A stretch of 64,000 bases of DNA, taken from the NCBI GenBank assembly GCA_963806975.1, contig CAWEAK010000022.1, positions 68,529-132,528 of the forward strand. The letters are read 5' to 3'. The translations under genes and the position numbers were made by a program. Under the pieces are notes generated by a model that saw only the letters and a list, made by a program, of their open reading frames with translations, made no database searches and was not told where the DNA came from. Below, piece after piece: positions 1-64,000 of this stretch. The DNA is from an uncultured Spirochaetota bacterium (lineage in GTDB: Bacteria > Spirochaetota > Brevinematia > Brevinematales > JAOACQ01). Within the stretch, counting starts at the first letter, position 1, and the number at the start of each line of letters is the position of its first letter.

Positions 1-1716
1 CAAATTAATCTGGATACCTACAAGCTTCTTATATATCCCGCCCATTGCAAGAAGCTCATTATGATCTCCGGTTTCAAGAATCCTCCCCTCCTCCATTACG
101 ACAATCCTATCCGCATTGACAATCGTTGATAATTTATGAGTAATAATAATGGTTGTTTGTTTTCCAAGTATATTTTTCATTGCTTTCTGGATAAGATTTT
201 CAGATTCTGCATCAAGCGAGCTTGTTGCTTCATCAAGTATTAAAATTCTTGGCTTTCTCAATACAGCACGAGCCAGGGCAATCCTCTGTTTTTCGCCGCC
301 GGAAAGCCTCACTCCTCTATCACCTAGAAGAGTGTCATAACCCTGAGGCAGTTTGCTTATAAAAGTATGGGCATGCGACAGATGAGCCGCATTTATAACA
401 TCATTATCCGAAGCATCCGGTTTTGAAAGTCTTATGTTTTCGGAAATTGTTCCGGAAAAGAGAATATTATCCTGGGTTACAAGGCCTATCTGTTTACGAA
501 TGGAAACGGGATTATACTCTAAGATATCTTTACCGTCAATCAAAACTTTACCTTTTGACGCATGATAAAAATTTGGTATCAAAGAGATAAGCGAAGATTT
601 TCCTGCGCCGCTATGTCCGACAATAGCCACGGTTTCGCCCTCTCTGATGAAAAGATTTATATTTTTTAATATGGATTCTCCCTTATCATATTCAAAATAA
701 AGGTTTTTAAATTCGACATCACCCAGGATAACTCCAATGTCAGGTTTTGACAAATCTTCTTTATCATGGGAATCTATAATTTCAAATATCCTCTGAGCCG
801 CAGGTGAGAGTTTTCGAAGAACCATAATAATATCGCTTGTTCTGCTTAAGGGTTCCGCAAGTACAAGGGCAAGAAGAATAAAACTAACAATTTCCGCAGA
901 AGTGGCTACATGATTTTGAACACTTATTGCCCCCAGGACAAGAATTATTATTACACCCAACCCCCCAAGAAACTCTGAGGACGGAGTACCGAGAAACCTT
1001 ACTTTTAGCTCTTTCTTGCTTGAATTAAGATGTTTGTCGTTTGAAAGCGAAAATTTTTCTTTTATTGATTTTTCAACACCGTATCCCTTAATAACCTCGA
1101 TACCATAAATCATCTCCTGAATATTTGATGTAATACTGGATATATTCTTCTGGACGCTCATGCTCAAGCGCTGGACAATGGAGCCGATACCGCCAAGGAC
1201 AATCCCCAGGACCGGAGCTATGGAAAAAAAATAAAGCGAAATCTTTATGTTTATAGTAAGCATAATGGAAATAACTATAATTACAGTGAACGGCTGGGCT
1301 AATAGTTCAACGGCAATGTTCATAAAAAAGATTTCAATAACGCTTATATCATTTAAAGTCCTTGAAAGAATTTCGCCGGTTCGGTTTTTTTTATAAAAAA
1401 AAATCGGCAGTTCAACAAGTTTTTCAAAAATATCCTTCCGGATATCATGCATTACACTCGTAGCAAGAGAATTCGAACTGATAAATATGAAATAATGTGA
1501 GGAAGCCCATACTAATACTACGCCAATTAAAAGAAGAATTGTTTTCCAATTGACTTTTTCAAAATTCTTACCGATAAGAGTGTCTGAAAAGAAATTCCCA
1601 CTTACCAGGACACCGCTGACCTTGCTTAAACCTAATGTTAACGCAAATAACACACACAAAAACAATAAAAATTTATACTTGAGGGCGTAAGAAAAAACCC
1701 TCCTGTAAATTCCCAT
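1..1716 (-). CDS. ABC exporter, fused permease/ATP-binding protein (MsbA/ABCB type); C-terminus cut by window edge
   Basis: Absent from the ORF track because it runs off the window. Reverse translation from the ATG at 1716 gives MGIYRRVFSYALKYKF..., a multi-TM exporter domain, Walker A GHSGAGKSS, ABC signature LSGGEKQRIALARA and Walker B ILILDEATS. The + strand ORF 149..340 is its antisense shadow. Confidence 0.85.
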   Translation of the reverse strand, partial: MGIYRRVFSYALKYKFLLFLCVLFALTLGLSKVSGVLVSGNFFSDTLIGKNFEKVNWKTILLLIGVVLVWASSHYFIFISSNSLATSVMHDIRKDIFEKLVELPIFFYKKNRTGEILSRTLNDISVIEIFFMNIAVELLAQPFTVIIVISIMLTINIKISLYFFSIAPVLGIVLGGIGSIVQRLSMSVQKNISSITSNIQEMIYGIEVIKGYGVEKSIKEKFSLSNDKHLNSSKKELKVRFLGTPSSEFLGGLGVIIILVLGAISVQNHVATSAEIVSFILLALVLAEPLSRTSDIIMVLRKLSPAAQRIFEIIDSHDKEDLSKPDIGVILGDVEFKNLYFEYDKGESILKNINLFIREGETVAIVGHSGAGKSSLISLIPNFYHASKGKVLIDGKDILEYNPVSIRKQIGLVTQDNILFSGTISENIRLSKPDASDNDVINAAHLSHAHTFISKLPQGYDTLLGDRGVRLSGGEKQRIALARAVLRKPRILILDEATSSLDAESENLIQKAMKNILGKQTTIIITHKLSTIVNADRIVVMEEGRILETGDHNELLAMGGIYKKLVGIQINL

Positions 1717-1839
1717 TTCATCCTCGAAACGATTGCTGAAAATCCGAATAATTGAGCAGATTTGCATAATGGTATAATGAAATAAACGACTTGTTATTGT
1801 AACGTCCGGCAATAAAAATAGCAAGGGTAAGAAGCCTTA

Positions 1840-2718
1840 TTATTGTTCCAGGGGATGGTATTTTTTATGTGTATCTTTTAAGAGTTCAGATGAAACATGG
1901 GTATAAATCTGTGTGGTGGATATATCTGCATGTCCAAGCATTTCCTGAACCGCCCTTAGATCAGCCCCCTTCGTTATGAGATGCGTCGCGAAGCTATGCC
2001 TTAGGGTGTGAGGAGTAACATCTTTTTCTATGCCTGCGATAAGAGCCCTTTTCTTAATGATTGACCACACTGATATTCTTGACAATTTCTTGCCAAGTCT
2101 TGAAATTAATAAATAATCGGCAGGAATCTTTCTATCTGAAATTTCCCTCCTGTAAGACAGGTAATTCCTGACTCTCTTAAGTGCTGCTTTTCCAACCGGG
2201 ACAAGTCTTTCCTTACTTCCCTTCCCGAATACCCTTATCAGGCTGTTTTCAAACGAAATATCGCCGATTTTAACTCCGCAGAGTTCGGATACCCTCAATC
2301 CGCAGGAATAAAGAAGTTCTATTATACAGGAATCCCTCACTCCGGCAGGCGAGGTATCATCCTGGCATACCATCGCCTCAACTTCTTCTACAGACATATA
2401 GTTTGGAAGTTTTTTAAGGTATTGCGGTGAATCTATCAAATCCACCGGGTTTTCCTCTAATATTTCAAGCTTCAGCAGGAAGGTAAAAAAGCATTTCAGG
2501 CTACTGATTTTTCTTGCAATACTCCGGTTTGAAATCTGGTTTTCATTGAGTCCAATAATAAAGTCTATCAGTGTTTCCCTTGAAATATTTTCAATCTTAA
2601 TTTCTTTACCAAGAAATAAAAAAAATTCTTCTATATCGCTTATATAGGCCAGAACAGAATTCTTCGAAAGGTGTTTTTCAAAAGAAAGATAAATTTCAAA
2701 GTCATCAATATAATTCAT
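1840..2718 (-). CDS. xerD: site-specific tyrosine recombinase, XerC/XerD family
   Basis: 292 aa. The C-terminal catalytic region reads HTLRHSFATHLITKGADLRAVQEMLGHADISTTQIYTHV (R-H-R-Y family), with an N-terminal SAM-like core-binding domain. The XerC versus XerD assignment is uncertain. Confidence 0.75.
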   Translation of the reverse strand: MNYIDDFEIYLSFEKHLSKNSVLAYISDIEEFFLFLGKEIKIENISRETLIDFIIGLNENQISNRSIARKISSLKCFFTFLLKLEILEENPVDLIDSPQYLKKLPNYMSVEEVEAMVCQDDTSPAGVRDSCIIELLYSCGLRVSELCGVKIGDISFENSLIRVFGKGSKERLVPVGKAALKRVRNYLSYRREISDRKIPADYLLISRLGKKLSRISVWSIIKKRALIAGIEKDVTPHTLRHSFATHLITKGADLRAVQEMLGHADISTTQIYTHVSSELLKDTHKKYHPLEQ

Positions 2719-2726
2719 AAAGATTA

Positions 2727-4085
2727 TTAACCGCCTGTTCCGAACATAAAGGACAAACCGAAAGTGTAATTCTCAAAATTTATATTACCGTTCTTAATTC
2801 TGCTTGTATATAAATAGCTTGTAGTTAATCCAATTTCCAGAAAAGAAGTCACACGGAATGCTATCAAAATTGTCGGTTCAACAGTAAAAAATGAACCTGA
2901 GCTTTGAATAACATCAGTCGTATTAGTCATATTTCCATTGCTTACTGCATTATTGTTTACTATTCCATATCCTCCGGCTCCAATCAGGCAGTTTAAATCT
3001 ATCCTGAAAAAATCAACCCGGTAATAGAAGTCTATAATCGGCCCTCCATATCCCATTGAGAGAGTATACTTATCATTCGATTTGTTAAGAAGTATACCTC
3101 CATACCCGCCACCGCCAAGGCCGAAAAAGCGGTTTATCATCCAGATTCCTCTTCCCCCTATGCACAACAAATTTCCTCTTAGGTCAAGATCAGCGGCGTA
3201 GAAATCATTCAAACCGTATTTTATCAGAGGACCACCCATCCCCCCCATATAGTTTTCTTCTTTTATAGGTATTTGATTTGAGTTGCTGATGATAGCTTCA
3301 TTTTGCTTCAAATTTGATATCTCGGACTTTTTGTTTTTGCTTTCCTTAAATTTATCCCTATTATCCTTTACTTCATCGACATAATTATCCAGGTATTGAT
3401 CATCGTTTGTTGTTTCCTTACTTTTAATATTATCTGTATCATTAAAAACATGTATTTTGTCCAGAAAATAATTAACCGTAGAATTCACAAATGATGTGAT
3501 GTCGCTTGATAATCTTCTGCCTTCATAAGCTATTCCCTTATTTTCTGTTCCTTCTTCGATTTGGCCGTTATTTTTTCCGGCATTCCTGTTATCTTTATTT
3601 TCTCCTGTCATTTCCAATACAATAGTATGTGAAGCTTCGGAGAGCCCGGATTGTGTTTCTGCCTTGGCCGTATCCCCATATTCCATAACTCCGGTCTCTA
3701 CGTCAATAACTCTCGAGTTTATATAGTATGTCCCTTCTATTCTCGTTATTGTTCCAAGCATAATCTTTTGCGCTGAGAGAAGCTGCCCGACTTTTGTTGC
3801 ATAATCACTGCCGGTGAGGCCGGATAATTCAAGCTTTTGCTCCTCCAGAATCTTAGCCATATCCTTTCTTTCAACTATCTTGAATTTCTGGCTTTTAAAA
3901 AGCTCAATCCTAACCCTCTCCGTAACAAAGTCTGCGGTATCAGCTGTAACACCGCTCCTGGGCTCAAAGTCAAGCACAGCGATAATCGGGATGCTTTTTA
4001 TAAGATTTGTCTGGGAATATGCAGCATACTTAATTAAAATTAAAACAAGGGAAAATATACATATTATATATTTTTTAAATATCAC
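2727..4085 (-). CDS. secreted hypothetical protein: N-terminal CsgG/LpoB-like domain, K/N/D-rich linker, Gly-rich beta-barrel-like C-terminus
   Basis: Signal peptide MIFKKYIICIFSLVLILIKYAAYS. The segment IAVLDFEPRSG...ERKDMAKILEEQKLELSGL...GTITRIEGTYYINSRVIDVETG resembles the CsgG/LpoB fold family. The C-terminus is rich in G and aromatic residues. No family name can be assigned without a search. Confidence 0.4.
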   Translation of the reverse strand: MIFKKYIICIFSLVLILIKYAAYSQTNLIKSIPIIAVLDFEPRSGVTADTADFVTERVRIELFKSQKFKIVERKDMAKILEEQKLELSGLTGSDYATKVGQLLSAQKIMLGTITRIEGTYYINSRVIDVETGVMEYGDTAKAETQSGLSEASHTIVLEMTGENKDNRNAGKNNGQIEEGTENKGIAYEGRRLSSDITSFVNSTVNYFLDKIHVFNDTDNIKSKETTNDDQYLDNYVDEVKDNRDKFKESKNKKSEISNLKQNEAIISNSNQIPIKEENYMGGMGGPLIKYGLNDFYAADLDLRGNLLCIGGRGIWMINRFFGLGGGGYGGILLNKSNDKYTLSMGYGGPIIDFYYRVDFFRIDLNCLIGAGGYGIVNNNAVSNGNMTNTTDVIQSSGSFFTVEPTILIAFRVTSFLEIGLTTSYLYTSRIKNGNINFENYTFGLSFMFGTGG

Positions 4086-4292
4086 TATTTCCTCCGGCTG
4101 ATTATTATAAAAGCCTTGAGATAATAACGCAAAAGCTATGCCATCACCAAAATAAACAACGGAGTACCTGGGACAAGAATTAATCTACTCAGGCTGATTC
4201 CCATGAAATGAAGGCAATGCTATTCTTATCCATATCGATATATCAAAAATGATAGAGCAAGTTATCATTTTATTAAGCAAGCCATAAGCCTG

Positions 4293-6293
4293 TTAAACAA
4301 ATTTATCGGTTTGCTGCTCCTGCACTGAGGTTTTTTGCTTCAGTTCATTAATCTCATCTCTTACCTGAGCCGCCTTTTCAAACTCAAGGTTCTCAGCATA
4401 ACTGAACATGAGTTTCTCAAGCTCTTTTATTAATACTTCTTTTTCAATATATTTTCTCTTGAATTCCGCTATTTTATTACCTTCCTCCGTTTCGACCTGA
4501 ATCTGTCTTTCTAGAATATCCCTGATCTCTTTCTGGATGGTTTTAGGTGTTATATTATGTTTTTTATTATATTCCAGCTGGACCTGTCTCCTCCGGCTGG
4601 TTTCATCGATTGCTTCTCTCATCGAGTCGCTCATATTATCGGCATACATTATAACCTTTCCATTCAAATTTCTAGCGCTTCTGCCAATAATTTGAATAAG
4701 CGAGCGGGCTGAACGGAGGAAGCCCATCTTATCGGCATCCAATATTATGACTAAAGATACTTCCGGCAAATCTATTCCTTCCCTGAGAAGATTAATTCCT
4801 ACCAGGACATCATAAATCCCAAGCCTGAGTTTTTTTAAAATCTCCACTCTTTCAATTGTTTCAACTTCAGAATGAAGATATGCTACCTTTAAGTCGTTTT
4901 CCGACAGGTAGTCGCTTAAATCTTCGGCCATCTTTTTGGTTAAAGTTGTTATAAGAACCCTCTGTTTATTCTTTATTCTTTCCCTGACTTCAAGAATAAT
5001 ATCATCAATCTGCCCTTCTGTCTTCCTAACCTCAATTTCCGGATCCACAAGACCTGTCGGACGAATTAATTGCTCAACAACTGCATTGCTGTGATGCAGT
5101 TCATAATCAGCCGGAGTAGCAGACACAAACATAACCTTATTAAGAAGTGTTTCAAATTCATCAAAATGAAGAGGTCTGTTGTCCAGCGCAGAAGGAAGCC
5201 TGAAACCAAAATCAACCAGGGTTTGTTTTCTTGACCTATCGCCGTTATACATTCCTCCGACCTGGGGAATTGTCTGGTGGGACTCATCGAGGATAGCTAA
5301 AAAATCATGGGGAAAATAATCGAGAAGCACAAATGGGCGTTCACCCGGCTTTCTGAATGATAGATGCCTCGAATAATTCTCTATACCGTTGCAGTAGCCC
5401 ATTTCAGTCATCATTTCAATATCGTAGCGGGTTCTTGACTCCAGGCGGTAAGCCTCCACATCTTTCCCCTGGCTCTTGAGTTCCTTAAGCCTGTTTTCAA
5501 GCTCATCTTCAATCGAACCGATTGCCGTTTTCATTTTTTGCTCGGTTGTTAAAAAAAGTTTGGCGGGATAAATCACCACCCTATCAAGCTCTCCTATTAT
5601 TTTTCCGTTCAAGAAATGAAGACGTCTTATGGATTCAATTTCATCACCAAAAAATTCAATGCGGATAACCTCCCTGGAATAAGCCGTATGTACATCGATG
5701 ATATCTCCTTTTACACGGAAGGCCGCCCTGTTTAAGTCGAAGTCGCTTCTTTCATATTGAATTTTTATTAGATGTCGGATGATTTCATCTCTTGTGGATT
5801 GCTGTCCTTTTTTCAGAAGCAGCATCAACTCCCTGAAATCCGTCGGAGCGCCCAATCCATAAATGCATGATACCGAGGCAACAACTATAACATCGTTCCT
5901 ATCCATCAGGGAAGCGACTGCTGACACACGCATTCTATCTATTTCATCGTTTATCTTAGCGTCTTTTTCGATATATAAATCTCTCTGCGGTACATAAGCC
6001 TCAGGCTGGTAATAATCATAATAAGAAACAAAGTATTCTACGGCATTATCAGGAAAGTATTCCCTGAATTCCCTGAATAGCTGCGCAGCCAGAGTTTTGT
6101 TGTGAGACATTACAAGTGTCGGCAGCTGTAAATTTTCAATCACATGTGCCATTGTAAAAGTCTTACCGCTCCCTGTAACACCGAGAAGAGTCTGGAAATT
6201 TATTCCATTTAGAAAATTATTTGTAATACTTTCAATCGCCGCCGGTTGATCGCCTGACGGTTTATAATCTGATTGTACATTAAACCTTGTCAT
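4293..6293 (-). CDS. uvrB: excinuclease ABC subunit B
   Basis: Walker A GVTGSGKT, helicase motifs and a C-terminal UVR motif LEFEKAAQVRDEI. The start is placed at ATG 6293 (MTRFNVQSDY), which is preceded by AGAGGTG, rather than the GTG at 6305. Confidence 0.95.
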   Translation of the reverse strand: MTRFNVQSDYKPSGDQPAAIESITNNFLNGINFQTLLGVTGSGKTFTMAHVIENLQLPTLVMSHNKTLAAQLFREFREYFPDNAVEYFVSYYDYYQPEAYVPQRDLYIEKDAKINDEIDRMRVSAVASLMDRNDVIVVASVSCIYGLGAPTDFRELMLLLKKGQQSTRDEIIRHLIKIQYERSDFDLNRAAFRVKGDIIDVHTAYSREVIRIEFFGDEIESIRRLHFLNGKIIGELDRVVIYPAKLFLTTEQKMKTAIGSIEDELENRLKELKSQGKDVEAYRLESRTRYDIEMMTEMGYCNGIENYSRHLSFRKPGERPFVLLDYFPHDFLAILDESHQTIPQVGGMYNGDRSRKQTLVDFGFRLPSALDNRPLHFDEFETLLNKVMFVSATPADYELHHSNAVVEQLIRPTGLVDPEIEVRKTEGQIDDIILEVRERIKNKQRVLITTLTKKMAEDLSDYLSENDLKVAYLHSEVETIERVEILKKLRLGIYDVLVGINLLREGIDLPEVSLVIILDADKMGFLRSARSLIQIIGRSARNLNGKVIMYADNMSDSMREAIDETSRRRQVQLEYNKKHNITPKTIQKEIRDILERQIQVETEEGNKIAEFKRKYIEKEVLIKELEKLMFSYAENLEFEKAAQVRDEINELKQKTSVQEQQTDKFV

Positions 6294-6369
6294 AACTATT
6301 TGCACCTCTGTAATTGAATGAAGGCATGAGATGTGTGTTTTTTACTGATATTTTGAAAATAATTATTGT

Positions 6370-7476
6370 TTATTTTTTTTGAGTCATGGCATAGTAAAGA
6401 GAATAGCAGACAACTTTTGCCGGCGAAGTTAAGGGAATAAAAACAGCTCTTCCAAAGTAATCTTCGGCAATTTTTAAATTGGGCTTATCTATGATTCCCA
6501 GATACTTTGAGTTAATAAAACTTCCTTTTACCTTATCAAAAACATAAAATATACCATTATCGTCAAACCCAGCCGCTATAGAAAGATTTTCTGATAAAAC
6601 CATTGGAGAATAAGAAATTGGAGAAAATGTACTGGCAAACCATTCTTCAGCCAAGCCAGTAGTTCCATCAGATTTACCAAAACCCTGCTTCTGTACAGTG
6701 CCTGAAGCTATGTAAAAAGTTGAATCAAGTGAATCAAAGAGTATAGGAGAATATTGAATCTTCCAATTAACAAGAGAGGTATTTGAACTCCAGGTTATAG
6801 TATTTAAGATTTTTACACCTTCTGAAGTTGAGAGAAAAAGCGATCCATTAAAAAAAGCAGCGGATTTATTAAAACTCCCTGTTGGAAAAGAATACATTCT
6901 TGAATATGAAAATGAAGCGTTTACTTCGATGATATTGCAGTTATTATCAATAATATAATAAACATTCTTCCCTTTTACAATAGAAGCAGCATTATTAATA
7001 TATGCAGAATAATCAAATATACTTATAGAATTATCATTTGTTTTTACTATTGCTATTTTGTTTGATGCATAGAGAATAAGGCCGCTTTCATCAGCCATAT
7101 ACCCCTCTGATATGCCGATATTCAAATTAGTTTGATAAAGTACTGTGCCATCATTATAAGAAAAAATCCTTAAGATAGATGATGCTGGTTTTGAAGTAAC
7201 AACATATAGACCGCTGCTTCCCGGATAAAGAGTTGTGATATTTTCATAATTTAAATTTCTTTCCCATCTGATTTTCCCTGTATCCATCCATATAGAATAA
7301 AGATTTGCAAGGCTATCTCCCACATAAAGATTATTGTTATTAACCTCAATTCCCTCAATGGGAGGAGCTGAAAGATAAGTCTCCCATACTACACCCTGGG
7401 TTGCATCCATAGAAGTTTGAAAAGAGCATGAACAAAAAACAGAAATAATTAAAATGGCGAAAACTATCTTATTCAC
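6370..7476 (-). CDS. lipoprotein with PQQ-like/BamB-like beta-propeller repeats
   Basis: Signal peptide with Cys (ILIISVFCSC). Repeated segments of the type G-x-hydrophobic-Y...D..TGK.RW are typical of PQQ-like propellers. Confidence 0.4.
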   Translation of the reverse strand: MNKIVFAILIISVFCSCSFQTSMDATQGVVWETYLSAPPIEGIEVNNNNLYVGDSLANLYSIWMDTGKIRWERNLNYENITTLYPGSSGLYVVTSKPASSILRIFSYNDGTVLYQTNLNIGISEGYMADESGLILYASNKIAIVKTNDNSISIFDYSAYINNAASIVKGKNVYYIIDNNCNIIEVNASFSYSRMYSFPTGSFNKSAAFFNGSLFLSTSEGVKILNTITWSSNTSLVNWKIQYSPILFDSLDSTFYIASGTVQKQGFGKSDGTTGLAEEWFASTFSPISYSPMVLSENLSIAAGFDDNGIFYVFDKVKGSFINSKYLGIIDKPNLKIAEDYFGRAVFIPLTSPAKVVCYSLYYAMTQKK

Positions 7477-7624
7477 TGTAATTGACCTATTTCAATTTGA
7501 TATTTAAATTCTCTACATTTATAATATACATTATTCTATTATTAAATCAAGAAAATGAAAGGTTTTATTTAATTTATAAATCTTTAAATATTATGAATAA
7601 AGGATATAGTTTCGGGAGTTGATT

Positions 7625-9235
7625 ATGAGAGAGTTTTTGTCTGGTAACGAGGCGATTGCACGAGGCGCTTTCGAAGCAAATGTCTGGGTAGCTACCGGAT
7701 ATCCTGGCACCCCAAGCTCTGAGATTATAGAAACTATTAGTGAAAAATATTCTGAAATAAACTCAGAATGGAGTGTAAATGAAAAAGTGGCGCTGGAAGT
7801 CGCTCTCGGCTCCTCATTAGGCGGAGCCAGGTCTATTGTTACAATGAAGCATGTCGGGTTAAATGTTGCGGCTGATCCATTCATGACATCTGCTTATACA
7901 GGGATAAATGCAGGTCTCTTAATAGTATCCGCCGATGATCCAGGAATGCATTCTTCACAGAATGAGCAGGATTCCAGAAATTATGCCAAATTCGCAAAAA
8001 TCCCTTTACTGGAGCCGGGAGACAGTAATGAGGCAAAAGAATTCGTTAAAATCGGTATGGGTCTTTCAGAAAAATTTGATACACCTGTACTTTTAAGACC
8101 AGTTACAAGGGTTTCACATACTAAATCTGTTGTTCACTGTGACAAGGCTGTTAGAAAAAGGCCAGCCTTTAATTATCATAAAAATCCATCGAAGTTTGTT
8201 ATGGTACCAGCAAACGCTATTCCAAGACACAGAGTGCTTCTCGATAGATATGAAAGGATTAGTGAATTTTCAAATCAGTTTGAATACAATACCGTTGAGT
8301 ATCATAGTCTTGATATTGGAATTATAACCCATGGTCTTATTTACAATTATGTCCGGGAGGCTTTGCCTGAAGCCAGTATTTTAAAGATATCACTTTACCC
8401 CATCCCAATGGCAAAGATCAGGGAATTCGCTGCCCGGGTGAAAAAACTTTATATAGTTGAAGAACTTGATCCTATCATTGAAGAGGAAATCCTGGCTGGT
8501 GGAATTTCAGCAATCGGTAAAAAAATTATACCTATGTATGGGGAGCTATTTGCCGGTACAATAAAAAAGGCTTTCTATCCCGAAGAAGGAGAAAAGAATA
8601 ATAAAACAGAAGTAAATGATAATAAAGTTGAACAGATATTAGAACTTCCGCCAAGGCCCCCGGTTTTGTGTAAAGGCTGCGGGCATATCCCTGTTTTTGA
8701 AACATTGCGGGATTTAAAATATACTGTCTTTGGAGATATCGGCTGTTATACCCTGGGAGTTCTGCCGCCTTACGGAGCAATGGATACAACGATATGTATG
8801 GGCGCCAGTATTGGAAATGAAATAGGTTTTAACAAAGTTGGGCAGCTTAATAAAATCAAACCCGATTCGGTCGCTGTTATCGGTGATTCTACGTTTACGC
8901 ATTCAGGTATAACAAATCTTTTAAATGCAGTCTATAATAAGACCCCTGTTACTGTCTTAATTTTAGACAACCATATTACCGCAATGACAGGACACCAGCC
9001 CGATGTAAGCTCAGGACTGGATAATAAATTTGAAAAGGCCGGAGAAATTGATCTTGAAAGCCTTGTAAAGGGACTTGGAGTAAAAAGAGTAAAAAGAGTC
9101 AATGCTTATAAAAAAAATATTCTCAGGGAAACTATTTTAGAAGAGGTAAAAGCTATGGAGCCTTCGGTTATCATTGTGGATGAATTCTGTGTGATCAGCG
9201 AAAGCAGGATAAAAAGAATTATTAATAAATCATAG
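7625..9235 (+). CDS. iorA: indolepyruvate:ferredoxin oxidoreductase, alpha subunit
   Basis: The N-terminus MREFLSGNEAIARGAFEANVWVATGYPGTPSSEI and a TPP-binding region GDSTFTHSGITNLLNAVYN are characteristic. GGGAG lies 5 nt upstream of ATG 7625. I see no C-terminal 2x[4Fe-4S] motif. Confidence 0.85.
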   Translation: MREFLSGNEAIARGAFEANVWVATGYPGTPSSEIIETISEKYSEINSEWSVNEKVALEVALGSSLGGARSIVTMKHVGLNVAADPFMTSAYTGINAGLLIVSADDPGMHSSQNEQDSRNYAKFAKIPLLEPGDSNEAKEFVKIGMGLSEKFDTPVLLRPVTRVSHTKSVVHCDKAVRKRPAFNYHKNPSKFVMVPANAIPRHRVLLDRYERISEFSNQFEYNTVEYHSLDIGIITHGLIYNYVREALPEASILKISLYPIPMAKIREFAARVKKLYIVEELDPIIEEEILAGGISAIGKKIIPMYGELFAGTIKKAFYPEEGEKNNKTEVNDNKVEQILELPPRPPVLCKGCGHIPVFETLRDLKYTVFGDIGCYTLGVLPPYGAMDTTICMGASIGNEIGFNKVGQLNKIKPDSVAVIGDSTFTHSGITNLLNAVYNKTPVTVLILDNHITAMTGHQPDVSSGLDNKFEKAGEIDLESLVKGLGVKRVKRVNAYKKNILRETILEEVKAMEPSVIIVDEFCVISESRIKRIINKS

Positions 9236-9350
9236 TAAAATTTTGAGGCTTTTATGAACTTCGGGATATTATCATATATCATCGGCGGAAGTTTCGGCTT
9301 TTTTTTAACCATTCAATATCTGATCTTTTTCCTTTTAATGCTCAATAAAA

Positions 9351-10787
9351 ATGAAATTAAAGGATCCAAAGAGGTATCTTTTATATATAATATTTATTGG
9401 TTTATTCATTATTTTATCCAGTGTTTTCGGTTATTTATCCTTTTTTACAGAAAACGGATTCTATAGTATATTGTTTAATAAATTAAAAATAATATGCGGA
9501 ATCTTTATATTGAATTTCTTTGTTATACTTCTCTATTATTTAATATTTAAGATTAGAAATATGAAATTTGTTGAAACAGATGAATATAAAAATAACAGTA
9601 AAAAATATCTGACGGTTTTTATAGGAATATCAATAATTTTCTCGATATTGATTTTTATATTGAGATTTACCTATCAGGAAAAGACTGCTTCTCATATTAT
9701 AATAATTCTTTCTTTTATCATATACCTTTTTTTAACAGGTCTAATCGGATACTCGGCTTTCCGGAATATATTAATAAATGAGAGAGGTAAAATAACACCT
9801 TTTAACTTTTACCGGTACTATACAGTGCTTGGAAGCGGAATAGCGGCTATTATTCTTATTGTGGTAGAGATATCAATATCTTTTTTTACAAATAAAGAGA
9901 TATTAATTAAGACAGGATCTTATTATATGTACGGTATTTCATTGCTTTCCCTTGGCTTAAGTTTGAATCTTATTTTTGAATATCTGGAGGTTTTAACCCG
10001 TGCCAACGAAGCGAATAAAAAACTCTTGGATTTAAACAAACAGATGATGTATGAGGTAAGAACAGCTCAATCATTACAGATTTCATTACTTCCCCTGGAT
10101 AAACAGAAAATTATTCAAAACTTTATTGATATGGAAATTTCTTATATGCCAATGCAAAGCGTGGGTGGTGATTATTACGATTTTTACAAGCTTGACGACA
10201 AAAATATTCTTATTTTTCTTGGAGACGCTTCAGGACATGGAGTATATGCCGCTATGATCTGGGCAATTCTTAAAGTGGAGGTTGAAGAATTAATTGAAGA
10301 TAATCTATTTAACAACCTGTCACAGGCTTTCACACTATTAAATCAAAGAATAACAAGAATCCTTGAAAACACATATTCTTACGCAACATTATTTTCTCTT
10401 CTTATCAATCTTGAGAACAGGACAGTAAGTTATATTTCTGCCGGGCATCCGGACCAGTTTTATTTTTCGCTTCAGAATCAAACACTTAATAAGATTAGAA
10501 ATAAAAATCCCATTATAGGCATATTCCGGAATGCAAAATTCAATGCCGATACTATTGCCTGCGGTAATGGGGATATTATACTTATGTTCAGCGACGGGAT
10601 TGTTGAAGGCACAAATCCAGATGGAGAACTGCTTGGTAAGGAAAAATTGGAAGAATATTTTTCGGAAGCCTGTAAAACGGATGGAAATGCAACTATAATA
10701 ATAGGGGATATTCTGCTGAAATTGGAAGATTTTTTTGAAGGCACTATTCAGAAAGATGATAGAACACTTATGGTAATAAAACTTTGA
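9351..10787 (+). CDS. multi-pass membrane PP2C-type serine phosphatase (SpoIIE/RsbU family)
   Basis: About 7 N-terminal TM helices are followed by a PP2C domain: GGDYYDFY, GDASGHGVYAAM, FSDGIVE, DDRTLMVIKL. The true start may be 9254, via a frame change in an A5 run (see findings). Confidence 0.8.
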   Translation: MKLKDPKRYLLYIIFIGLFIILSSVFGYLSFFTENGFYSILFNKLKIICGIFILNFFVILLYYLIFKIRNMKFVETDEYKNNSKKYLTVFIGISIIFSILIFILRFTYQEKTASHIIIILSFIIYLFLTGLIGYSAFRNILINERGKITPFNFYRYYTVLGSGIAAIILIVVEISISFFTNKEILIKTGSYYMYGISLLSLGLSLNLIFEYLEVLTRANEANKKLLDLNKQMMYEVRTAQSLQISLLPLDKQKIIQNFIDMEISYMPMQSVGGDYYDFYKLDDKNILIFLGDASGHGVYAAMIWAILKVEVEELIEDNLFNNLSQAFTLLNQRITRILENTYSYATLFSLLINLENRTVSYISAGHPDQFYFSLQNQTLNKIRNKNPIIGIFRNAKFNADTIACGNGDIILMFSDGIVEGTNPDGELLGKEKLEEYFSEACKTDGNATIIIGDILLKLEDFFEGTIQKDDRTLMVIKL

Positions 10788-10805
10788 TTATTGAGGTAGC
10801 TAAAC

Positions 10806-11381
10806 ATGGATACTAAAAGCATTTTAATATGCGGGGTAGGTGGACAGGGTATAATCCTCGCTTCAGATATATTATCTTTTGCCCTTTTTAAAAAAGGTTT
10901 TGATGTTAAAAAAAATGAAATTCATGGTATGAGTCAAAGAGAAGGCTCTGTTGTTAGTTTTATAAGATACGGTGATAAGGTATATTCACCTGTTATTTCA
11001 CAGGATGAAGCGGATTTCATTTTAAGTTTTGAGAAACTCGAAACTCTTAGGAATTATAATTACTTAAAAAAAGGCGGCTGTGTTGTGATGAATAATCTTG
11101 AAATACCCCCGACGCCAGTCAGGTTAAGCTTGATGGAGTATCCAAAAGATATAGAATTGATGATTCAAAAAAAGGCAGAAATTTTAAAAATTGTTGATGC
11201 ATTTGAATCAGCAAAAAAGATCGGGAATGCAAAAGCGGTTAATGTCATACTTCTGGGAGTTTTATCGAATTATATTGAAAATATCGATAATTCCATCTGG
11301 GAAGATTCTATAAAAACTTTCGTAAAAGAAAGATATCAAGCCTTGAACTTAGAGGCTTTTGAGATTGGAAGGAGACTTTAG
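10806..11381 (+). CDS. iorB: indolepyruvate:ferredoxin oxidoreductase, beta subunit
   Basis: 191 aa PFOR-gamma-type domain with ILICGVGGQGIILASDIL. Confidence 0.8.
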   Translation: MDTKSILICGVGGQGIILASDILSFALFKKGFDVKKNEIHGMSQREGSVVSFIRYGDKVYSPVISQDEADFILSFEKLETLRNYNYLKKGGCVVMNNLEIPPTPVRLSLMEYPKDIELMIQKKAEILKIVDAFESAKKIGNAKAVNVILLGVLSNYIENIDNSIWEDSIKTFVKERYQALNLEAFEIGRRL

Positions 11382-11390
11382 GAGGTTTAT

Positions 11391-12710
11391 ATGAAAAGAA
11401 ATTTTCCACATCCGATATGGAATGAAGAAATGGAAACAATGGATAGGGAAGTTAGAAAATCACTTCAAACTTACCACTTAAAAGAGCTTGTCTGGTATGT
11501 TTATGAAAATGTGCCTTTTTACAAGAACAAATTTGATGAAATGAAAATTAAACCTGGTGATATCAAATCTATTGATGATATTACCCGTCTTACCTTTACA
11601 ACAAAGATGGATTTGCGGGATAATTATCCCTACAAGCTCTTTGCTGTTCCTATGGAACAGATTGTACGAATACATGCGTCGAGCGGAACAACTGGTAAAC
11701 CGACGGTCGTAGGTTATACAAAAGAAGATATTGAAATCTGGTCGGAAGTAATGGCAAGGTCACTAACCGCATCCGGCGTAACCAAGCATTCCATCGTACA
11801 GAATGCCTATGGTTACGGTCTTTTTACAGGCGGGCTTGGTATTCATTACGGAGTAGAAAAAATCGGGGCATCAGTTATCCCGATCTCAGGTGGAAATACG
11901 GCAAGACAGATCCTCATCTTAGAAGATTTTGGATCAGATATTTTAACGTGCACCCCTTCATATTCACTTTATCTTGCTGAAGAAGCAGAGAAGAAGGGGA
12001 TTAATTTCTCAAAACTTAAGTTAAAATATGGTATATTTGGTGCTGAACCCTGGACTGAGGCTATGCGTAAAGAAATAGAAAAAAGACTTCCGATTAAGGC
12101 CCTCAATATTTATGGGCTTTCAGAAATTATCGGCCCCGGTGTTGCAAACGAATGCCAGTTCCAGTGCGGACTCCATATTTTCGATGATCATTTCTATCCG
12201 GAGATAATAAATCCGATAACCGGTGAAAATGTAAAAGACGGCGAACAGGGAGAACTTGTCATAACAACCCTGACCAAGAAGGGAATTCCGCTTATCCGCT
12301 ACCGGACAAGAGACCTCACCCGCATAATACCTGGGGAATGCAAGTGTGGAAGGACACACCCCAGAATTGACAGGATTATGGGTAGAAGTGATGATATGTT
12401 AATAATCCGCGGCATCAATGTATTTCCTTCCCAGATAGAAGAGGTACTTGTTCAAATTGAAGAAGTTTCGCCCCATTACCAGTTAATCGTTGAAAGGGAA
12501 CACAATCTGGATGTCCTCACGGTTATGGTTGAGGTCAGTCCAAAGGTTTTCTCCGATGAAATAAAAGGGCTTGAAACCCTGGAAAAAAAGATTCTACACG
12601 AAATAGAAAATGTTTTAGGTATATCCGTCAAAGTAAAGCTGGTTGAGCCTAAAACAGTAGAGAGAAGCGAAGGAAAAGCGAAAAGGATCGTAGACAAACG
12701 GCAGATTTGA
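11391..12710 (+). CDS. paaK: phenylacetate-CoA ligase
   Basis: AMP-binding motif [11 protein letters not shown]. The overall PaaK layout is present ([23 protein letters not shown]). An AGGAGG RBS precedes the start. Confidence 0.85.
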
Positions 12711-12760
12711 AGATTACTACATAAACTTTTATTAGTCATTTACAAAAAAGGAGGGTTTTT

Positions 12761-13189
12761 ATGGTAAAACAGGTTTCTATTTTTCTTGAAAACAGGACAG
12801 GAAGGCTTCATGAAGTTACAAGCCTTTTATCGGAAAAAAACTTAAATATAAGGGCACTATCTGTCGCGGATACATCTGATTTCGGTATTTTAAGGCTTAT
12901 TGTTGACAATCCCGATAAGGCGATCGATGTTTTAAAGGATGCAAATTATACTGTCTCTTCTACCGATGTCGTTGCTGTGGAAGTTATGGACAAACCTGGC
13001 GGCCTTGCTAAAATCCTTGGGGTTTTCGACCAGAATAATATCAATGTTGAATATATGTATGCCTTTTTAGCGAAAATACCCGATAAAGCGGTTTTAATTT
13101 TCAGATTTGACGATAATAAGGCCGTAATAGAAAAGCTGAAGGGAAAGGATATAAAGCTTATTGAAGCGAAAGAACTTTACAGCCTTTAA
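12761..13189 (+). CDS. ACT domain-containing protein
   Basis: 142 aa with two ACT-like halves (VSIFLENRTGRL...; VAVEVMDKPGGLAKI). This is the usual partner of ior/paaK clusters in anaerobes. Confidence 0.75.
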   Translation: MVKQVSIFLENRTGRLHEVTSLLSEKNLNIRALSVADTSDFGILRLIVDNPDKAIDVLKDANYTVSSTDVVAVEVMDKPGGLAKILGVFDQNNINVEYMYAFLAKIPDKAVLIFRFDDNKAVIEKLKGKDIKLIEAKELYSL

Positions 13190-13372
13190 TAAACAAACTC
13201 CACAACCTTTTAATACAGAATAGTTCGACTAAGAAGTTTCATTTTTTATTATATCCAAATTTTGCTAAATCTTTTAAAGTTTAATAGAATAATCTAGTTA
13301 GATTTTGCTTTTTTGCTAAAATAAAAAGGAAGCATTATTCGTTATGAATTATAGTTATGGTAAGGTGGTATA

Positions 13373-14677
13373 ATGAAAAGTCCGCTTGTAAAAAACAGCC
13401 TCAGAGGTATCAAAATGAATATGTATAGAATTATTATAATAGCTACAGTACTTTCGGCTTTAGTTTCCTGCATGAATGCTCCCAGCAAGGGGGAATCTTT
13501 ATTACTGAAAAATCTTAATGATAAAGAGAAATCAGCTATTCTGAGCGATAAAGGCATTCGTATGTATAAGAATATGACCGATAAAGATGACGCTTCTTTA
13601 GCTCCAGATATCCGGGGTGTTTTTGAAGAATCTTTAAAATATGACCCGGCTAATAAAGATGCTGGAGATTATTTAACAAAAATCTCAAAATATGTAAATG
13701 AATATACCTCAAATAATATTAGCCTAGCTAAAAAGAACATGGAAAAAAAACAGGGTAGGACTGATGATGATGATTATTCGCTCTGTGTTTTACTTCAGAA
13801 AACTTACAAAGCAGATCCTTCAAACAAGGATGTCATTGCTTTTAAAAACAATACTAAAGATATACGTGAAAATCTTGCAAAAAAAATGCTTCTTGATGGA
13901 GATTCTCAATTAATCCTGGCAAAAAAAGATAAGACTAATCAGGAAAAAACATCTGTTTCTGCAATAGAGAAATTTGATAAAGCTATCTCTCTCGGGTCAT
14001 CTCTCGACGGTACATTATCATCAAAAAGAACTGAGGCTGTAAATATACTTTCAGTTATTATTGAAAAGAATATTGACGGAACAAAGAAATTAATTGCACA
14101 AAACAATTTCAAAGATGCTGAAACTAATATAAAAACATTAATTAAAAATAATGAATATTCGAATCATAAATATGATGATGCCCTTGTAAATCTTCAATAT
14201 GAGCTGTATTTTACATGGTCTAATAATCTTTTTTCATTAAATAAAATTGATTCGGCTTCTGAGAAAATTGATGCGGCATTAAAATTTAAACAGACTCCAG
14301 AAGCACAAAGTCTTCAGGCTAAAATTCAGGAAAAAAAGAATAAGGCCAATGTAGCCGGATCATTTAATTCATGGCTTTCTGAAATTGATGATCTTATCGC
14401 ACAAAAAGATTTTGTATCGGCTGTTAAAAAAATTAACAGTATTGAGGGAAAGGTCAAAGAGAAAGACAGGAAAAGCCAGCTGACAGATAGGAAAAATATT
14501 ATGAAATCACAGATTGATACTATTTATACTGAAGCCGTTACTGATTTTGTTAATGAGAATTATACAAATGCGATTAAGGGTTTTCAAAATATACTGGCAT
14601 TAGAACCAAATTATAAGGATGCTAAGAATTATCTCGAAAAGGCAAAATCAAAGACAAAAATATTGGAATCTTATTAA
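13373..14677 (+). CDS. hypothetical lipoprotein with C-terminal TPR-like repeats
   Basis: AAGGTGG RBS. Signal peptide ending ALVSC. The C-terminus YTNAIKGFQNILALEPNYKDAKNYLEKA is TPR-like. Confidence 0.4.
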   Translation: MKSPLVKNSLRGIKMNMYRIIIIATVLSALVSCMNAPSKGESLLLKNLNDKEKSAILSDKGIRMYKNMTDKDDASLAPDIRGVFEESLKYDPANKDAGDYLTKISKYVNEYTSNNISLAKKNMEKKQGRTDDDDYSLCVLLQKTYKADPSNKDVIAFKNNTKDIRENLAKKMLLDGDSQLILAKKDKTNQEKTSVSAIEKFDKAISLGSSLDGTLSSKRTEAVNILSVIIEKNIDGTKKLIAQNNFKDAETNIKTLIKNNEYSNHKYDDALVNLQYELYFTWSNNLFSLNKIDSASEKIDAALKFKQTPEAQSLQAKIQEKKNKANVAGSFNSWLSEIDDLIAQKDFVSAVKKINSIEGKVKEKDRKSQLTDRKNIMKSQIDTIYTEAVTDFVNENYTNAIKGFQNILALEPNYKDAKNYLEKAKSKTKILESY

Positions 14678-14753
14678 ATTTTCGCTTTCATTTCTATTTA
14701 TACCAACTTGCATTCAAAAAGAGTGTTAACGAACTTTTAAATGCTTACTTGGT

Positions 14754-14803
14754 ATTATACTGAGTTCTTTATTAATATTAATTTGATTACAACTCAGTAT
14801 AAT
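14754..14803. promoter_or_regulatory. 13-bp perfect inverted repeat (ATTATACTGAGTT-N24-AACTCAGTATAAT) 40 nt upstream of the next gene
   Basis: Read directly: 14754-14766 is the exact reverse complement of 14791-14803. The right arm contains TATAAT. Confidence 0.3.
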
Positions 14804-14843
14804 TGAAAAACAAGGGAAATTGTCTGATTTGAGAGGAGTTTTT

Positions 14844-15312
14844 ATGAACAATCTTGAAAAGGAAATACTGGAGTTAGAGATTCAGGAAAAAGAACTGCAA
14901 TTTAATTCATTTTCAAATAGCGATGCTCTGAATATCGGGTTGAAGCTGATCGAAAAAGCCCGCCAGGAAAAAAAATGCATTACTATTGACATAACAAGGT
15001 CCGGTCAGCAGTTATTCCATTATGCCTTTGAAGGCACTTCATCGGATAATGACCAGTGGATAATTCGAAAAAAATAATGTTGTACATCACTTTGCCAAGA
15101 GTTCTCTTCATGTCGGTCTTATCTTAGAGCGTGATAAAAAATCAATCGAAGAAATATTTTATATAAGTCCGATGGAATACTCCGCGCATGGAGGAGCATT
15201 CCCTATCATTATAAAAAATACGGGTGTAATAGGAGCTATAACGGTCTCCGGACTTTCTCAGAAAGAAGACCATGCTCTTGTGGTCAGCGTAATCAGGGAA
15301 TATCTCAAATAA
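14844..15312 (+). pseudogene. heme-degrading-domain/UPF0303-like protein, reading frame broken in an A7 run
   Basis: Frame 0 gives MNNLEKEILELE...[10 protein letters not shown] and stops at 15075-15077. The +1 frame continues [23 protein letters not shown]...[39 protein letters not shown] to 15312. Together they form one about 155-aa protein. GAGAGGA RBS lies before ATG 14844. Confidence 0.6.
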
Positions 15313-15341
15313 ATATGATTAATAGTTTTACAGGAGGGTTT

Positions 15342-15821
15342 ATGAGGAAACTTGGTTTATTGGTTTGTCTGATATTTTTATTAATATCCGGTTCTCTTTT
15401 TTCTAAAAGTGATACAATGGGAATGACCTCTGTAGGTATTTATGGTAATTTACTTGGCAGCGGAACCGGGACACTTGGAAGCGGTATTGGGGCAACAGTT
15501 AAATTTGGGAATTTTCCTGTAATTGGTGCCGAATGGATGTTTGGCAACTCTTCAAGAATTGCTGTCAGCTGTGATTATTGGGTTATCAATAACAAATTAT
15601 CAGGCCCTTTATGGTATTACCTTGGTCTTGGCGCTTATGCCGGATTTGGTTTAGGCGGACAGAGTGCAAGCATTGATTGTGGAGGAAGGATTCCAATTGG
15701 TATCCAGATCATGCCTTTAAAGAAATTTGAGATTTTTGCAGAGGTTGCGCCTCTTGTGGCAGTATTACCGACAATCAGCATAGGTTATTCTATTCGTGCC
15801 GGTTTTAGGATCCATTTTTAA
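15342..15821 (+). CDS. small Gly-rich outer-membrane beta-barrel-like protein
   Basis: GGAGGG RBS before ATG 15342. Signal peptide MRKLGLLVCLIFLLISGSLFS. Alternating G/aromatic strands, ending in RIHF. Confidence 0.4.
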   Translation: MRKLGLLVCLIFLLISGSLFSKSDTMGMTSVGIYGNLLGSGTGTLGSGIGATVKFGNFPVIGAEWMFGNSSRIAVSCDYWVINNKLSGPLWYYLGLGAYAGFGLGGQSASIDCGGRIPIGIQIMPLKKFEIFAEVAPLVAVLPTISIGYSIRAGFRIHF

Positions 15822-15831
15822 AAGCATACCT

Positions 15832-15862
15832 AGGAGCTGTCTAAAAATTTTAGGCAGCTCCT
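15832..15862. terminator. bidirectional intrinsic terminator hairpin between convergent genes
   Basis: AGGAGCTGTCTA-AAAATTT-TAGGCAGCTCCT forms a 12-bp stem with one G-U pair, followed by TTTCTTT. Confidence 0.6.
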
Positions 15863-15888
15863 TTCTTTAAAATACATATCGAATATTA

Positions 15889-17253
15889 TCATTTTTCTTC
15901 ATTAATGCCTATACCATATTCCTCAAGCTTCCTGAGAAGCGTCTTCCTTCCAATGTTAAGGATTTTAGCTGCCTTTGATTTATTCCAGTTTGTATAATCA
16001 AGCGTGGTAAATATAGCCTTTTTCTCGATTTCATAAAGAGTTGTTCCGGCTTCTACTGTGAAGCTCTTACCGATTATGTTACCTTTTATGTTTTCCGGAA
16101 TCATATCCTCCGTAATGATATCTCCATGATTAAGAACAACGATATTCTCAATTAAGTTTTGAAGTTCCCTGACATTTCCAGGCCACTGATAATTCTCAAG
16201 GATTTTAATGGCCTTAGGTTGTATTGATTTAATATTACGTTCATATTTATTTGAATAATAATTAATAAAATGTTCAGTAAAGAGAGGAATGTCTTCCTTT
16301 CTCTCGCGAAGAGGTGGAATCTGGATATTTACAATATTAAGACGGTAATAAAGATCCTCACGAAATTTACCTTCATCCACTCTCTTCAATAAATCCTTAT
16401 TTGTTGCTGTAATAATTCGGATATTTACCTTTTGTGTTTCCTCTCCTCCAACTCTGTCAAATTCCTGCTCCTGCAGGACCCGTAATAACTTTACCTGGAC
16501 ATTTTGAGAAATTTCTCCTATTTCATCCAGAAAAATAGTACCCCCGTCGGCCAGTTCGAACCTTCCTTTTTTACGCGCTATGGCTCCTGTAAAAGCGCCC
16601 TTTTCATGACCAAAAAGTTCGCTTTCGAGAAGGCTTTCGGGAAGCGCTGCACAATGTACTTTAATAAAAGGCCCTTTCGATCTCCTGCTGTTGATCTGAA
16701 TACTATTAGCAATTACCTCTTTTCCTGTACCGCTCTCTCCTGTAATTAAAACAGAAGCATCTGTAGGGGCAACCTGTTTTATTATCTGAATAATTTTCTG
16801 GAATGGTTTAGAATTGCCTATAATATTTTTAAAGCTATACTTTTCCTCAACCATTTCTTCAAGCTGATTTTGCCTAGTTCTTCTTTGGGTCTCTTCAATT
16901 GCCCTTTTTAATATGAGTGAAAGTTTATCAATATTAATCGGCTTTGTGAGAAAGTCATAAGCCCCATGTTTCATAGCATCAACGGCTTCATCAACTCCTC
17001 CATGACCCGTCAAAATGATTATTGGCGCTTCATTGTTTATCGCATAGGCCTGTCTTAAAAAATCCATACCGCCCAGATTAGGCATTTTTAAATCAAGAAT
17101 TACGGCATCCGCTCCTATGGTTTTCAACTTATCCATGCCATCCATACCATCCTCTGCGGCAATTACATCAAAACCTTCCATCTTTAATCCGCTTCTTAAT
17201 CCCTCACGTATATTCTTCTCATCATCAATTACTAATATATTCTGCCTACCCAT
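15889..17253 (-). CDS. sigma-54-dependent response regulator (NtrC/AtoC/Rrp2 family enhancer-binding protein)
   Basis: Receiver domain (ILVIDDE, ILDLKMP). AAA+ domain with Walker A GESGTGKE and the GAFTGA loop (EKGAFTGA). C-terminal Fis-type HTH KSKAAKILNIGRKTLLRKLEEYGI. Confidence 0.9.
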   Translation of the reverse strand: MGRQNILVIDDEKNIREGLRSGLKMEGFDVIAAEDGMDGMDKLKTIGADAVILDLKMPNLGGMDFLRQAYAINNEAPIIILTGHGGVDEAVDAMKHGAYDFLTKPINIDKLSLILKRAIEETQRRTRQNQLEEMVEEKYSFKNIIGNSKPFQKIIQIIKQVAPTDASVLITGESGTGKEVIANSIQINSRRSKGPFIKVHCAALPESLLESELFGHEKGAFTGAIARKKGRFELADGGTIFLDEIGEISQNVQVKLLRVLQEQEFDRVGGEETQKVNIRIITATNKDLLKRVDEGKFREDLYYRLNIVNIQIPPLRERKEDIPLFTEHFINYYSNKYERNIKSIQPKAIKILENYQWPGNVRELQNLIENIVVLNHGDIITEDMIPENIKGNIIGKSFTVEAGTTLYEIEKKAIFTTLDYTNWNKSKAAKILNIGRKTLLRKLEEYGIGINEEK

Positions 17254-17516
17254 TTTGATACACCTCTGTATATTTAATTCATATTATATATCAATATAAC
17301 ACAAACGTCAAGGGGCACTGTCCCCTATGCCGCAACCGCTTATTTTCATTGGAAATCAATATTGATTCCGAAAAAACGAAGGCTGTACTTTTTCCAGCCA
17401 GTAATGTTACACTTTTTGGGAAGAATAAAGAGATTTCAACAAAAATGAATGGAATTACATCAGCCCTTTAAATTTTAGAATCCATTGAAGTTGAGCAAAG
17501 CGAAAATTAAGAATTA

Positions 17517-17830
17517 TCATATTAACTGAAGATTATTATTAGTCCAGGATATTAAACCTTCATTTATATTATAAAACCGTCTGAAGTGAAATTCTTTAAA
17601 TACTTCAAGCGCTTCAGCCGAACGCCTTCCGCTTCGGCAGTAGATGCGGTATTCATTGTTTTTATTAAAATCCGGATTGTTTCGATTATCCTGGATAATC
17701 TGATAGGCTTCCTTTGCATTAATAGTTTGTATTATCTGTGTTTCATTTTTTACAGAAGTATCTTTTTATAACAATTGATGTAGAGAGTTGTTAACAGCAA
17801 TATGATTATAATAACTCCGGTTTTTCTCAT
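17517..17830 (-). pseudogene. rhodanese-like lipoprotein remnant (frame-shifted and internally shortened)
   Basis: The minus strand has an AGAGGT RBS, then ATG 17830 and MRKTGVIIIILLLTTLYINCYKK, then a stop. The adjacent frame continues DTSVKNETQIIQTINAKEAYQIIQDNRNNPDF..NKNNEYRIYCRSGRRSAEALEVFKEFHFRRFYNINEGLISW. It keeps the CRSGxRS active-site loop but lacks the usual about 40 aa between the first helix and the active site. Confidence 0.45.
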
Positions 17831-17853
17831 ATTTACCTCTATTTGACAAAAGC

Positions 17854-18549
17854 TTATGTATTAGAATGAATATTATTGTTTATTACTCTGATGGCTTCAA
17901 GAAAATCTTTTATTAGTTTTTTATCCTTAACTCCCTTTTCTATTTCAACTCCGCTTGACACATCAATTCCATAAGGGACTATGGTTTCAAATAATCCTGA
18001 AATATTTGATGAATTTAACCCTCCTGCCATTATTACCCTTTTTTTAATAAATTCTTTGATTATTCCGCCTCCCAAAGATTCAAGGGCAACAGGTTTACCG
18101 GTTCCACCGAAAGCTTCGGTAGTATATTTATCTACAAGCCAAGCTGATATAAGGCTTTGTTTTTGTATCTGGTTTTCCATTAGATGTGAAATTGTTTGAT
18201 AATCCAATTTTTCTACTCTTACAGCCATTATTATAGGAAGATTAGTCCTTTTCTTAAAATCTTTTATAAAATTATAGGAATAAATTTCAGAATCCCCATG
18301 GATCTGAATTGTATCAATGCCTGTTTCCTCAATGGTTTTTAAGAGATCATCCTGCCCCTTATCCACAAACACACCAACCTTGTTAACAAAAGGGGGCAGG
18401 TTTAAAATGATTCTCTTTGCTTCTTGAATGCCTATATTCCTGGGGCTTTTTTCATAAAACACAAGCCCAAGGGCATCGGCGCCGTTTTCGATCGCCGCTT
18501 CGGCGATCTCCCGGGTTTTAATACCGCAGATTTTTACTCTCACTTTCAT
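17854..18549 (-). CDS. trpF: phosphoribosylanthranilate isomerase
   Basis: MKVRVKICGIKTREIAEAAIENGADALGLVFYEKSPRNI, ending ...GIDVSSGVE, is a typical PRAI TIM barrel. Confidence 0.8.
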   Translation of the reverse strand: MKVRVKICGIKTREIAEAAIENGADALGLVFYEKSPRNIGIQEAKRIILNLPPFVNKVGVFVDKGQDDLLKTIEETGIDTIQIHGDSEIYSYNFIKDFKKRTNLPIIMAVRVEKLDYQTISHLMENQIQKQSLISAWLVDKYTTEAFGGTGKPVALESLGGGIIKEFIKKRVIMAGGLNSSNISGLFETIVPYGIDVSSGVEIEKGVKDKKLIKDFLEAIRVINNNIHSNT

Positions 18550-18743
18550 ATTTTATGCCAAACCTCTTTATCATTATTTTATTAAATCCATAGATAATAA
18601 TCTATTTTAATTCTTTTCTTTTTTTTAAGCAAAATACTAGTAACTTAAGTAATTCAGGTAAAATATTTGATTGAAGGTTTATTATTACTTATAATCATTG
18701 ATCTGGGAAATTTTATTAATCAATCTATTTTTCAAGGGTAAAA

Positions 18744-20339
18744 ATGAAACGGGAAAGACTTGGCATAATTATATTCTTTTTTTTATTTTTTTTTATTTTA
18801 TTAGAAATAAGGATATTTTCAATTTCAATTTTTCCTGATCCCCGATTAAAAAGTGAAGATGATAAACGGCCCGAAAGGGGAGTGATTTATGATAGAAATA
18901 AAAAAGAACTGGCTGTAAATTCAACTTTTTATTCATTCTACTGCCGTCCTAATCAGATATCAACAGAATTAAAAAAATCTATCTATAATCAGCTTCTTCA
19001 AAGCGCTATATTAAATGCCAATGATCTGGAAGGTCTTTTTTTAAATAAAAATTTTTCATGGTTAAAGAGGAAAATTCCTCCTGAATATATTGATACTATC
19101 AAAGACTGGATTGATTCTTTAAAAAAAAATGGCAATATTTTAAAAGACGAGCTAGGCTTGATTCCGGAAGCAGGAAGGTATTATCCTAATAACGCAGTTG
19201 CCGGTTGTGTCGGTTTAGTAGGAATTGATAACAAAGGCCTTACTGGTATAGAAAACACTTTCAATTCACATCTTGAAAAAGGATATAATGTCTATACCAC
19301 ATTAGATGCAGATCTTTCTACCATAGTATTTGAGGAGTTAAAACGCGGGATTTTTGAAAACAGGGCAGAGTCCGGAAGTGCCGCAATTATTGATAATGAA
19401 AACCGTGAAATACTGACTATGGTCAGCTATCCGACTTTTGATCCTAATAATTATCGGAGTATTTCGCCAGAAAATCTGAAACTTAGTGCAATATCTTTCA
19501 TATTTGAGCCCGGCTCTGTAATGAAACAATTTGCTGCTGCCTATGCACTTGAAAGAGGCTATGCCACACCATTCAAACCAATTTACAAATGTTCCGGATC
19601 AGCGACCGTAAAAGATCATGAATTTAACTGTGAATCAGCTCATGGTTATGTCGATCTTACCAGGATTATTCAAAAATCATGCAATGTCGGAATGGTCCAA
19701 GTGGCCGATTCTTTTAAAAAAGAAGATTTTTATACATTTCTACGGGGTTTCGGATTCGGAACTTCTGTAAATTTGCCTTTAAATGATATACAATCGGGAA
19801 TTTTCAGGCCATCGGAAAAATGGTCTCTTTTATCAAAATATATGATTTCAATCGGACAGGAGATAGGTGTAACGACAGCCCAGCTATTAATGGCATCAAG
19901 CGTGATAGCCGGCGGCGGTATCTACAAAGAACCGGTTTTAATTCGTGAAGTTAAGGATTTAAAAGATAAAAATGTATATCAAGCGGATAGGAATGAATAT
20001 TCAGTTATTTCAAAAGAGACATCCAGGACCTTGCTGAAAATGATGGAAACTGTCGTCAGTGAGAATGGAACAGCTATAGCTGCTAAAATTGAAGGTATTC
20101 CAATTGCTGGAAAAACAGGAACAGGTCAAATTGCCAAACCCGAGGGTGGCGGTTATTATAAAGATTTTTATAACTCTGTATTTACAGGCTATATCCCTTC
20201 GGATAAACCAAAATACACCGTAGTCGTTGTTATAAACAAACCTCATGGCGAAAAGCATGCAGGGGGTCAGATTGCAGCCCCGGTATTTGCTAATATCATC
20301 CGTAGAATGATTACATCTACAGGATATTTTTCAAATTAA
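18744..20339 (+). CDS. class B penicillin-binding protein (FtsI/PBP2-type D,D-transpeptidase)
   Basis: N-terminal TM anchor. Motifs SXXK (SVMK), SXN (SCN) and KTG(T) (AGKTGTGQ) are present. Confidence 0.85.
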   Translation: MKRERLGIIIFFFLFFFILLEIRIFSISIFPDPRLKSEDDKRPERGVIYDRNKKELAVNSTFYSFYCRPNQISTELKKSIYNQLLQSAILNANDLEGLFLNKNFSWLKRKIPPEYIDTIKDWIDSLKKNGNILKDELGLIPEAGRYYPNNAVAGCVGLVGIDNKGLTGIENTFNSHLEKGYNVYTTLDADLSTIVFEELKRGIFENRAESGSAAIIDNENREILTMVSYPTFDPNNYRSISPENLKLSAISFIFEPGSVMKQFAAAYALERGYATPFKPIYKCSGSATVKDHEFNCESAHGYVDLTRIIQKSCNVGMVQVADSFKKEDFYTFLRGFGFGTSVNLPLNDIQSGIFRPSEKWSLLSKYMISIGQEIGVTTAQLLMASSVIAGGGIYKEPVLIREVKDLKDKNVYQADRNEYSVISKETSRTLLKMMETVVSENGTAIAAKIEGIPIAGKTGTGQIAKPEGGGYYKDFYNSVFTGYIPSDKPKYTVVVVINKPHGEKHAGGQIAAPVFANIIRRMITSTGYFSN

Positions 20340-20359
20340 CTCCTGGAGGGTGTTTTTAA

Positions 20360-21976
20360 ATGAAAGATTTTATAATAGAGGGTATTGAACCAAAGGAGAG
20401 TCTCCCAAATGCCAGGATTATAAAAGACGGAAAATCCTATACTCTTCATTCGATTCAACCATTCAAGGAGGCGGAAAGAATTGCTTCAAAATTTAATCCT
20501 TCTATGAAGTGGGTTCTTATAGCCGGTTTTGGATTGGGTTATATACCTGAATATCTTTTAATAAATACCGAATACCAAATAATAATATTCGAACATACTG
20601 ATGAAATTATCGAATTTGCTAAAAAATCAGATAGAGTAAAAAAAATTATTAATAATAAACGTGTATTTCTTATTACAAATGATAGTGGAGAAATAATCCA
20701 GTTCCTTGATAATAATAATATTAAGGAACTCAATTTTTATATTCACAGGCCTTATTATGCCCTTTTCCATGATATTTATTCCAATCTTGAAGGGATCCTT
20801 ATTGCCTATCTTTCTAAAAAGCAGATCAACAAAGCAACATTGAAAAGGTTTCAAAAGGTCTGGCTGAAAAATATAATAAAAAATTCCCTTTTTTATTTTT
20901 CAATACCAGGGATTAAAAATATCCGGCATAATTTTCAAAACATACCAGCTGTGATTGTAGGAGCAGGTCCTTCACTTAGTAAAAACATTAATATTTTAAA
21001 AGAAGCACAGGATTATCTTATAATTATTTCAACTGATACTGCGCTTTCGATACTTTATAATAACGGTATCAAAGCGGACTTCGTAGTCAGTGTTGACCCG
21101 CAGGATAAAAATACTCTTTATCTTCTTTATTCTGAATACAAAGAAGCAACTTTGATATTGGACTCTGCGGCTTCTTTTATAAGTTTACTTAAATATAATC
21201 CTGCAAAGACTCTTTTTTTTGACAGTATTTTTCCTCTTTATGAGGAATTAATGCCATTCTGGAAAGAAAAGGGAACCCTTCTTTGCGGGGGATCGGTATC
21301 CACAACTGCCTTTGATTTTGCGCGTTTTTTAAACTGCAGCCCTATTATTTTTATAGGACAGGACCTGGCTTATTCTCAAAAACATACTCACTCGGAGGGA
21401 AGTATACTTGAAGAGTTCCTGTATTACAGAATCAACCGTTTTGAAACCTATGAAGCCTATAACGCTAAATCGCTTATATTTTCAGATAAAATTGAAGTTA
21501 AAGGCCTTGATGGTAATAAGGTGATTTCTGATAGAAAGTTTGTGAATTTTGTAGATTGGTTTAAAAAAGAAATAAATTTTACTCAGACTGAAGTGATTAA
21601 TGCAACCGAGGGCGGCGCTTATATTGAAGGCGCCAGTCATCAAACCCTGAAAAAAACTGTCGAAAATTTTTATAATGGCGGAAAAATCAATAAATCCTTT
21701 TCAATCGAACATGATTCTGAGAATCCTTATAATTTTATCATTTACCTTCAAGAAATTATTAATGGAATGGAACATTTAATATCCTATGGAAAAATGGCAT
21801 TTCAGGCTTCATTACGGGCATTGAGTTCTTTTCAACATAATAATATCAATCAGTATGAATTGAAAATAATGACAAGTTTCGATAGAGAATTGTTTAAATT
21901 AATAAAAGGGAAAAACAGCATCGCCCATTTTATCGAATTAACTATGCAGGAATCTATAAAAAATACTGGATGGTAA
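20360..21976 (+). CDS. motility-associated factor (Maf)-like protein, DUF115/MptE-like domain
   Basis: The core VIVGAGPSLSKNINILKEAQDYLIIISTDTALSILYNNGIKADFVVSVDPQ is typical of DUF115. GGAGGG RBS precedes the start. The ORF may continue to 22100 in another frame (see findings). Confidence 0.6.
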   Translation: MKDFIIEGIEPKESLPNARIIKDGKSYTLHSIQPFKEAERIASKFNPSMKWVLIAGFGLGYIPEYLLINTEYQIIIFEHTDEIIEFAKKSDRVKKIINNKRVFLITNDSGEIIQFLDNNNIKELNFYIHRPYYALFHDIYSNLEGILIAYLSKKQINKATLKRFQKVWLKNIIKNSLFYFSIPGIKNIRHNFQNIPAVIVGAGPSLSKNINILKEAQDYLIIISTDTALSILYNNGIKADFVVSVDPQDKNTLYLLYSEYKEATLILDSAASFISLLKYNPAKTLFFDSIFPLYEELMPFWKEKGTLLCGGSVSTTAFDFARFLNCSPIIFIGQDLAYSQKHTHSEGSILEEFLYYRINRFETYEAYNAKSLIFSDKIEVKGLDGNKVISDRKFVNFVDWFKKEINFTQTEVINATEGGAYIEGASHQTLKKTVENFYNGGKINKSFSIEHDSENPYNFIIYLQEIINGMEHLISYGKMAFQASLRALSSFQHNNINQYELKIMTSFDRELFKLIKGKNSIAHFIELTMQESIKNTGW

Positions 21977-22104
21977 TGATGAAAATAATTTAGACAAAGA
22001 ACTGCTGGAAAGATGGTCTTCTTTTTATAGAGAAGTGTATTTCGGTTCACTAAACATAAGAAAGCTTATTAAAATGAGAATAAAATTAGGTGTTAAATAA
22101 AAAA

Positions 22105-22124
22105 GGGAAGGGTTATACCTTCCC
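22105..22124. terminator. bidirectional intrinsic terminator
   Basis: AAAA-GGGAAGG-GTTATA-CCTTCCC-TTTTTT lies between convergent genes. Confidence 0.7.
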
Positions 22125-22194
22125 TTTTTTATTTATATAATTTTCTCCCTGCATCTCTAATATTGTACTCTAAGTAACAATCTTTAAGATCATT

Positions 22195-23190
22195 TTAGTT
22201 ATTTGTAGCACCAGGAGCTTTTGTAGCAGATGAAGCTGCCTGTTTTTTAACTTCCTGCTGCATCAGATAAACTTTTTCACCTATACTCTTCAAGTCATTC
22301 ACTCTTCTTTCAAGTCTTACTTTTGCAAGTATTCCCCAAACTGCCTCATCATCTATATCCAGTTCTTCCCTGATGATGGCTCTATCGAATTCAACTTCAA
22401 CATCTTTAAAGTATATAACAAAGTCACCACCGCTTTCAATTTCAGGTTTAAAAACAATATAGGAATCAAAAGCTATAAAAGGATAACTTTTTGGATAAAG
22501 CGGTAGTCTCTGCAGGGTTCTATCCTGTATGTTTTCTGTATATTCCGGGTTATTCCATACAAGCTTTCTCCAGCCGTCATAATATGTCGAGCCTAAGAAA
22601 TAATCCTGAACAGCCTCATTTCTATCCCTTAATCGAAGAGCAACCTGCATTTGATAATTCAATCCATATACCCAGGAAGATATGGATTTGATCTGCCCAA
22701 CATTCATTAATATTCCCATAACAAGGCTATTCTCTTCCCCAGAATCGGTTACGTTAACATCCCTGCCATTGTCATAATACGGAAATAGGTCAAAAGGAGG
22801 TTTAACCATCGCCCATGATAAAAACCTGCCCTCTATAAGATGAATCCTCGCTCCCAGCACATCCCCAAATTTTTTACTTGCAGACTTTTTTGTGTAAGAA
22901 AGAACATCATTCTTTACAGTGTTTGCAGAAGATGTCATTACTATTTTCCAGTTATCAAGTGTCCAATCCTTCGCAGTAAATGTTACTGTTGGAAAACCAT
23001 ACTGGGATAAATCTGTCGAAGTATTCGATGCGACAGCCTCATCATGAATCTTCTTATCTTTATCCACTACAATAGCCATATTTGTTTCAAATGTTGGAAA
23101 ATCAATCAAAGTTTTCTTTACAGCGGAGAAAGATGTAGAACTAATTAAAAACATGAAACAAACCAATACAAACAATACTCCTTTCCTCAT
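22195..23190 (-). CDS. flaA: periplasmic flagellar filament outer-layer (sheath) protein FlaA
   Basis: Signal peptide, then TLIDFPTF near the N-terminus. The blocks WRKLVWNNPEYTENIQDRTLQRLPLYP and GGDFVIYFKDVEVEFDRAI match conserved blocks I recall from treponemal FlaA. Confidence 0.75.
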   Translation of the reverse strand: MRKGVLFVLVCFMFLISSTSFSAVKKTLIDFPTFETNMAIVVDKDKKIHDEAVASNTSTDLSQYGFPTVTFTAKDWTLDNWKIVMTSSANTVKNDVLSYTKKSASKKFGDVLGARIHLIEGRFLSWAMVKPPFDLFPYYDNGRDVNVTDSGEENSLVMGILMNVGQIKSISSWVYGLNYQMQVALRLRDRNEAVQDYFLGSTYYDGWRKLVWNNPEYTENIQDRTLQRLPLYPKSYPFIAFDSYIVFKPEIESGGDFVIYFKDVEVEFDRAIIREELDIDDEAVWGILAKVRLERRVNDLKSIGEKVYLMQQEVKKQAASSATKAPGATNN

Positions 23191-23228
23191 ATATACACTC
23201 CTTTAAACAAATTTTCCTGTTATGATTA

Positions 23229-23256
23229 ATTTTAAACTACCCCATAAATTTGTCAA
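23229..23256 (-). promoter_or_regulatory. sigma-70-type promoter for flaA (TTGACA-N16-TAAAAT)
   Basis: The minus strand reads TTGACA (23256-23251), a 16-nt spacer, then TAAAAT (23234-23229), about 40 nt upstream of the flaA start. Confidence 0.45.
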
Positions 23257-23276
23257 TATTTTTATTATAAAAATAC

Positions 23277-23303
23277 TAAATAAATACATTTATTTTCCGA
23301 TAC
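23277..23303 (+). promoter_or_regulatory. sigma-28-like motif TAAA-N15-tCCGATAc
   Basis: TAAA at 23277-23280, a 15-nt spacer, then TCCGATAC at 23296-23303. It points toward the giant OmpA-family gene about 270 nt downstream. Motif match only. Confidence 0.25.
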
Positions 23304-23574
23304 TCCTAAAAGGGTAGCTTTTTATAAAGTATCCTATACATCGGATATGAAGAAATAAAAGTTTAATAATGCTAAAAAAATACTTTATTTTATGATTATT
23401 TTTCATTTTTTGATTTTGAGTGTAATTATTTTTTTAAGAAATAGTCCAATAACTTAAAGATATTATGGGATTTTAACAACATTCTTTATAAATATAGCTA
23501 GCAAATAATTCAGTAAAAATATAATTTCTCCATAACAAACAACTTGTTAAAAAATCTTCTCTATAATATAATCA

Positions 23575-26500
23575 ATGTATGGATTTTATTTGAGGAAAAA
23601 AGGATCTATGTCTTTAATTTTAATAAGATTCATTGTAATTATTACTCTATTATTCCCCATCTGCGGCTTTACTTTAAATCTTCTTCCCGGTACTCAATAT
23701 ATTTATTATGGCTATGGAGCTAAAGAGCTGGCTTTAGGTTTAACGGGTATTTCTGAACTTGGCAGTATCGATGGAAACAGCTTCAACCCCGCAAGTTTAG
23801 GAGATGAAAGAAGAGTTGCAAACAGCTTCACTATCGGCGGTTTTGGAAGCCAAAATTTACTTTCCTCCGCCGGTATTGCATATCCAACTGATATAGGTGT
23901 TTTTTCCATAAATGGATTATATACAGGAAATGCAAATACAAATTTCCTGAATTCTCTATATGGAGCCCAGGTAAATATTGCAAAGCCTATAACCGAAAAT
24001 CTATTCTGGGGATTTGGCATTAATTTAGGTTCAGGGACTATGGCATCATATTCAGACTGGCAAGCCGGTATTGATATGGGAATCATTTCTTCCGGTAAAT
24101 CAGATAAAACAGGGATCGGTTTTTATGATCCATCCTATGGGTTGGTTTTAAAAAATATTGGCAAAACGATTAATCTTACTCCTTACGATCCCTTCCCGGC
24201 AATGGGAATAGGTGCAGGAGCCTCTTTTTACCCGATAAAATTCGACTTCTATAAACTAAAAATTATAGGTGATCTATTTTTCCCCTTCAATCCATTCAAT
24301 GTTGTATTAAATGCCGGCATAGAAAATACCTTCTTCGATTTATTTAAACTTAGATTCGGATACATTATCAGTACACCAAGCCTTGGAATTCCTAACATAG
24401 GTCCTTTAAACTTCGGGGCTGGTCTTTCCGGTAAAATAAAGCTTAAAGATTCAACGGATATCGATCTTTCCTACGCTCTTCAGAACCAGAGCTTCAATGG
24501 AAAGCAGGAATTGGCCCATTTTGTAACTGTTAATGTCGCATGGGGATATTATGACGATCAAAAGCCGACAGCTATAATTACTCCGAATACCGTTTATTTC
24601 TCACCCAACTTTGATGCTATTCTGGATGAAGTAAAATTTTCTTTAGATATAAAAGATAATGAAATGGTTGACAGCTGGGAAGTAAATATTATCGACAGTG
24701 ATAAAAAGATCGTTAAGACTTTTAAGAGTCTTGAAAAACTGCAGTTAAGAAGTTTAACATTTCAGAAATTCATAGGACAGATTTTATCCAGAAAACAGCA
24801 GGTTGAAATACCAAAAGAAGTCGTCTGGAATGGACAGAATGAAAACGGTCTTAGAATGCCGGATGGTGAATATACTTATATTTTAAAGGCCTGGGATGAA
24901 AATAGGAATACCGTTGAAACTGAGCCCGGTAAAATCATTCTGGATACAATCGTACCCAAAATCGAAACTACTCCAAGTTATCTTATTTTCTCACCGAATA
25001 ATGATGGCGTTAAAGATGATATAACATTTAACCTAAAAAGCTCGGATATAGAAGATATTGATAAAACAAAAGCTGTTATTCAGGATACTAAAAGTAATAT
25101 TATTAAATCATATGAATTTGAAGGAAAGCTCCCAGACAAAATAGTCTGGGATGGAAGGAATAATAACGGAACATCGGCTGCAGAGGGCGAATATTCTTTT
25201 CATATAATAATATCAAATCTGGCAGGGAGCAAGGCTGAAAATACAATTACAGGCATCCGCCTTGTTACAAATTATCAAACAGTATCCGTTGAAGCCGGCA
25301 ATGATGCCTTTTCTCCAAATGGTGATGGTGTTAAAGACAATATTACTTTCAAAACTAAGATTTCCAACAGCTGGGGCCTGGAAAAATGGTCACTGAAAAT
25401 CTATGATGCTAATAATAGTGTAGTTAAAGAATTCAAGGGGGAGAAAAATCTTCCCGATTCAATAATATGGGATGGAAAATCAGTTGAAAATAAAACATTG
25501 GCGGATGGAATCTATAGTTATGATCTTCAACTTAATTTTGACAGTGGAAACTTCCCTAAATCAGCCAGGAACAATGTCAGAATCGATACAACTCCTCCAT
25601 ATCTTTCTGTGAAACCCCAATATAACTCTTTCTCTCCAAACGCAGATGGCAAACAGGATACTATCGACTTTTACAATATTGTGAAGGGTGATGGTAATGA
25701 TATTATAGAAGTTAAGATATCAGATTCTTCAGGGAACGTCGTATATTACAATCAATATGAAAAAAAGGATTTTCCAAGTACTATTACATGGAACGGTCTG
25801 GATAAAGATTTAAAACCCCTTCCTGAAGGGAAATATAATTATGAACTTGATGGAACGGATTTCGTTGGAAATAAGAGCAGCGCAGTTGTTAAAGATATTT
25901 TACTGAAAACCGGCCTTGAAAAAGTTGCAGTTCAGAGCGATGTTCCGGCTATTTCCCCGAATAATGAAAATGCTGTTCATAAAGCCTTTTTTTCCCCATC
26001 GGTAACCTCGAAAGAAGGAATTATTTCTTTTACCCTTGATATAGTTAGAGATAAAAAAGTTATCAGGTCTTTCAATAGTGATAATTTTATAGATAAAATA
26101 GAATGGGATGGGAGCGATGATTCCGGAAAAACGGTAAAAGACGGGATATATACATACCTCCTCAAAGTTAAATATAATTTTGGCGACGAACCTGTTTCAA
26201 CGGCAAAAACTATCAAAGTTGATACCGTTGCCCCTTATATAGATATCAAACCGGATTATTTAATTTTCTCCCCAAATAATGATGGAAGAAAAGACACTCT
26301 GACAATTAAGCAGGCGGTTAAGGGCGACAATAATGATAAATATCAGGCTGTAATTATTGGGCCGGAAGGAAAGTCAGAAAAAACATACAATTGGGTTGGT
26401 ACGGTGCCGGCGGAAATTGTCTGGGATGGTAATAATGATAACGGAAATCCGGTTAATGAAGGTATATACACTTACCAGATAACGGGAATTGATTTTGCTA

Positions 26501-27621
26501 AAAATAAAACATTAAAGACCATCAATGGTATAAAGCTCGTCAGAAAATTCGAGACTCTCGACTTCTCGACTGATGTAAAAGCCTTTGCTCCAAATGGAAG
26601 CGGCTCACCCAATACAATAAAATTTCTTTCATCACTTTCTTCTACTGAGGATTTACTTCAGTCGGAACTGACAATTCAGGATAGTAAGGGGGAAATAATT
26701 AAAAAATTTGTTACCGATAATGAACTGAATAAAACTATCACCTGGGATGGAAAAGATGAAAAGGGTATATTTGCCGATGACGGGTTATATACGGCTGAGA
26801 TGAGGTGTAATTTTAACAGCGGTAATCTGATAGTTTCCTCAGTTTCCAATATTGTTCTGGATAAAACTCCTCCTGCTTACAAGTTTAATGTTTCTCCTGA
26901 ATTATTCACCCCCGACGGCGATGGAGAAAACGACATCTTATTCATAAACCTTGAACTGAATGATTTCAGCGATGTTAAACAGTGGGAACTAAATATATAC
27001 AAAAAACTTGATGACGTCGCTAAAGACTCCCTATTTAAGAGATTCTCAGGTACCGGGAATATTAAGCAAATATTTGAATGGGACGGTCTTAGCGACGACA
27101 AACAGGATCACGTGGAATCAGTGCAGGACTATATTTTAGAATTAAAGGCTGAGGATACTCTTGGGAATAAACTGCCCAATGTGAATAAAGTAATATCCGC
27201 AGGAGTACTAGTAGAAAAGACCACTGAAGGCCTTAAAATAAGAGTAAGCAATATACATTTTGCCTTTGACAAGGCTGATTTGATAGGCGACAGTAAAAAA
27301 ACACTGGATAAAGTCATCTACATTATTAGAAAAATCCTTTCAGATCCTGAAAAATATGGGATTACTGAAAATTACAAGATTGAAATCAGCGGACACACCG
27401 ATGACATAGGAACAGAGGAATACAACCAGAAACTTTCTGAAAAGAGGGCTCTTGCAGTTTATAAATACCTAATCGAGAATGATATAGACCCGAAAATTCT
27501 TACATCTGCAGGTTATGGTAAATCAAAGCCTTATAAGATAATTACACAGGATATGAGTAAAGAAAAAAAGGATGATTATAGAGCTAGAAACAGAAGAGTG
27601 GAGTTTTTTATAAGAAAATAG
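23575..27621 (+). CDS. giant envelope protein: N-terminal beta-barrel-like domain, eight FlgD-Ig-like repeats, C-terminal OmpA peptidoglycan-binding domain
   Basis: 1348 aa. Signal peptide, then about 320 aa rich in G and aromatic residues. Eight repeats follow (see the repeat feature). The C-terminal OmpA motif reads ISGHTDDIGTEEYNQKLSEKRALAVYKYL...GYGKSKP...RARNRRVEFFI. Confidence 0.8.
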   Translation: MYGFYLRKKGSMSLILIRFIVIITLLFPICGFTLNLLPGTQYIYYGYGAKELALGLTGISELGSIDGNSFNPASLGDERRVANSFTIGGFGSQNLLSSAGIAYPTDIGVFSINGLYTGNANTNFLNSLYGAQVNIAKPITENLFWGFGINLGSGTMASYSDWQAGIDMGIISSGKSDKTGIGFYDPSYGLVLKNIGKTINLTPYDPFPAMGIGAGASFYPIKFDFYKLKIIGDLFFPFNPFNVVLNAGIENTFFDLFKLRFGYIISTPSLGIPNIGPLNFGAGLSGKIKLKDSTDIDLSYALQNQSFNGKQELAHFVTVNVAWGYYDDQKPTAIITPNTVYFSPNFDAILDEVKFSLDIKDNEMVDSWEVNIIDSDKKIVKTFKSLEKLQLRSLTFQKFIGQILSRKQQVEIPKEVVWNGQNENGLRMPDGEYTYILKAWDENRNTVETEPGKIILDTIVPKIETTPSYLIFSPNNDGVKDDITFNLKSSDIEDIDKTKAVIQDTKSNIIKSYEFEGKLPDKIVWDGRNNNGTSAAEGEYSFHIIISNLAGSKAENTITGIRLVTNYQTVSVEAGNDAFSPNGDGVKDNITFKTKISNSWGLEKWSLKIYDANNSVVKEFKGEKNLPDSIIWDGKSVENKTLADGIYSYDLQLNFDSGNFPKSARNNVRIDTTPPYLSVKPQYNSFSPNADGKQDTIDFYNIVKGDGNDIIEVKISDSSGNVVYYNQYEKKDFPSTITWNGLDKDLKPLPEGKYNYELDGTDFVGNKSSAVVKDILLKTGLEKVAVQSDVPAISPNNENAVHKAFFSPSVTSKEGIISFTLDIVRDKKVIRSFNSDNFIDKIEWDGSDDSGKTVKDGIYTYLLKVKYNFGDEPVSTAKTIKVDTVAPYIDIKPDYLIFSPNNDGRKDTLTIKQAVKGDNNDKYQAVIIGPEGKSEKTYNWVGTVPAEIVWDGNNDNGNPVNEGIYTYQITGIDFAKNKTLKTINGIKLVRKFETLDFSTDVKAFAPNGSGSPNTIKFLSSLSSTEDLLQSELTIQDSKGEIIKKFVTDNELNKTITWDGKDEKGIFADDGLYTAEMRCNFNSGNLIVSSVSNIVLDKTPPAYKFNVSPELFTPDGDGENDILFINLELNDFSDVKQWELNIYKKLDDVAKDSLFKRFSGTGNIKQIFEWDGLSDDKQDHVESVQDYILELKAEDTLGNKLPNVNKVISAGVLVEKTTEGLKIRVSNIHFAFDKADLIGDSKKTLDKVIYIIRKILSDPEKYGITENYKIEISGHTDDIGTEEYNQKLSEKRALAVYKYLIENDIDPKILTSAGYGKSKPYKIITQDMSKEKKDDYRARNRRVEFFIRK
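24562..27200 (+). repeat. eight tandem domain-coding repeats (about 105-130 codons each) inside the giant OmpA-family gene
   Basis: Recurrent signature F/I-SPN-x-DG-x-x-D...(I/V)-WDG-x-(N/D)...G...(A/P)-(D/E)-G-x-Y-x-Y. Anchors are FSPNFDA, FSPNNDGVKD, FSPNGDGVKD, FSPNADGKQD, ISPNNENAVH, FSPNNDGRKD, FAPNGSGSPN and FTPDGDGEND. The nucleotide sequences have diverged. Confidence 0.7.
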
Positions 27622-27651
27622 AAAGAGGGCCGCCAAAAGCGACCCTCTTTC
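27621..27651. terminator. GC-rich hairpin between convergent genes
   Basis: GAAAGAGGG-CCGCCAAAAGCGA-CCCTCTTTC forms a 9-bp stem. No strong U-tract follows. Confidence 0.5.
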
Positions 27652-27678
27652 ACTATTGATATATCATAACTGATCTAT

Positions 27679-28509
27679 TTAAAGAGCATAATAGTAATAT
27701 GCCAGAGATGGAAACCTGGACCTCAGAAGAGCAATAACCCTTCTTTCAATTTGTCTCGTGGCTTCGGCAGATATTGAATATTTGCTTCCCAAGCTATGTA
27801 GTGTCTCTTTTTCCTCACAGTTAAACCCATACCTTTTTTTTATTATATCGCTCTCTCTGCAAGGAAAAGAATTAATTGCTTTCTGGATATCGTTTGATAA
27901 TATTCTGGATTCCACAATTTTTTCGGGATTATAAGTGTTATCCTGTATACTTTCAAATACATCATCGTTTGTTTCAAAAATACCACTGTTGGATAGAAAA
28001 TCTCCATTACCCTTAAACATTATCAAAACATCTATAGCATCCCTTCTCTTAACGTTTAAGTCTTTCACAATATCATCAATTGTTGGTAGTTTTCCAGAAT
28101 CAGCGAAAAATTCCCTGATATAGCTTTTTACCTTTTTATTAATTTCATCCTTCCTGTAAGATATACTCACACCAACTGTTGGTTTAATAAAACCTCTTAA
28201 AATGGATTGCTTGATCCAGAATGCAGCATAGGTAGAAAACTTTACTCCTCTTGTAGAATCAAATTTCTTAGCCGCTTTTATCAAGCCAAGATTGCCGTTT
28301 TGTATAACATCCATAATTGAAGAGCTCCCCCTGCACAATTCAAGAGAAATTTTTACAACAAGTTTTAGATTTGAATTGATCAATTTGTCAAGGGCGGTTT
28401 GATCGCCATTCTTGATCTTCTTTGCATACTCTATTTCTTCATCCGTAGTAATTCTAGAATACTTCGAAATATTATTAATGTACTGTTTTAAAATAGCCAC
28501 ATCCTTCAT
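27679..28509 (-). CDS. sigma-70 family alternative sigma factor (divergent RpoS/RpoD-like, regions 2-4)
   Basis: Region 2 LKLVVKISLE...DVIQNGNLGLIKAAKKFDSTRGVKFSTYAAFWIKQSILRGF and region 4 ETLHSLGSKYSISAEATRQIERRVIALLRS. The start is set at ATG 28509 (MKDVAILKQ), preceded by AGGAGG. The track start 28566 would place the promoter inside the ORF. Confidence 0.8.
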   Translation of the reverse strand: MKDVAILKQYINNISKYSRITTDEEIEYAKKIKNGDQTALDKLINSNLKLVVKISLELCRGSSSIMDVIQNGNLGLIKAAKKFDSTRGVKFSTYAAFWIKQSILRGFIKPTVGVSISYRKDEINKKVKSYIREFFADSGKLPTIDDIVKDLNVKRRDAIDVLIMFKGNGDFLSNSGIFETNDDVFESIQDNTYNPEKIVESRILSNDIQKAINSFPCRESDIIKKRYGFNCEEKETLHSLGSKYSISAEATRQIERRVIALLRSRFPSLAYYYYAL

Positions 28510-28539
28510 ATTCGGCCTCCTCTGGGGACGAATATATAT

Positions 28540-28555
28540 TGCAATATCTGTGCCA
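28540..28555 (-). promoter_or_regulatory. sigma-54 (-24/-12) promoter TGGCAC-AGATA-TTGCA
   Basis: The minus strand from 28555 to 28540 reads TGGCACAGATATTGCA, an exact match to the core consensus TGGCAC-N5-TTGCW. It is followed by about 17 nt, AGGAGG, then ATG 28509. Confidence 0.75.
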
Positions 28556-28778
28556 TTCATCTTCAATAATTAGCTTTTTTATTATATGAATATTACTCAT
28601 ATAAAGAATAATTTTGATAAGATAGATTTTTAATAACAATTAGTATGCTTTTTTATACATACTCTAATGAATTACTATTGATAATAATAAGTAATTTGTT
28701 AAAAATCTATTTATTTTCGATGATATTTAAGATCAATATACCTATTTTGAAGATTTCATATTCTTGAATAATATTTCT

Positions 28779-29297
28779 CTATTTTTCAATATCGTCAAGC
28801 CATTTTAAATCTTCTTTTTCAAGCTCAAGCTGTATCTTATATGCCACATCATTTTTTTTAAATTTATTTGAAAGCTCAAAAACCAGTTTTTTTATTCTAT
28901 AAACCTCTACTGAAGTAAGAAATTTTCCTATACCCTTATTCTTAACAAAATCATTAAGTAATTCTAAAACTTTAATGTTGGCGCAGGTTTCCAGAAGGAA
29001 ACTATATTGCGCTATCTGTTTATAATACTTATTTTTGATCATAATTATAAATATTTTATTTATATTTGAAGCAAGGAATGGAGAAACATCAACAATTTCA
29101 TTCTTTAAGTTCTCGAATAAAAAAGAAAAGCCTTCTATGTCCTCTTTTTTCTTTATTATTGATAAATAATTATTAATAACATTGACAAAATTTTTATTAT
29201 CCAGATGATAATGTCTTTTTAATTCCTGAAAATCTTCAGCTTTCATAGCAAAGATATTATTCTCAAGTTTTTCAACGACATCCTTTGAAATTTTCAT
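28779..29297 (-). CDS. hypothetical protein, predicted all-helical, no recognisable domain
   Basis: 172-aa ORF whose start lies 4 nt downstream of the stop of the PP2C gene, on the same strand. K/E/N-rich, with no TM segment. Confidence 0.5.
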   Translation of the reverse strand: MKISKDVVEKLENNIFAMKAEDFQELKRHYHLDNKNFVNVINNYLSIIKKKEDIEGFSFLFENLKNEIVDVSPFLASNINKIFIIMIKNKYYKQIAQYSFLLETCANIKVLELLNDFVKNKGIGKFLTSVEVYRIKKLVFELSNKFKKNDVAYKIQLELEKEDLKWLDDIEK

Positions 29298-29301
29298 AGT
29301 C

Positions 29302-31383
29302 TTACTCCATTATTTCCAGTAAGATTACTGTAATGTCATCTATCCTATAGATTTTCTCCTGACTGTCGCCATTATGCTTTTCATTTATTATCTTCTCTTC
29401 TAATATTTCCTTCATTCCCTTTATACTTAACTGATTGTTATTCAGCAGATATTGTTTAAGAAGCTCTTGCTCGTTTGAAAAAATATCAAGTATCCCATCA
29501 CTAAATAAGCAAATTTTTTCACCAGACTTAATGTTTCTAATTTCTTCCATATAATTAAACTCTTCAATAATTCCAACAGGAGGAGATTTATCCATTCCAA
29601 AAGTTTCACTTTTTCCTTCTTTATTAATAGTAATTGCATGAGGATGCCCTGCCGAACTATATTTCATAACTTTATTTTCTATATCAATTAAAATTACAAA
29701 TAAAGTAACAAATTTACTTCCATTCATATTAAGATTAATAATTTTTCTATTCATCATTTTTAAAAAAAGAGATAAATCTATATCTTTATTATGCTCAAAA
29801 GAACTCTTAAAATCGCCATAAACATCCTTAACCAATACTGTAAGCATTGAGGCCCCTATTCCATGACCGGATACATCGGCTAACATGGCTAAATAATACT
29901 TTTTCTTCTCAATTTCAATTTCGTCGATGTAATAGAAATCTCCTCCGATTTCGTCTGATGGTAAAAATATACTTTCAAATTTAATATTTTTATTATTGGG
30001 AAGATCCTGCGGTATAAGACTTAAATGCATGCTTTTTGCTACTTGGAGATTATCAATGAGGTTTTTATTCATTTCTTCAAGCTTTTCCCTGGTATTCATA
30101 ATATATGTATTATCAATAAAAAAAATTATCACTCCCTGTAACGTTTCCATACTTTTTATTGGGAAAAAGCGAATATTGTACCATAGACCGGACATTTTCA
30201 TATTTACAAAATTCAATTCCAAATCACTTTTTTCTAATTCCTTTATCTTTTCTTTCATCTCCAATCCAAATCCTCTTGGAAAAACCTGAGATATCTCCTT
30301 TCCAAGATAACTGCCGTTGCTATTGATAATATTTTTTACCTTTTCATTCAGATAAATGATCCGGTTTTCCTCATTCAATAAAACAATACCATCCCTTGCA
30401 TTTTCTACAATACTTTTATTGATCATTGCCTGTCTTTTAATGCTGTTTTTCCATATTTCTTCCTTTGTAATATCTTTTATAATAATGTAAAAACCCGAAA
30501 AAATATCCTTAATAATTATCCTTTTCAAAATTCCCTCTGTTATTACTTCGGTAAAATTGCAATCTCTTGTTATTAGATCAATTTTAACCTCATCAATTTT
30601 CTCAGAAATCTCAACGGTTTTGTAAAATTTCTGCAGAGAACCGCTGTCAATAAAATCAATAAATTTTTTATTAATAACCTCATTGGAATCATAACCAAAC
30701 ATTATTTCAGCCCCTTTATTCCAAGAAGTAATATTGTATTCTGAATCAACGGAGATAAAAGCGTAGTCTTTTATACTTTCCAGCATAACCTGTTTTATAT
30801 CCAATTCTCTTTCATTAATCACCGTTATGATATCAATAATTCTTTCTTTAATTTTTCTGGTATTAAAAAATATTTTCCTTTTTGCTCTATAAAGTGAGAG
30901 CCTGCTATTATAGACAAAAATATAAAAGGCAAAAAGTTTTTTACCCTGGAAGATAGGTAAAACAAGAAACTTTTTCTTTTTTTTAAATATATTCTGTTGA
31001 AATTTAGTTTCCAGTTTTCCTTCCCGAATCTTTTTTAATTCTTTTAACTTCTTTATTTCAATCTTTTCATTTTGGCTGATTTTTAAAGCGCTTAATACCT
31101 CTTCATTTTTAAAAGAAATTGTTTCAATATGAAATGCTTTTTCATCAATGAGAAAAAATAGGGATAAATCGGAAAGTAAGATGTTTCTCAATTCATTGCA
31201 TAGATAACTGAAAAAATCTTTTGAAAAACTGATGGATATCTTTTCTATCCTTAAAAAATTTTTAAACATTCTTTCAAGTAAAATATCAAATTGATAAGAA
31301 TTTTTCGCAAAATCAACTGACAAAAAAACAAGGAACAAAACTAAAATGCTTATCATTAATATAATAATATAAGAACTGCTCAT
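29302..31383 (-). CDS. membrane-anchored sensor PP2C phosphatase (N-terminal TM and GAF-like region, two PAS-like modules, SpoIIE/RsbU domain)
   Basis: PAS-like segments (ITSWNKGAEIMFGYDSNEVINKKFIDF; RDGIVLLNEENRIIYLNEK). PP2C motifs GGDFYYID, ADVSGHGIGASM, FSDGILD and DDITVILLEI. Confidence 0.8.
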   Translation of the reverse strand: MSSSYIIILMISILVLFLVFLSVDFAKNSYQFDILLERMFKNFLRIEKISISFSKDFFSYLCNELRNILLSDLSLFFLIDEKAFHIETISFKNEEVLSALKISQNEKIEIKKLKELKKIREGKLETKFQQNIFKKKKKFLVLPIFQGKKLFAFYIFVYNSRLSLYRAKRKIFFNTRKIKERIIDIITVINERELDIKQVMLESIKDYAFISVDSEYNITSWNKGAEIMFGYDSNEVINKKFIDFIDSGSLQKFYKTVEISEKIDEVKIDLITRDCNFTEVITEGILKRIIIKDIFSGFYIIIKDITKEEIWKNSIKRQAMINKSIVENARDGIVLLNEENRIIYLNEKVKNIINSNGSYLGKEISQVFPRGFGLEMKEKIKELEKSDLELNFVNMKMSGLWYNIRFFPIKSMETLQGVIIFFIDNTYIMNTREKLEEMNKNLIDNLQVAKSMHLSLIPQDLPNNKNIKFESIFLPSDEIGGDFYYIDEIEIEKKKYYLAMLADVSGHGIGASMLTVLVKDVYGDFKSSFEHNKDIDLSLFLKMMNRKIINLNMNGSKFVTLFVILIDIENKVMKYSSAGHPHAITINKEGKSETFGMDKSPPVGIIEEFNYMEEIRNIKSGEKICLFSDGILDIFSNEQELLKQYLLNNNQLSIKGMKEILEEKIINEKHNGDSQEKIYRIDDITVILLEIME

Positions 31384-31480
31384 AACCTTCTCTTTTATTT
31401 TTTGCTGAACTCGGACTCAATATCTCTCACTATTTTGTCCAAGAGTCAATACTAATACTTAGTAATATAAGAAAATATTA

Positions 31481-32524
31481 TTAAGACCAATAAAATGATT
31501 TTGGAATGAAATACTTATAATATAGCTTCATAGCTTCATTGTCAGTCATTAAAGCTAAGAAATCAACTAAAGCTCTTTTTTCGTCAATATCTGAAATATA
31601 GTTTGCCTCGTTAAGTTGTTTATTTACTATATCCATATTTTTTTCTAAAAAGTGGTATAATTCAAAAAGGATATTTTTAGTTTTATTCATTTCATTTGTT
31701 ATCAAAGGATGATTGTATACATTAGCATACAGAAAATTTCTAAGATTCTCTATAGCCTGTAAGACTTCAAGGCTTAATTCAATATGATCCTTTTTCAAGC
31801 TTTTTTTTATGACATCCTTAACAAGAGTATCTATCCTTTCAGAGTGTTTTCTGCCAAGAATTTTTTTTTCAGATTCAGGCAGATCTTCTTCAGTTAATAT
31901 ACCTGATTTCACAGCATCATCTATATCATGAATTACATATGCAATAATGTCAGATATTCTAACAACTTCACCCTCAATAGTCAAAGGATAATCATTATTA
32001 TTTTCAGGCATAATGTGATCTTTACCGGTTTTTGAATGTTTTCTTATCCCATCAAGAACCTCAATTGTAAGATTAAGACCCTTTCTGTTCTTTTCGAGGT
32101 TTTCCAAAACACGCACACTATGTTCCGAATGCTTAAAGTCAGGATAGGCTTCTTCCCTTATTACAGTTTCTCCGGTATGCCCGAATGGGGTATGTCCAAC
32201 ATCATGTCCAAGAGCTATAGCTTCCGTTAAATCCTCATTAAGGCAAAGTGCTCTGGATATTGTTCTTGCTATTTGAGAAACTTCAAGAGTATGAGTTAAT
32301 CTTGTTCTGAAAATATCACTAGTTGATGAAAGGAAAACCTGTGTTTTATGTTTAAGACGTCTAAATGATTCACAATGTATAATTCTATCTCTGTCTCTCA
32401 TATATTCGGTTCTTGTTTCATCTGATTCTTCTTTATTTTTTCTTCCTCTTGTATTTATACTTTTAGAAGCTCTTGATGAAAGTATTGATTCTTCTCTTTC
32501 CTCAAGAAATTCTCTTATATTCAT
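31481..32524 (-). CDS. dgt: dGTP triphosphohydrolase-like HD-domain protein
   Basis: RDRDRIIHCESFRRLKHKTQVF, FRTRLTHTLEVSQIAR and the HD motif GHDVGHTPFGH. Confidence 0.85.
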   Translation of the reverse strand: MNIREFLEEREESILSSRASKSINTRGRKNKEESDETRTEYMRDRDRIIHCESFRRLKHKTQVFLSSTSDIFRTRLTHTLEVSQIARTISRALCLNEDLTEAIALGHDVGHTPFGHTGETVIREEAYPDFKHSEHSVRVLENLEKNRKGLNLTIEVLDGIRKHSKTGKDHIMPENNNDYPLTIEGEVVRISDIIAYVIHDIDDAVKSGILTEEDLPESEKKILGRKHSERIDTLVKDVIKKSLKKDHIELSLEVLQAIENLRNFLYANVYNHPLITNEMNKTKNILFELYHFLEKNMDIVNKQLNEANYISDIDEKRALVDFLALMTDNEAMKLYYKYFIPKSFYWS

Positions 32525-33039
32525 AAGAATACTCCTAATATATAAATAATATTTCTTTTCTTTACTAATATGTATTATTAATCCATAAATTTAATCTTTT
32601 ATTTTCCTATTTTTTTATATTCACTCTAATTACGAACTTTTTAATTTGTGCGTACCTAGAAAAATAAAATTGAAATCTTATTAAAACTTTTCTATTTCTT
32701 TTTTATTATTTTACCCTTTATTGAAAATCTTTTGTTTTTGTTCATAAAAAAGCACAAATATTATAAGCGTTTCAGCACAAATTTACGCACATAAAAGGAA
32801 ATTCTTTAGAAGTATAAAAATTTTCCGAAAATAATAATAGCATTTTTTCTACATGAAGATGTTTCTCTATCATATTTAAAGGATAGTTTATTGTTTGTAG
32901 TGTGAAAAATCAAATTTTATTGAATATCACTAAGTAATAGAAGGTGGTTTGAAAGGAAGTCCACTTACTTCGGCTTACTTGAAAATCGGATCAAGTAATA
33001 CTCGGGTCAAGCAGGACTCTCTTTAATTGGAGTGAAGGT

Positions 33040-34080
33040 ATGAGTAAAGTAAGAAATTTTGCAATCGCAAGTCTTATTATTTTAATAATTTTTTTAACTT
33101 ATTTTATGTTTTTTTCAAATAGGTTTGATTTATTTTCTTTTAAGGAAGATGAGAAAATTTATCAAAAAATCAAAGTCAGCTATGAGCTTGAAGATTATCA
33201 AAAGGCTTTAAACCTGATTGAAGACTTTTTGTCCGAATATTCTCAAAGCAGTTTTAAAAACAAGGTATCTATAACCGCCGCAAATATATTTTACCAGAAA
33301 AAGGATTATGAAAAGGCGAAGTATTATGCTGAAAAAGCCGTAAGTTTGTCTGATAATAATATTGATTATATAGATTCAGTAATCATTCTTGGGAAGATAT
33401 ACAAGGATTTGGAATTTTTTGAACCTGTTGTAATGAATTATCTTGAAGATGCATATTTAAAAGCAGATAATATAAATAAGAGTGAAATAGCTGTTTATCT
33501 TGGTTATGAGTATCTTTTTAAAAAAGATTACATCAATTCTATCCGATATTTTAACAGTACTTCGGGAGAACTTTCTATAATAGGCAGGGCAAGAGTATAT
33601 ATTGAACAGGGTAAATACCCAGAAACGATTCAGGAATATAATAATTATTTTTCATTATATCCAAAAAGTGAGAAAATAGAAAATATAAAAACAGTCTTTT
33701 TTAAACAGTCTATGTTTTATGCGGAACAGTTGAAAAAAGCCGGGCTTTATGAAAAAGCAGTTCAGTATTATCTTAATATTTCTGATCGATTCCCGAGAGA
33801 CAACGCTGCTGACAGCGTTTTTATTAATATTGCAGAAGTTTATAGAATTCAAAAAAACTATGAAAAAGCGCTTTACTATGTGGATAAAGTTCTTGCAAAT
33901 AGTGTAACTGCCTGCAATGAGGAGGCAATATTCGACAAGGCCTCTATATTTTATGAGATGGGGAAAAAGACAGAATCTCTAAAACTATTCCAGGAGATTA
34001 TTTCTAAATATCCTACAGGCTTTTTCTCAAAAAAAGCTGAAGAATGGATTGATGTTATTTCAAAGGATATAAATTCTTAA
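33040..34080 (+). CDS. membrane-anchored tetratricopeptide-repeat protein
   Basis: N-terminal TM (FAIASLIILIIFLTYFMFF), then repeated TPR-like units (YQKALNLIEDF, YEKAKYYAEKA, YEKALYYVDKV). Confidence 0.6.
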   Translation: MSKVRNFAIASLIILIIFLTYFMFFSNRFDLFSFKEDEKIYQKIKVSYELEDYQKALNLIEDFLSEYSQSSFKNKVSITAANIFYQKKDYEKAKYYAEKAVSLSDNNIDYIDSVIILGKIYKDLEFFEPVVMNYLEDAYLKADNINKSEIAVYLGYEYLFKKDYINSIRYFNSTSGELSIIGRARVYIEQGKYPETIQEYNNYFSLYPKSEKIENIKTVFFKQSMFYAEQLKKAGLYEKAVQYYLNISDRFPRDNAADSVFINIAEVYRIQKNYEKALYYVDKVLANSVTACNEEAIFDKASIFYEMGKKTESLKLFQEIISKYPTGFFSKKAEEWIDVISKDINS

Positions 34081-34202
34081 ATAAATTTAACAAGCGTGCC
34101 CTTTCGTTACGCTCAGGATAAGCCGCTTGATCCTGGTGTAATTCCTCGCATCTCTGCGGAGTTCTCGAGGTTTTGCCTCAAGGATTCTTTATTAAGTTTG
34201 TA

Positions 34203-34988
34203 TCAAAACCCAATTTTAGATAAAAATATAAATAATATTAGCAGAAAGAGTTCAATACCTTCATTATGAGCGCCTAAAACATCTCCAGTGATACCTCCGA
34301 TTTTTTTACCGGAATATAAATTAAAGAGATAAGAAAATATTACAACAGAAATAATTCCCAAGATTATGTAAATAATTTTTATTTTTAAAGATAATATTAT
34401 TAAACCCAGCAAAAACAGCAGAATAATGCTTGAGGTAAGAAGTATTTTCATATTCACTTTACCAATAACACCAATAGCAGTTCCCCTATCACTCGGATAC
34501 TTTGAAATAAAAGAAATAAATACAATGCCAAACCTTGATATGATAGGAATTGTAATAAATAATGGGATTAAACCTGTTATAAATAGAAATTTTTTTATAA
34601 TAATCCATTTTAATATTAAAAAGATAACAATTACTCCAAGTGTGAAACTTCCAATCCAGCTATCTTTTAGGATAGCAATTCTATCTTCTTTCTTTTTATC
34701 TGCAAGGAATGCATCAATCACAGCACAAAGCCCGTCAAAGTGATAAAACCTGTTTAAGATATATGATGTTAAAATAATAACCAGGCTTGTAATTTCAATA
34801 TCTACTTTAAGAATGAATCCTACAGCAGCTATTATATAAAGTATTAATCCGAATAATAGCCCGATAACCGGATAGAAAATAAGAGACATTTGTTGATTAT
34901 CTTCACTATACATATTCTTTGAGAAAGGAAACGGAATTCTTGTGAGTGTTGAAAATGCAAGTAAGAAAGACGATAGTAAATTTTTCAT
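34203..34988 (-). CDS. cobS: adenosylcobinamide-GDP ribazoletransferase (cobalamin synthase)
   Basis: Polytopic membrane protein. N-terminus FLLAFSTLTRIPFPF and C-terminal GGITGDVLGA are typical of CobS. Confidence 0.8.
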   Translation of the reverse strand: MKNLLSSFLLAFSTLTRIPFPFSKNMYSEDNQQMSLIFYPVIGLLFGLILYIIAAVGFILKVDIEITSLVIILTSYILNRFYHFDGLCAVIDAFLADKKKEDRIAILKDSWIGSFTLGVIVIFLILKWIIIKKFLFITGLIPLFITIPIISRFGIVFISFISKYPSDRGTAIGVIGKVNMKILLTSSIILLFLLGLIILSLKIKIIYIILGIISVVIFSYLFNLYSGKKIGGITGDVLGAHNEGIELFLLILFIFLSKIGF

Positions 34989-35021
34989 TTGCCCTTCCTT
35001 TTTTTGATGATTGTTTTTTTA

Positions 35022-37166
35022 TTAGAAACAGACTTTTATAAACCCATCTATAGTCTGATATTCAGCGCCTGTCATATAAGCAGTTTTTCTTTGATCATAA
35101 ATATATTTTATACCAATTTCCAAAATATCGGAAATAACAAATTTAATTGCCGCTGTGTATTCATTCCCAATGCCGTAATATGATTTTAAACTTGTTTCCC
35201 CAAGATAAAGCTCTTCCTCGAGTGCATAAAGAGCCGAATCAAAACTGGCAGAATGGTAGTTATTCCATCTACCTATTATATAGAACCATGAAAACGGCTT
35301 TATGGTACTCCTCAATGTAGACATATTCCCCATCTCTTTTGCAGTAAAATTCAATAAATTCTGCCATTTGAAAGTTAAATAGAATCTTTGATTAAAGAAT
35401 GTTCCCTCCGACATAAAATATGAACGAAGATTTATTGTATCCTGATAATCGGAGTATTTTGTTTTAACCTCAAAATCCAAAGTTTTAATCCAATTCTCAT
35501 CAATTTTTACTTTTGAGTTGAGTTTTGCCTGGTATCTTTGTTCAATGCTGTTATTTGTTATTTTTGATGATAAATCTGCGTATAATTGAGTTTGCAATAT
35601 AATAAAATTATAATCGATACCAGCAAACATTCCCCGGGTATTTTTTGAATCCCTAATTATATCTGTGCCATTCGGAGCATTAAAATTAGTCTGTGCATAA
35701 TACCCCAGTAGGGATGTTTTGAGAAATCCGTTTTTAAGTATAAGTCCTTGAACTCCAGAAATACCGTCAAACTCTGCAATTTCTCCATACAGGTTAAAGT
35801 TATCAAAAATAAGACTGTCGTAGTTAAAGCTTAATCCAGTGCTATCAAATTTTTTATCATATCTTGTCTGGTTTGCTGCTGTTAAGCCGAGAGTTGTATC
35901 AAATAAAGGGATTTTAGAACTAATGTTTCCTCCATAATCTCTCTGGCTATGCATTTTATTAATACTGTCATAATAAAAGTAAGAATAAAAACCGGTTATT
36001 CGCAATGCAGGTGAAAAATCTGAAATATTTACAGGAGCATCCTCATAGCAAATAGCAGCCCCATTAAAAAAATCCCTTTTTCCATTATTGTCGGAATCCA
36101 CAGCCAAACTATAATAGGGCTCGATTCCCCTGTCAAGTTTTTTTATCGGAAAGCTGTCGATATCAGATAATGGAGGAATGAATGATGGACCAAATAGGAG
36201 ATTCTGGCCAAGAGAAATCTTATAATGGCCCAATAAAAACTTATAGTTTTCGATTTGAATTAATGCATTGTAGCGGGAACGAAGAAAAATTTCATTTGAA
36301 TTTCCAATCGGATTAATCACCGGGCTATCACCCAAGTTTTCAGTGGCATAATATAGATTAATAAATTTTGTATCTACATTAAAACGATAAATTAAGGTAC
36401 TGGAAATATTTGATTCATTAATAAGCGAATTCGTAAGCTTATATGTTGATTTATCTTCGTAGCCTATAAATGACTTGAAAGAAAATGATTTCTTCTCAGG
36501 AGGTTTTATGGTAATAAAAGGGGATATAGTTAGCAGTTCACCTTCGGTCAAACCGGCGTTTGTAAGATCAAAAAGAGCGCTGATTGTATGGTTTTTTCTA
36601 TATTCATCTAAACGGTTAGCCTTTTCAAGATTCATCGATGGAAGTTCAGCCAGATATTTTACCGGTGTATTATTAAGATTCATTGGATTTAACTGCAGGT
36701 CATTAAAAAAAGAAATATTTTCAAGATCGTCGTCGGAGTAGTCTCTTAAGATTTCATCGGTACTTACCCGGTTGCTTTCTAAGTAAAAATAACTTTTCAT
36801 TCTTTCAATATTTTCATTATCGAATCCAATTAATAACAACTCATTGAAGTTTTCAATTTCACCATGGATATTACGATAATTCATTAAAGCTGAAGCCAGG
36901 GTTTCAGTAATACCGAGAATTTTAAAAAACCGCTTTAAAGGTTCGGATTGGATTTTATTAAGGTTCTTTTTTTCTTTAATGAAGTTAAGATAAAATATCT
37001 CATCCTGCTTTTGATTAGTTCCTACTGTCGGCTGGATTTCCTGGCCAACTGAATAGACAGGATGAAGCAAATAGATAAAAAATATTGAAAGAATTAAAAG
37101 GTATTTTTCAAAATTATTCATCCTATTTAATACCATAAAGTTATGCTTTTCTTTTAGCTTCTTCAA
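35022..37166 (-). CDS. outer-membrane beta-barrel-like protein with N-terminal ComEA-like helix-hairpin-helix modules
   Basis: Signal/TM segment YLLILSIFFIYLL. Two HhH-like modules (ILGITETLASALMNYRNIHGEIENFNELLLIGF; MNLNNTPVKYLAELPSMNLEKANRLDEYRKNHTISALFDLTNAGLTEGEL). About 480 aa of alternating aromatic strands follow, ending in a C-terminal F. The start is ambiguous (37166, 37136 or 37121). Confidence 0.5.
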   Translation of the reverse strand: MKKLKEKHNFMVLNRMNNFEKYLLILSIFFIYLLHPVYSVGQEIQPTVGTNQKQDEIFYLNFIKEKKNLNKIQSEPLKRFFKILGITETLASALMNYRNIHGEIENFNELLLIGFDNENIERMKSYFYLESNRVSTDEILRDYSDDDLENISFFNDLQLNPMNLNNTPVKYLAELPSMNLEKANRLDEYRKNHTISALFDLTNAGLTEGELLTISPFITIKPPEKKSFSFKSFIGYEDKSTYKLTNSLINESNISSTLIYRFNVDTKFINLYYATENLGDSPVINPIGNSNEIFLRSRYNALIQIENYKFLLGHYKISLGQNLLFGPSFIPPLSDIDSFPIKKLDRGIEPYYSLAVDSDNNGKRDFFNGAAICYEDAPVNISDFSPALRITGFYSYFYYDSINKMHSQRDYGGNISSKIPLFDTTLGLTAANQTRYDKKFDSTGLSFNYDSLIFDNFNLYGEIAEFDGISGVQGLILKNGFLKTSLLGYYAQTNFNAPNGTDIIRDSKNTRGMFAGIDYNFIILQTQLYADLSSKITNNSIEQRYQAKLNSKVKIDENWIKTLDFEVKTKYSDYQDTINLRSYFMSEGTFFNQRFYLTFKWQNLLNFTAKEMGNMSTLRSTIKPFSWFYIIGRWNNYHSASFDSALYALEEELYLGETSLKSYYGIGNEYTAAIKFVISDILEIGIKYIYDQRKTAYMTGAEYQTIDGFIKVCF

Positions 37167-37420
37167 TGTATCCTTCGGCGCATTTTAACATTTCTTCGTA
37201 TATTCAATGACTACTTCAGGGTGTTCTCTTCCGAATATTCTTTATTTTAACGGCTTTGACTTGAGAAAAGCAATATGCTTTTAGTCACTATTTGATATGA
37301 AGGAAGTCATTTTTTTAAAAAGCTTTCTTAATAAAGGATGATGAAAATTTATTCTGACTTGGGAAGAGGGAATTGAATTTGGAAGTAAAGGAGATCTTGG
37401 GAAAGTGAGTATTTAATCCT

Positions 37421-37624
37421 TTATTTACTCTGATCTATTGCATACCTGATAGATTTTCCAAGGAAACGGCTGAATTTATCCTCAACCTCACTTGTTTTTT
37501 CTCTGATTACCATTTTATTGCCAGAGTTAAAAAGGATAATTGTGTCGGGTGTTTCTTCCATATATTCAATAAGGAAAGGATTTATTGTAATTTTTGTGCC
37601 ATTCAAACGTGTTACTTCGATCAT
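37421..37624 (-). CDS. flbD: flagellar protein FlbD
   Basis: MIEVTRLNGTKITINPFLIEYMEETPDTIILFNSGNKMVIREKTSEV is the typical FlbD sequence. The start is taken at the second ATG. Confidence 0.85.
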   Translation of the reverse strand: MIEVTRLNGTKITINPFLIEYMEETPDTIILFNSGNKMVIREKTSEVEDKFSRFLGKSIRYAIDQSK

Positions 37625-37641
37625 AAGCCTTCTCATTTATA

Positions 37642-37679
37642 AAAAAAGACGATAATTAGTTAGTTATCGCCTTTTTTTA
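37642..37679 (-). terminator. intrinsic terminator/attenuator between flgE and flbD
   Basis: The minus strand reads AAAAAAA-GGCGATAA-CTAACTAA-TTATCGTC-TTTTTTT. Confidence 0.55.
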
Positions 37680-37695
37680 TTTTTATTATTAATAT

Positions 37696-39060
37696 TTATC
37701 TCTTTAAGTTCAGAACTTCCTGAAGCATTGCATCGGATGTTGTTATTACCCTGGAATTAGCCTGAAATCCTCTTTCAGTTACAATCATATCAGTAAAGGT
37801 TTCGGATAAATCCACATTACTCATTTCAAGAACACCGGCATTAATTTTACCGCGTCCCTGGGTTCCTGCAGCGCCTGCATTTGCCATTCCGGAGTTGTTG
37901 GATTCAGTAAAAAGGCTTTCTCCTTCTTTAACAAGCCCCATAGGATTCACAAATGCCGCTAAAGCCACCTGCCCGATAATTCTTCTCTCGCCGTTGGAAT
38001 AGGATCCGGTTACAGTCCCCGAATCGTCAATTTTAAAACCCTCAAGATACGACATTTCATAACCGTCCTGAAAATATGCCCTTGTACTTGTCGGCGAACT
38101 GAATTGTGTTATAGAATCTTTTACCTGCCCTGAGGTTCCAAGATCTAAATTAAAGTTTCTTGTTTCACCATCCGGCAGTGTGTATGAGACATTTGCAGTA
38201 AGCTGACCCTGTGTTGATGTTTGAGGATTGGCGCCGGCAGCCTCAGTAATTGACGCAATTGTCCCATTGGTATTAAAATTCATTTTCAGCTCATTATTTG
38301 TGTCAATTTTTACTCCGCCTATATTGACTTTTAAATTGTTATTATTTATTCCATCTATAGTTACAACCGTTCTCCATTGGTTTAATCCCTCTTTTCGGAA
38401 ATTCACTACCATTCTTCTTTTTGTTCCGTACCTGTCAACAACATCTATACTCGTGGAATGTGTGTTTGTTATAAGCTCATCTGCAGTCGGATTAGGACCT
38501 AATATCGGTGTATCAAGATTTAAATTGCTCTTCATTTTTACATTGGTTGTTTCCCGGGCTTCAAGTTTTTCCATTATAGGGATTTTCATATCTTCCAATG
38601 GAGCAGAAGGATTGATAACCCTTTCACCGTTCTGAAGTGTCATGGCATTCCACCCCTGAACCTTTAATCCGTCTGGGTTTACAAGCATTCCATCATTATC
38701 GAGCAGAAAGTTGCCGGAACGGGTATAAAAAGTTCTATCCCCAAGCTTTACAGTAAAGAAACCCTCTCCTGCAATCGCCATATCTGTATTCTTACCGGTA
38801 GTTTGAAGGCTTCCCTGGTTCATAAGTGTATCGATGCTGGAAACTGTCATACCAAGTCCAATCTGTTTTGGGTTTAATCCCCCCCTCTCATCTGTCGGCT
38901 TGGCTGCGCCTGTTAGAGTCTGGGATAGAATATCCTGAAATGTGACTCTTCCTTTTTTAAAACCGGTTGTATTGACATTAGATACATTATTGCCGATTAC
39001 GTCCATTCTTGTCTGGTGATTCTGTAGTCCGGAAACTGCCGAAAAAAGCGACCTCATCAT
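37696..39060 (-). CDS. flgE: flagellar hook protein FlgE
   Basis: N-terminus MMRSLFSAVSGLQNHQTRMDVIGNNVSNVNTTGFK. C-terminus LEMSNVDLSETFTDMIVTERGFQANSRVITTSDAMLQEVLNLKR. Confidence 0.95.
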   Translation of the reverse strand: MMRSLFSAVSGLQNHQTRMDVIGNNVSNVNTTGFKKGRVTFQDILSQTLTGAAKPTDERGGLNPKQIGLGMTVSSIDTLMNQGSLQTTGKNTDMAIAGEGFFTVKLGDRTFYTRSGNFLLDNDGMLVNPDGLKVQGWNAMTLQNGERVINPSAPLEDMKIPIMEKLEARETTNVKMKSNLNLDTPILGPNPTADELITNTHSTSIDVVDRYGTKRRMVVNFRKEGLNQWRTVVTIDGINNNNLKVNIGGVKIDTNNELKMNFNTNGTIASITEAAGANPQTSTQGQLTANVSYTLPDGETRNFNLDLGTSGQVKDSITQFSSPTSTRAYFQDGYEMSYLEGFKIDDSGTVTGSYSNGERRIIGQVALAAFVNPMGLVKEGESLFTESNNSGMANAGAAGTQGRGKINAGVLEMSNVDLSETFTDMIVTERGFQANSRVITTSDAMLQEVLNLKR

Positions 39061-39119
39061 AGGCTTTACTCTCCTTCTTTTTATATTTGAATAAATTACT
39101 TTAAATAAAAGTTGTTTTT

Positions 39120-39641
39120 TTAATCCTTATTTATAGGTTCGGTGATTTCCGAATCCTTAAATTTGTTATCTGTTATATTTGATTTATCAATTACAGTATC
39201 CCGTACTTCCTGTATCTGGGATAATGAAATTTCTATGCCGCCAATATTTAAATAAGTATCCCCGTTCTTAACTTTTATACTTTCAACAATACCACTACTG
39301 GATTTTCCGCTATCGTCAGTCCAGGTTACGGTTTTATTTACGAGATTAACCGCTTTAGTGAATGAAAATTCTTTTGTTAAATTTTTAAAGTTGTCGGATA
39401 ATTCGTTCATCTGCTTTAAGGAAGTAAATTGAGCCATTTGTCCGATAAATTCCTTATCATCAAGAGGTTTTGTTGGATCCTGAGTCCTGAGTTGTGTTAT
39501 GAGGAGTTTCATAAAATCGGCTTCACCAAGCGCATTCTTACTGACGATTTTCTGATCCTCTTTTAATTTTGAATTGAATTCATCTACTCTGTAATTTAAC
39601 TGAGTCATTTCCTGCGGTGACAATTGGGTATTGATATTCAT
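39120..39641 (-). CDS. flgD: flagellar hook assembly/capping protein FlgD
   Basis: LGEADFMKLLITQLRTQDPTKPLDDKEFIGQMAQFTSLKQM. GGAGGA RBS precedes ATG 39641. Confidence 0.9.
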   Translation of the reverse strand: MNINTQLSPQEMTQLNYRVDEFNSKLKEDQKIVSKNALGEADFMKLLITQLRTQDPTKPLDDKEFIGQMAQFTSLKQMNELSDNFKNLTKEFSFTKAVNLVNKTVTWTDDSGKSSSGIVESIKVKNGDTYLNIGGIEISLSQIQEVRDTVIDKSNITDNKFKDSEITEPINKD

Positions 39642-39673
39642 AAATTCCTCCATTCTGATAATGATTATCTTAT

Positions 39674-40123
39674 TTAAGCTATGTAGTTAATGCTTGATTC
39701 AAGAAGACTGTTTATTCTTGAATCAGAAATTTCTTCTATCGAATTATTCTGTATATCTGTTATTCCATCAATTCCATTATCAGCAAGTTTTGAAGAGTTA
39801 TTATCATTTCCACCGTTGCCCTGGCTTCCGAGACTCACATTAAGATTAGTCAAATTAACGCCGGCTTGTTGCAAGGCGCGTTGAAGATCGCCAAGATTCT
39901 GATCAAAAATCATTTTTGCTTCAGGAGTAGAAACAACAATTTTTCCTATAAGCTGCCCGTCTTCAAGACTGAATTTCATACTCATTCTGCCGAGCTCCGG
40001 GGGAATAAGGTTCATCTTTAGTTCGCTTTTCCCATCTTTTAAAGTTACCAATGCTCTCCCAGTGATATTCTGCATAAGGGCTTCCAGATTTACCTTGCTA
40101 ATGCCGCTAGGCATAGCTTGCAT
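39674..40123 (-). CDS. fliK: flagellar hook-length control protein FliK, C-terminal Flg_hook-domain part
   Basis: LKMNLIPPELGRMSMKFSLEDGQLIGKIVVSTPEAKMIFDQNLGDLQRALQQAGVNLTNLNVSLG. The frame overlaps the upstream ORF by 17-65 nt, depending on which start is used. Confidence 0.7.
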   Translation of the reverse strand: MQAMPSGISKVNLEALMQNITGRALVTLKDGKSELKMNLIPPELGRMSMKFSLEDGQLIGKIVVSTPEAKMIFDQNLGDLQRALQQAGVNLTNLNVSLGSQGNGGNDNNSSKLADNGIDGITDIQNNSIEEISDSRINSLLESSINYIA

Positions 40124-41039
40124 ACTGCTTTGCCGGCAAACCCGATCCCTGAATACCAAAGTTTTGATCAAATTGTTTCGTATTGATAATGATGTCTTCT
40201 CTTTTTTTTAATGACTCACCTTCATTTTTATCAATAATTTTCTGAATAGAGTTGATAGTATTATTTTTTTCTAAAGCTGGTTCTGCTTTTTTAATATCTG
40301 CAAATTGTTTATTTGTTGATTTTTCTGAAGATAGTACCTTTGTTTCTTTTTCAGTCTTAACTTTTGATGATGTCTCTTCATACTGAAACGACCGCTTATC
40401 GATGATTTTAACTTTTTCCTGATTACTTTCTGTTTCATTTTTTTGTTCTGTTTGATTATTCATGTTTCTTTCCTGATTTTTTAAATCCTTTTGGAAAGTA
40501 CCTGTTTTAACAGTTTGCAAATTGTCTTTTTCTAACTCTATGGCATTAATATCATTTAACTTTTTATTAATAAGTGATAATAAATTATCAAAACTCTTTT
40601 GATTTCGAAAAGACTTATTTAACATGTCAGTTATTTTGTTTAATATTTCATTAAAAAAACTGGTAAGATCGATACTTACTTTTCCAAAATCAAGTTGCAT
40701 TTTTTCATTTTTTTTATTACTTTTTTCCATTAAGGCTGAAATTTTATCTATGATTGCTTTAATATTTTCAATTGAAATATTCTCCGCTACTTCAGGATTT
40801 TTTTCTAATTCTTTTATTTTATCTTTAATATTTTCTATTTTTTTTCTCAAGTCCTTATCATTTAAGGGTTTATTTTTTTTATCTTCATGAGTGGATATAT
40901 TCTGTAATGTTTCTTTAAAATTAGGGTCTCTATTGTTTAAAATATCAAAATTATTTTTATTATCTTGTTTTGAGACAGCTTCCTGTATGTTTTTTGAATT
41001 TTCCAGTGGTAAATATTGTATTACTTTATCCAAAGTCAT
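40107..41039 (-). CDS. fliK: K/E/N-rich low-complexity protein in the FliK N-terminal position (probable FliK N-terminal part)
   Basis: Lies immediately upstream of, and overlaps, the Flg_hook-domain ORF. Composition is typical of FliK N-terminal regions. GGAG lies before ATG 41039. Confidence 0.5.
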   Translation of the reverse strand: MTLDKVIQYLPLENSKNIQEAVSKQDNKNNFDILNNRDPNFKETLQNISTHEDKKNKPLNDKDLRKKIENIKDKIKELEKNPEVAENISIENIKAIIDKISALMEKSNKKNEKMQLDFGKVSIDLTSFFNEILNKITDMLNKSFRNQKSFDNLLSLINKKLNDINAIELEKDNLQTVKTGTFQKDLKNQERNMNNQTEQKNETESNQEKVKIIDKRSFQYEETSSKVKTEKETKVLSSEKSTNKQFADIKKAEPALEKNNTINSIQKIIDKNEGESLKKREDIIINTKQFDQNFGIQGSGLPAKQYASYA

Positions 41040-41270
41040 TTTACACTCCATGAAAATTAATTCTTGTTATGATTTTCGGTAGAATTAAAAAAAGTTTAAT
41101 AAAAAAGATGTTTAATTATTTTTTAATTTTTATTCTTAACGGTTTGAAATAGTTATTAATAATGTTTACTAAAATATAGGAATTTGTAATTCATTATTTT
41201 TATCTTTTTTTCGATATAATATTAATTCATTATCACTCACTTTGAATGTAATATACTATGGAGAGTCGGA

Positions 41271-42335
41271 ATGGCAGATAAAATAAGGGTTTTAATAGTT
41301 GATGATTCGGCTATTGTCAGAAGTATGCTTCTGGAAAAACTTTCGGAACTTTCGGATATTGATGTGATTGGAACTGCGCCTGACCCTTTTATTGCAAGGG
41401 ATAAAATAGTAAAACTTAATCCCGATGTAATTACACTGGATATAGAAATGCCTAAAATGGATGGCCTAACATTTCTTGAAAAGCTCATGAGTTATTTTCC
41501 AATTCCCGTTATTATAGTAAGCTCGATAACAACAAAAGATAGATATGCTGCTATTAAAGCCCTAGAGTTGGGGGCATTTGACGTCGTTAATAAGCCAGGA
41601 GGGAGCATTACAATAAATGATGTTATTGATGAAATTGTATTTAAAATAAGACAAGCTTATCGATTAAAAGAAGGATTCATTTCAAAAAGAGCTGAAATTG
41701 ATAAAAAAATTTCAGGAAATAAGAGATTCAAATATAATTCCAATATTTTATCTAAAATCAGTACAACAGAGAAACTGATAACAATTGGCGCTTCTACCGG
41801 CGGTACATCGGCTCTGGAATTTATATTTAAAAACCTCCCCCCGAATCTCCCGCCGATAATGGTTGTAGAGCATATGCCGCCAAATTTTACAGAGCTATTT
41901 GCCAGCCGGTTAAACGACCTGTCAGAACTTGATATTAAAGAAGCTGAAGATGATGATTTAATTAGCCCGGGACGGGTTTATATTGCGAGGGGCGGACATC
42001 ATCTTATTGTAGTAAGAAAGGGTGCCTCTCTATATACGAAGCTTGTTAATTCTGAAAAAGTACATTTTCAAAAACCTTCTGTAGATGTTTTGTTTAATTC
42101 AATAGCAGAACAGATTGGGAAAAACGCAATTGGGATTCTGTTAACCGGTATGGGTAAAGATGGAGCAGAAGGGCTTCTTCACTTGAGAAAGCAGGGTGCG
42201 CTGACTATAGCACAGGATGAAAAAAGCTCGATTGTCTGGGGTATGCCTAGAATGGCTGTTGAAATCGGTGCCGCCGCGGAAATACTCCCGCTTGAATCCA
42301 TACCGGAAAGAATTATCGCCATATTAAAAGATTAA
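41271..42335 (+). CDS. cheB: chemotaxis response regulator protein-glutamate methylesterase
   Basis: Receiver domain (VLIVDDS, TLDIEMPKMDG) plus methylesterase domain (GASTGG, VEHMP, GMGKDGAEG). Confidence 0.9.
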   Translation: MADKIRVLIVDDSAIVRSMLLEKLSELSDIDVIGTAPDPFIARDKIVKLNPDVITLDIEMPKMDGLTFLEKLMSYFPIPVIIVSSITTKDRYAAIKALELGAFDVVNKPGGSITINDVIDEIVFKIRQAYRLKEGFISKRAEIDKKISGNKRFKYNSNILSKISTTEKLITIGASTGGTSALEFIFKNLPPNLPPIMVVEHMPPNFTELFASRLNDLSELDIKEAEDDDLISPGRVYIARGGHHLIVVRKGASLYTKLVNSEKVHFQKPSVDVLFNSIAEQIGKNAIGILLTGMGKDGAEGLLHLRKQGALTIAQDEKSSIVWGMPRMAVEIGAAAEILPLESIPERIIAILKD

Positions 42336-42806
42336 TTATGTTTTTAAATTTATCTTTATGAAATATCTTCTTAAAGCATCTCTTAATTCATAATCTTCTA
42401 TACACATTATTGTTTTATCAATCTTATTTATTATTTTTTTATCAATACTAAAGTTCTCGTTATCTTCAGTTTTTAATTCACTAATTTTTTTTACTTCTCC
42501 ATTTTTAAATCTTAAGGAATCAAAAGGCATCAAAAAAGATTCTTTTTGAAAACAACTGAAAATGCCAGCTTTTATATCGTCTCTTTGAAATGTTAATTCC
42601 TGTATCCATATAGAATCATCAACATTAACTGTCAATATACCATTTCTAACATTGTAAGGATAAGTATGAATAGCTATACTTTTTCCCACAATATTTTTCC
42701 ATTCTTTACGCAGTTGGATTAAAAACAACTCCTTTTCCGGTATAGTAGTTTTTACAAAATTATTTAATCCTAACTTAATTAATTGGAAACCTTTGGTTCT
42801 TTTCAT
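42336..42806 (-). CDS. DUF721 (DciA-like) domain protein
   Basis: EWKNIVGKSIAIHTYPYNVRNGILTVNVDDSIWIQELTFQRDDI fits the DUF721 pattern W..IVG...A.HT.P..........L.V.V.ds.W..EL. Confidence 0.6.
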   Translation of the reverse strand: MKRTKGFQLIKLGLNNFVKTTIPEKELFLIQLRKEWKNIVGKSIAIHTYPYNVRNGILTVNVDDSIWIQELTFQRDDIKAGIFSCFQKESFLMPFDSLRFKNGEVKKISELKTEDNENFSIDKKIINKIDKTIMCIEDYELRDALRRYFIKINLKT

Positions 42807-42896
42807 GCTTCAATTATAACATAATTTTTTATTTTTATCTTTTATTTTTTATGCTTTAGATTTATAATATGAAAGAATACAAAAAAGGATAAAAAT

Positions 42897-43904
42897 ATGC
42901 CGCAACTAAGACAAAATATTATTTTAAAAGAATGGGTTATCATTGCAACGGAAAGAGCAAAAAGGCCGGAACAATTAAAAGAAAATAAAAATATTCAAGA
43001 GGTTAGTCTGCCTGATTATGATCCAGATTGTCCGTTTTGCCCCGGCAATGAAAATAAATCCGGAAATACTAAAGAGATTTATAGAATTGAAAAGGACTCA
43101 GCCTGGCAATTAAGGGTAGTTCCCAATAAATTTCCAGCTTTAATGCCAATGGAAGGGAAAATTCAGATTAATACAACAGGATATTTAAGATGGATGGATG
43201 GAATAGGAAACCATGAGGTTTTAATAGAAACACCAAAGCACAATTTGTCTATAGCCATGATGGATGAACAAACTGTTTACAGGATTCTAATAACATATCA
43301 GAATAGAATAAAGTCTCTTATGGAACTCGATTATGTTGAATCTGTGATCCCTTTTAGAAATAACGGTACACGTGCAGGAGCGTCGCTGATTCATCCGCAT
43401 TCTCAAATAATAGCTCTTCCAGTCATTCCCACGGATATTATTTTAAGAATGAATGAGAGCATACGGTATCATGAAGAGCACAGAGACTGCATTTTCTGCA
43501 GGGTTTTGGCTTCGGAATTGGAAACAAGGGATAGAATTGTTCTTGAATCAAAATATTTTCTTGTATTTGTTCCATACGCGGCTTATTCTCCATTTGCAAT
43601 GTGGATATACCCAAAGAGGCATTCCTCTTCATTTAAGGAAGTTGAAGAAGACGAATTGAAAGATTTGTCTATAGTATTGAGGAAAAGTTTAAAAAAACTT
43701 TATCTTGGTTTAAACGATCCAGATTACAATTATATTATTCGTTCTTCTCCGAAGGGATATAATAATTCGGCTTTTTTTCATTGGTATATCACGATTATCC
43801 CGAGATTAACACGGACGGCAGGTTTTGAATTGGGTTCCGGAATGTTTATCAATCCGACAATTCCCGAGGAAGATGCGGAATATTTAAGGAATATTGAAGT
43901 CTAA
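42897..43904 (+). CDS. galT: galactose-1-phosphate uridylyltransferase family (HIT superfamily) protein
   Basis: Zinc motif CPFCPGNE and active-site HPHSQI (H-x-H-x-Q). Confidence 0.7.
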   Translation: MPQLRQNIILKEWVIIATERAKRPEQLKENKNIQEVSLPDYDPDCPFCPGNENKSGNTKEIYRIEKDSAWQLRVVPNKFPALMPMEGKIQINTTGYLRWMDGIGNHEVLIETPKHNLSIAMMDEQTVYRILITYQNRIKSLMELDYVESVIPFRNNGTRAGASLIHPHSQIIALPVIPTDIILRMNESIRYHEEHRDCIFCRVLASELETRDRIVLESKYFLVFVPYAAYSPFAMWIYPKRHSSSFKEVEEDELKDLSIVLRKSLKKLYLGLNDPDYNYIIRSSPKGYNNSAFFHWYITIIPRLTRTAGFELGSGMFINPTIPEEDAEYLRNIEV

Positions 43905-44088
43905 TAAAAGTTAACTCTATTTATTTAAAGAGTATAAAGTGTAAAGTTAAAAGGTGCTACTTGATATGACTTCTTCCCTTCCTTGACTTTTTTTATGAGA
44001 AACTATATCTTTAACGATGATAATTCTACTACATAAAATTAATAAACTGAAGAACCTATTATAATTTGTAAAATTTTAAGGAGGATAT

Positions 44089-45240
44089 ATGTTAAAAAGA
44101 GGTTTTAAGGTTTCTGCTTTATTAGCAGTTGTTTGTGTACTCTTTGCTTTGATTGGCTTTACCGGATGCGGCAGCAGTGCAAAATCAAGTGCAAAGTTTA
44201 AAATTGGTTTGGTTTTTGATATTGGCGGGAGGGGTGATAAATCCTTTAACGATTCTGCTTATACCGGTCTTGTAGAAATTGCGAAGAATTACAAGGGTTT
44301 TATCAAGGATTCTGCCGATAAAATCAATTTTGGTAAAGATGTGGAGATTAAGTTCCTTGAACCAAAATCCGGAGGGCAGGATAGGGAACAATTATTGAGG
44401 GTTCTCGCCGAAGATGGATATAATGTAATTTATGGCATAGGATTTATGTTTACCGATGCTATTACAAAAGTAGCTAAGGATTTTACAAATACTCATTTTG
44501 TAATTATTGACGGTTATATCCCCGATCTCAATGAATCGGCAAATATTACCTGTATAAGCTTTAAGGAAGAAGAAGGCTCTTTCCTTGTTGGGTCTGTTGC
44601 GGGTTTGTTGAACAATAAGGCGAAAATAGGCTTTGTAGGCGGGATGGACATTCCTCTGATTCATAAGTTCCAGGCTGGATATATGGCAGGTGCTATGTAT
44701 ATGAATCCGGCTTTGAGGAAACCCAATATGATTATTTGCCAGTATATCGGCAAGGAACCTTCTGCTTTTAATGATGCCCCGTCAGCCTATAATATAGCCG
44801 GAAATATGTATAAACAGGGAGCATCAATTATTTACCATGCCGCCGGGGCTTCCGGTGCCGGGCTTTTTCAGGCCGCGGAAGAGGCTAAAAAACTTGCAAT
44901 TGGCGTTGACTCTGACCAGGGTTTAATCTATTCTTCCGATACAAACACAGCAACTCAGGCAAGAGGTAAATATATTTTAACGTCTATGCTAAAAAGAGTT
45001 GATCAGGGTGTTTTTATCTCGGCAAAAGGATATATTGAAAACGGCAAAATGCCGGGAGGCTATCTTTCATATGGATTAAAAGATGACGGTGTTGGGATTG
45101 CCTTAAATGATTATAATAAAGATCAATTAGCCGGAGTTATGGAAAAGATCAATGATATTAAGGCGAAGATTGTCAGCGGTGAAATTTCTGTTCCAGACCA
45201 TGAATCAAAAGTTCCCGATTTTGTAAAAAAATTAAAGTAA
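44089..45240 (+). CDS. BMP-family (PnrA/TmpC-like) ABC transporter substrate-binding lipoprotein
   Basis: Lipobox FTGCGSS. GLVFDIGGRGDKSFNDSAY and the GVDSDQ motif are present. Confidence 0.9.
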   Translation: MLKRGFKVSALLAVVCVLFALIGFTGCGSSAKSSAKFKIGLVFDIGGRGDKSFNDSAYTGLVEIAKNYKGFIKDSADKINFGKDVEIKFLEPKSGGQDREQLLRVLAEDGYNVIYGIGFMFTDAITKVAKDFTNTHFVIIDGYIPDLNESANITCISFKEEEGSFLVGSVAGLLNNKAKIGFVGGMDIPLIHKFQAGYMAGAMYMNPALRKPNMIICQYIGKEPSAFNDAPSAYNIAGNMYKQGASIIYHAAGASGAGLFQAAEEAKKLAIGVDSDQGLIYSSDTNTATQARGKYILTSMLKRVDQGVFISAKGYIENGKMPGGYLSYGLKDDGVGIALNDYNKDQLAGVMEKINDIKAKIVSGEISVPDHESKVPDFVKKLK

Positions 45241-45255
45241 AGCAAATCTAATAAA

Positions 45256-45291
45256 AGAGGCGGAATACAAAGAAGTATTTCGTCTCTTTTT
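45256..45291 (+). terminator. hairpin plus T-run between the binding-protein gene and the ABC ATPase gene (intra-operon attenuator)
   Basis: AGAGGCGGAATAC-AAAGAA-GTATTTCGTCTCT-TTTT, with an imperfect 13-bp stem. Confidence 0.5.
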
Positions 45292-45387
45292 ATCAAGCCG
45301 CTTGACCCATGTATAAATCACCGTAGTTTTATATGTTCAATCTATCAAGTAGGTTTTGCGCTATTTACTATCATTAAAGGAATTTAT

Positions 45388-46914
45388 ATGGCGGATAATC
45401 TTCTGCAGATGAAAAACATTACAAAAAGCTTTCCTGGAGTTCTCGCTAATGATAATATTTCTTTTGATTTGATGCCCGGTGAAATACATGCCCTTGTCGG
45501 CGAAAATGGAGCCGGTAAGAGTACGCTTATGAAAATACTCTATGGTTTATATAAGGCTGATTCGGGAGAACTACTTGTCAAAAACAAAGTCATATCAATT
45601 AAAAAACCAAAAAATGCTATAATGTACGGTATAGGTATGGTACATCAACATTTTATGCTTATTCCCGTATTTACAGTACTTGAAAATATTGTTATCGGGC
45701 ATGAAAACCATACTATGGGAATAATTAGAACAGCAGGACCAATTAAAAAAATTAATGAAATTATGGATGATAATAAGCTTTTTGTTGACTTAAATACAAA
45801 AGTGGAAAATATTCCTGTCGGATTACAACAAAGGGTGGAAATATTAAAAATTCTATACAGGGGAGCTGAAATATTGATTTTTGATGAACCAACAGCTGTT
45901 CTCACGCCTCAGGAAACCGTAGAATTGTTTAAGACTTTGAAAGAACTTAAGGCAGGTGGAAAGGGAATTATATTTATTAGTCATAAGTTAGATGAAGTTA
46001 TTGAAATAGCTGATAGAATCACAGTTTTAAGGAATGGGAAAGTAATTAAAACCATTCCAAACAAAAACGCAACCAAATCTATGATAGCCGAGTTAATGGT
46101 CGGAAAGCCAGTACTTCTTAACGTTGATATACCGCCTATTAATCCCGGTAAAGTTGTCCTGGAGATAAAAAATCTATCTAAAATAAGCGACAAAGGAATC
46201 AAAATATTAGATGGAATTAATATAACTATTAGAGAAGGTGAAATATACGGTATCGCAGGTGTAGAGGGGAATGGTCAATCATCACTTATAAATTCAATTA
46301 CCGGACAATATAAAAATGAATCGGGAGAAATAAAACTTTGCGGTGAAAATATTAAATCATATTCGGTGAGAAAAAAAAGAGAGAAAGGAATTGCTTATAT
46401 TCCCGAAGACAGGCACAAATTCGGACTTTTTCTTCCATTTGCAATCGATGAAAATTCTGTTATTGGAAGGCATCATAAACCTCCGTTTGTAAAAAATTAT
46501 CAAATAATTAATAAATCAGCGATAAGAGATTTTGCAAAAGAAATTATATCCCGTTTTGATATCAGGACTTCTTCAGAAAAAAAGATTGCGCTTACCCTAT
46601 CGGGGGGTAATCAGCAAAAAGTAATAGTTGCAAGGGAAATCAGTTCCAATCCGAAACTGCTTGTTGCCTCACAGCCCACGAGAGGCGTGGATATCGGTGC
46701 AAGTGAATTTATTCATAATCAGCTTGTAAAGGCAAGAAATGAAGGAAAAGCCATTCTTCTGGTATCGGCTGACCTTGATGAAGTAATATCACTTTCCGAT
46801 AGGATTGGTGTTATTTATAAAGGAAAAATTATTCAGGAATTTTCAAGGGAAAATGCGGTCAAGGAAAAGATTGGATTCTTTATGATGGGAGAGAAAAATG
46901 AAATTACCTCCTGA
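45388..46914 (+). CDS. ABC transporter ATP-binding protein, duplicated ATPase (sugar/nucleoside type)
   Basis: Walker A GENGAGKST. Second half has LSGGNQQKV and LLVASQPTRGVD. Confidence 0.9.
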   Translation: MADNLLQMKNITKSFPGVLANDNISFDLMPGEIHALVGENGAGKSTLMKILYGLYKADSGELLVKNKVISIKKPKNAIMYGIGMVHQHFMLIPVFTVLENIVIGHENHTMGIIRTAGPIKKINEIMDDNKLFVDLNTKVENIPVGLQQRVEILKILYRGAEILIFDEPTAVLTPQETVELFKTLKELKAGGKGIIFISHKLDEVIEIADRITVLRNGKVIKTIPNKNATKSMIAELMVGKPVLLNVDIPPINPGKVVLEIKNLSKISDKGIKILDGINITIREGEIYGIAGVEGNGQSSLINSITGQYKNESGEIKLCGENIKSYSVRKKREKGIAYIPEDRHKFGLFLPFAIDENSVIGRHHKPPFVKNYQIINKSAIRDFAKEIISRFDIRTSSEKKIALTLSGGNQQKVIVAREISSNPKLLVASQPTRGVDIGASEFIHNQLVKARNEGKAILLVSADLDEVISLSDRIGVIYKGKIIQEFSRENAVKEKIGFFMMGEKNEITS

Positions 46915-48037
46915 TAAACAATCAGATGATAAGGGTATATCCATTTTAAGATTTGATAAATACAGCATCATTGAAACATTATCACCGGTTTTGGGATTTT
47001 TAACCTCCATTGTTTTTTTATTGATTATTGTGATCGTTGTAGGAGAAAATCCATTTAAGGCTATTTCTGCTATATATAGTTTTTGTCTAAGCAACACTGC
47101 AAAAATTTTTACTATTCTTTCCACTTCGATACCTTTGTTTTTTGCCGGCTTGGCAACTGCTCTCGCTTTCAGGGCAGGTGTATTTAATATAGGAGTTGAA
47201 GGCCAATATTTTATAGGAGGGTTGACAGGGGCTTTAATCGGGATTTACCTCCATCTTCCAGCATTTATCCATATTCCAATGGTCGTGATTTTTGCTATGT
47301 TAGGCGGGGCTTTATGGGCGATGATACCCGCATTTTTGAAGGCTTCAAAGGGGATTCATGAGGTGATTTCAACAATAATGTTTAATAATATTGCACTGGC
47401 TCTTGTAAATTATCTTGTTAATAGCCCGTTGTCAGGAATGCAAACGGGGCATAGTCTTGAGCCGCAAACTGAAAAAATTCAAGCCACTGCTTTATTTGGA
47501 AAGCTTAATAATATTTTCAGAGTTGTTGGGCTTAATGTTCCTAATTATATCTATATGGATTATAGTTTAATTATTGCTATTATTATAGGACTAATTGTAT
47601 GGTTTATTCTTTACAAGACCAGATATGGTTTCGAAATAAAGGGTGTTGGGACATCATTAAGCGTTTCTTTATATGCTGGTATTAAAGTAAGCCAGATACA
47701 AATCTGGACTTTTGTTGCGAGCGGTGCAATTGCTGGTCTGGTTGGTCTTCAGGAAATATTTGCAATTCGCGGCTTTTATACTTATCAAATCGCCTCCGGC
47801 CTTGGGTTTGATGGAATAGCCATAGCGCTGATCGGCAAAAATTCACCGATAGGGGTTGTATTCGCGGCAATACTCTTCGCTTTTTTAAAACAGGCCGGAT
47901 ATGGACTACAATTTTATACATCGGTACCCAATTCAGTTATTAATGTAATCACTGGTTTAATGATACTTTTTATTGTTGTAATTAATGAAATAGTAACGAG
48001 ATACATTAGAAGTATCAGAAAAAAGGAGGCTGTTTAA
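46898..48037 (+). CDS. ABC transporter permease (BMP/nucleoside system)
   Basis: Polytopic membrane protein. It overlaps the ATPase gene by 17 nt. Confidence 0.85.
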   Translation: MKLPPDKQSDDKGISILRFDKYSIIETLSPVLGFLTSIVFLLIIVIVVGENPFKAISAIYSFCLSNTAKIFTILSTSIPLFFAGLATALAFRAGVFNIGVEGQYFIGGLTGALIGIYLHLPAFIHIPMVVIFAMLGGALWAMIPAFLKASKGIHEVISTIMFNNIALALVNYLVNSPLSGMQTGHSLEPQTEKIQATALFGKLNNIFRVVGLNVPNYIYMDYSLIIAIIIGLIVWFILYKTRYGFEIKGVGTSLSVSLYAGIKVSQIQIWTFVASGAIAGLVGLQEIFAIRGFYTYQIASGLGFDGIAIALIGKNSPIGVVFAAILFAFLKQAGYGLQFYTSVPNSVINVITGLMILFIVVINEIVTRYIRSIRKKEAV

Positions 48038-48038
48038 G

Positions 48039-48914
48039 ATGGATTTATCTACCCTTTATTATTTTTTATTGAAAGGACTTGAGATTTCTTCACCTATAGC
48101 TTTTGCCGCTCTCGGGGCTGTTTTTTCGGAAAGAGGCGGTGTGGTTAATATTGCCCTTGAGGGTTTTATGATAGTGACTTCTTTTACAGTTGTCTGGGCC
48201 TCCTTACTTTTTCATAATATATGGATTGGACTCAGTGTCGCTGTAATAACAGGAATATTAATGGCCTTAATACATGCGGTAGTAACTATAAACTTCCGGG
48301 TAGATCAAATTGTATCTGGAGTTGCAATCAATATATTCGCTCTTGGCCTTTCAAGATTTTTATCACAAAAAATTTATGGGCAGGAGACACAGAGTCCACC
48401 TAATCCATATACTTTCCCCAAGTTTTTTGATATTAATTCAATGGCATTGTGGATTATTCCAGCCGCTCTTTTAAGCTGGTTTGTTTTAAATAAAACTGTT
48501 TTCGGTTTAAGACTAAGGACAGTCGGTGAAAACCCTGAGGCTGCGGATACACTTGGTATTAATGTTTATGTAATGCGTTATTCAGGAGTTATTATAAGCG
48601 GAGCTTTATGCGGTTTTTCTGCAGCAACACTTTTTCCCTCACAATGGGTTTCCGGTATGACGGCTGGCAGAGGATTTATAGCCCTTGCAGCCATGATTTT
48701 CGGAAGATGGAACCCTATCGGGGCGGTTCTTGCTTCCCTATTATTCGGATATGCGGATACATTCAGGATTATGTTTGAAACTAAGATACCAATACCAAGC
48801 CAATTTATTCAAATGTTCCCATATATTCTGGCTTTAGTTGTTTTAGCAGGATTTGTAGGCCGTGCCCACGCTCCTGAGGCTGACGGCAAGCCCTATGAGC
48901 CGAGCGAAGATTAA
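48039..48914 (+). CDS. ABC transporter permease (BMP/nucleoside system)
   Basis: Polytopic membrane protein. Its start lies 1 nt after the previous stop. Confidence 0.85.
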   Translation: MDLSTLYYFLLKGLEISSPIAFAALGAVFSERGGVVNIALEGFMIVTSFTVVWASLLFHNIWIGLSVAVITGILMALIHAVVTINFRVDQIVSGVAINIFALGLSRFLSQKIYGQETQSPPNPYTFPKFFDINSMALWIIPAALLSWFVLNKTVFGLRLRTVGENPEAADTLGINVYVMRYSGVIISGALCGFSAATLFPSQWVSGMTAGRGFIALAAMIFGRWNPIGAVLASLLFGYADTFRIMFETKIPIPSQFIQMFPYILALVVLAGFVGRAHAPEADGKPYEPSED

Positions 48915-48951
48915 TAAGCGTTCCGCTTTAATTCCTCAGGATAGGATATAA

Positions 48952-49087
48952 CCGGGCAGTTTTTTTAAGGGCTTAAAGCCCTCTGGACACCCGGTATAAT
49001 ACTGGTTTCTAATTTATTCTCAGTACCATAAGCGAAGATTCCAAAGGGTATCATACCCTTTGGTGGGGTAATAGGGGCTTTGCCCCT
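48952..49087. other. cluster of three GC-rich hairpins/palindromes in a convergent intergenic region
   Basis: Three elements: CCGGG...AGGGC-TTAAA-GCCCT...CCCGG (48952-48994); CCAAAGGGTAT-C-ATACCCTTTGG, a perfect 23-nt palindrome (49041-49063); and AGGGGC-TTT-GCCCCT (49073-49087). Confidence 0.4.
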
Positions 49088-49107
49088 AAATTGTGTGAGG
49101 AACTTAT

Positions 49108-50244
49108 TCATATTTCGTATAAAACCATATTATCTATATGAACCACACTGGAATAAGTGCTGTCTTTTCCAAGGATACTTTCTATTTCTGCTGTCTTTTT
49201 ACCAGCTATAAGCTTCACATTCTCGGAGGAATAGTTTGATAAACCAATCGCAACATTAGTACCAGCCAAGTTGTTTATGGAAACAGTATCTCCTGGCTTA
49301 AAGCTGCCAGTGACTTTAACGATTCCGGTTGAAAGCAGGCTTTTGTGGTTAAGTACAGCTTTTACCGCCCCGTCATCAATAATAATCTTACCTTTAGGTT
49401 TTTTTCCAGTGATCCATCGCTTTTTAAAATTGAGATTTTTTTTAGCGGGAATAAAAATAGTTCCCTCAGATAGATCATCAAATATTTTTGATAAGATATT
49501 GTCTTTAAAACCATTCGCAATTACCGATGGAACACCGCTAACAGTTGTGATTTTCGCGGCCTCAAGCTTGGTAATCATTCCGCCCTTAGTAAAAGATTCT
49601 TCTTGCTTACCGGCGTATTGAACAATTTTATTTACATTATCTATTATGCGGATAAATTTCTGTTTTTCTGTATTGAAATCCTGATAGAATCCATCAATAT
49701 CCGAAAGCATAATATAAAGATCGGCATCTATTAAAAGGCTGACAAATGCACCCAAACGGTCATTGTCTCCAACCTTATTAATTTCTTCAACGGCAACCGA
49801 ATCATTTTCGTTAATGATTGGAACAATGCCTAATTCCTGCATAGAATTAAGAGTATTTCTTGCATTAAGATAATTTGTTCTATTTTCAAAAATATAATAT
49901 GTAAGCAAAACCTGCCCTACATCTATACCATATTTTAAAAATTCGTCTTTAAAGAGATTCATTAAATAAACCTGCCCAAGCCCGGCAAGGGCCTGTTTTT
50001 GGGAAACTGAAAGCTTATCGATGATTTCCTTATCTTTATACATTTGATGTATTCCAAGTCCTATAGCTCCACTGGCTGTAATTACAAACTCAACCCCTTT
50101 ATTTTTTAATTCTACAATATTTTTAACAATATTTGTTAAGTTCTTTCTGTTTATAGTGCTTAAATTTGTAATCTGTTTTGTCCCAAGTTTGACAACAACC
50201 CGCTTAACATCAATTTCGGTTTGATTCGGCAGTTTTATTTTCAT
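49108..50244 (-). CDS. proB: glutamate 5-kinase (with PUA domain)
   Basis: VVKLGTKQIT, ITASGAIGLG and INENDSVA, with a C-terminal PUA-like region. Confidence 0.9.
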   Translation of the reverse strand: MKIKLPNQTEIDVKRVVVKLGTKQITNLSTINRKNLTNIVKNIVELKNKGVEFVITASGAIGLGIHQMYKDKEIIDKLSVSQKQALAGLGQVYLMNLFKDEFLKYGIDVGQVLLTYYIFENRTNYLNARNTLNSMQELGIVPIINENDSVAVEEINKVGDNDRLGAFVSLLIDADLYIMLSDIDGFYQDFNTEKQKFIRIIDNVNKIVQYAGKQEESFTKGGMITKLEAAKITTVSGVPSVIANGFKDNILSKIFDDLSEGTIFIPAKKNLNFKKRWITGKKPKGKIIIDDGAVKAVLNHKSLLSTGIVKVTGSFKPGDTVSINNLAGTNVAIGLSNYSSENVKLIAGKKTAEIESILGKDSTYSSVVHIDNMVLYEI

Positions 50245-51260
50245 TCTTTATCTCCGGAATCCCTTTTTTCAGCTTCAACAAATTTTTTATAAAGAACCGT
50301 TTTTAATTCGGGCAACCCCATGCCTGTTAAAGCTGAAATGAGGTAAATATCCTTTGAGATTTTCAGGAATTTATTTTTTAATTCTTTTTTATCTTTTTCC
50401 TCAAAAATCAGGTCAATTTTATTTAATGCTATAATAAAATGCCTCTGAAATAAGGCTTCGGAATAATTTTTTAGTTCGTTTTGAAGCACAATGAATTTTT
50501 CCAAAGGTTCATCAATCGAGTCAAGGATATAAAGAACAATATTAGTTCTTTCAATATGTTTTAAAAAATCAATTCCAAGGCCTTTTCCTTTATGAGCACC
50601 TTCTATCAAGCCGGGAATATCTGCTATCAACACACTCGTATAAGCATCGTCAATTGTCATTACACCGATATTAGGGTGAAGGGTTGTAAATGGATAATTA
50701 CCAATTTTAGGACGGGCATTTGTAATTTTAGAAACCAGAGTGGATTTCCCGGCATTGGGATAACCAACAAGGCCGATATGGGCAATCATTTTCAATTCAA
50801 GAAGGAGTTTTTTCTCTTCACCAGGTAATCCCTTCTGAGCATAGAAGGGGCTCTGATTGGTTGAGCTTTTAAACCATACATTACCCCGTCCCCCCTTCCC
50901 TCCTTTGGCAGCAGCGAATTCGGAACCGTTTTCCATCAGGTCAGCAATAATAGCATTGCTTTCCGAATCATAAATAATAGTCCCGGCAGGGACTTCGATT
51001 ATCGAAGATTCTCCCTTTTTCCCGAACTTTTTACTTGTCATACCGTTTCCACCATCCTGCGCTTTAAACTTCTGGTTGTTATGAATATGGGAAAGGGTCC
51101 TTAGGTGAGGATTAACTCTGAATACAATACTGCCGCCGTCACCTCCGTCTCCTCCATCCGGACCTCCAAAGGGGATATACTTTTCCCTTCGGAATGTGGC
51201 TGCTCCAGCACCGCCTTTGCCGGCTTTTATTTCTATCGGGACTTCATCTTTAAAAATCAT
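50241..51260 (-). CDS. obg: GTPase Obg/CgtA
   Basis: Gly-rich Obg fold (KAGKGGAGAATFRREKYIPFGGPDGGDGGDGGS). G1 motif GYPNAGKST and G3 motif DIPGLIEGA. Confidence 0.95.
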   Translation of the reverse strand: MIFKDEVPIEIKAGKGGAGAATFRREKYIPFGGPDGGDGGDGGSIVFRVNPHLRTLSHIHNNQKFKAQDGGNGMTSKKFGKKGESSIIEVPAGTIIYDSESNAIIADLMENGSEFAAAKGGKGGRGNVWFKSSTNQSPFYAQKGLPGEEKKLLLELKMIAHIGLVGYPNAGKSTLVSKITNARPKIGNYPFTTLHPNIGVMTIDDAYTSVLIADIPGLIEGAHKGKGLGIDFLKHIERTNIVLYILDSIDEPLEKFIVLQNELKNYSEALFQRHFIIALNKIDLIFEEKDKKELKNKFLKISKDIYLISALTGMGLPELKTVLYKKFVEAEKRDSGDKE

Positions 51261-51278
51261 TAACAGTCCTTATAGTAC

Positions 51279-52514
51279 CTATAAATTTAATTTTTTAATC
51301 CTATTAATGGCCTCTTCAATGTCTTCTTTTTTTCCAAAGGCGGTCATTCGAAAATAACCCTCGCCGTTCTTTCCGAAACCGACACCCGGTGTTCCTACTA
51401 TCTGAGCCTGATTAAGAAGAAAATCGAAGAATTCCCATGAAGAATATTTTTCTGGTATTTTTATCCAGATATAGGGGGAGTTTATCCCGCCGAAGCATTT
51501 GAGTCCTAGTGAAGAAATTCCCTCACGGATTATACCAGCGTTTAGTAGATAATAATTGATGATAGCCTGAGTTTCATTTCGGCCCTCTTGTGTAAAAACC
51601 TGGTAGGCGCCCTTTTGTATTATATACGCCACACCGTTAAACTTGGTTGACTGCCGCTGAAACCAAAGTTTTCTCACAGGATAAGCCTTTCCCTTTTTGT
51701 CGTAAGCTATTAACCCATTAGGGATTATTGTATAGGAACAGCGAGTTCCAGTAAATCCGGCAGTTTTTGAAAGGCTCCGGAATTCGATGGCAACTTCTTT
51801 TGCCCCTTCAATTTCAAAAATGCTGTGCGGTATATTTTTATCCCTGATAAAAGCCTCATAAGCGGCATCAAAAAGAATCAATGCTTTATTTTTTATAGCA
51901 TAATCCACCCAAACTTTCAGCTCTTCCCTTGTTAAAACCTGTCCTGTAGGATTGTTTGGGAAACAGAGATATATAAGATCAACGGATTGATCCGGTAGTT
52001 CGGGTTTAAAATTGTTCTTTTCATTACATGGTAGATATATGATATTTTCATATCTACCATCTATCAATCTGCCTGATCTTCCAGCCATAACATTACTGTC
52101 CAGATAAACCGGATATACAGGGTCGGTAATGGCTACTTTTATATCGTTAGAAAAAATTTCCTGAATATTGGCTGTATCTTCCTTTGCACCTGTCGAGATA
52201 AAAATCTCATCCGTAGAGATATTAATACCCCTGGTTTTAAAATCAGAATCACTTATTATATTCCTTAAAAATTCATAGCCTTCATCAGATTTATATCCTT
52301 TAAAAGTTATTAAATCAGACATTTCATCAACAGCCTTTTTCAATCCTTTGATTATCGAAGGGGGTAAAGGTTCCGTAACGTCTCCAATTCCAAGAGAAAT
52401 AATCTTGGCTCGAGGGTTTTTTAACTGAAATTCCTTAACCCTTCTGGCAGTTTCCGTAAATAAATAACTTCCTTGAAGATTTAAATAATTTTCGTTGATT
52501 CTGATCATTTTCAA
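51279..52514 (-). CDS. dapL: LL-diaminopimelate aminotransferase
   Basis: INENYLNLQGSYLF, LGIGDVTEPL, DPVYPVYLDSNVMAGR, LCFPNNPTG and SLSKTAGFTGTRC (PLP lysine). Confidence 0.85.
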   Translation of the reverse strand: MKMIRINENYLNLQGSYLFTETARRVKEFQLKNPRAKIISLGIGDVTEPLPPSIIKGLKKAVDEMSDLITFKGYKSDEGYEFLRNIISDSDFKTRGINISTDEIFISTGAKEDTANIQEIFSNDIKVAITDPVYPVYLDSNVMAGRSGRLIDGRYENIIYLPCNEKNNFKPELPDQSVDLIYLCFPNNPTGQVLTREELKVWVDYAIKNKALILFDAAYEAFIRDKNIPHSIFEIEGAKEVAIEFRSLSKTAGFTGTRCSYTIIPNGLIAYDKKGKAYPVRKLWFQRQSTKFNGVAYIIQKGAYQVFTQEGRNETQAIINYYLLNAGIIREGISSLGLKCFGGINSPYIWIKIPEKYSSWEFFDFLLNQAQIVGTPGVGFGKNGEGYFRMTAFGKKEDIEEAINRIKKLNL

Positions 52515-52544
52515 TAACCTCTTATTAATAAAAAAACATTATTG

Positions 52545-52560
52545 TGTTTCACGTGAAACA
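52545..52560. other. parS centromere-like site (perfect TGTTTCACGTGAAACA)
   Basis: Exact 16-bp palindrome, about 68 nt downstream of the parB stop. Confidence 0.9.
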
Positions 52561-52627
52561 AACTGAAATGTTGAATAAAGTTAATTTATAACTTGCATTA
52601 AGACTTTTTTTGATCTTGAAGACATAA

Positions 52628-53488
52628 TCAACTTTTTATTGCAATCAAACGATAAATGTTCTCTAATTCTTCCTTTGAAAAATAATGAATCTCAATTCTA
52701 CCTTTTTTATTTGTGCCCTTTATTTCAACTTTAGAACCAATTGTTTTGATAAATCTTTCCTGAATTTCTTCAAGAGAATTGTCTCTCATCTTATATGTTT
52801 CACGTGAAACAACTTCTTTAGGTTTTTTCAGGAAGTCTTGAGCTTGTTTTTCGGCCTCTCTCACAGAAAGGCCGTTTTCAATAATATACTTAGTAAAATC
52901 TATAATTCGGTCAATATCTTCAATAATCAGAATAGCTCTTGCGTGGCCCTCTGTAATTTCTCCCCGAATAATCTTTTCTCTGACATATTCAGGAAGTTTT
53001 AATAACCGGATAGTATTTGCTATAGAACTCCTGTTTTTCCCGATTTTTTTTGCCAGTTCATCCTGGCTTAAGCCTAATCTTTCAATTAATTCTTTATAAG
53101 CCTGAGCCTCTTCTATGGGATTAAGATCTTCTCTCTGTATGTTTTCAATGAGAGCGATTTCCAGCTTATCCTCTTCAGAAAAATTCCTTATTATAACAGG
53201 TATTTCTAATAGACCGGCAATCTTTGCCGCCCTTAAACGCCTCTCACCGGCTATAAGCTCATACCGACCATCACCAAGTTCTGAAACAATAATAGGCTGA
53301 ATCACCCCCTTCTCTTTGATAGAATCAGCCAATTCTTTCAAAGATGCCTCATTAAAAGATTTCCTTGGTTGATAGCGGTTAGGGATAATTTTATTTATAT
53401 CAAATGAATTAATTTGACTCTTATCAACTTCCTGGATCTCATTTTCATTCATAAGGGACATCATACCCCTACCCAACCCATGTTTCAT
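52628..53488 (-). CDS. parB: chromosome partitioning protein ParB/Spo0J
   Basis: GERRLRAAK box. HTH region LSQDELAKKIGKNRSSIANTIRLLKLP. Confidence 0.9.
   Translation of the reverse strand: MKHGLGRGMMSLMNENEIQEVDKSQINSFDINKIIPNRYQPRKSFNEASLKELADSIKEKGVIQPIIVSELGDGRYELIAGERRLRAAKIAGLLEIPVIIRNFSEEDKLEIALIENIQREDLNPIEEAQAYKELIERLGLSQDELAKKIGKNRSSIANTIRLLKLPEYVREKIIRGEITEGHARAILIIEDIDRIIDFTKYIIENGLSVREAEKQAQDFLKKPKEVVSRETYKMRDNSLEEIQERFIKTIGSKVEIKGTNKKGRIEIHYFSKEELENIYRLIAIKS
52796..52811. other. second perfect parS site, inside the 3' part of parB
   Basis: Exact TGTTTCACGTGAAACA within the parB coding sequence. Confidence 0.9.
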
Positions 53489-53492
53489 TTCA

Positions 53493-54266
53493 TTATCCTA
53501 TTTTTTTTAGAAATTCTCTTCCGAAATTAAGGTAAGCATCTGCTCCCTGACTTTTATAATCGTAATCGAATATTGCTACACCGTGGCTTGGAGCTTCAGA
53601 CAGTCTGACATTTCTTGGAATAATAGTATCATATACCTTATCCTTAAAATAATTTTTTACTTCTTCAACAACCTGTTTTGATAGGTTTGTTCTTGGATCA
53701 TACATTGTTATTAAAACTCCTTCAATTGCGATATTTTTATTAGGGCCGCTTTTTACAAGTTTGATGGCTTTTAATAGCTGAGCGAGACCTTCCATAGCAT
53801 AGAATTCGCTTTGCATTGGAATTAGAACACTATCAGCAGCAACAAGACCGTCTAAAGTTAAAAGGCCAAGTGAAGGAGGTGTATCAATCAAAATAAAATC
53901 GTAATCAGAAATTATCTCTGTAATAGCGTCTTTTAGGATATATTCCTTTCTTGAAGTATTTACCAGCTCAACTTGAGCTCCGGCAAGGTCAAGAGTAACT
54001 GGTACGATTCTTAAATAAGGGTATTTTGTTTCGATAATTACATTTTTCATCTTTTTTTGGCCTATAAGAACTTCATAAATACCATTACCTTGTCTTTCAT
54101 GAATATCAATACCAAGACCGCTGCAGGTATTCCCCTGAGGATCTATATCGATAAGAAGAGTTTTTTTTTGTGCATTGGATAAAAAAGCTGCAAGATTAAT
54201 GGCTGTAGTAGTTTTACCAACACCGCCTTTCTGATTTGCTATCACTATGGTTTTTGACATATACAC
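53493..54266 (-). CDS. parA: chromosome partitioning ATPase ParA/Soj
   Basis: Deviant Walker A NQKGGVGKTTT. The start lies 4 nt... upstream gene order is parA then parB on the same strand, 4 nt apart. Confidence 0.9.
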   Translation of the reverse strand: MYMSKTIVIANQKGGVGKTTTAINLAAFLSNAQKKTLLIDIDPQGNTCSGLGIDIHERQGNGIYEVLIGQKKMKNVIIETKYPYLRIVPVTLDLAGAQVELVNTSRKEYILKDAITEIISDYDFILIDTPPSLGLLTLDGLVAADSVLIPMQSEFYAMEGLAQLLKAIKLVKSGPNKNIAIEGVLITMYDPRTNLSKQVVEEVKNYFKDKVYDTIIPRNVRLSEAPSHGVAIFDYDYKSQGADAYLNFGREFLKKIG

Positions 54267-54367
54267 CCCGTTTTATAATAACCATTCTAATAGATAAAGA
54301 TTATACAAGGCTTTTTATAAAAACTCAAAATTGATCACACTCAATAAGTATAGATATTTTGATAATA

Positions 54368-55117
54368 TCATTCTTTCATTTTAACATATACCGCGGATGT
54401 TCCATTATTATCCTGATATTTTAATTCAAAATAGATCGTATTAGCTTTTATAAGTTTTACCAGTTGAGTATAGCCGTAAGAGCGGGGGTCAAAACCCGGG
54501 TCCAACTGGCGAAGATAAATGCCCATAGTTGATAGATGAGCCCATCCGTCTTCCTGTACAGCCATTTCAAAAGCCTCTTTTAATAAAAGAAGAGGATTTG
54601 CATTTTCTTCTGTTTTTGAATCAGTAATTTTTTTATGAGTTTTTGGCTTGGCTGCAGACTCCAATTCCTGTAAATTTTCTGTATAAATAAAAACATTACT
54701 GGCGTTTACAAAAGCTTTTGGTGTCTTTTTCTCGCCGATTCCAATTACGAACATCCCGGCCTCTCTGATTCTGGTTGCGAGGCGAGTATAATCACTATCA
54801 CTGGAAACGATACAAAAACAATTTACCCAGCCGCTGTGCAAAATATCCATTGCATCAATAATCATAGCGCTGTCAGTTGCATTTTTACCAATTGTATAGC
54901 GAAATTGCTGAATAGGCTGTATGGCAAAATTATTTAATACTTCTTTCCAGCCGTTCATATTCGCGGTTGTCCAGTCACCATAAATACGGCGGATTGTAAT
55001 TGACCCGTATTTACCTGTTTCCAATAACATTTTGCTGATTAGGGCGGGTCTTGCATTGTCTCCATCAATTAATAGTGCAATTTTATACATCAAATTATCC
55101 AAAAATTGTTCCGGCAT
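54368..55117 (-). CDS. NYN (LabA/DUF88-like) nuclease-fold domain protein with C-terminal OST-HTH/LOTUS domain
   Basis: ALLIDGDNA...IRRIYGDWT...IVSSDSDYTRLATRIREAG forms the NYN domain. C-terminal WAHLSTMGIYLRQLDPGFDPRSYGYTQLVKLIKA is LOTUS-like. GAGGAGG RBS precedes ATG 55117. Confidence 0.7.
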   Translation of the reverse strand: MPEQFLDNLMYKIALLIDGDNARPALISKMLLETGKYGSITIRRIYGDWTTANMNGWKEVLNNFAIQPIQQFRYTIGKNATDSAMIIDAMDILHSGWVNCFCIVSSDSDYTRLATRIREAGMFVIGIGEKKTPKAFVNASNVFIYTENLQELESAAKPKTHKKITDSKTEENANPLLLLKEAFEMAVQEDGWAHLSTMGIYLRQLDPGFDPRSYGYTQLVKLIKANTIYFELKYQDNNGTSAVYVKMKE

Positions 55118-55274
55118 TTCAACCTCCTCAAATTTTTTATACTTAATTATGACTTCTTTTATATGTACTTTCAAAAATTATGTATATATTATTCCTTATA
55201 ATACTGAAAAAATTTTGATATGAATTATAAAATCCTTTATACTAAATTCCATTAATATATCTGGAGAATAAATA

Positions 55275-56144
55275 ATGCAAAAATATATTGAAAAAGCTAG
55301 GATAATTATGGAAGCGCTTCCTTATATTAAGGAATTTTATGGAAAGACAATTGTTATCAAATATGGCGGAAATGCCATGGATGATCCGGGACTTAAATTA
55401 AGGGTTATACAAGATTTTGTATTATTAAAACTTATAGGGATGAATATAATAGTTGTGCATGGTGGCGGACCGCATATTACTAATCTTATGGAAAGACTGG
55501 GTAAAAAGGCTGTATTCGTTGAAGGACATCGTGTTACCGATAAAGAAACTATGGAAATAACAGAAATGGTTTTAAGTGGTTTATTAAATAAGGAAATTGT
55601 TGCTATTTTAAATTCAAACGGGGGAAAGGCTGTTGGTATATCTGGAAAGGATGACAACCTGATTGTTGCTGAAAAGAAAGAAGATAAAAGCGGTAAAGGC
55701 TTGGATTTCGGGCTGGTTGGAGAAATTATCAGTATAAATCCTGGTTTACTTTTATCCCTGATAAAAGATGGTTATATTCCCGTAATATCTCCAGTAGCAA
55801 TAGGAGAAGACGGCAATACTTATAATGTTAATGCCGACACTGCGGCAGGAGAAATAGCAGAAAGTGTAAAAGCTGCAAAACTTATATATCTAACGGATAT
55901 TAAGGGAATTTACAGCGATTTAAATGATGAAACAACCTTTCTTGATAGTATAAACGAGACCGATGTGATAAAAATGAAAAAAACCGGCCTCATTTCCAGC
56001 GGGATGCTGCCCAAAATAGACTCTGCAGTAAAAGCTATAAAAAACGGTGTCGAAAAAGTCCATATCATTGACGGGAGGGTTGAACATTCAGTGTTACTGG
56101 AACTTCTTACGGATGCCGGTATCGGAACAGAAATAAAGGCTTAA
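55275..56144 (+). CDS. argB: acetylglutamate kinase
   Basis: IVIKYGGNAM, VVHGGGP and NVNADTAAGE. Confidence 0.9.
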   Translation: MQKYIEKARIIMEALPYIKEFYGKTIVIKYGGNAMDDPGLKLRVIQDFVLLKLIGMNIIVVHGGGPHITNLMERLGKKAVFVEGHRVTDKETMEITEMVLSGLLNKEIVAILNSNGGKAVGISGKDDNLIVAEKKEDKSGKGLDFGLVGEIISINPGLLLSLIKDGYIPVISPVAIGEDGNTYNVNADTAAGEIAESVKAAKLIYLTDIKGIYSDLNDETTFLDSINETDVIKMKKTGLISSGMLPKIDSAVKAIKNGVEKVHIIDGRVEHSVLLELLTDAGIGTEIKA

Positions 56145-56150
56145 CTTTAT

Positions 56151-57390
56151 TCAGCTTAAATAACTCGCATTGATTTTAACATAATCGCAGGTTAGATCGC
56201 TCGTCCAGAGATAGAATTCCTTTTTACCGATTCCCAGGTCAATTGTAATTTGTATTTCAGGTGAAAGCATTTCTCCGCCCGCTTTGCTTTCATTAGCTTT
56301 GTTAACATCACCATTTTCAAATATTAACAGATCGTTAATATATAATTTTAACATTAAAAGCTCAAGCTTGGCTCCGGAATATCCCACAGCGGCCAATATT
56401 CTCCCCCAATTTGGACTCTGTCCAAAAATAGCCGACTTAACAAGATATGAATCAGCAACAGCCCTTGCTGTTTTTTCGGCATCGCTGGATGTAAAAGCAT
56501 TTTTTATATTTATATGTATAATTTTGCTTGCTCCTTCTCCGTCTTTAACGATAAGTTTGCCAATACTCTGACATATTTTTATTAAAACCTGCTTAAAAAT
56601 ATGATACGAATCATCTTCAGTAATAATTTTATCATTTTCAGCCATTCCGTTTGCCATCAAAAAAACACTGTCATTGGTGCTTGTATCGTTATCCACGCTT
56701 ATGCGGTTAAATGAGAGGCTTATAGCCTCTGTTAATGCTTTAATTAGCAGTTCTTTTGCCATCACAATGTCAGTTGTAATAAATACTAGCGATAGTAGCA
56801 TGAAGCTCTGACGGAATAGTCTCCATATCCGGTTTTATCATACCGGCTCCCTTTGCTGTTGCTCCGATCCTGACATGCTTTCCGCTTAACTCGAATTCAT
56901 AAGCTACATTCTTCATTTTTTTATCCGTTGTCATTATGGCATTAGAAAAATTTCTATAATCATTTTCTGTGCGAATCAATCTGCATACCTTTTCAATTCC
57001 ATATTCAACCCTGTCCATTATGAGTTTACGTCCTATTACTCCGGTTGAGGCAACCATTACGGAACCGTCAGAAAGAGCAAGATACTGCTCAACCAATTGA
57101 GCCATTCTAAGAGCATTTTCCTTACCGGTTATTCCAGTAAGGCAGTTGGCGTTGCCGCTATTGACTACAATTGAAGATATTTTATTTTTTGATCGTGATA
57201 TATCAAGGAGAACCGGCGCCGCTTTTACTTTATTTTTTGTGAAAGCACAGGCTATATCGCAGGGTAATTCAGACAAAACCATTCCAAGATCTTTATACCC
57301 TCCATCTTTTAAACCACAGGAAATTCCCGTCGCCCGGAATCCTTTTGGCTCGGTTATTCCTCCCTCTAGGACTCTTAATTGAAGTTCCAT
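56151..57390 (-). pseudogene. argJ: bifunctional ornithine acetyltransferase/N-acetylglutamate synthase ArgJ, reading frame broken at the self-cleavage motif
   Basis: The upstream ORF ends ...AKGAGMIKPDMETIPSELHATIASIYYN and then stops. The downstream ORF begins MLLSLVFITTDIV... The two overlap at 56770-56801 in different frames. Together they make an about 410-aa ArgJ. Confidence 0.8.
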
Positions 57391-57467
57391 AAAGACTCCT
57401 GTTTTAGCACTCTTCTTCATTTATTCAGAACTATTATTGAAGTTTTTAACAGCATGTCCATCAATAC

Positions 57468-57512
57468 CTTTCACAAAATTATCACTAACTGAAAAAAGGA
57501 TTTTTGTGAAAG
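57468..57512. other. 11-bp perfect inverted repeat CTTTCACAAAA-N23-TTTTGTGAAAG between recA and argJ
   Basis: Read directly from the sequence. Confidence 0.4.
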
Positions 57513-57547
57513 CTGTGAGCTTCCACAAACTCCTATCTCCCATTTTT

Positions 57548-58619
57548 TCATCCATGTTCTACAGCGCCACTTTCCTTTGTAGCCTCTGAACCGGATCCAA
57601 AACTTGATGGAATTGCCCCTTCGATTAATTTTTTACGTACCTGTTCTTCAATTTTTTTCAGAAACTGTTGTTTATCTTCCATTTCCTTCAACAGGTTCTC
57701 TCTGCCCTGTGCTATTCTCTCTTCGCCGTAAAAATACCAGGTCCCTTTTCTTTGAATAACACCACATTCGATGGCAGCATCAATTAAACACCCGGTTTTA
57801 GATATTCCTTTACCAAAGATAATGTCAAATTCAGCCTGTTTAAAGGGAGCGGCCATTTTATTTTTTACTACTTTAGCTTTTACCCGGTTGCCGTAATTAT
57901 CCTCTCCTTTTTTTAATGCTTCCAATTTGCGTATTTCAATACGGATAGATGAATAAAACTTCAGCGCCATTCCTCCAGTAGTGGTTTCAGGATTTCCATA
58001 AACCACTCCTATCTTCATCCTTATCTGATTTATGAAAATAACGGCTGTCCTGGTTTTGCTTATTATGGCCGTGAGTTTACGAAGAGCCTGGGACATAAGT
58101 CTTGCCTGCATACCCATCACAGAATCACCCATATTTCCATCGATTTCTGATTTTGGCACAAGAGCAGCAACAGAATCAATCACAATTAATTCAACTGCTC
58201 CACTTCTGACAAGGCTTTCAACAATTTCCAGGGCTTGTTCACCTGTATCAGGTTGTGAGATAAGAAGATTTTTTATATCAATACCGATATTTTCAGCATA
58301 GATGGGGTCTAGTGCATGTTCTGCGTCGATAAAGGCGCATGTTCCCCCCGCCTTTTGAGCTTCTGCTATAATACTTAAAGTTAGAGTAGTTTTCCCTGAA
58401 GATTCAGGACCATAAATCTCTGTTACCCTCCCATAAGGAATACCGCCTATTCCTAAAGCTAGATCAAGAGTAAGGGCTCCTGTGGAAATTACAGGAACAT
58501 CGGTAACTTTTGGCCTATCACCCAGCTTCATAATATGATCCCTTGCCGTATTCTTTTTCGATCTGTGCTATCGCCACCTGTAATGCCTTTTCTTTCTCTT
58601 TATCCGCTAATTCAGCCAT
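57548..58619 (-). CDS. recA: recombinase RecA, with an apparent 1-nt frame disruption after codon about 28
   Basis: The main ORF (57548-58531) carries GPESSGKTT and the full RecA core. The expected N-terminus [28 protein letters not shown] is encoded from ATG 58619 in another frame and runs into a stop. Confidence 0.9.
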
Positions 58620-58700
58620 AAAAACCTGCCTTTATAAATTTCTAAGAATATTATACAACAATTTTTATAAATATGAAAACAAAGCATAATTCTCTTTAGT

Positions 58701-60381
58701 TTATGCAGGATTATTCGGAAGCTGAATATAAAAAGTTGTTTCTTTATCCCCTGTTTCAAACCAAATGTTACCGTTATGTTCAAGGATAATTCGCTCTGCA
58801 ATTGCAAGACCTATGCCACTTCCATGCTCTTTAGTTGTAAAATAAGGTTCAAAAATTTTATCCTGAATCTCTAATGGAATTCCTTTTCCTTTATCAGAAA
58901 TAGATATAATAAAATTATTTTCAGATGAATATCCAGATAAAGTTATCTGTTTTTCACTCTCCACGCTTGATTCGACGGCATTATTCACAAGGTTTATTAT
59001 GACCTGTTTAATTTGACTCTCGTCAAAATTAAGAAAAAAATCTTTCAGATTGATATTCCGATTTATTGTAAATGCAGGATAAGCGTTTTGAAAAAAATCA
59101 GCAAGTTCATTCAATAGAATAATAATATCCCTATTCTCAAGTTTTGGATTTGGCAGCCGTGCAAACTGAGAAAATTCATTTACTAATTTTTCAAGCCTTT
59201 TAGTTTCATTAATTATTGTGGAAGTTGTTTTATTCAAAATTTTCTGAAATTCATTAGGTTTAGATTCATAAGCATATTGAAGACGTTCCGCAGATAATTT
59301 TATAGGAGTCAGTGGGTTCTTTATTTTCATGCGCCAGCCTGCGGGCCATTTCCTGCCAAGCCTCCATACGCTCCATACTTTTTATCTGCCTGTAAGCCGT
59401 TTTTAGCTTAGTTGCCATGGAATTAAAGTTATATGAGAAATCTCCAATCTCATCATGGGTATGAACATGTACTTTATAATCCAGATTACCATCAGCTATT
59501 AATTTTGTACCTTTTACTATCTCTTCAATTGGGACAGTAATATTCCTAGCCACAAAAAAACTCATGAAAAACACACCTACCAATATAGGAACAGTAAGTA
59601 TAAAGATTGAAAGAATTGATACTGGTAGGATATATCTTTTTAATAACCTTAATTGGTATAGAGTATCTGCATTATTTTTTAAATTAAGAAATGCATCAAT
59701 TAATTCTTTTTTCATATTGTTCGCATAAAAAAGATTTCCATTCTTCATAATTACAATGTATGGAACTTCACCAAGATAAAAAAACTTATTTTTTGTGTCA
59801 TTAAAATACTTGATTATATTACTTTGAGACAGCATTACTGATTTTTTGATCTCCTCATCGGTGTTTAATTTGAAAGATATTAAATCATTGTTAATAGTAA
59901 ATATTATAGGAAAGTTCTGAGAATTTAGTTTTAAGTTTGATGTCAGATAGTTTTCAAAATCATTTTTATTCATATTTATCATATTTTTGTAATTGTCAAG
60001 CAGGTTATCTGCAACACTTCGTTCTTTATCAATAAATGTATTTTCTATCAAAAATATCAGATAGAACATTAAAGCGCCGAAAATAATAACAAAACCGAGG
60101 GTTGAAAGTAGAAAGTATGAGGTAATTCTAGCCCGCAGGTTGTAACCGCGAGCTCCTCTTCTCTGAAAGATAAATAGTTTAAAGAAATTGAATAATAACC
60201 ACAAACCAATAAAAGAAGCTATAAAAAATATAGTTGGTATAGTAGTTTTAAGAGTAGTATTTGCCTGAACGGAATATAACCAGCCATACATTCCGGCGGC
60301 AGATAAAATAGACAATATTGTAATAAGAAAAAATATGATGACATTAAGTCTCTTACTCATTGATAATACCATTCTTATCAA
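58701..60381 (-). pseudogene. NtrY-like sensor histidine kinase (TM-HAMP-HisKA-HATPase), frame broken inside the H-box
   Basis: The upstream ORF ends ...MARRLAHENKEPTDSY. The downstream ORF starts MKIKNPLTPIKLSAERL. Joined, they read RRLAHEIKNPLTPI, a canonical H-box. HATPase motifs NLVNNAVES, DKGKGI and GSGIGLAIAE are present. Confidence 0.8.
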
Positions 60382-60958
60382 AATATATAGATTTTATTTT
60401 ATCCGATGTATAATTCCAGGTGTTAACCAAACTATAGATAATATTAAGCGGTGGATACAATTCCAATGAAATAATCTCCTGCCATACTTCAATAAAATAA
60501 ATTTCATCATTATTTAAACTATCCAGATTGATAAGCTTTAGATTCTGAATAACAAGCAGTGAATTTAAAAGTTCCTGAATATTTGGGAACCATCTGCCTC
60601 TTGTTTCATCATTAAAATAAATTTCAGACTCATATCCATTATTTATAATATCTCTTTTATTATGTAAAACAATAGTCAAATTTGAAACTGTGCTGACACC
60701 AGAAAGCAAATTGCTTTTTTTTAAAATTGTAAAATGGTATATTACTTTTAAATTAATTCCATCATCGATTATCCTACCCATATTTACATGATTGGTAGAG
60801 TCTGAAGATAGTGATATTACAAGATAATTTTTCTCGATGGCCAATTTTGTGATCTCAATATGAGCAAAAATAAGATTTGGTACTGTTAAAGTAATTATAT
60901 TAATTAAAAAAAAGAATAGAATCTTAAAGAGATTTGTATTTAAAACCTTACAGAGCAT
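60353..60958 (-). CDS. secreted hypothetical protein, possibly DUF4390-like
   Basis: Signal/TM segment FKILFFFLINIITLTV. Lies immediately upstream of, and overlaps, the kinase gene. The C-terminal block YFIEVWQEIISLELYPPLNIIYSLVNTWNY resembles the DUF4390 pattern. Weak call. Confidence 0.35.
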   Translation of the reverse strand: MLCKVLNTNLFKILFFFLINIITLTVPNLIFAHIEITKLAIEKNYLVISLSSDSTNHVNMGRIIDDGINLKVIYHFTILKKSNLLSGVSTVSNLTIVLHNKRDIINNGYESEIYFNDETRGRWFPNIQELLNSLLVIQNLKLINLDSLNNDEIYFIEVWQEIISLELYPPLNIIYSLVNTWNYTSDKIKSIYFDKNGIINE

Positions 60959-61455
60959 ATAATTTTCCAGTTGTTGTTGTCAAAATATACATTGATATTC
61001 TGAAGGTTATTATCAATTTCCTTATCAATATTTAAAGCAGAGGTATAAGCATCATAGAAACAATAAGCCTTTAATCCAAAATAGATCAAGTAAGAAGAAG
61101 CGAGGAGAATCTGATCTGTGGAATTCATAGCAAAGAAATCCATCGAAGATAAAGGGTATGAGGTTTGGAATTTATATATCATCAAATAATTGAGTGAATG
61201 ATAAACTGTTTCACCCAGAAAAAAGAAAGAACCTTTTGTATATTGCCCATTGTAAAATTCTCCTATTCCCGAATAGACCAAGGAAAACATACCGGCTGCA
61301 AGGGGGTCTTTTTTCTCGGAATAGAGTAGAAAAGCCTTTTTTTGAGCATTTTTTAAATCATCAATTGAGAATTTACCTTGATTATCATCACTATAACTAA
61401 TAAACGGAAGGTTAAGAAAGATGATCAAAAATAATAAAAAAACAAATTTATACAT
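60940..61455 (-). CDS. hypothetical membrane/secreted protein, paralogue of the next gene
   Basis: Signal peptide. Shares the motif SLVYSGIGEFYNGQYTKGSFFF with the neighbour (SVVSPGIGQIYTGDYEKGFFIW). Ends in F. Confidence 0.45.
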   Translation of the reverse strand: MYKFVFLLFLIIFLNLPFISYSDDNQGKFSIDDLKNAQKKAFLLYSEKKDPLAAGMFSLVYSGIGEFYNGQYTKGSFFFLGETVYHSLNYLMIYKFQTSYPLSSMDFFAMNSTDQILLASSYLIYFGLKAYCFYDAYTSALNIDKEIDNNLQNINVYFDNNNWKIICSVRF

Positions 61456-61467
61456 ACCTTATACCAC

Positions 61468-61908
61468 TTAAAATTTATATGAATAGCATACATTAAGAGC
61501 ATCATCTTTAAAATCAAGAGAAATGTTGCTGTTTTTATCCAGAGAGACATCAACTATATTATATAGATATAGAATGGAATAGGTTGTACCAATGCTTATT
61601 ACCCAGAAGAGCCGGTCGTTATCGATTTTATTTTTTAATTTAAATTGAATAGGCGCAAACCCGACTGTAGAAAAATCGACATCGCTAACATTTATTAAAA
61701 AGGCGAAAGATAAAATTGACGATGCTCCCCAGATAAAAAACCCCTTTTCATAATCACCAGTATAAATCTGTCCAATTCCCGGAGAAACCACAGATAAAAG
61801 AACCGCCAGTGGTTTATTTTTTACCTGATCTTGTTGTATGTCTGAAAATAGTCCAGAGAAAGTAAGTATAATAAGAAGAGAAGATAAAAAGATCAATTTA
61901 ATCTTCAT
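61468..61908 (-). CDS. hypothetical membrane/secreted protein (PG-x-GQ-x-Y motif, DUF5683-like)
   Basis: Signal peptide. Motif SPGIGQIYTGDYEKG. Ends in YKF. Overlaps ptsH by 11 nt. Confidence 0.45.
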   Translation of the reverse strand: MKIKLIFLSSLLIILTFSGLFSDIQQDQVKNKPLAVLLSVVSPGIGQIYTGDYEKGFFIWGASSILSFAFLINVSDVDFSTVGFAPIQFKLKNKIDNDRLFWVISIGTTYSILYLYNIVDVSLDKNSNISLDFKDDALNVCYSYKF

Positions 61909-62167
61909 CGAACTTTCTAATCTCCACTAGATCTTTGATTGCCTCAATAGCTGTTATCTCATCTTCTCCATCAGCTATCACTCTTAATATTGTACCTTTT
62001 CCTGCGGCTAAGAGAAGCAGATTCATAATACTTTTTCCATTTACTTCATTGTCATCTTTAATAATTTTTATATCACATTTAAATTTGCTAGCAACATTTG
62101 CCATAAGAGAAGAAGGACGTGCATGAAGACCATATTCATTTTTTACAGTTACATTAATCTCTTTCAT
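61898..62167 (-). CDS. ptsH: phosphocarrier protein HPr
   Basis: His-15 motif GLHARP and Ser-46 motif GKSIMN. Confidence 0.9.
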   Translation of the reverse strand: MKEINVTVKNEYGLHARPSSLMANVASKFKCDIKIIKDDNEVNGKSIMNLLLLAAGKGTILRVIADGEDEITAIEAIKDLVEIRKFDED

Positions 62168-62251
62168 TATTTATACTTAACCCCTGCAAATATTTTAGTT
62201 GATTCTATAATTTATACAAGTGCTTTCTCTTTTTTCATATAATTCATAATT

Positions 62252-63205
62252 CTATTTTCCAGATTCTTCTGCCGAATTATAACCTAATTTTCTCATAATC
62301 TCACGGTAAGCTGCCACTTCTATCAATAAAGGAATATTCCTTCCCGGGCTAACAGGGATCTCTTTTTTGGGAACATTTATGCCCAAAACATTTTCATATT
62401 TTTCATCTATACCAAGCCTGTCATAACTGTATGTGCTGTTCCATTCATTAAGATCAATCATAAGTCCAACTTTTTCAGCTTTAAGGATATTTCCTTCTCC
62501 ATAATATTGTGATACATCAATTATACCAATTCCCCTTATTTCGAGAAAAGGCCCATAATTTAGATATGGTTCTCCAATCAACTCAAAACCCTGGGCAGTT
62601 CTGATTTTTTTTATTTTAACTATATCGTCACATATAAACTTATGTCCCCTTTCTACCAAGCCAAGAATGCTTTCGCTTTTTCCTATTCCACTTTTTCCTG
62701 TTACTAAAACTCCAATATTATATATTGAGATAAAATTTCCATGTATTGCTATAAATGGGGCAAAAACATCAGACAGTATTGTTGAAATCAAAGAAATAAA
62801 CCTTTTACTTGTCAACTTCGTTTTCAGAATCGGGATAGACCATTTATTACTGAGATCAATTATATAACTTGGTATCATTAATCCATGAGTTATAACACAT
62901 ACCGGAATATCGTAAGAGAAAAACTTATCAATGTTTTCAGTTTTACCTTCTTCAATAAGCTTTTCAATAAAAGCCTCTTCACCCTTTCCAATAATTTGAA
63001 TCCTTTGATTTGCAAAACAATCGAAAAAACCAGCAAAAGGTAATCCAGGTCTGTTAACTTCTTCGCTGAAAATCTGCCTGTTCAAACCCTCTTTTCCGGA
63101 TAATACTTCTAATTCTAAAGAATAATCTTGCTCTTCATCAATTTTCAATAGTTGTGAAACAGGTATGCTTGGAATATTGGATTTATCTTCCATTTTATAA
63201 TCCAT
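62252..63205 (-). CDS. hprK: HPr kinase/phosphorylase
   Basis: P-loop GKSGIGKSE, LVERGHKFICDDIV and IRGIGIIDV. Confidence 0.9.
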   Translation of the reverse strand: MDYKMEDKSNIPSIPVSQLLKIDEEQDYSLELEVLSGKEGLNRQIFSEEVNRPGLPFAGFFDCFANQRIQIIGKGEEAFIEKLIEEGKTENIDKFFSYDIPVCVITHGLMIPSYIIDLSNKWSIPILKTKLTSKRFISLISTILSDVFAPFIAIHGNFISIYNIGVLVTGKSGIGKSESILGLVERGHKFICDDIVKIKKIRTAQGFELIGEPYLNYGPFLEIRGIGIIDVSQYYGEGNILKAEKVGLMIDLNEWNSTYSYDRLGIDEKYENVLGINVPKKEIPVSPGRNIPLLIEVAAYREIMRKLGYNSAEESGK

Positions 63206-63499
63206 TTATTTGTGATGATTCTTTATCTTATCCTTTTTATTCTTAATCTCTTTTTCTATTTTATCAGTTACTTTATCAAAAGATTCCTGCCATGTTGGCG
63301 CAGTTTCTTTAGCAAAGTATGTATCCCGGTTTGCAGAAACCTTCAATTCAGTTAAATATTTCCCTCTTTGAAGATCAACAGTTGCATTAATATTAATAAT
63401 TTGTTCATAATAAAATTTAAATTTTTGTAATTTTTTTTCCAGATAGCCTTTCATTTCATCATTAACTTCAGTATGTTTTGATGAATAAGTCACAACCAT
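63206..63499 (-). CDS. hpf: ribosome hibernation-promoting factor (short HPF/RaiA, S30AE family)
   Basis: 97 aa, with MKGYLEKKLQKF...LQRGKYLTELKV. Its stop codon abuts the hprK start. Confidence 0.85.
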   Translation of the reverse strand: MVVTYSSKHTEVNDEMKGYLEKKLQKFKFYYEQIININATVDLQRGKYLTELKVSANRDTYFAKETAPTWQESFDKVTDKIEKEIKNKKDKIKNHHK

Positions 63500-63521
63500 A
63501 ATTATCCTCCATCTATTTCAG

Positions 63522-64000
63522 TTATTTGCCCAAAAAACCCTCTTTTATCTTAGCCAGTTTGCCTCTTAGAATCATAATAGCTTTTGTATGAAGCTGAGAT
63601 ACTCTTGATTCAGTCACATTCAGTATTGAACCGATTTCTTTTAATGTAAGCCCTTCATAATAATAAAGAATTAAAACCTGTTTTTCTCTCTCCGGAAGAT
63701 CCATTAAAGTTCTTGCTATCATTTTTTTAATTTCTTCCTTTTCTGCAGCAACATCAGGGTTATATGTATCAGAGCTCTCTAGAGTATCCTCAATAGACAT
63801 TGGAGCATTATCGCTTCCGTCGTTCATATACCAGTTTTCATCCATAGAAACAAGAGAATTCCCGCTGACCCTCAGTAGAAGATTATGAAACTCCGGTACA
63901 CTGACCCCAAGAGCCTCGGATATTTCTTCATCGTTAGCAGAGCGTCCAAGCTTGGCTTCAAGATCGGCGATAGTTCTTTCAATCTCTTTAGCTTTTTGAC
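63522..64000 (-). CDS. fliA: FliA/WhiG-type (sigma-28 family) sigma factor, N-terminus outside the window
   Basis: The frame stays open to the window edge (..QKAKEIERTIADLEAKLGRSANDEEISEALGVSVPEFHNLLLRVSGNSLVSMDENW..). Region 4 reads LPEREKQVLILYYYEGLTLKEIGSILNVTESRVSQLHTKAIMILRGKL. No RpoN box is present. Confidence 0.65.
   Translation of the reverse strand, partial: QKAKEIERTIADLEAKLGRSANDEEISEALGVSVPEFHNLLLRVSGNSLVSMDENWYMNDGSDNAPMSIEDTLESSDTYNPDVAAEKEEIKKMIARTLMDLPEREKQVLILYYYEGLTLKEIGSILNVTESRVSQLHTKAIMILRGKLAKIKEGFLGK

Follow-up and report, generated by a model that had tools for sequence, protein, structure and literature searches.

Frame breaks in a draft genome of an uncultured Brevinematales spirochaete: very probably single-base consensus errors, partly linked to short palindromic motifs

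In recently host-restricted bacteria, such as Mycobacterium leprae, Sodalis, and Salmonella Typhi, pseudogenes accumulate with numerous nonsense mutations, larger deletions, and IS insertions, and essential genes are spared. Frameshifts are also known from low-coverage nanopore bins, in which short-read polishing was needed to remove them (Sereika et al. 2022, PMC9262707). Nanopore errors at specific motifs are additionally caused by DNA modification in bacteria, and the published methylation-linked errors are mainly substitutions (PMC6591954, PMC11610573, PMC11610603).

The draft genome of an uncultured Brevinematales spirochaete analysed here shares features with each of these systems. Like nanopore-only low-coverage MAGs (PMC9262707; IDEEL-type gene truncation), it carries one-base indels that split about one in eight genes, are private to the assembly, affect every functional class, and are more frequent near the ends of its long contigs. 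Unlike the classic errors of nanopore MAGs, which are centred on homopolymers, the breaks are not significantly enriched in homopolymers, and many of the insertions are in sequence without repeats. As in the case of modification-induced basecalling errors, the breaks are concentrated at short palindromes typical of restriction-modification systems (CTAG/GCTAG and TTCGAA), assemblies of the same run disagree at these motifs, and the genome has several DNA methyltransferases. However, the published modification cases are mostly substitutions, whereas here one-base insertions or deletions occur beside the motif, in a genome for which we infer both the modification and the sequencing platform. As in host-restricted bacteria accumulating pseudogenes, many conserved genes are interrupted, a few of them by several lesions, but nearly every lesion is a shift by one base, and at least one lesion is absent from a second assembly of this run.

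The draft genome (58% complete, 28 contigs) is the only one retained for its species in the genome collection (GTDB 232), and the protein collection contains no other genome of this species. A RecA search of the genome contigs returned only distant matches, with at most 68% identity. In exact-protein look-ups, 7 out of 12 proteins were without a match, but at least one of these misses was due to a different choice of start codon rather than to the sequence itself, and the miss rate therefore has no value as evidence. We considered whether the low completeness could be an effect of frameshifts and rejected this, as only about half of the genes of a same-genus genome, G001, have any counterpart in the draft genome; the bin is thus truly partial. 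The sites in the window, which is the whole analysed stretch of 64,000 nucleotides, were compared with G001 by tblastn and frameshift-aware alignment, and also with Pfam. The contigs of G001 have Flye-style names (ENA analysis ERZ25039480), and G001 comes from the same run as the draft genome. For the genome-wide survey, 328 orthologues were compared with two relatives, G001 and G014, which gave 304 kb of aligned genes; 41 breaks were placed by alignment, and 44 frameshift sites were used in the statistics. Logan contigs of run ERR11594402 served as a second, independent assembly.

Eight frame disruptions had been predicted in the window. Six of them proved to be single-base frame breaks, all in the +1 direction, and a seventh, the rhodanese gene, is disrupted as well (Table 1). 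The predicted loss of the Maf-like C-terminus at the A6 run was not borne out: the open reading frame is colinear with a 574-aa open frame of G001 up to residue 572, that is, to within 2 residues of its end. The seven broken genes that could be checked in G001 are all single open reading frames there; the breaks are private to the draft assembly.

Table 1. Genes of the window in which a frame disruption had been predicted, with the outcome of the comparison (positions counted from the first letter of the window).
Gene	Position	Strand	State	Basis
PP2C/SpoIIE-type phosphatase	9254..10787	+	split by +1 break, T4 run 9376-9379	G001 526-aa orthologue aligns in two frames
UPF0303/HbpS-like	14820..15310	+	split by +1 break at 15064-15074 (TTCGAA then A7)	
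Rhodanese lipoprotein remnant	17520..17830	-	-1 break, A5/T5 run 17763-17767, and N-terminal domain half lost	
MptE-like (Maf)	20360..21976	+	intact; no disruption at A6 run 21958-21963	
fliK	39674..41051	-	split by +1 break at 40102-40110 (GCCTAGCGG)	
argJ	56151..57420	-	split by +1 break at 56786-56792 (ATCGCTAG)	
recA	57548..58618	-	+1 break at 58532-58537 (GGATCATATT)	
HAMP/HisKA/HATPase sensor kinase	58701..60381	-	split by +1 break, 4-base run 59324-59327	

The break in the PP2C gene is real, as residues 17-58 of the G001 orthologue align in frame 2 and residues 71-526 in frame 3, but it had been placed at the A5 run 9347-9351, about 30 nt from the actual site, and the window frame runs unbroken through that run. 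The remaining five single-base breaks were confirmed. In the UPF0303 gene, the Pfam match (PF03928) is split at the predicted A7 run: positions 1-55 are read in one frame and positions 58-127 in the frame shifted by +1. In argJ, the break directly follows the HAT motif with the autocleavage Thr, and in the sensor kinase, where it is at the predicted T4 run, it falls within the H-box (HE.KNPLT). Codons 1-28 of recA are out of frame with the rest, and the break site, TCATAT, contains no homopolymer. The rhodanese gene was also correctly predicted to be a remnant: besides the frame break at the T5 run, about 34 residues are absent, and only positions 51-101 of the 102 in the Pfam domain are left, while its orthologue in G001 is a 149-aa open frame. 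Judging from its sequence, it has truly degenerated, and it is the only clear exception among the broken genes of the window, which are otherwise most likely intact in the organism. As a real lesion, it counts against a reading of all disruptions as pure error.

A genome-wide comparison of disruption density, proposed with the original prediction, revealed breaks throughout the genome. Of the 328 orthologues, 40 (12%) are broken by 44 frameshifts, at a rate of about 1.45 per 10 kb that rises roughly threefold, to 3.8 per 10 kb, in the terminal 5 kb of contigs. All but one of the 41 breaks placed by alignment were modelled as a one-base shift, with 24 breaks in the +1 and 16 in the -1 direction. 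Credible nonsense codons in the aligned genes numbered only 2, against the 44 frameshifts (22:1). Among the broken genes are nusG, nadE, pfp, ahcY, metH, htpG, and deaD, and G001 has private breaks of its own in fusA (two), rpsG, and FTHFS. Thus, the lesions appear random as to gene function, affecting essential genes and being private to each assembly. A weaker point in this respect is contig C18, where about 28 kb with rpoB, rpoC, and ribosomal-protein genes contain only one break (nusG) against about four expected (P ~0.1). A frameshifted rpoB N-terminus, suggested by an HMM match, was rejected, as rpoB aligns to G001 in one frame. Genes with several lesions (ligD, ku, and a TldD/PmbA-like gene, including one TGG-to-TAG change) are few, non-essential, and mostly located near contig ends.

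The original prediction had seen a bias of the disruptions to homopolymers. At the 44 break sites genome-wide, no significant enrichment in homopolymers was found: runs of at least 4 bases occur within 5 nt of 27% of the sites, as compared to 19.5% of random coding positions, and runs of at least 5 bases within 5 nt of 9%, as compared to a background of 6.4%. Most breaks lie outside long homopolymers. The contexts that are enriched are two short palindromes. TTCGAA is present within 8 nt of 4 of the 44 sites, with 0.08 expected (P ~1e-6), and CTAGC at 3 of the 44, with 0.07 expected. About 9% of the TTCGAA sites in the compared genes bear a break, and in several cases the assembly has TTTCGAA at a place where one T less would suit the reference protein. 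The two motifs, CTAG and TTCGAA, account for only about 16-18% of the break sites. The genome encodes at least four N6/N4 DNA methyltransferases. A reference-free screen of same-strand ORF junctions (843 intervals) gave only a weak enrichment (TTCGAA 3.1% and CTAG 3.4%, as compared to 1.8%); natural gene junctions dominate these intervals, and the screen was left out of the verdict.

The Logan contigs retrieved cover only two of the break sites, in fliK and argJ, and both are discordant with the MAG; over 19.4 kb, only 6 loci differ at all, and these include the two break sites. One contig (L163) aligns with 9,765 nt of the window and departs from it only in one SNP and in a C at 40110; with one C fewer at this position, its fliK is a single intact open reading frame of 454 aa. 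Another (L133) disagrees with the MAG where argJ is broken (56790 and 56798) and by an indel at the CTAG at 57367, and its argJ is still out of frame. Two Logan contig ends lie at CTAG sites (58309 and 59546) and one, by arithmetic, at the TTCGAA at 51347; other ends are beside an A6 run and in a T run.

The frame breaks are very probably uncorrected single-base consensus errors of a long-read MAG, partly linked to sequence motifs, and not the result of gene decay. Sequencing error rather than decay had been proposed from the start, and this part of the proposal is supported; its homopolymer signature is not, the enriched contexts being TTCGAA and CTAG. Contig naming and error behaviour indicate that the data are most likely Flye-assembled nanopore reads of run ERR11594402, in which the organism was probably present at modest coverage. 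Part of the errors would be systematic, lying at or beside the palindromes CTAG/GCTAG and TTCGAA. Modified bases in restriction-modification motifs may disturb basecalling, in which case errors bound to these motifs would be expected, and base modification is presumably the cause of the motif-linked errors. The remaining errors would be scattered low-coverage indels, commoner near contig ends. Most likely, the organism itself has intact copies of recA, argJ, fliK, nusG, and other genes broken in the assembly.

Real reductive decay, in which about 12% of the genes, recA, argJ, fliK, and nusG among them, would be recent pseudogenes, is unlikely. The true remnant of the rhodanese gene fits it, as do the several lesions each in ligD, ku, and the TldD/PmbA-like gene, with the change to TAG, the relative sparing of the essential rpoBC/ribosomal block, and the argJ gene that is out of frame in the Logan contig too. 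The last three also count against the reading as error, as do the small share of breaks sited at motifs and the contrast between these indels and the substitutions of published methylation-linked errors. However, the independent Logan assembly of the run has an unbroken fliK, and the break sites coincide with discrepancies between assemblies and with motifs at which k-mer contigs end. With 22 frameshifts to each credible nonsense codon, the lesions are far from the mixed spectrum expected of decay, and the excess of breaks near contig ends argues in the same direction. Judged by median identity to the orthologue, both halves of the broken genes seem about as conserved as intact genes (67% and 71%, respectively), genes such as nusG, nadE, and pfp are affected, and the sister genome of the same run is frameshifted in two genes that cannot be dispensed with, fusA and rpsG. 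We consider it quite improbable that the breaks are real, that about 12% of the genes, including recA, argJ, fliK, and nusG, are being inactivated in a free-living population of Brevinematales, that CTAG and TTCGAA are genuine hot spots of indel formation, caused for instance by repair at restriction-modification motifs, and that intact and broken alleles coexist in the sample.

Heterogeneity within the population or phase variation, with intact and shifted alleles coexisting and each assembler taking a different one, would account for the mismatch between the two assemblies of one run, MAG and Logan contigs, precisely at the break sites in fliK and argJ. It is nevertheless very unlikely, as the break sites are tracts of 1-7 bases in housekeeping genes, and not long tracts in surface or restriction-modification genes. 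Moreover, CTAG and TTCGAA are where the differences cluster and where Logan contigs break, which points to ambiguous base calls rather than alleles. Programmed +1 frameshifting or another kind of recoding used to express the broken genes is exceedingly improbable: the uniform direction of the six clean breaks in the window and the excess of +1 breaks genome-wide would suit it, but 16 breaks are -1, the orthologues in both relatives are single open reading frames with no conserved shift sites found, the shift sites lack a common motif or stop context, and fliK is unshifted in the other assembly of the same run.

Read as consensus errors, the breaks are a data-quality flag: about one in eight genes would be falsely split in the draft genome, so pseudogene counts, pathway reconstructions, and calls of a "missing" recA or argJ in this lineage should not be relied on before the assembly has been polished. 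Motif-linked indel errors can survive long-read polishing. Their position beside CTAG/GCTAG and TTCGAA, and not in homopolymers, hints at the DNA-modification motifs of this uncultured spirochaete.

We checked the genes suspected of disruption in the window by Pfam, by three-frame translation and by tblastn searches with the open frames of a genome of the same genus (G001). Five of them, encoding a PP2C/SpoIIE phosphatase, FliK, ArgJ, RecA and a HAMP/HisKA kinase, were single open frames in G001 but lay in two frames in the window, as the original prediction would have it. For the sixth, a UPF0303/HbpS-like gene, a G001 copy was looked for and none was found, and the split was judged by Pfam (model positions 1-55 in one frame and 58-127 in the other). 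Similarly, the Pfam model of argJ was matched at positions 2-169 in one frame and 170-377 in the other, and the first 28 codons of recA were out of frame with the rest. In each of these six genes, the assembly carries one surplus base. The rhodanese gene, whose Pfam match covers only positions 51-101 of 102 and whose orthologue in G001 has an open frame of 149 aa, is a true remnant. Of the eight disruptions claimed from the sequence, these six clean breaks and the remnant stood. The one proposed at the C-terminus of a Maf/MptE-like gene was false, as this gene is undisrupted and aligns colinearly with the G001 orthologue all the way to the end, and that in the PP2C gene had been assigned to the wrong run. 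The ArgJ proteins of both genomes carry an insertion of 6-7 residues (ETIPSE / ETISPGG; window 56800-56830) directly N-terminal to (L)HAT, the conserved autocleavage motif.

Frame changes confirmed in the window, with their sequence context
Gene	Strand	Position in window	Frame change	Context
PP2C/SpoIIE phosphatase		9376-9379	+1	T4 run; A5 run 9347-9351 read through in frame
UPF0303/HbpS-like			+1	sits on TTCGAA
Rhodanese	minus		-1	A5 run; about 34 residues lost
fliK		40102-40110	+1	GCCTAGCGG, non-homopolymer
argJ		56786-56792	+1	ATCGCTAG, non-homopolymer
recA			+1	TCATAT, non-homopolymer
HAMP/HisKA kinase			+1	

The genome under study (G000) is a draft of 2.46 Mb in 28 contigs, with ~37% G+C, a reported completeness of 58% and contamination of 0.6%. 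The named homologues of its RecA belong to Brevinematales, phylum Spirochaetota (Brevinema, Thermospira). G001 (4.9 Mb, 20 contigs) was the nearest of the genomes compared, with a RecA identity of 91% and a DNA identity of about 72-78%. In another genome of the family (G008, 4 contigs), recA is also split.

Disruption was found to extend genome-wide when open frames from G001 (about 600 kb) and from a complete relative, G014 (400 kb), were searched against the whole of G000: 40 of 328 orthologous genes were split by 44 frame changes over 304 kb aligned (1.45 per 10 kb). The rate was 3.8 per 10 kb less than 5 kb from a contig end and about 1.2 elsewhere. A frameshift-aware alignment placed 41 breaks, modelled as +1 (24), -1 (16) or +2 (1), and only two in-frame stop codons looked like credible nonsense changes. 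The broken genes, which include those for NusG, NAD synthetase, PPi-phosphofructokinase, AdoHcy hydrolase, methionine synthase, HtpG and a DEAD-box helicase, were about as conserved as the intact ones (median identity 67% vs 71%) and longer (median 385 aa vs 285 aa), as would be expected if breaks fall at random. In the reverse comparison, G001 showed about 0.7-1.0 private breaks per 10 kb, with two in fusA and one each in rpsG and the formate-tetrahydrofolate ligase gene (G001:C18:3121-5701; L161:1353-2985), none of which is broken in G000; G001 is thus an imperfect reference too.

The bias to homopolymers, proposed originally as the signature of error, was not borne out. No enrichment over background was seen at the 44 break sites for runs of at least four (27% vs 19.5%) or at least five bases (9% vs 6.4%). 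Instead, breaks were enriched near TTCGAA (4/44 sites, 0.08 expected, P about 1e-6), CTAG (3/44, 0.16 expected) and CTAGC (3/44, 0.07 expected), and about 9% of the TTCGAA sites within the compared genes bear a break. Residue-level inspection revealed a recurrent surplus base directly 5' of TTCGAA in nusG, a kinase gene, a cobT-like gene and an aldolase-like gene, and directly 5' of GCTAG in argJ and fliK. Both motifs are rarer than expected in G000: CTAG occurs 703 times where base composition would predict roughly 8,000 (about 12-fold under-represented) and TTCGAA 415 times (about 2-fold), a scarcity that, judged from sequence, would fit restriction-site avoidance. Genes for at least four N6/N4 DNA methyltransferases are present in G000, along with a C5 methyltransferase fragment; one N6/N4 gene (G000:C10:150542-151247) is itself divided in two by a stop or frame change that falls between Pfam positions 81 and 85. 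Additionally, junctions between same-strand ORFs are strongly enriched in the 6-mers CACGAG (18/125 sites), ACGAGC, AGACAC and CGTGTC, hinting at a multi-copy element whose ORFs overlap, perhaps an IS family.

Both genomes derive from run ERR11594402 (for G001, ENA analysis ERZ25039480), which contains two congeneric Brevinematales populations, about 75% identical in their DNA, binned as separate MAGs. The Flye-style contig names of the G001 record, such as "contig_41693", point to a long-read metagenome assembly. Exact-protein look-ups retrieved three contigs of the independent Logan k-mer assembly of this run that overlap the window, and across 19.4 kb only six loci distinguish them from the MAG. 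The break sites that they cover, fliK and argJ, are both points of disagreement between the two assemblies built from those reads. In one Logan contig the C at 40110 is absent, leaving a single intact 454-aa FliK; in another, argJ has substitutions at 56790 and 56798 and an extra indel at CTAG 57367. Logan contigs end at CTAG sites (58309, 59546) and, by coordinate arithmetic, at TTCGAA 51347; further ends lie next to an A6 run, within a T run and at AGATCT. Since a k-mer assembly stops where reads lack consistent 31-mers, G000 reads appear to be ambiguous at the break-bearing motifs. The 8.4 kb of Logan sequence compared for G001 matched its MAG exactly, which suggests better read support for that genome. 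At the HPr kinase C-terminus (62263-62269), three one-base gaps and one mismatch cluster between the MAG and Logan, a net in-frame difference of 3 nt (predicted proteins of 317 vs 312 aa).

There is a small probability that some lesions in G000 mark true pseudogenes. The rhodanese gene is a genuine remnant, neither assembly has argJ in frame, and the rpoBC/ribosomal block, where about four breaks are expected, contains one (P about 0.1). Several lesions each are found in a TldD/PmbA-like gene close to the end of contig C18 and in ligD and ku, a heavily damaged NHEJ pair with several frame changes at the very start of C9 (G000:C9:3-2957). In ligD, TGG is changed to TAG within CCTAGG; the ku-ligD damage reflects either a real pseudogene pair or a poorly supported contig end. 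Lineage-wide decay is supported by none of these observations.

Six lines of evidence jointly point to consensus error and not biology, in line with the original preference for error over decay: the breaks are private and nearly always of a single base, nonsense changes hardly occur, central genes are affected in both of the co-assembled genomes, contig ends show an excess of breaks, specific motifs are enriched for them, and the independent assembly is discordant at break sites and has fliK intact. Published observations agree with this: nanopore bins below about 40-fold coverage require short-read polishing against frameshifts (PMC9262707), and motif-specific nanopore errors arise from bacterial DNA modification (PMC6591954, PMC11610573, PMC11610603). 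We infer a nanopore platform and base modification in G000, although published modification-linked errors are mostly substitutions, whereas the G000 breaks are almost all one-base frame changes. The feature is very probably an assembly artefact, and as such of little biological interest.

Follow-up and report, generated by a model that had tools for sequence, protein, structure and literature searches.

A probable sigma-54 promoter, shared by Brevinematales and more distant spirochaetes, before the gene for a compact RpoS-like sigma factor

Introduction

The stretch of DNA analysed here (the window, 64 kb in length) carries a match to the sigma-54 consensus directly upstream of a gene for a sigma-70-family factor, which raises the question of whether sigma-54 governs a second sigma factor at this locus. 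In Borrelia, the sigma-54-to-RpoS cascade is the central virulence switch of the Lyme-disease spirochaete; in the literature searched, no report was found of such a cascade in other spirochaetes. The rpoS gene of B. burgdorferi follows the rod genes and flgJ, with a -24/-12 promoter between flgJ and rpoS (PMC1976401), and the comparison with Borrelia made below rests on the gene order and primer sequences in that paper.

An earlier note had described the source genome as low-GC and spirochaete-like, a description that fits a GC content of 34%, the presence of FlaA and FlgE in the window and relatives named Brevinematales. It had also suggested that an alternative sigma factor is placed here under sigma-54 control, as in Borrelia, and the conservation of the promoter across loci supports this suggestion. 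Very probably, the motif functions as a sigma-54-dependent promoter for a compact RpoS-like alternative sigma factor in an uncultured Brevinematales spirochaete. The case is a comparative one and overturns nothing; around it, we infer the presence of rpoN, the position of the transcription start, the role of an upstream dyad as enhancer and the choice of activator. The features of the locus are collected in Table 1.

Table 1. Features of the sigma factor locus and the candidate activator gene, in window coordinates
Feature	Position	Strand	Basis or remark
NtrC/AtoC-class response regulator, REC-AAA+(GAFTGA)-HTH_8	15889..17253	minus	Pfam, NCBIfam, motif
Intrinsic-terminator-like hairpin, 14 pairs and T-rich tail	27621..27651	minus	directly 3' of the sigma gene
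Gene for 276-aa sigma-70-family factor, group-2-like / RpoS-like	27679..28509	minus	Pfam, NCBIfam and PDB matches
Untranslated leader and promoter, formally in the six-frame ORF from TTG 28566	28510..28566	minus	orthologue starts
Ribosome-binding site (RBS) AGGAGG	28516..28521	minus	6 nt before ATG 28509
Predicted transcription start	28527..28530	minus	sigma-54 geometry, 11-14 nt downstream of the GC doublet
Sigma-54 (-24/-12) element TGGCAC-AGATA-TTGCA	28540..28555	minus	direct reading and conservation
Dyad GTAT-AAAAAAGC-ATAC (GTAT-N8-ATAC), candidate enhancer (upstream activating sequence)	28643..28658	.	conservation
Conserved 172-aa protein, all-alpha helical repeat	28779..29297	minus	synteny, AlphaFold2
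693-aa PAS-PAS-PP2C (SpoIIE-type) phosphatase	29302..31383	minus	Pfam SpoIIE and PAS

The promoter element

Direct reading of the minus strand places TGGCAC at 28555-28550, AGATA at 28549-28545 and TTGCA at 28544-28540, with the GG doublet at 28554-28553 and the GC doublet at 28542-28541. Exactly 10 nt lie between the two doublets, and the whole site conforms to TGGCAC-N5-TTGCW. On the 3' side of the element, 18 nt lead to AGGAGG (28521-28516) and then to ATG 28509; the C of the GC doublet lies 31 nt before this ATG, with AGGAGG between, and the element itself starts 46 nt before it. This reading confirms the letters, the RBS and the start codon from which the earlier note had claimed a sigma-54 motif before the sigma gene.

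The exact pattern TGGCACN5TTGCW occurs once in the 64-kb window, both strands considered, against an expectation of 0.02 from shuffles, and 2 of 100 shuffled windows contained it. Sites with one mismatch, of which about one is expected per window, are found at 37586-37601, where the mismatch falls in the GC doublet, and at 58803-58818, within a kinase ORF and 272 nt before recA; both are probably chance occurrences. The predicted start of transcription follows from the geometry of sigma-54 promoters and would leave a leader of ~18-21 nt; at B. burgdorferi rpoS, the mapped start follows the GC doublet by 14 bp (PMC1976401).

The sigma factor and its start codon

The sigma protein matches the Pfam regions Sigma70_r1_2, r2 and r4, has neither a Pfam region-3 match nor region 1.1, and aligns over residues 7-267 to SigA and RpoS chains in the PDB (E = 1e-35 to 1e-27). 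Regions 1.2, 2 and 4, together with the full-length alignment to primary and RpoS-type sigmas, assign it to groups 1/2 of the sigma-70 family, in keeping with the RpoS/RpoD-like gene claimed previously: a compact sigma-70-family factor. By NCBIfam and PDB comparison, it is roughly equidistant from SigA/RpoD and RpoS. The best NCBIfam matches, to the RpoD/SigA subfamily and to RpoS, all fall far under the curated cut-offs; for the RpoS equivalogs TIGR02394 and NF004207, the scores are 150.1 versus a cut-off of 378.7 and 144.4 versus 394 bits, respectively. The protein resembles proteobacterial RpoS in size and architecture only.

The six-frame ORF reaches TTG 28566 (295 aa), and the promoter motif falls inside the resulting N-terminal extension, which had been claimed to be untranslated. 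Four observations place this extension outside the protein: nearly every listed orthologue has 274-277 aa; M1 is invariant among 43 aligned orthologues, with the consensus MKD; the 276-aa product from ATG 28509 is entered for this contig in the public protein collection (P0261); and each of the 19 loci compared has an RBS of the GGAGG/GGGGG type immediately before the ATG. The claim is thus borne out by the lengths and aligned N-termini of the orthologues, the public gene call and the RBS.

Conservation of the element across loci

Whether orthologues keep the -24/-12 element was a check set beforehand, and the outcome favours a genuine promoter. TGGCA[CT]-N5-TTGC was found 37-54 nt before the ATG in 14/14 orthologous loci examined, which belong to Brevinematales/Spirochaetota MAGs and encode proteins with 48-71% amino acid identity in DNA of 33-58% GC. 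Five distant spirochaete relatives (36-38% identity) also carry it, and it is absent from all 137 control loci with unrelated sigma genes. In 272 kb searched on both strands, the same pattern has 15 sites, 12 of which lie 37-54 nt before the ATG of an orthologous sigma gene. In addition to these 12, the element was found in the metagenome loci L081, L082 and L083, the upstream region of L082 matching that of L006. In a count matrix built from 19 promoters, the T, GG, C, A and TTGC positions are invariant. The intergenic DNA around the element cannot be aligned among the orthologues, and this, together with the range of GC content, argues that the element itself is under selection.

Among the distant relatives, four of five (L162, L163, L166 and L167) have the order rod genes - flgJ - sigma, as at B. 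burgdorferi rpoS. Degenerate versions of the promoter also occur, with GC changed to GA in L164 and L168 and GG changed to AG in Treponema pedis, so the sigma-54 wiring is not universal. The recurrence of the same arrangement in distant spirochaetes makes the sigma-54-to-RpoS cascade look ancient rather than specific to Borrelia.

An upstream dyad and the candidate activator

An observation that goes beyond the earlier note is the dyad GTAT-N8-ATAC, which in the window begins 103 nt upstream of TGGCAC and has an A-rich spacer. With at most one mismatch allowed, the dyad has a chance expectation of 0.03 per 50 nt; 17/21 loci have it ~87-135 nt upstream, for the most part between -94 and -127, and the remaining four have a two-mismatch dyad in that interval. 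Exact GTAT-N8-ATAC has 18 sites in 272 kb, half of which (9/18) precede the sigma gene's -24 element by 94-135 nt. Nearly all loci keep the A-rich spacer on one and the same strand; L161 has three copies of the dyad ~30 nt apart, and L006 has multiple copies at similar spacing. Within the 270-nt intergenic spacer, conservation is confined to the dyad and the -24/-12 element, the rest having diverged. The window contains four further exact GTAT-N8-ATAC sites, each within a coding region and lacking the A-rich spacer; they were treated as chance. A position ~100 nt upstream is the usual location of enhancers for sigma-54 promoters, and a conserved dyad at this distance suggests enhancer-dependent activation.

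The window also encodes a plausible activator, ~11 kb from the sigma promoter. This protein, put forward earlier as a candidate, proves to be a genuine sigma-54 activator conserved in the same genomes: it matches Pfam Sigma54_activat (E = 5.7e-73), possesses a GAFTGA loop and HTH_8, has AtoC as its best NCBIfam match and is 100% identical to P0141. Its orthologues (72-77% identity) share large contigs with three sigma orthologues, and in L164 the gene for P0196, an orthologue with 58% identity, is only 1.6 kb away from that of the sigma factor; in the 11 orthologous loci L001-L011, the activator was not found within 10 kb of the sigma gene. Every family member aligned keeps the receiver residues D10, D11, D54, T82 and K104. 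Those HTH residues that never vary in the family are common among Fis-type HTH domains in general, and their invariance therefore says little about target specificity. This protein is the best candidate activator for the sigma promoter.

A search by regular expression for the RpoN-box peptide found none in the six-frame translations of the window and L001-L011, a negative that says little because it covers only ~270 kb. The source genome would nevertheless be expected to encode rpoN, given the GAFTGA activator, the conserved promoter and the near-perfect co-occurrence of sigma-54 and its activators across genomes (PMC3162934). The same survey assigns Rrp2 to the AtoC-like class (PMC3162934).

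The dyad may instead serve another regulator, such as a repressor, a Fur/BosR-like factor or a nucleoid protein, at a genuine promoter whose activator works from solution. Rrp2 offers a precedent: it did not bind the DNA preceding B. burgdorferi rpoS, as far as 238 bp upstream, and activated the gene when upstream DNA was absent. Moreover, the strand-fixed A-rich spacer would be needless in a simple site for a symmetric dimer. Against this, the position at ~95-120 nt, the symmetry, the 16-bp size and the ~30-nt-spaced copies in L161 and L006 are those of NtrC-family enhancers, for which a typical position, dyad symmetry, a size of ~16 bp and multiple copies are well established, and HTH_8 is intact in 17/17 aligned members of the activator family. 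On this balance, a role for the dyad unconnected with the activator is unlikely, and we keep to the dyad as a candidate enhancer.

Neighbouring genes and read-through

Directly upstream of the promoter region lies the gene for the 172-aa protein, which is syntenic in 10/11 orthologous loci. The protein has no Pfam or NCBIfam match, and only 20 homologues were found. Its AlphaFold2 model (pLDDT 92.9) has ten helices, for which Foldseek returned only generic helical repeats from the PDB (TPR-like and designed; best E = 0.16). The PAS-PP2C phosphatase gene is likewise syntenic in 10/11 loci and is present in the distant Brevinematales locus L161. Its product may act on the sigma factor post-translationally; the addition of such control by the phosphatase and the helical-repeat protein together is speculative.

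These neighbours bear on a further explanation, in which most sigma transcripts arise by read-through, or from a sigma-70 promoter belonging to the unit of the phosphatase and 172-aa genes, and the -24/-12 element acts inside the unit only in a minor or conditional way. The phosphatase, 172-aa and sigma genes share one orientation and are syntenic in 10/11 loci, and a scan of 27400-29500 detected no terminator-like hairpin between 28779 and 28566, the hairpin at 27621..27651 being the only gene-strand terminator in that interval; read-through may therefore contribute. A longer B. burgdorferi rpoS transcript that starts upstream, in the flagellar genes, has reportedly been seen. Read-through as the main source of transcript nonetheless does not account for the conservation of the -24/-12 element and the dyad, and of nothing else, within a divergent 270-nt spacer, and the element is kept where the upstream neighbour is flgJ instead (L162, L163, L166 and L167). 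Hexamers resembling sigma-70 sites around the sigma gene (27400-29500) are at background level, numbering 12 against 12.2 expected from shuffles. We therefore regard it as improbable that the -24/-12 element is only a minor promoter; read-through is in any case compatible with transcription from a sigma-54 promoter, and the two are not exclusive. An Rfam scan of 27300-29400 returned only two sub-threshold chance matches, over the terminator.

A last possibility, that the match arose by chance in AT-rich DNA or belongs to a coding extension from TTG 28566, as the formal reach of the six-frame ORF and the 2/100 shuffles with a match somewhere in the window would allow, has a negligible probability and is already refuted by the comparative data: the element stands at the same place in 19 loci, whose proteins span 36-71% identity, and in none of the 137 controls, and orthologue length, the common M1, the public 276-aa call and the conserved RBS all start the protein downstream of it.

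Proposed mechanism

Activation of the sigma gene may be pictured in four steps, on the model of what is established for sigma-54. First, sigma-54 RNA polymerase would bind the GG and GC doublets and form a closed complex. Second, a phosphorylated AAA+ activator of the NtrC/AtoC class would remodel this complex through ATP hydrolysis, the most likely site for its assembly being the dyad ~100 nt upstream. Third, transcription would begin at about 28527-28530 and yield a ~20-nt leader with AGGAGG, from which translation would start at ATG 28509. Fourth, the new sigma factor would redirect polymerase to its own regulon, completing a two-step sigma cascade. The system is apparently of the Rrp2-RpoN-RpoS type and, unlike that of Borrelia, enhancer-dependent.

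Comparison with known systems

The closest parallel is the Rrp2-RpoN-RpoS pathway of Borrelia, which like the source organism belongs to the phylum Spirochaetota. In both, a canonical sigma-54 promoter stands directly before a compact, divergent RpoS-like sigma gene, and the genome encodes an AtoC-class REC-AAA+-HTH response regulator. The core promoters are nearly identical, TGGCACAGTTTTTGCA at B. burgdorferi rpoS versus TGGCACAGATATTGCA in the window. The order rod genes - flgJ - sigma is shared with Borrelia by related Spirochaetia loci that carry this promoter, and the closest relatives outside the clade (33-36% identity) combine the flgJ-sigma position of Borrelia rpoS with both the promoter and the dyad.

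There are also differences. Instead of flgJ, the window has the genes for the PAS-PP2C phosphatase and the 172-aa protein upstream of the sigma gene, and neither here nor in 10/11 orthologous loci does the sigma gene lie directly 3' of flgJ. The activator of the window has no adjacent histidine kinase, unlike rrp2, which hk2 adjoins in Borrelia. The leader is shorter, the element starting 46 nt before the ATG as against a reported 62 bp between promoter and start codon in Borrelia. Finally, the window has a conserved dyad at enhancer distance, whereas activation of B. burgdorferi rpoS by Rrp2 is reported to be enhancer-independent (PMC1976401).

With the classical glnAp2/NtrC system and the nif promoters activated by NifA, the locus shares GG and GC doublets at canonical spacing, a ~16-bp dyad-symmetric site ~100 bp upstream and a GAFTGA-loop activator with a C-terminal Fis-type HTH. 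It departs from them in its target, a sigma factor gene and not a metabolic or envelope gene. NtrC recognizes TGCACC-N5-GGTGCA and NifA recognizes TGT-N10-ACA; to our knowledge, GTAT-N8-ATAC corresponds to no described enhancer consensus.

Control of one sigma gene by sigma-54 is also familiar from the sigma-54-dependent fliA of the flagellar hierarchies in Vibrio, Pseudomonas and Legionella. A link of sigma-54 to sigma-S in Borrelia and a predicted connection to sigma-32 in enterobacteria have been described (PMC3162934). As in the fliA and sigma-32 cascades, sigma-54 would govern a second sigma gene, and an ATP-dependent activator would gate the resulting hierarchical switch; unlike theirs, the factor in the window is group-1/2-like, with region 1.2, and not a group-3 flagellar or heat-shock sigma.

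Implications

The finding concerns a specialised field. If the promoter reading is true, the wiring would be ancient, since the promoter occupies the same position in Brevinematales, which are deep-branching and free-living, and in Spirochaetia loci linked to flgJ. We know of no target in Borrelia for the DNA-binding domain of the Rrp2 type, and the dyad would then be a concrete candidate DNA site for activators of this type, while the PAS-PP2C phosphatase and the helical-repeat protein would be new candidate regulators of the sigma factor.

A broader reading, which we advance tentatively and with somewhat more doubt than conviction, is that the whole module (a GTAT-N8-ATAC enhancer, a ~100-nt spacer, a sigma-54 promoter and an RpoS-like gene, driven by an activator of the AtoC/Rrp2 class) was ancestral to at least Brevinematia and Spirochaetia, and that the Borrelia switch is the inherited circuit minus its enhancer. 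Were this so, the dyad would be the DNA site long sought for the HTH domain of the Rrp2 family, and the virulence switch of Borrelia would be an inherited stress or development circuit of free-living spirochaetes.

A -24/-12 element upstream of an RpoS-like sigma factor gene

The minus-strand gene starting at ATG 28509 encodes a 276-residue product with Pfam Sigma70_r1_2, Sigma70_r2 and Sigma70_r4 domains. In NCBIfam, the RpoD/SigA subfamily model, proteobacterial RpoS and RpoD match this product to much the same degree, and each score is far under the curated cut-off, which rules out membership of the curated RpoS equivalog; SigA and RpoS sequences in the PDB align to residues 7-267 (E = 1e-35 to 1e-27). 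Together, these comparisons identify a compact group-1/2-like ('RpoS-like') alternative sigma factor. A database search returned ~50 relatives at 49-93% identity, nearly all of 274-277 residues and some named Brevinematales, and the start residue is common to all 43 aligned relatives (consensus MKD). The exact 276-residue sequence is also present in a public protein collection, assigned to a 170,426-bp contig. The six-frame ORF reaches back to TTG 28566 and encloses the -24/-12 motif, but the relatives' lengths, the aligned start and the public sequence indicate that this extension is untranslated, as the earlier note had suspected. The low-GC spirochaete proposed there is likewise recognizable as a member of Brevinematales from its 34% GC, the window's genes for FlaA and FlgE and the names of the relatives. 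A 1348-residue ORF (23575-27621, plus strand) runs convergently towards the sigma gene, with which it has the terminator region in common; many similar repeats of ~90-100 residues are apparent in it by eye.

Reading of the minus strand confirmed the motif, AGGAGG and ATG described previously (see table). TGGCAC-N5-TTGCW has a single exact match across the two strands of the 64-kb window, against an average of 0.02 expected from dinucleotide-preserving shuffles. Allowing up to one mismatch yields three sites versus 0.98 expected, so that by statistics alone only the exact site stands out.

Coordinates of the promoter, the candidate activator gene and associated features in the window
Feature	Position	Strand	Details
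Sigma-54 promoter element (putative)	28555-28540	minus	TGGCAC (28555-28550), AGATA, TTGCA (28544-28540)
Ribosome-binding site AGGAGG	28521-28516	minus	18 nt after TTGCA, ahead of ATG 28509
Hairpin terminator	27651-27621	minus	directly after sigma gene
Dyad GTAT-N8-ATAC, GTATAAAAAAGCATAC	28658-28643		start 103 nt upstream of TGGCAC
Second sigma-54-like site, TGGCATAGCTTTTGCG	4143-4128	minus	start 58 nt before GTG 4085; GGAGG between
Candidate activator ORF	15889-17253	minus	Response_reg, Sigma54_activat (E = 5.7e-73), AAA_lid_14, HTH_8; GAFTGA loop

Conservation of the element and its neighbourhood

Eleven orthologous loci (L001-L011; Brevinematales/Spirochaetota MAGs, 48-71% amino-acid identity) were obtained by scanning species-representative genomes, and three more (L081-L083) from a metagenome scan, the upstream region of L082 matching that of L006. 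TGGCA[CT]-N5-TTGC[ACT] is present in 14/14 of these loci, starting 37-54 nt before the sigma ATG, versus none within 400 nt upstream in 137 control loci encoding unrelated sigma-70-family proteins (~30% identity; Eisenbacteria, Microbacteriaceae and other groups); the check that the earlier note had proposed, retention upstream of orthologues, thus favours its reading. Across both strands of 272 kb (window plus L001-L011), 12 of the 15 matches to TGGCA[CT]-N5-TTGC occupy the sigma-promoter position. The surrounding spacer DNA is unalignable between orthologous loci, whose genomes range from 33 to 58% GC, and a count matrix of 19 promoters has T, GG, C, A and TTGC invariant. This conservation is the decisive test of the promoter reading: the motif is real, non-random and under selection, and is almost certainly a sigma-54 promoter of the RpoS-like gene.

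The order HD phosphohydrolase, PAS-PAS-PP2C (SpoIIE) phosphatase, 172-residue protein, promoter and sigma gene recurs in 10/11 orthologous loci. No terminator was found between the upstream genes and the sigma gene, so read-through transcripts are possible. The 172-residue protein (28779-29297, minus strand) is clade-restricted, with 20 detectable homologues and no family match in Pfam or NCBIfam. Its confident AlphaFold2 model (pLDDT 92.9) is an all-alpha helical repeat of ten helices that retrieved only generic helical repeats from the PDB, none significantly (best E = 0.16); the protein is a possible new partner for either the sigma factor or the phosphatase. The adjoining PP2C phosphatase recalls, speculatively, partner-switching control; no STAS protein or anti-sigma kinase was seen in the surroundings of the sigma gene.

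More distant loci were chosen from sigma relatives at 33-39% identity. L161, from another Brevinematales lineage, also has a PAS-SpoIIE gene upstream and carries TGGCACGCTTATTGCA at -37. Four Spirochaetales/Spirochaetia MAG loci (L162, L163, L166, L167) have TGGCA[CT]-N5-TTGC[AT] at -36 to -41 and the order rod genes, Rod-binding (FlgJ), sigma. The same order is found in B. burgdorferi, where the sigma-54 promoter of rpoS sits between flgJ and rpoS (PMC1976401), with the core TGGCACAGTTTTTGCA compared with TGGCACAGATATTGCA in the window. Degenerate versions occur in L164 (2948-2963, TGGTATGAAACTTGAT) and L168 (~50 nt before ATG 4001, TGGCATAGAAATTGAT), both with GA in place of GC at -12, and upstream of the Treponema pedis homologue (L170:6-21, TAGCAT-N5-TTGCT, TAGCATAATTTTTGCT), in which GG is changed to AG and 46 nt of upstream sequence extend to the contig end. 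Decay or rewiring of the cascade may have occurred in those lineages.

Candidate activator and sigma-54

The ORF singled out earlier as a possible activator encodes a genuine sigma-54 activator, by its Sigma54_activat and HTH_8 domains and GAFTGA loop. Its best NCBIfam match, under the cut-off, is AtoC; Francke et al. assigned Rrp2 to the AtoC-like class (PMC3162934). The contigs bearing the sigma orthologues of L001, L005 and L011 also encode orthologues of the activator (72-77% identity); family members in Spirochaetales and Treponemataceae retain 55-58%, and receiver residues and HTH are intact in 17/17 aligned members. In L164, the family member P0196 (58% identity) is encoded 1.6 kb from the sigma gene, directly behind a PAS-HisKA-HATPase kinase gene (L164:1-1389, minus strand), the hk2-rrp2 order of Borrelia; the window activator, in contrast, has no adjacent kinase. 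It is the best candidate partner of the sigma promoter, and a candidate only, because in L001-L011 its gene is not found closer than 10 kb to the sigma gene.

No RpoN box was found in ~270 kb (window plus L001-L011). We infer that rpoN is present from the GAFTGA activator, the near-perfect co-occurrence reported for sigma-54 and its activators (PMC3162934) and purifying selection on the -24/-12 element. Ahead of the gene for a 452-residue CsgG/LpoB-like lipoprotein (ORF 2727-4085, minus strand) lies TGGCATAGCTTTTGCG, another good promoter candidate, which also hints at active sigma-54; a XerC/D-type integrase gene (1840-2718) follows that ORF. With about one one-mismatch site expected per window, two others are probably due to chance: TGGCATAGGTCTTGCA (58803-58818, minus strand), which falls within a histidine-kinase ORF and lies 272 nt ahead of recA (57548-58531), and TGGCACAAAAATTACA (37586-37601, minus strand), between flgE and a 714-residue ORF, with its mismatch in the GC doublet. 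A sensor histidine kinase at 58701-60381 (minus strand) is apparently split into two ORFs overlapping by 65 nt in different frames, 59266-60381 with HAMP and 58701-59330 matching the C-terminal kinase core, which may reflect a frameshift, pseudogene or assembly error.

An upstream dyad as candidate enhancer

Anchoring the upstream spacers on the -24 element disclosed a dyad, GTAT-N8-ATAC, whose spacer is usually A-rich. The exact pattern has 18 sites in 272 kb, nine of them 94-135 nt upstream of a sigma promoter. With at most one mismatch it is found in 17/21 loci, about 87-135 nt upstream (mostly -94 to -127), and the remaining four have a two-mismatch dyad at the same place (background expectation 0.03 per 50 nt). 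GTATAAAAAAACATAC, at -109 in L163 and L166 (Spirochaetia), is identical to the dyad of L006 (Brevinematales), which has two copies 28 nt apart. Upstream of the L161 promoter (2818-2892), three GTATAC-type dyads (GTATACTTTAGTATAC, GTATATTTTTATATAC, GTATACAAAAATATAC) spaced by 29-30 nt look like an array for cooperative binding. Such position, symmetry, size and multiplicity are expected of NtrC-family activator enhancers, and on these features the dyad is a probable enhancer. B. burgdorferi differs in this respect: there, the 238 bp upstream held no binding site for purified Rrp2, and activation did not depend on upstream DNA (PMC1976401).

Relation to the Borrelia cascade

By analogy, the sigma promoter would work like the Borrelia Rrp2-RpoN-RpoS cascade with a probable enhancer added, and membership of that cascade by descent is plausible. 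No report of sigma-54-to-RpoS wiring outside Borrelia was found in the literature searched. The main value of such wiring in Brevinematales would be evolutionary, and the dyad is a candidate for the DNA site recognized by Rrp2-type activators.
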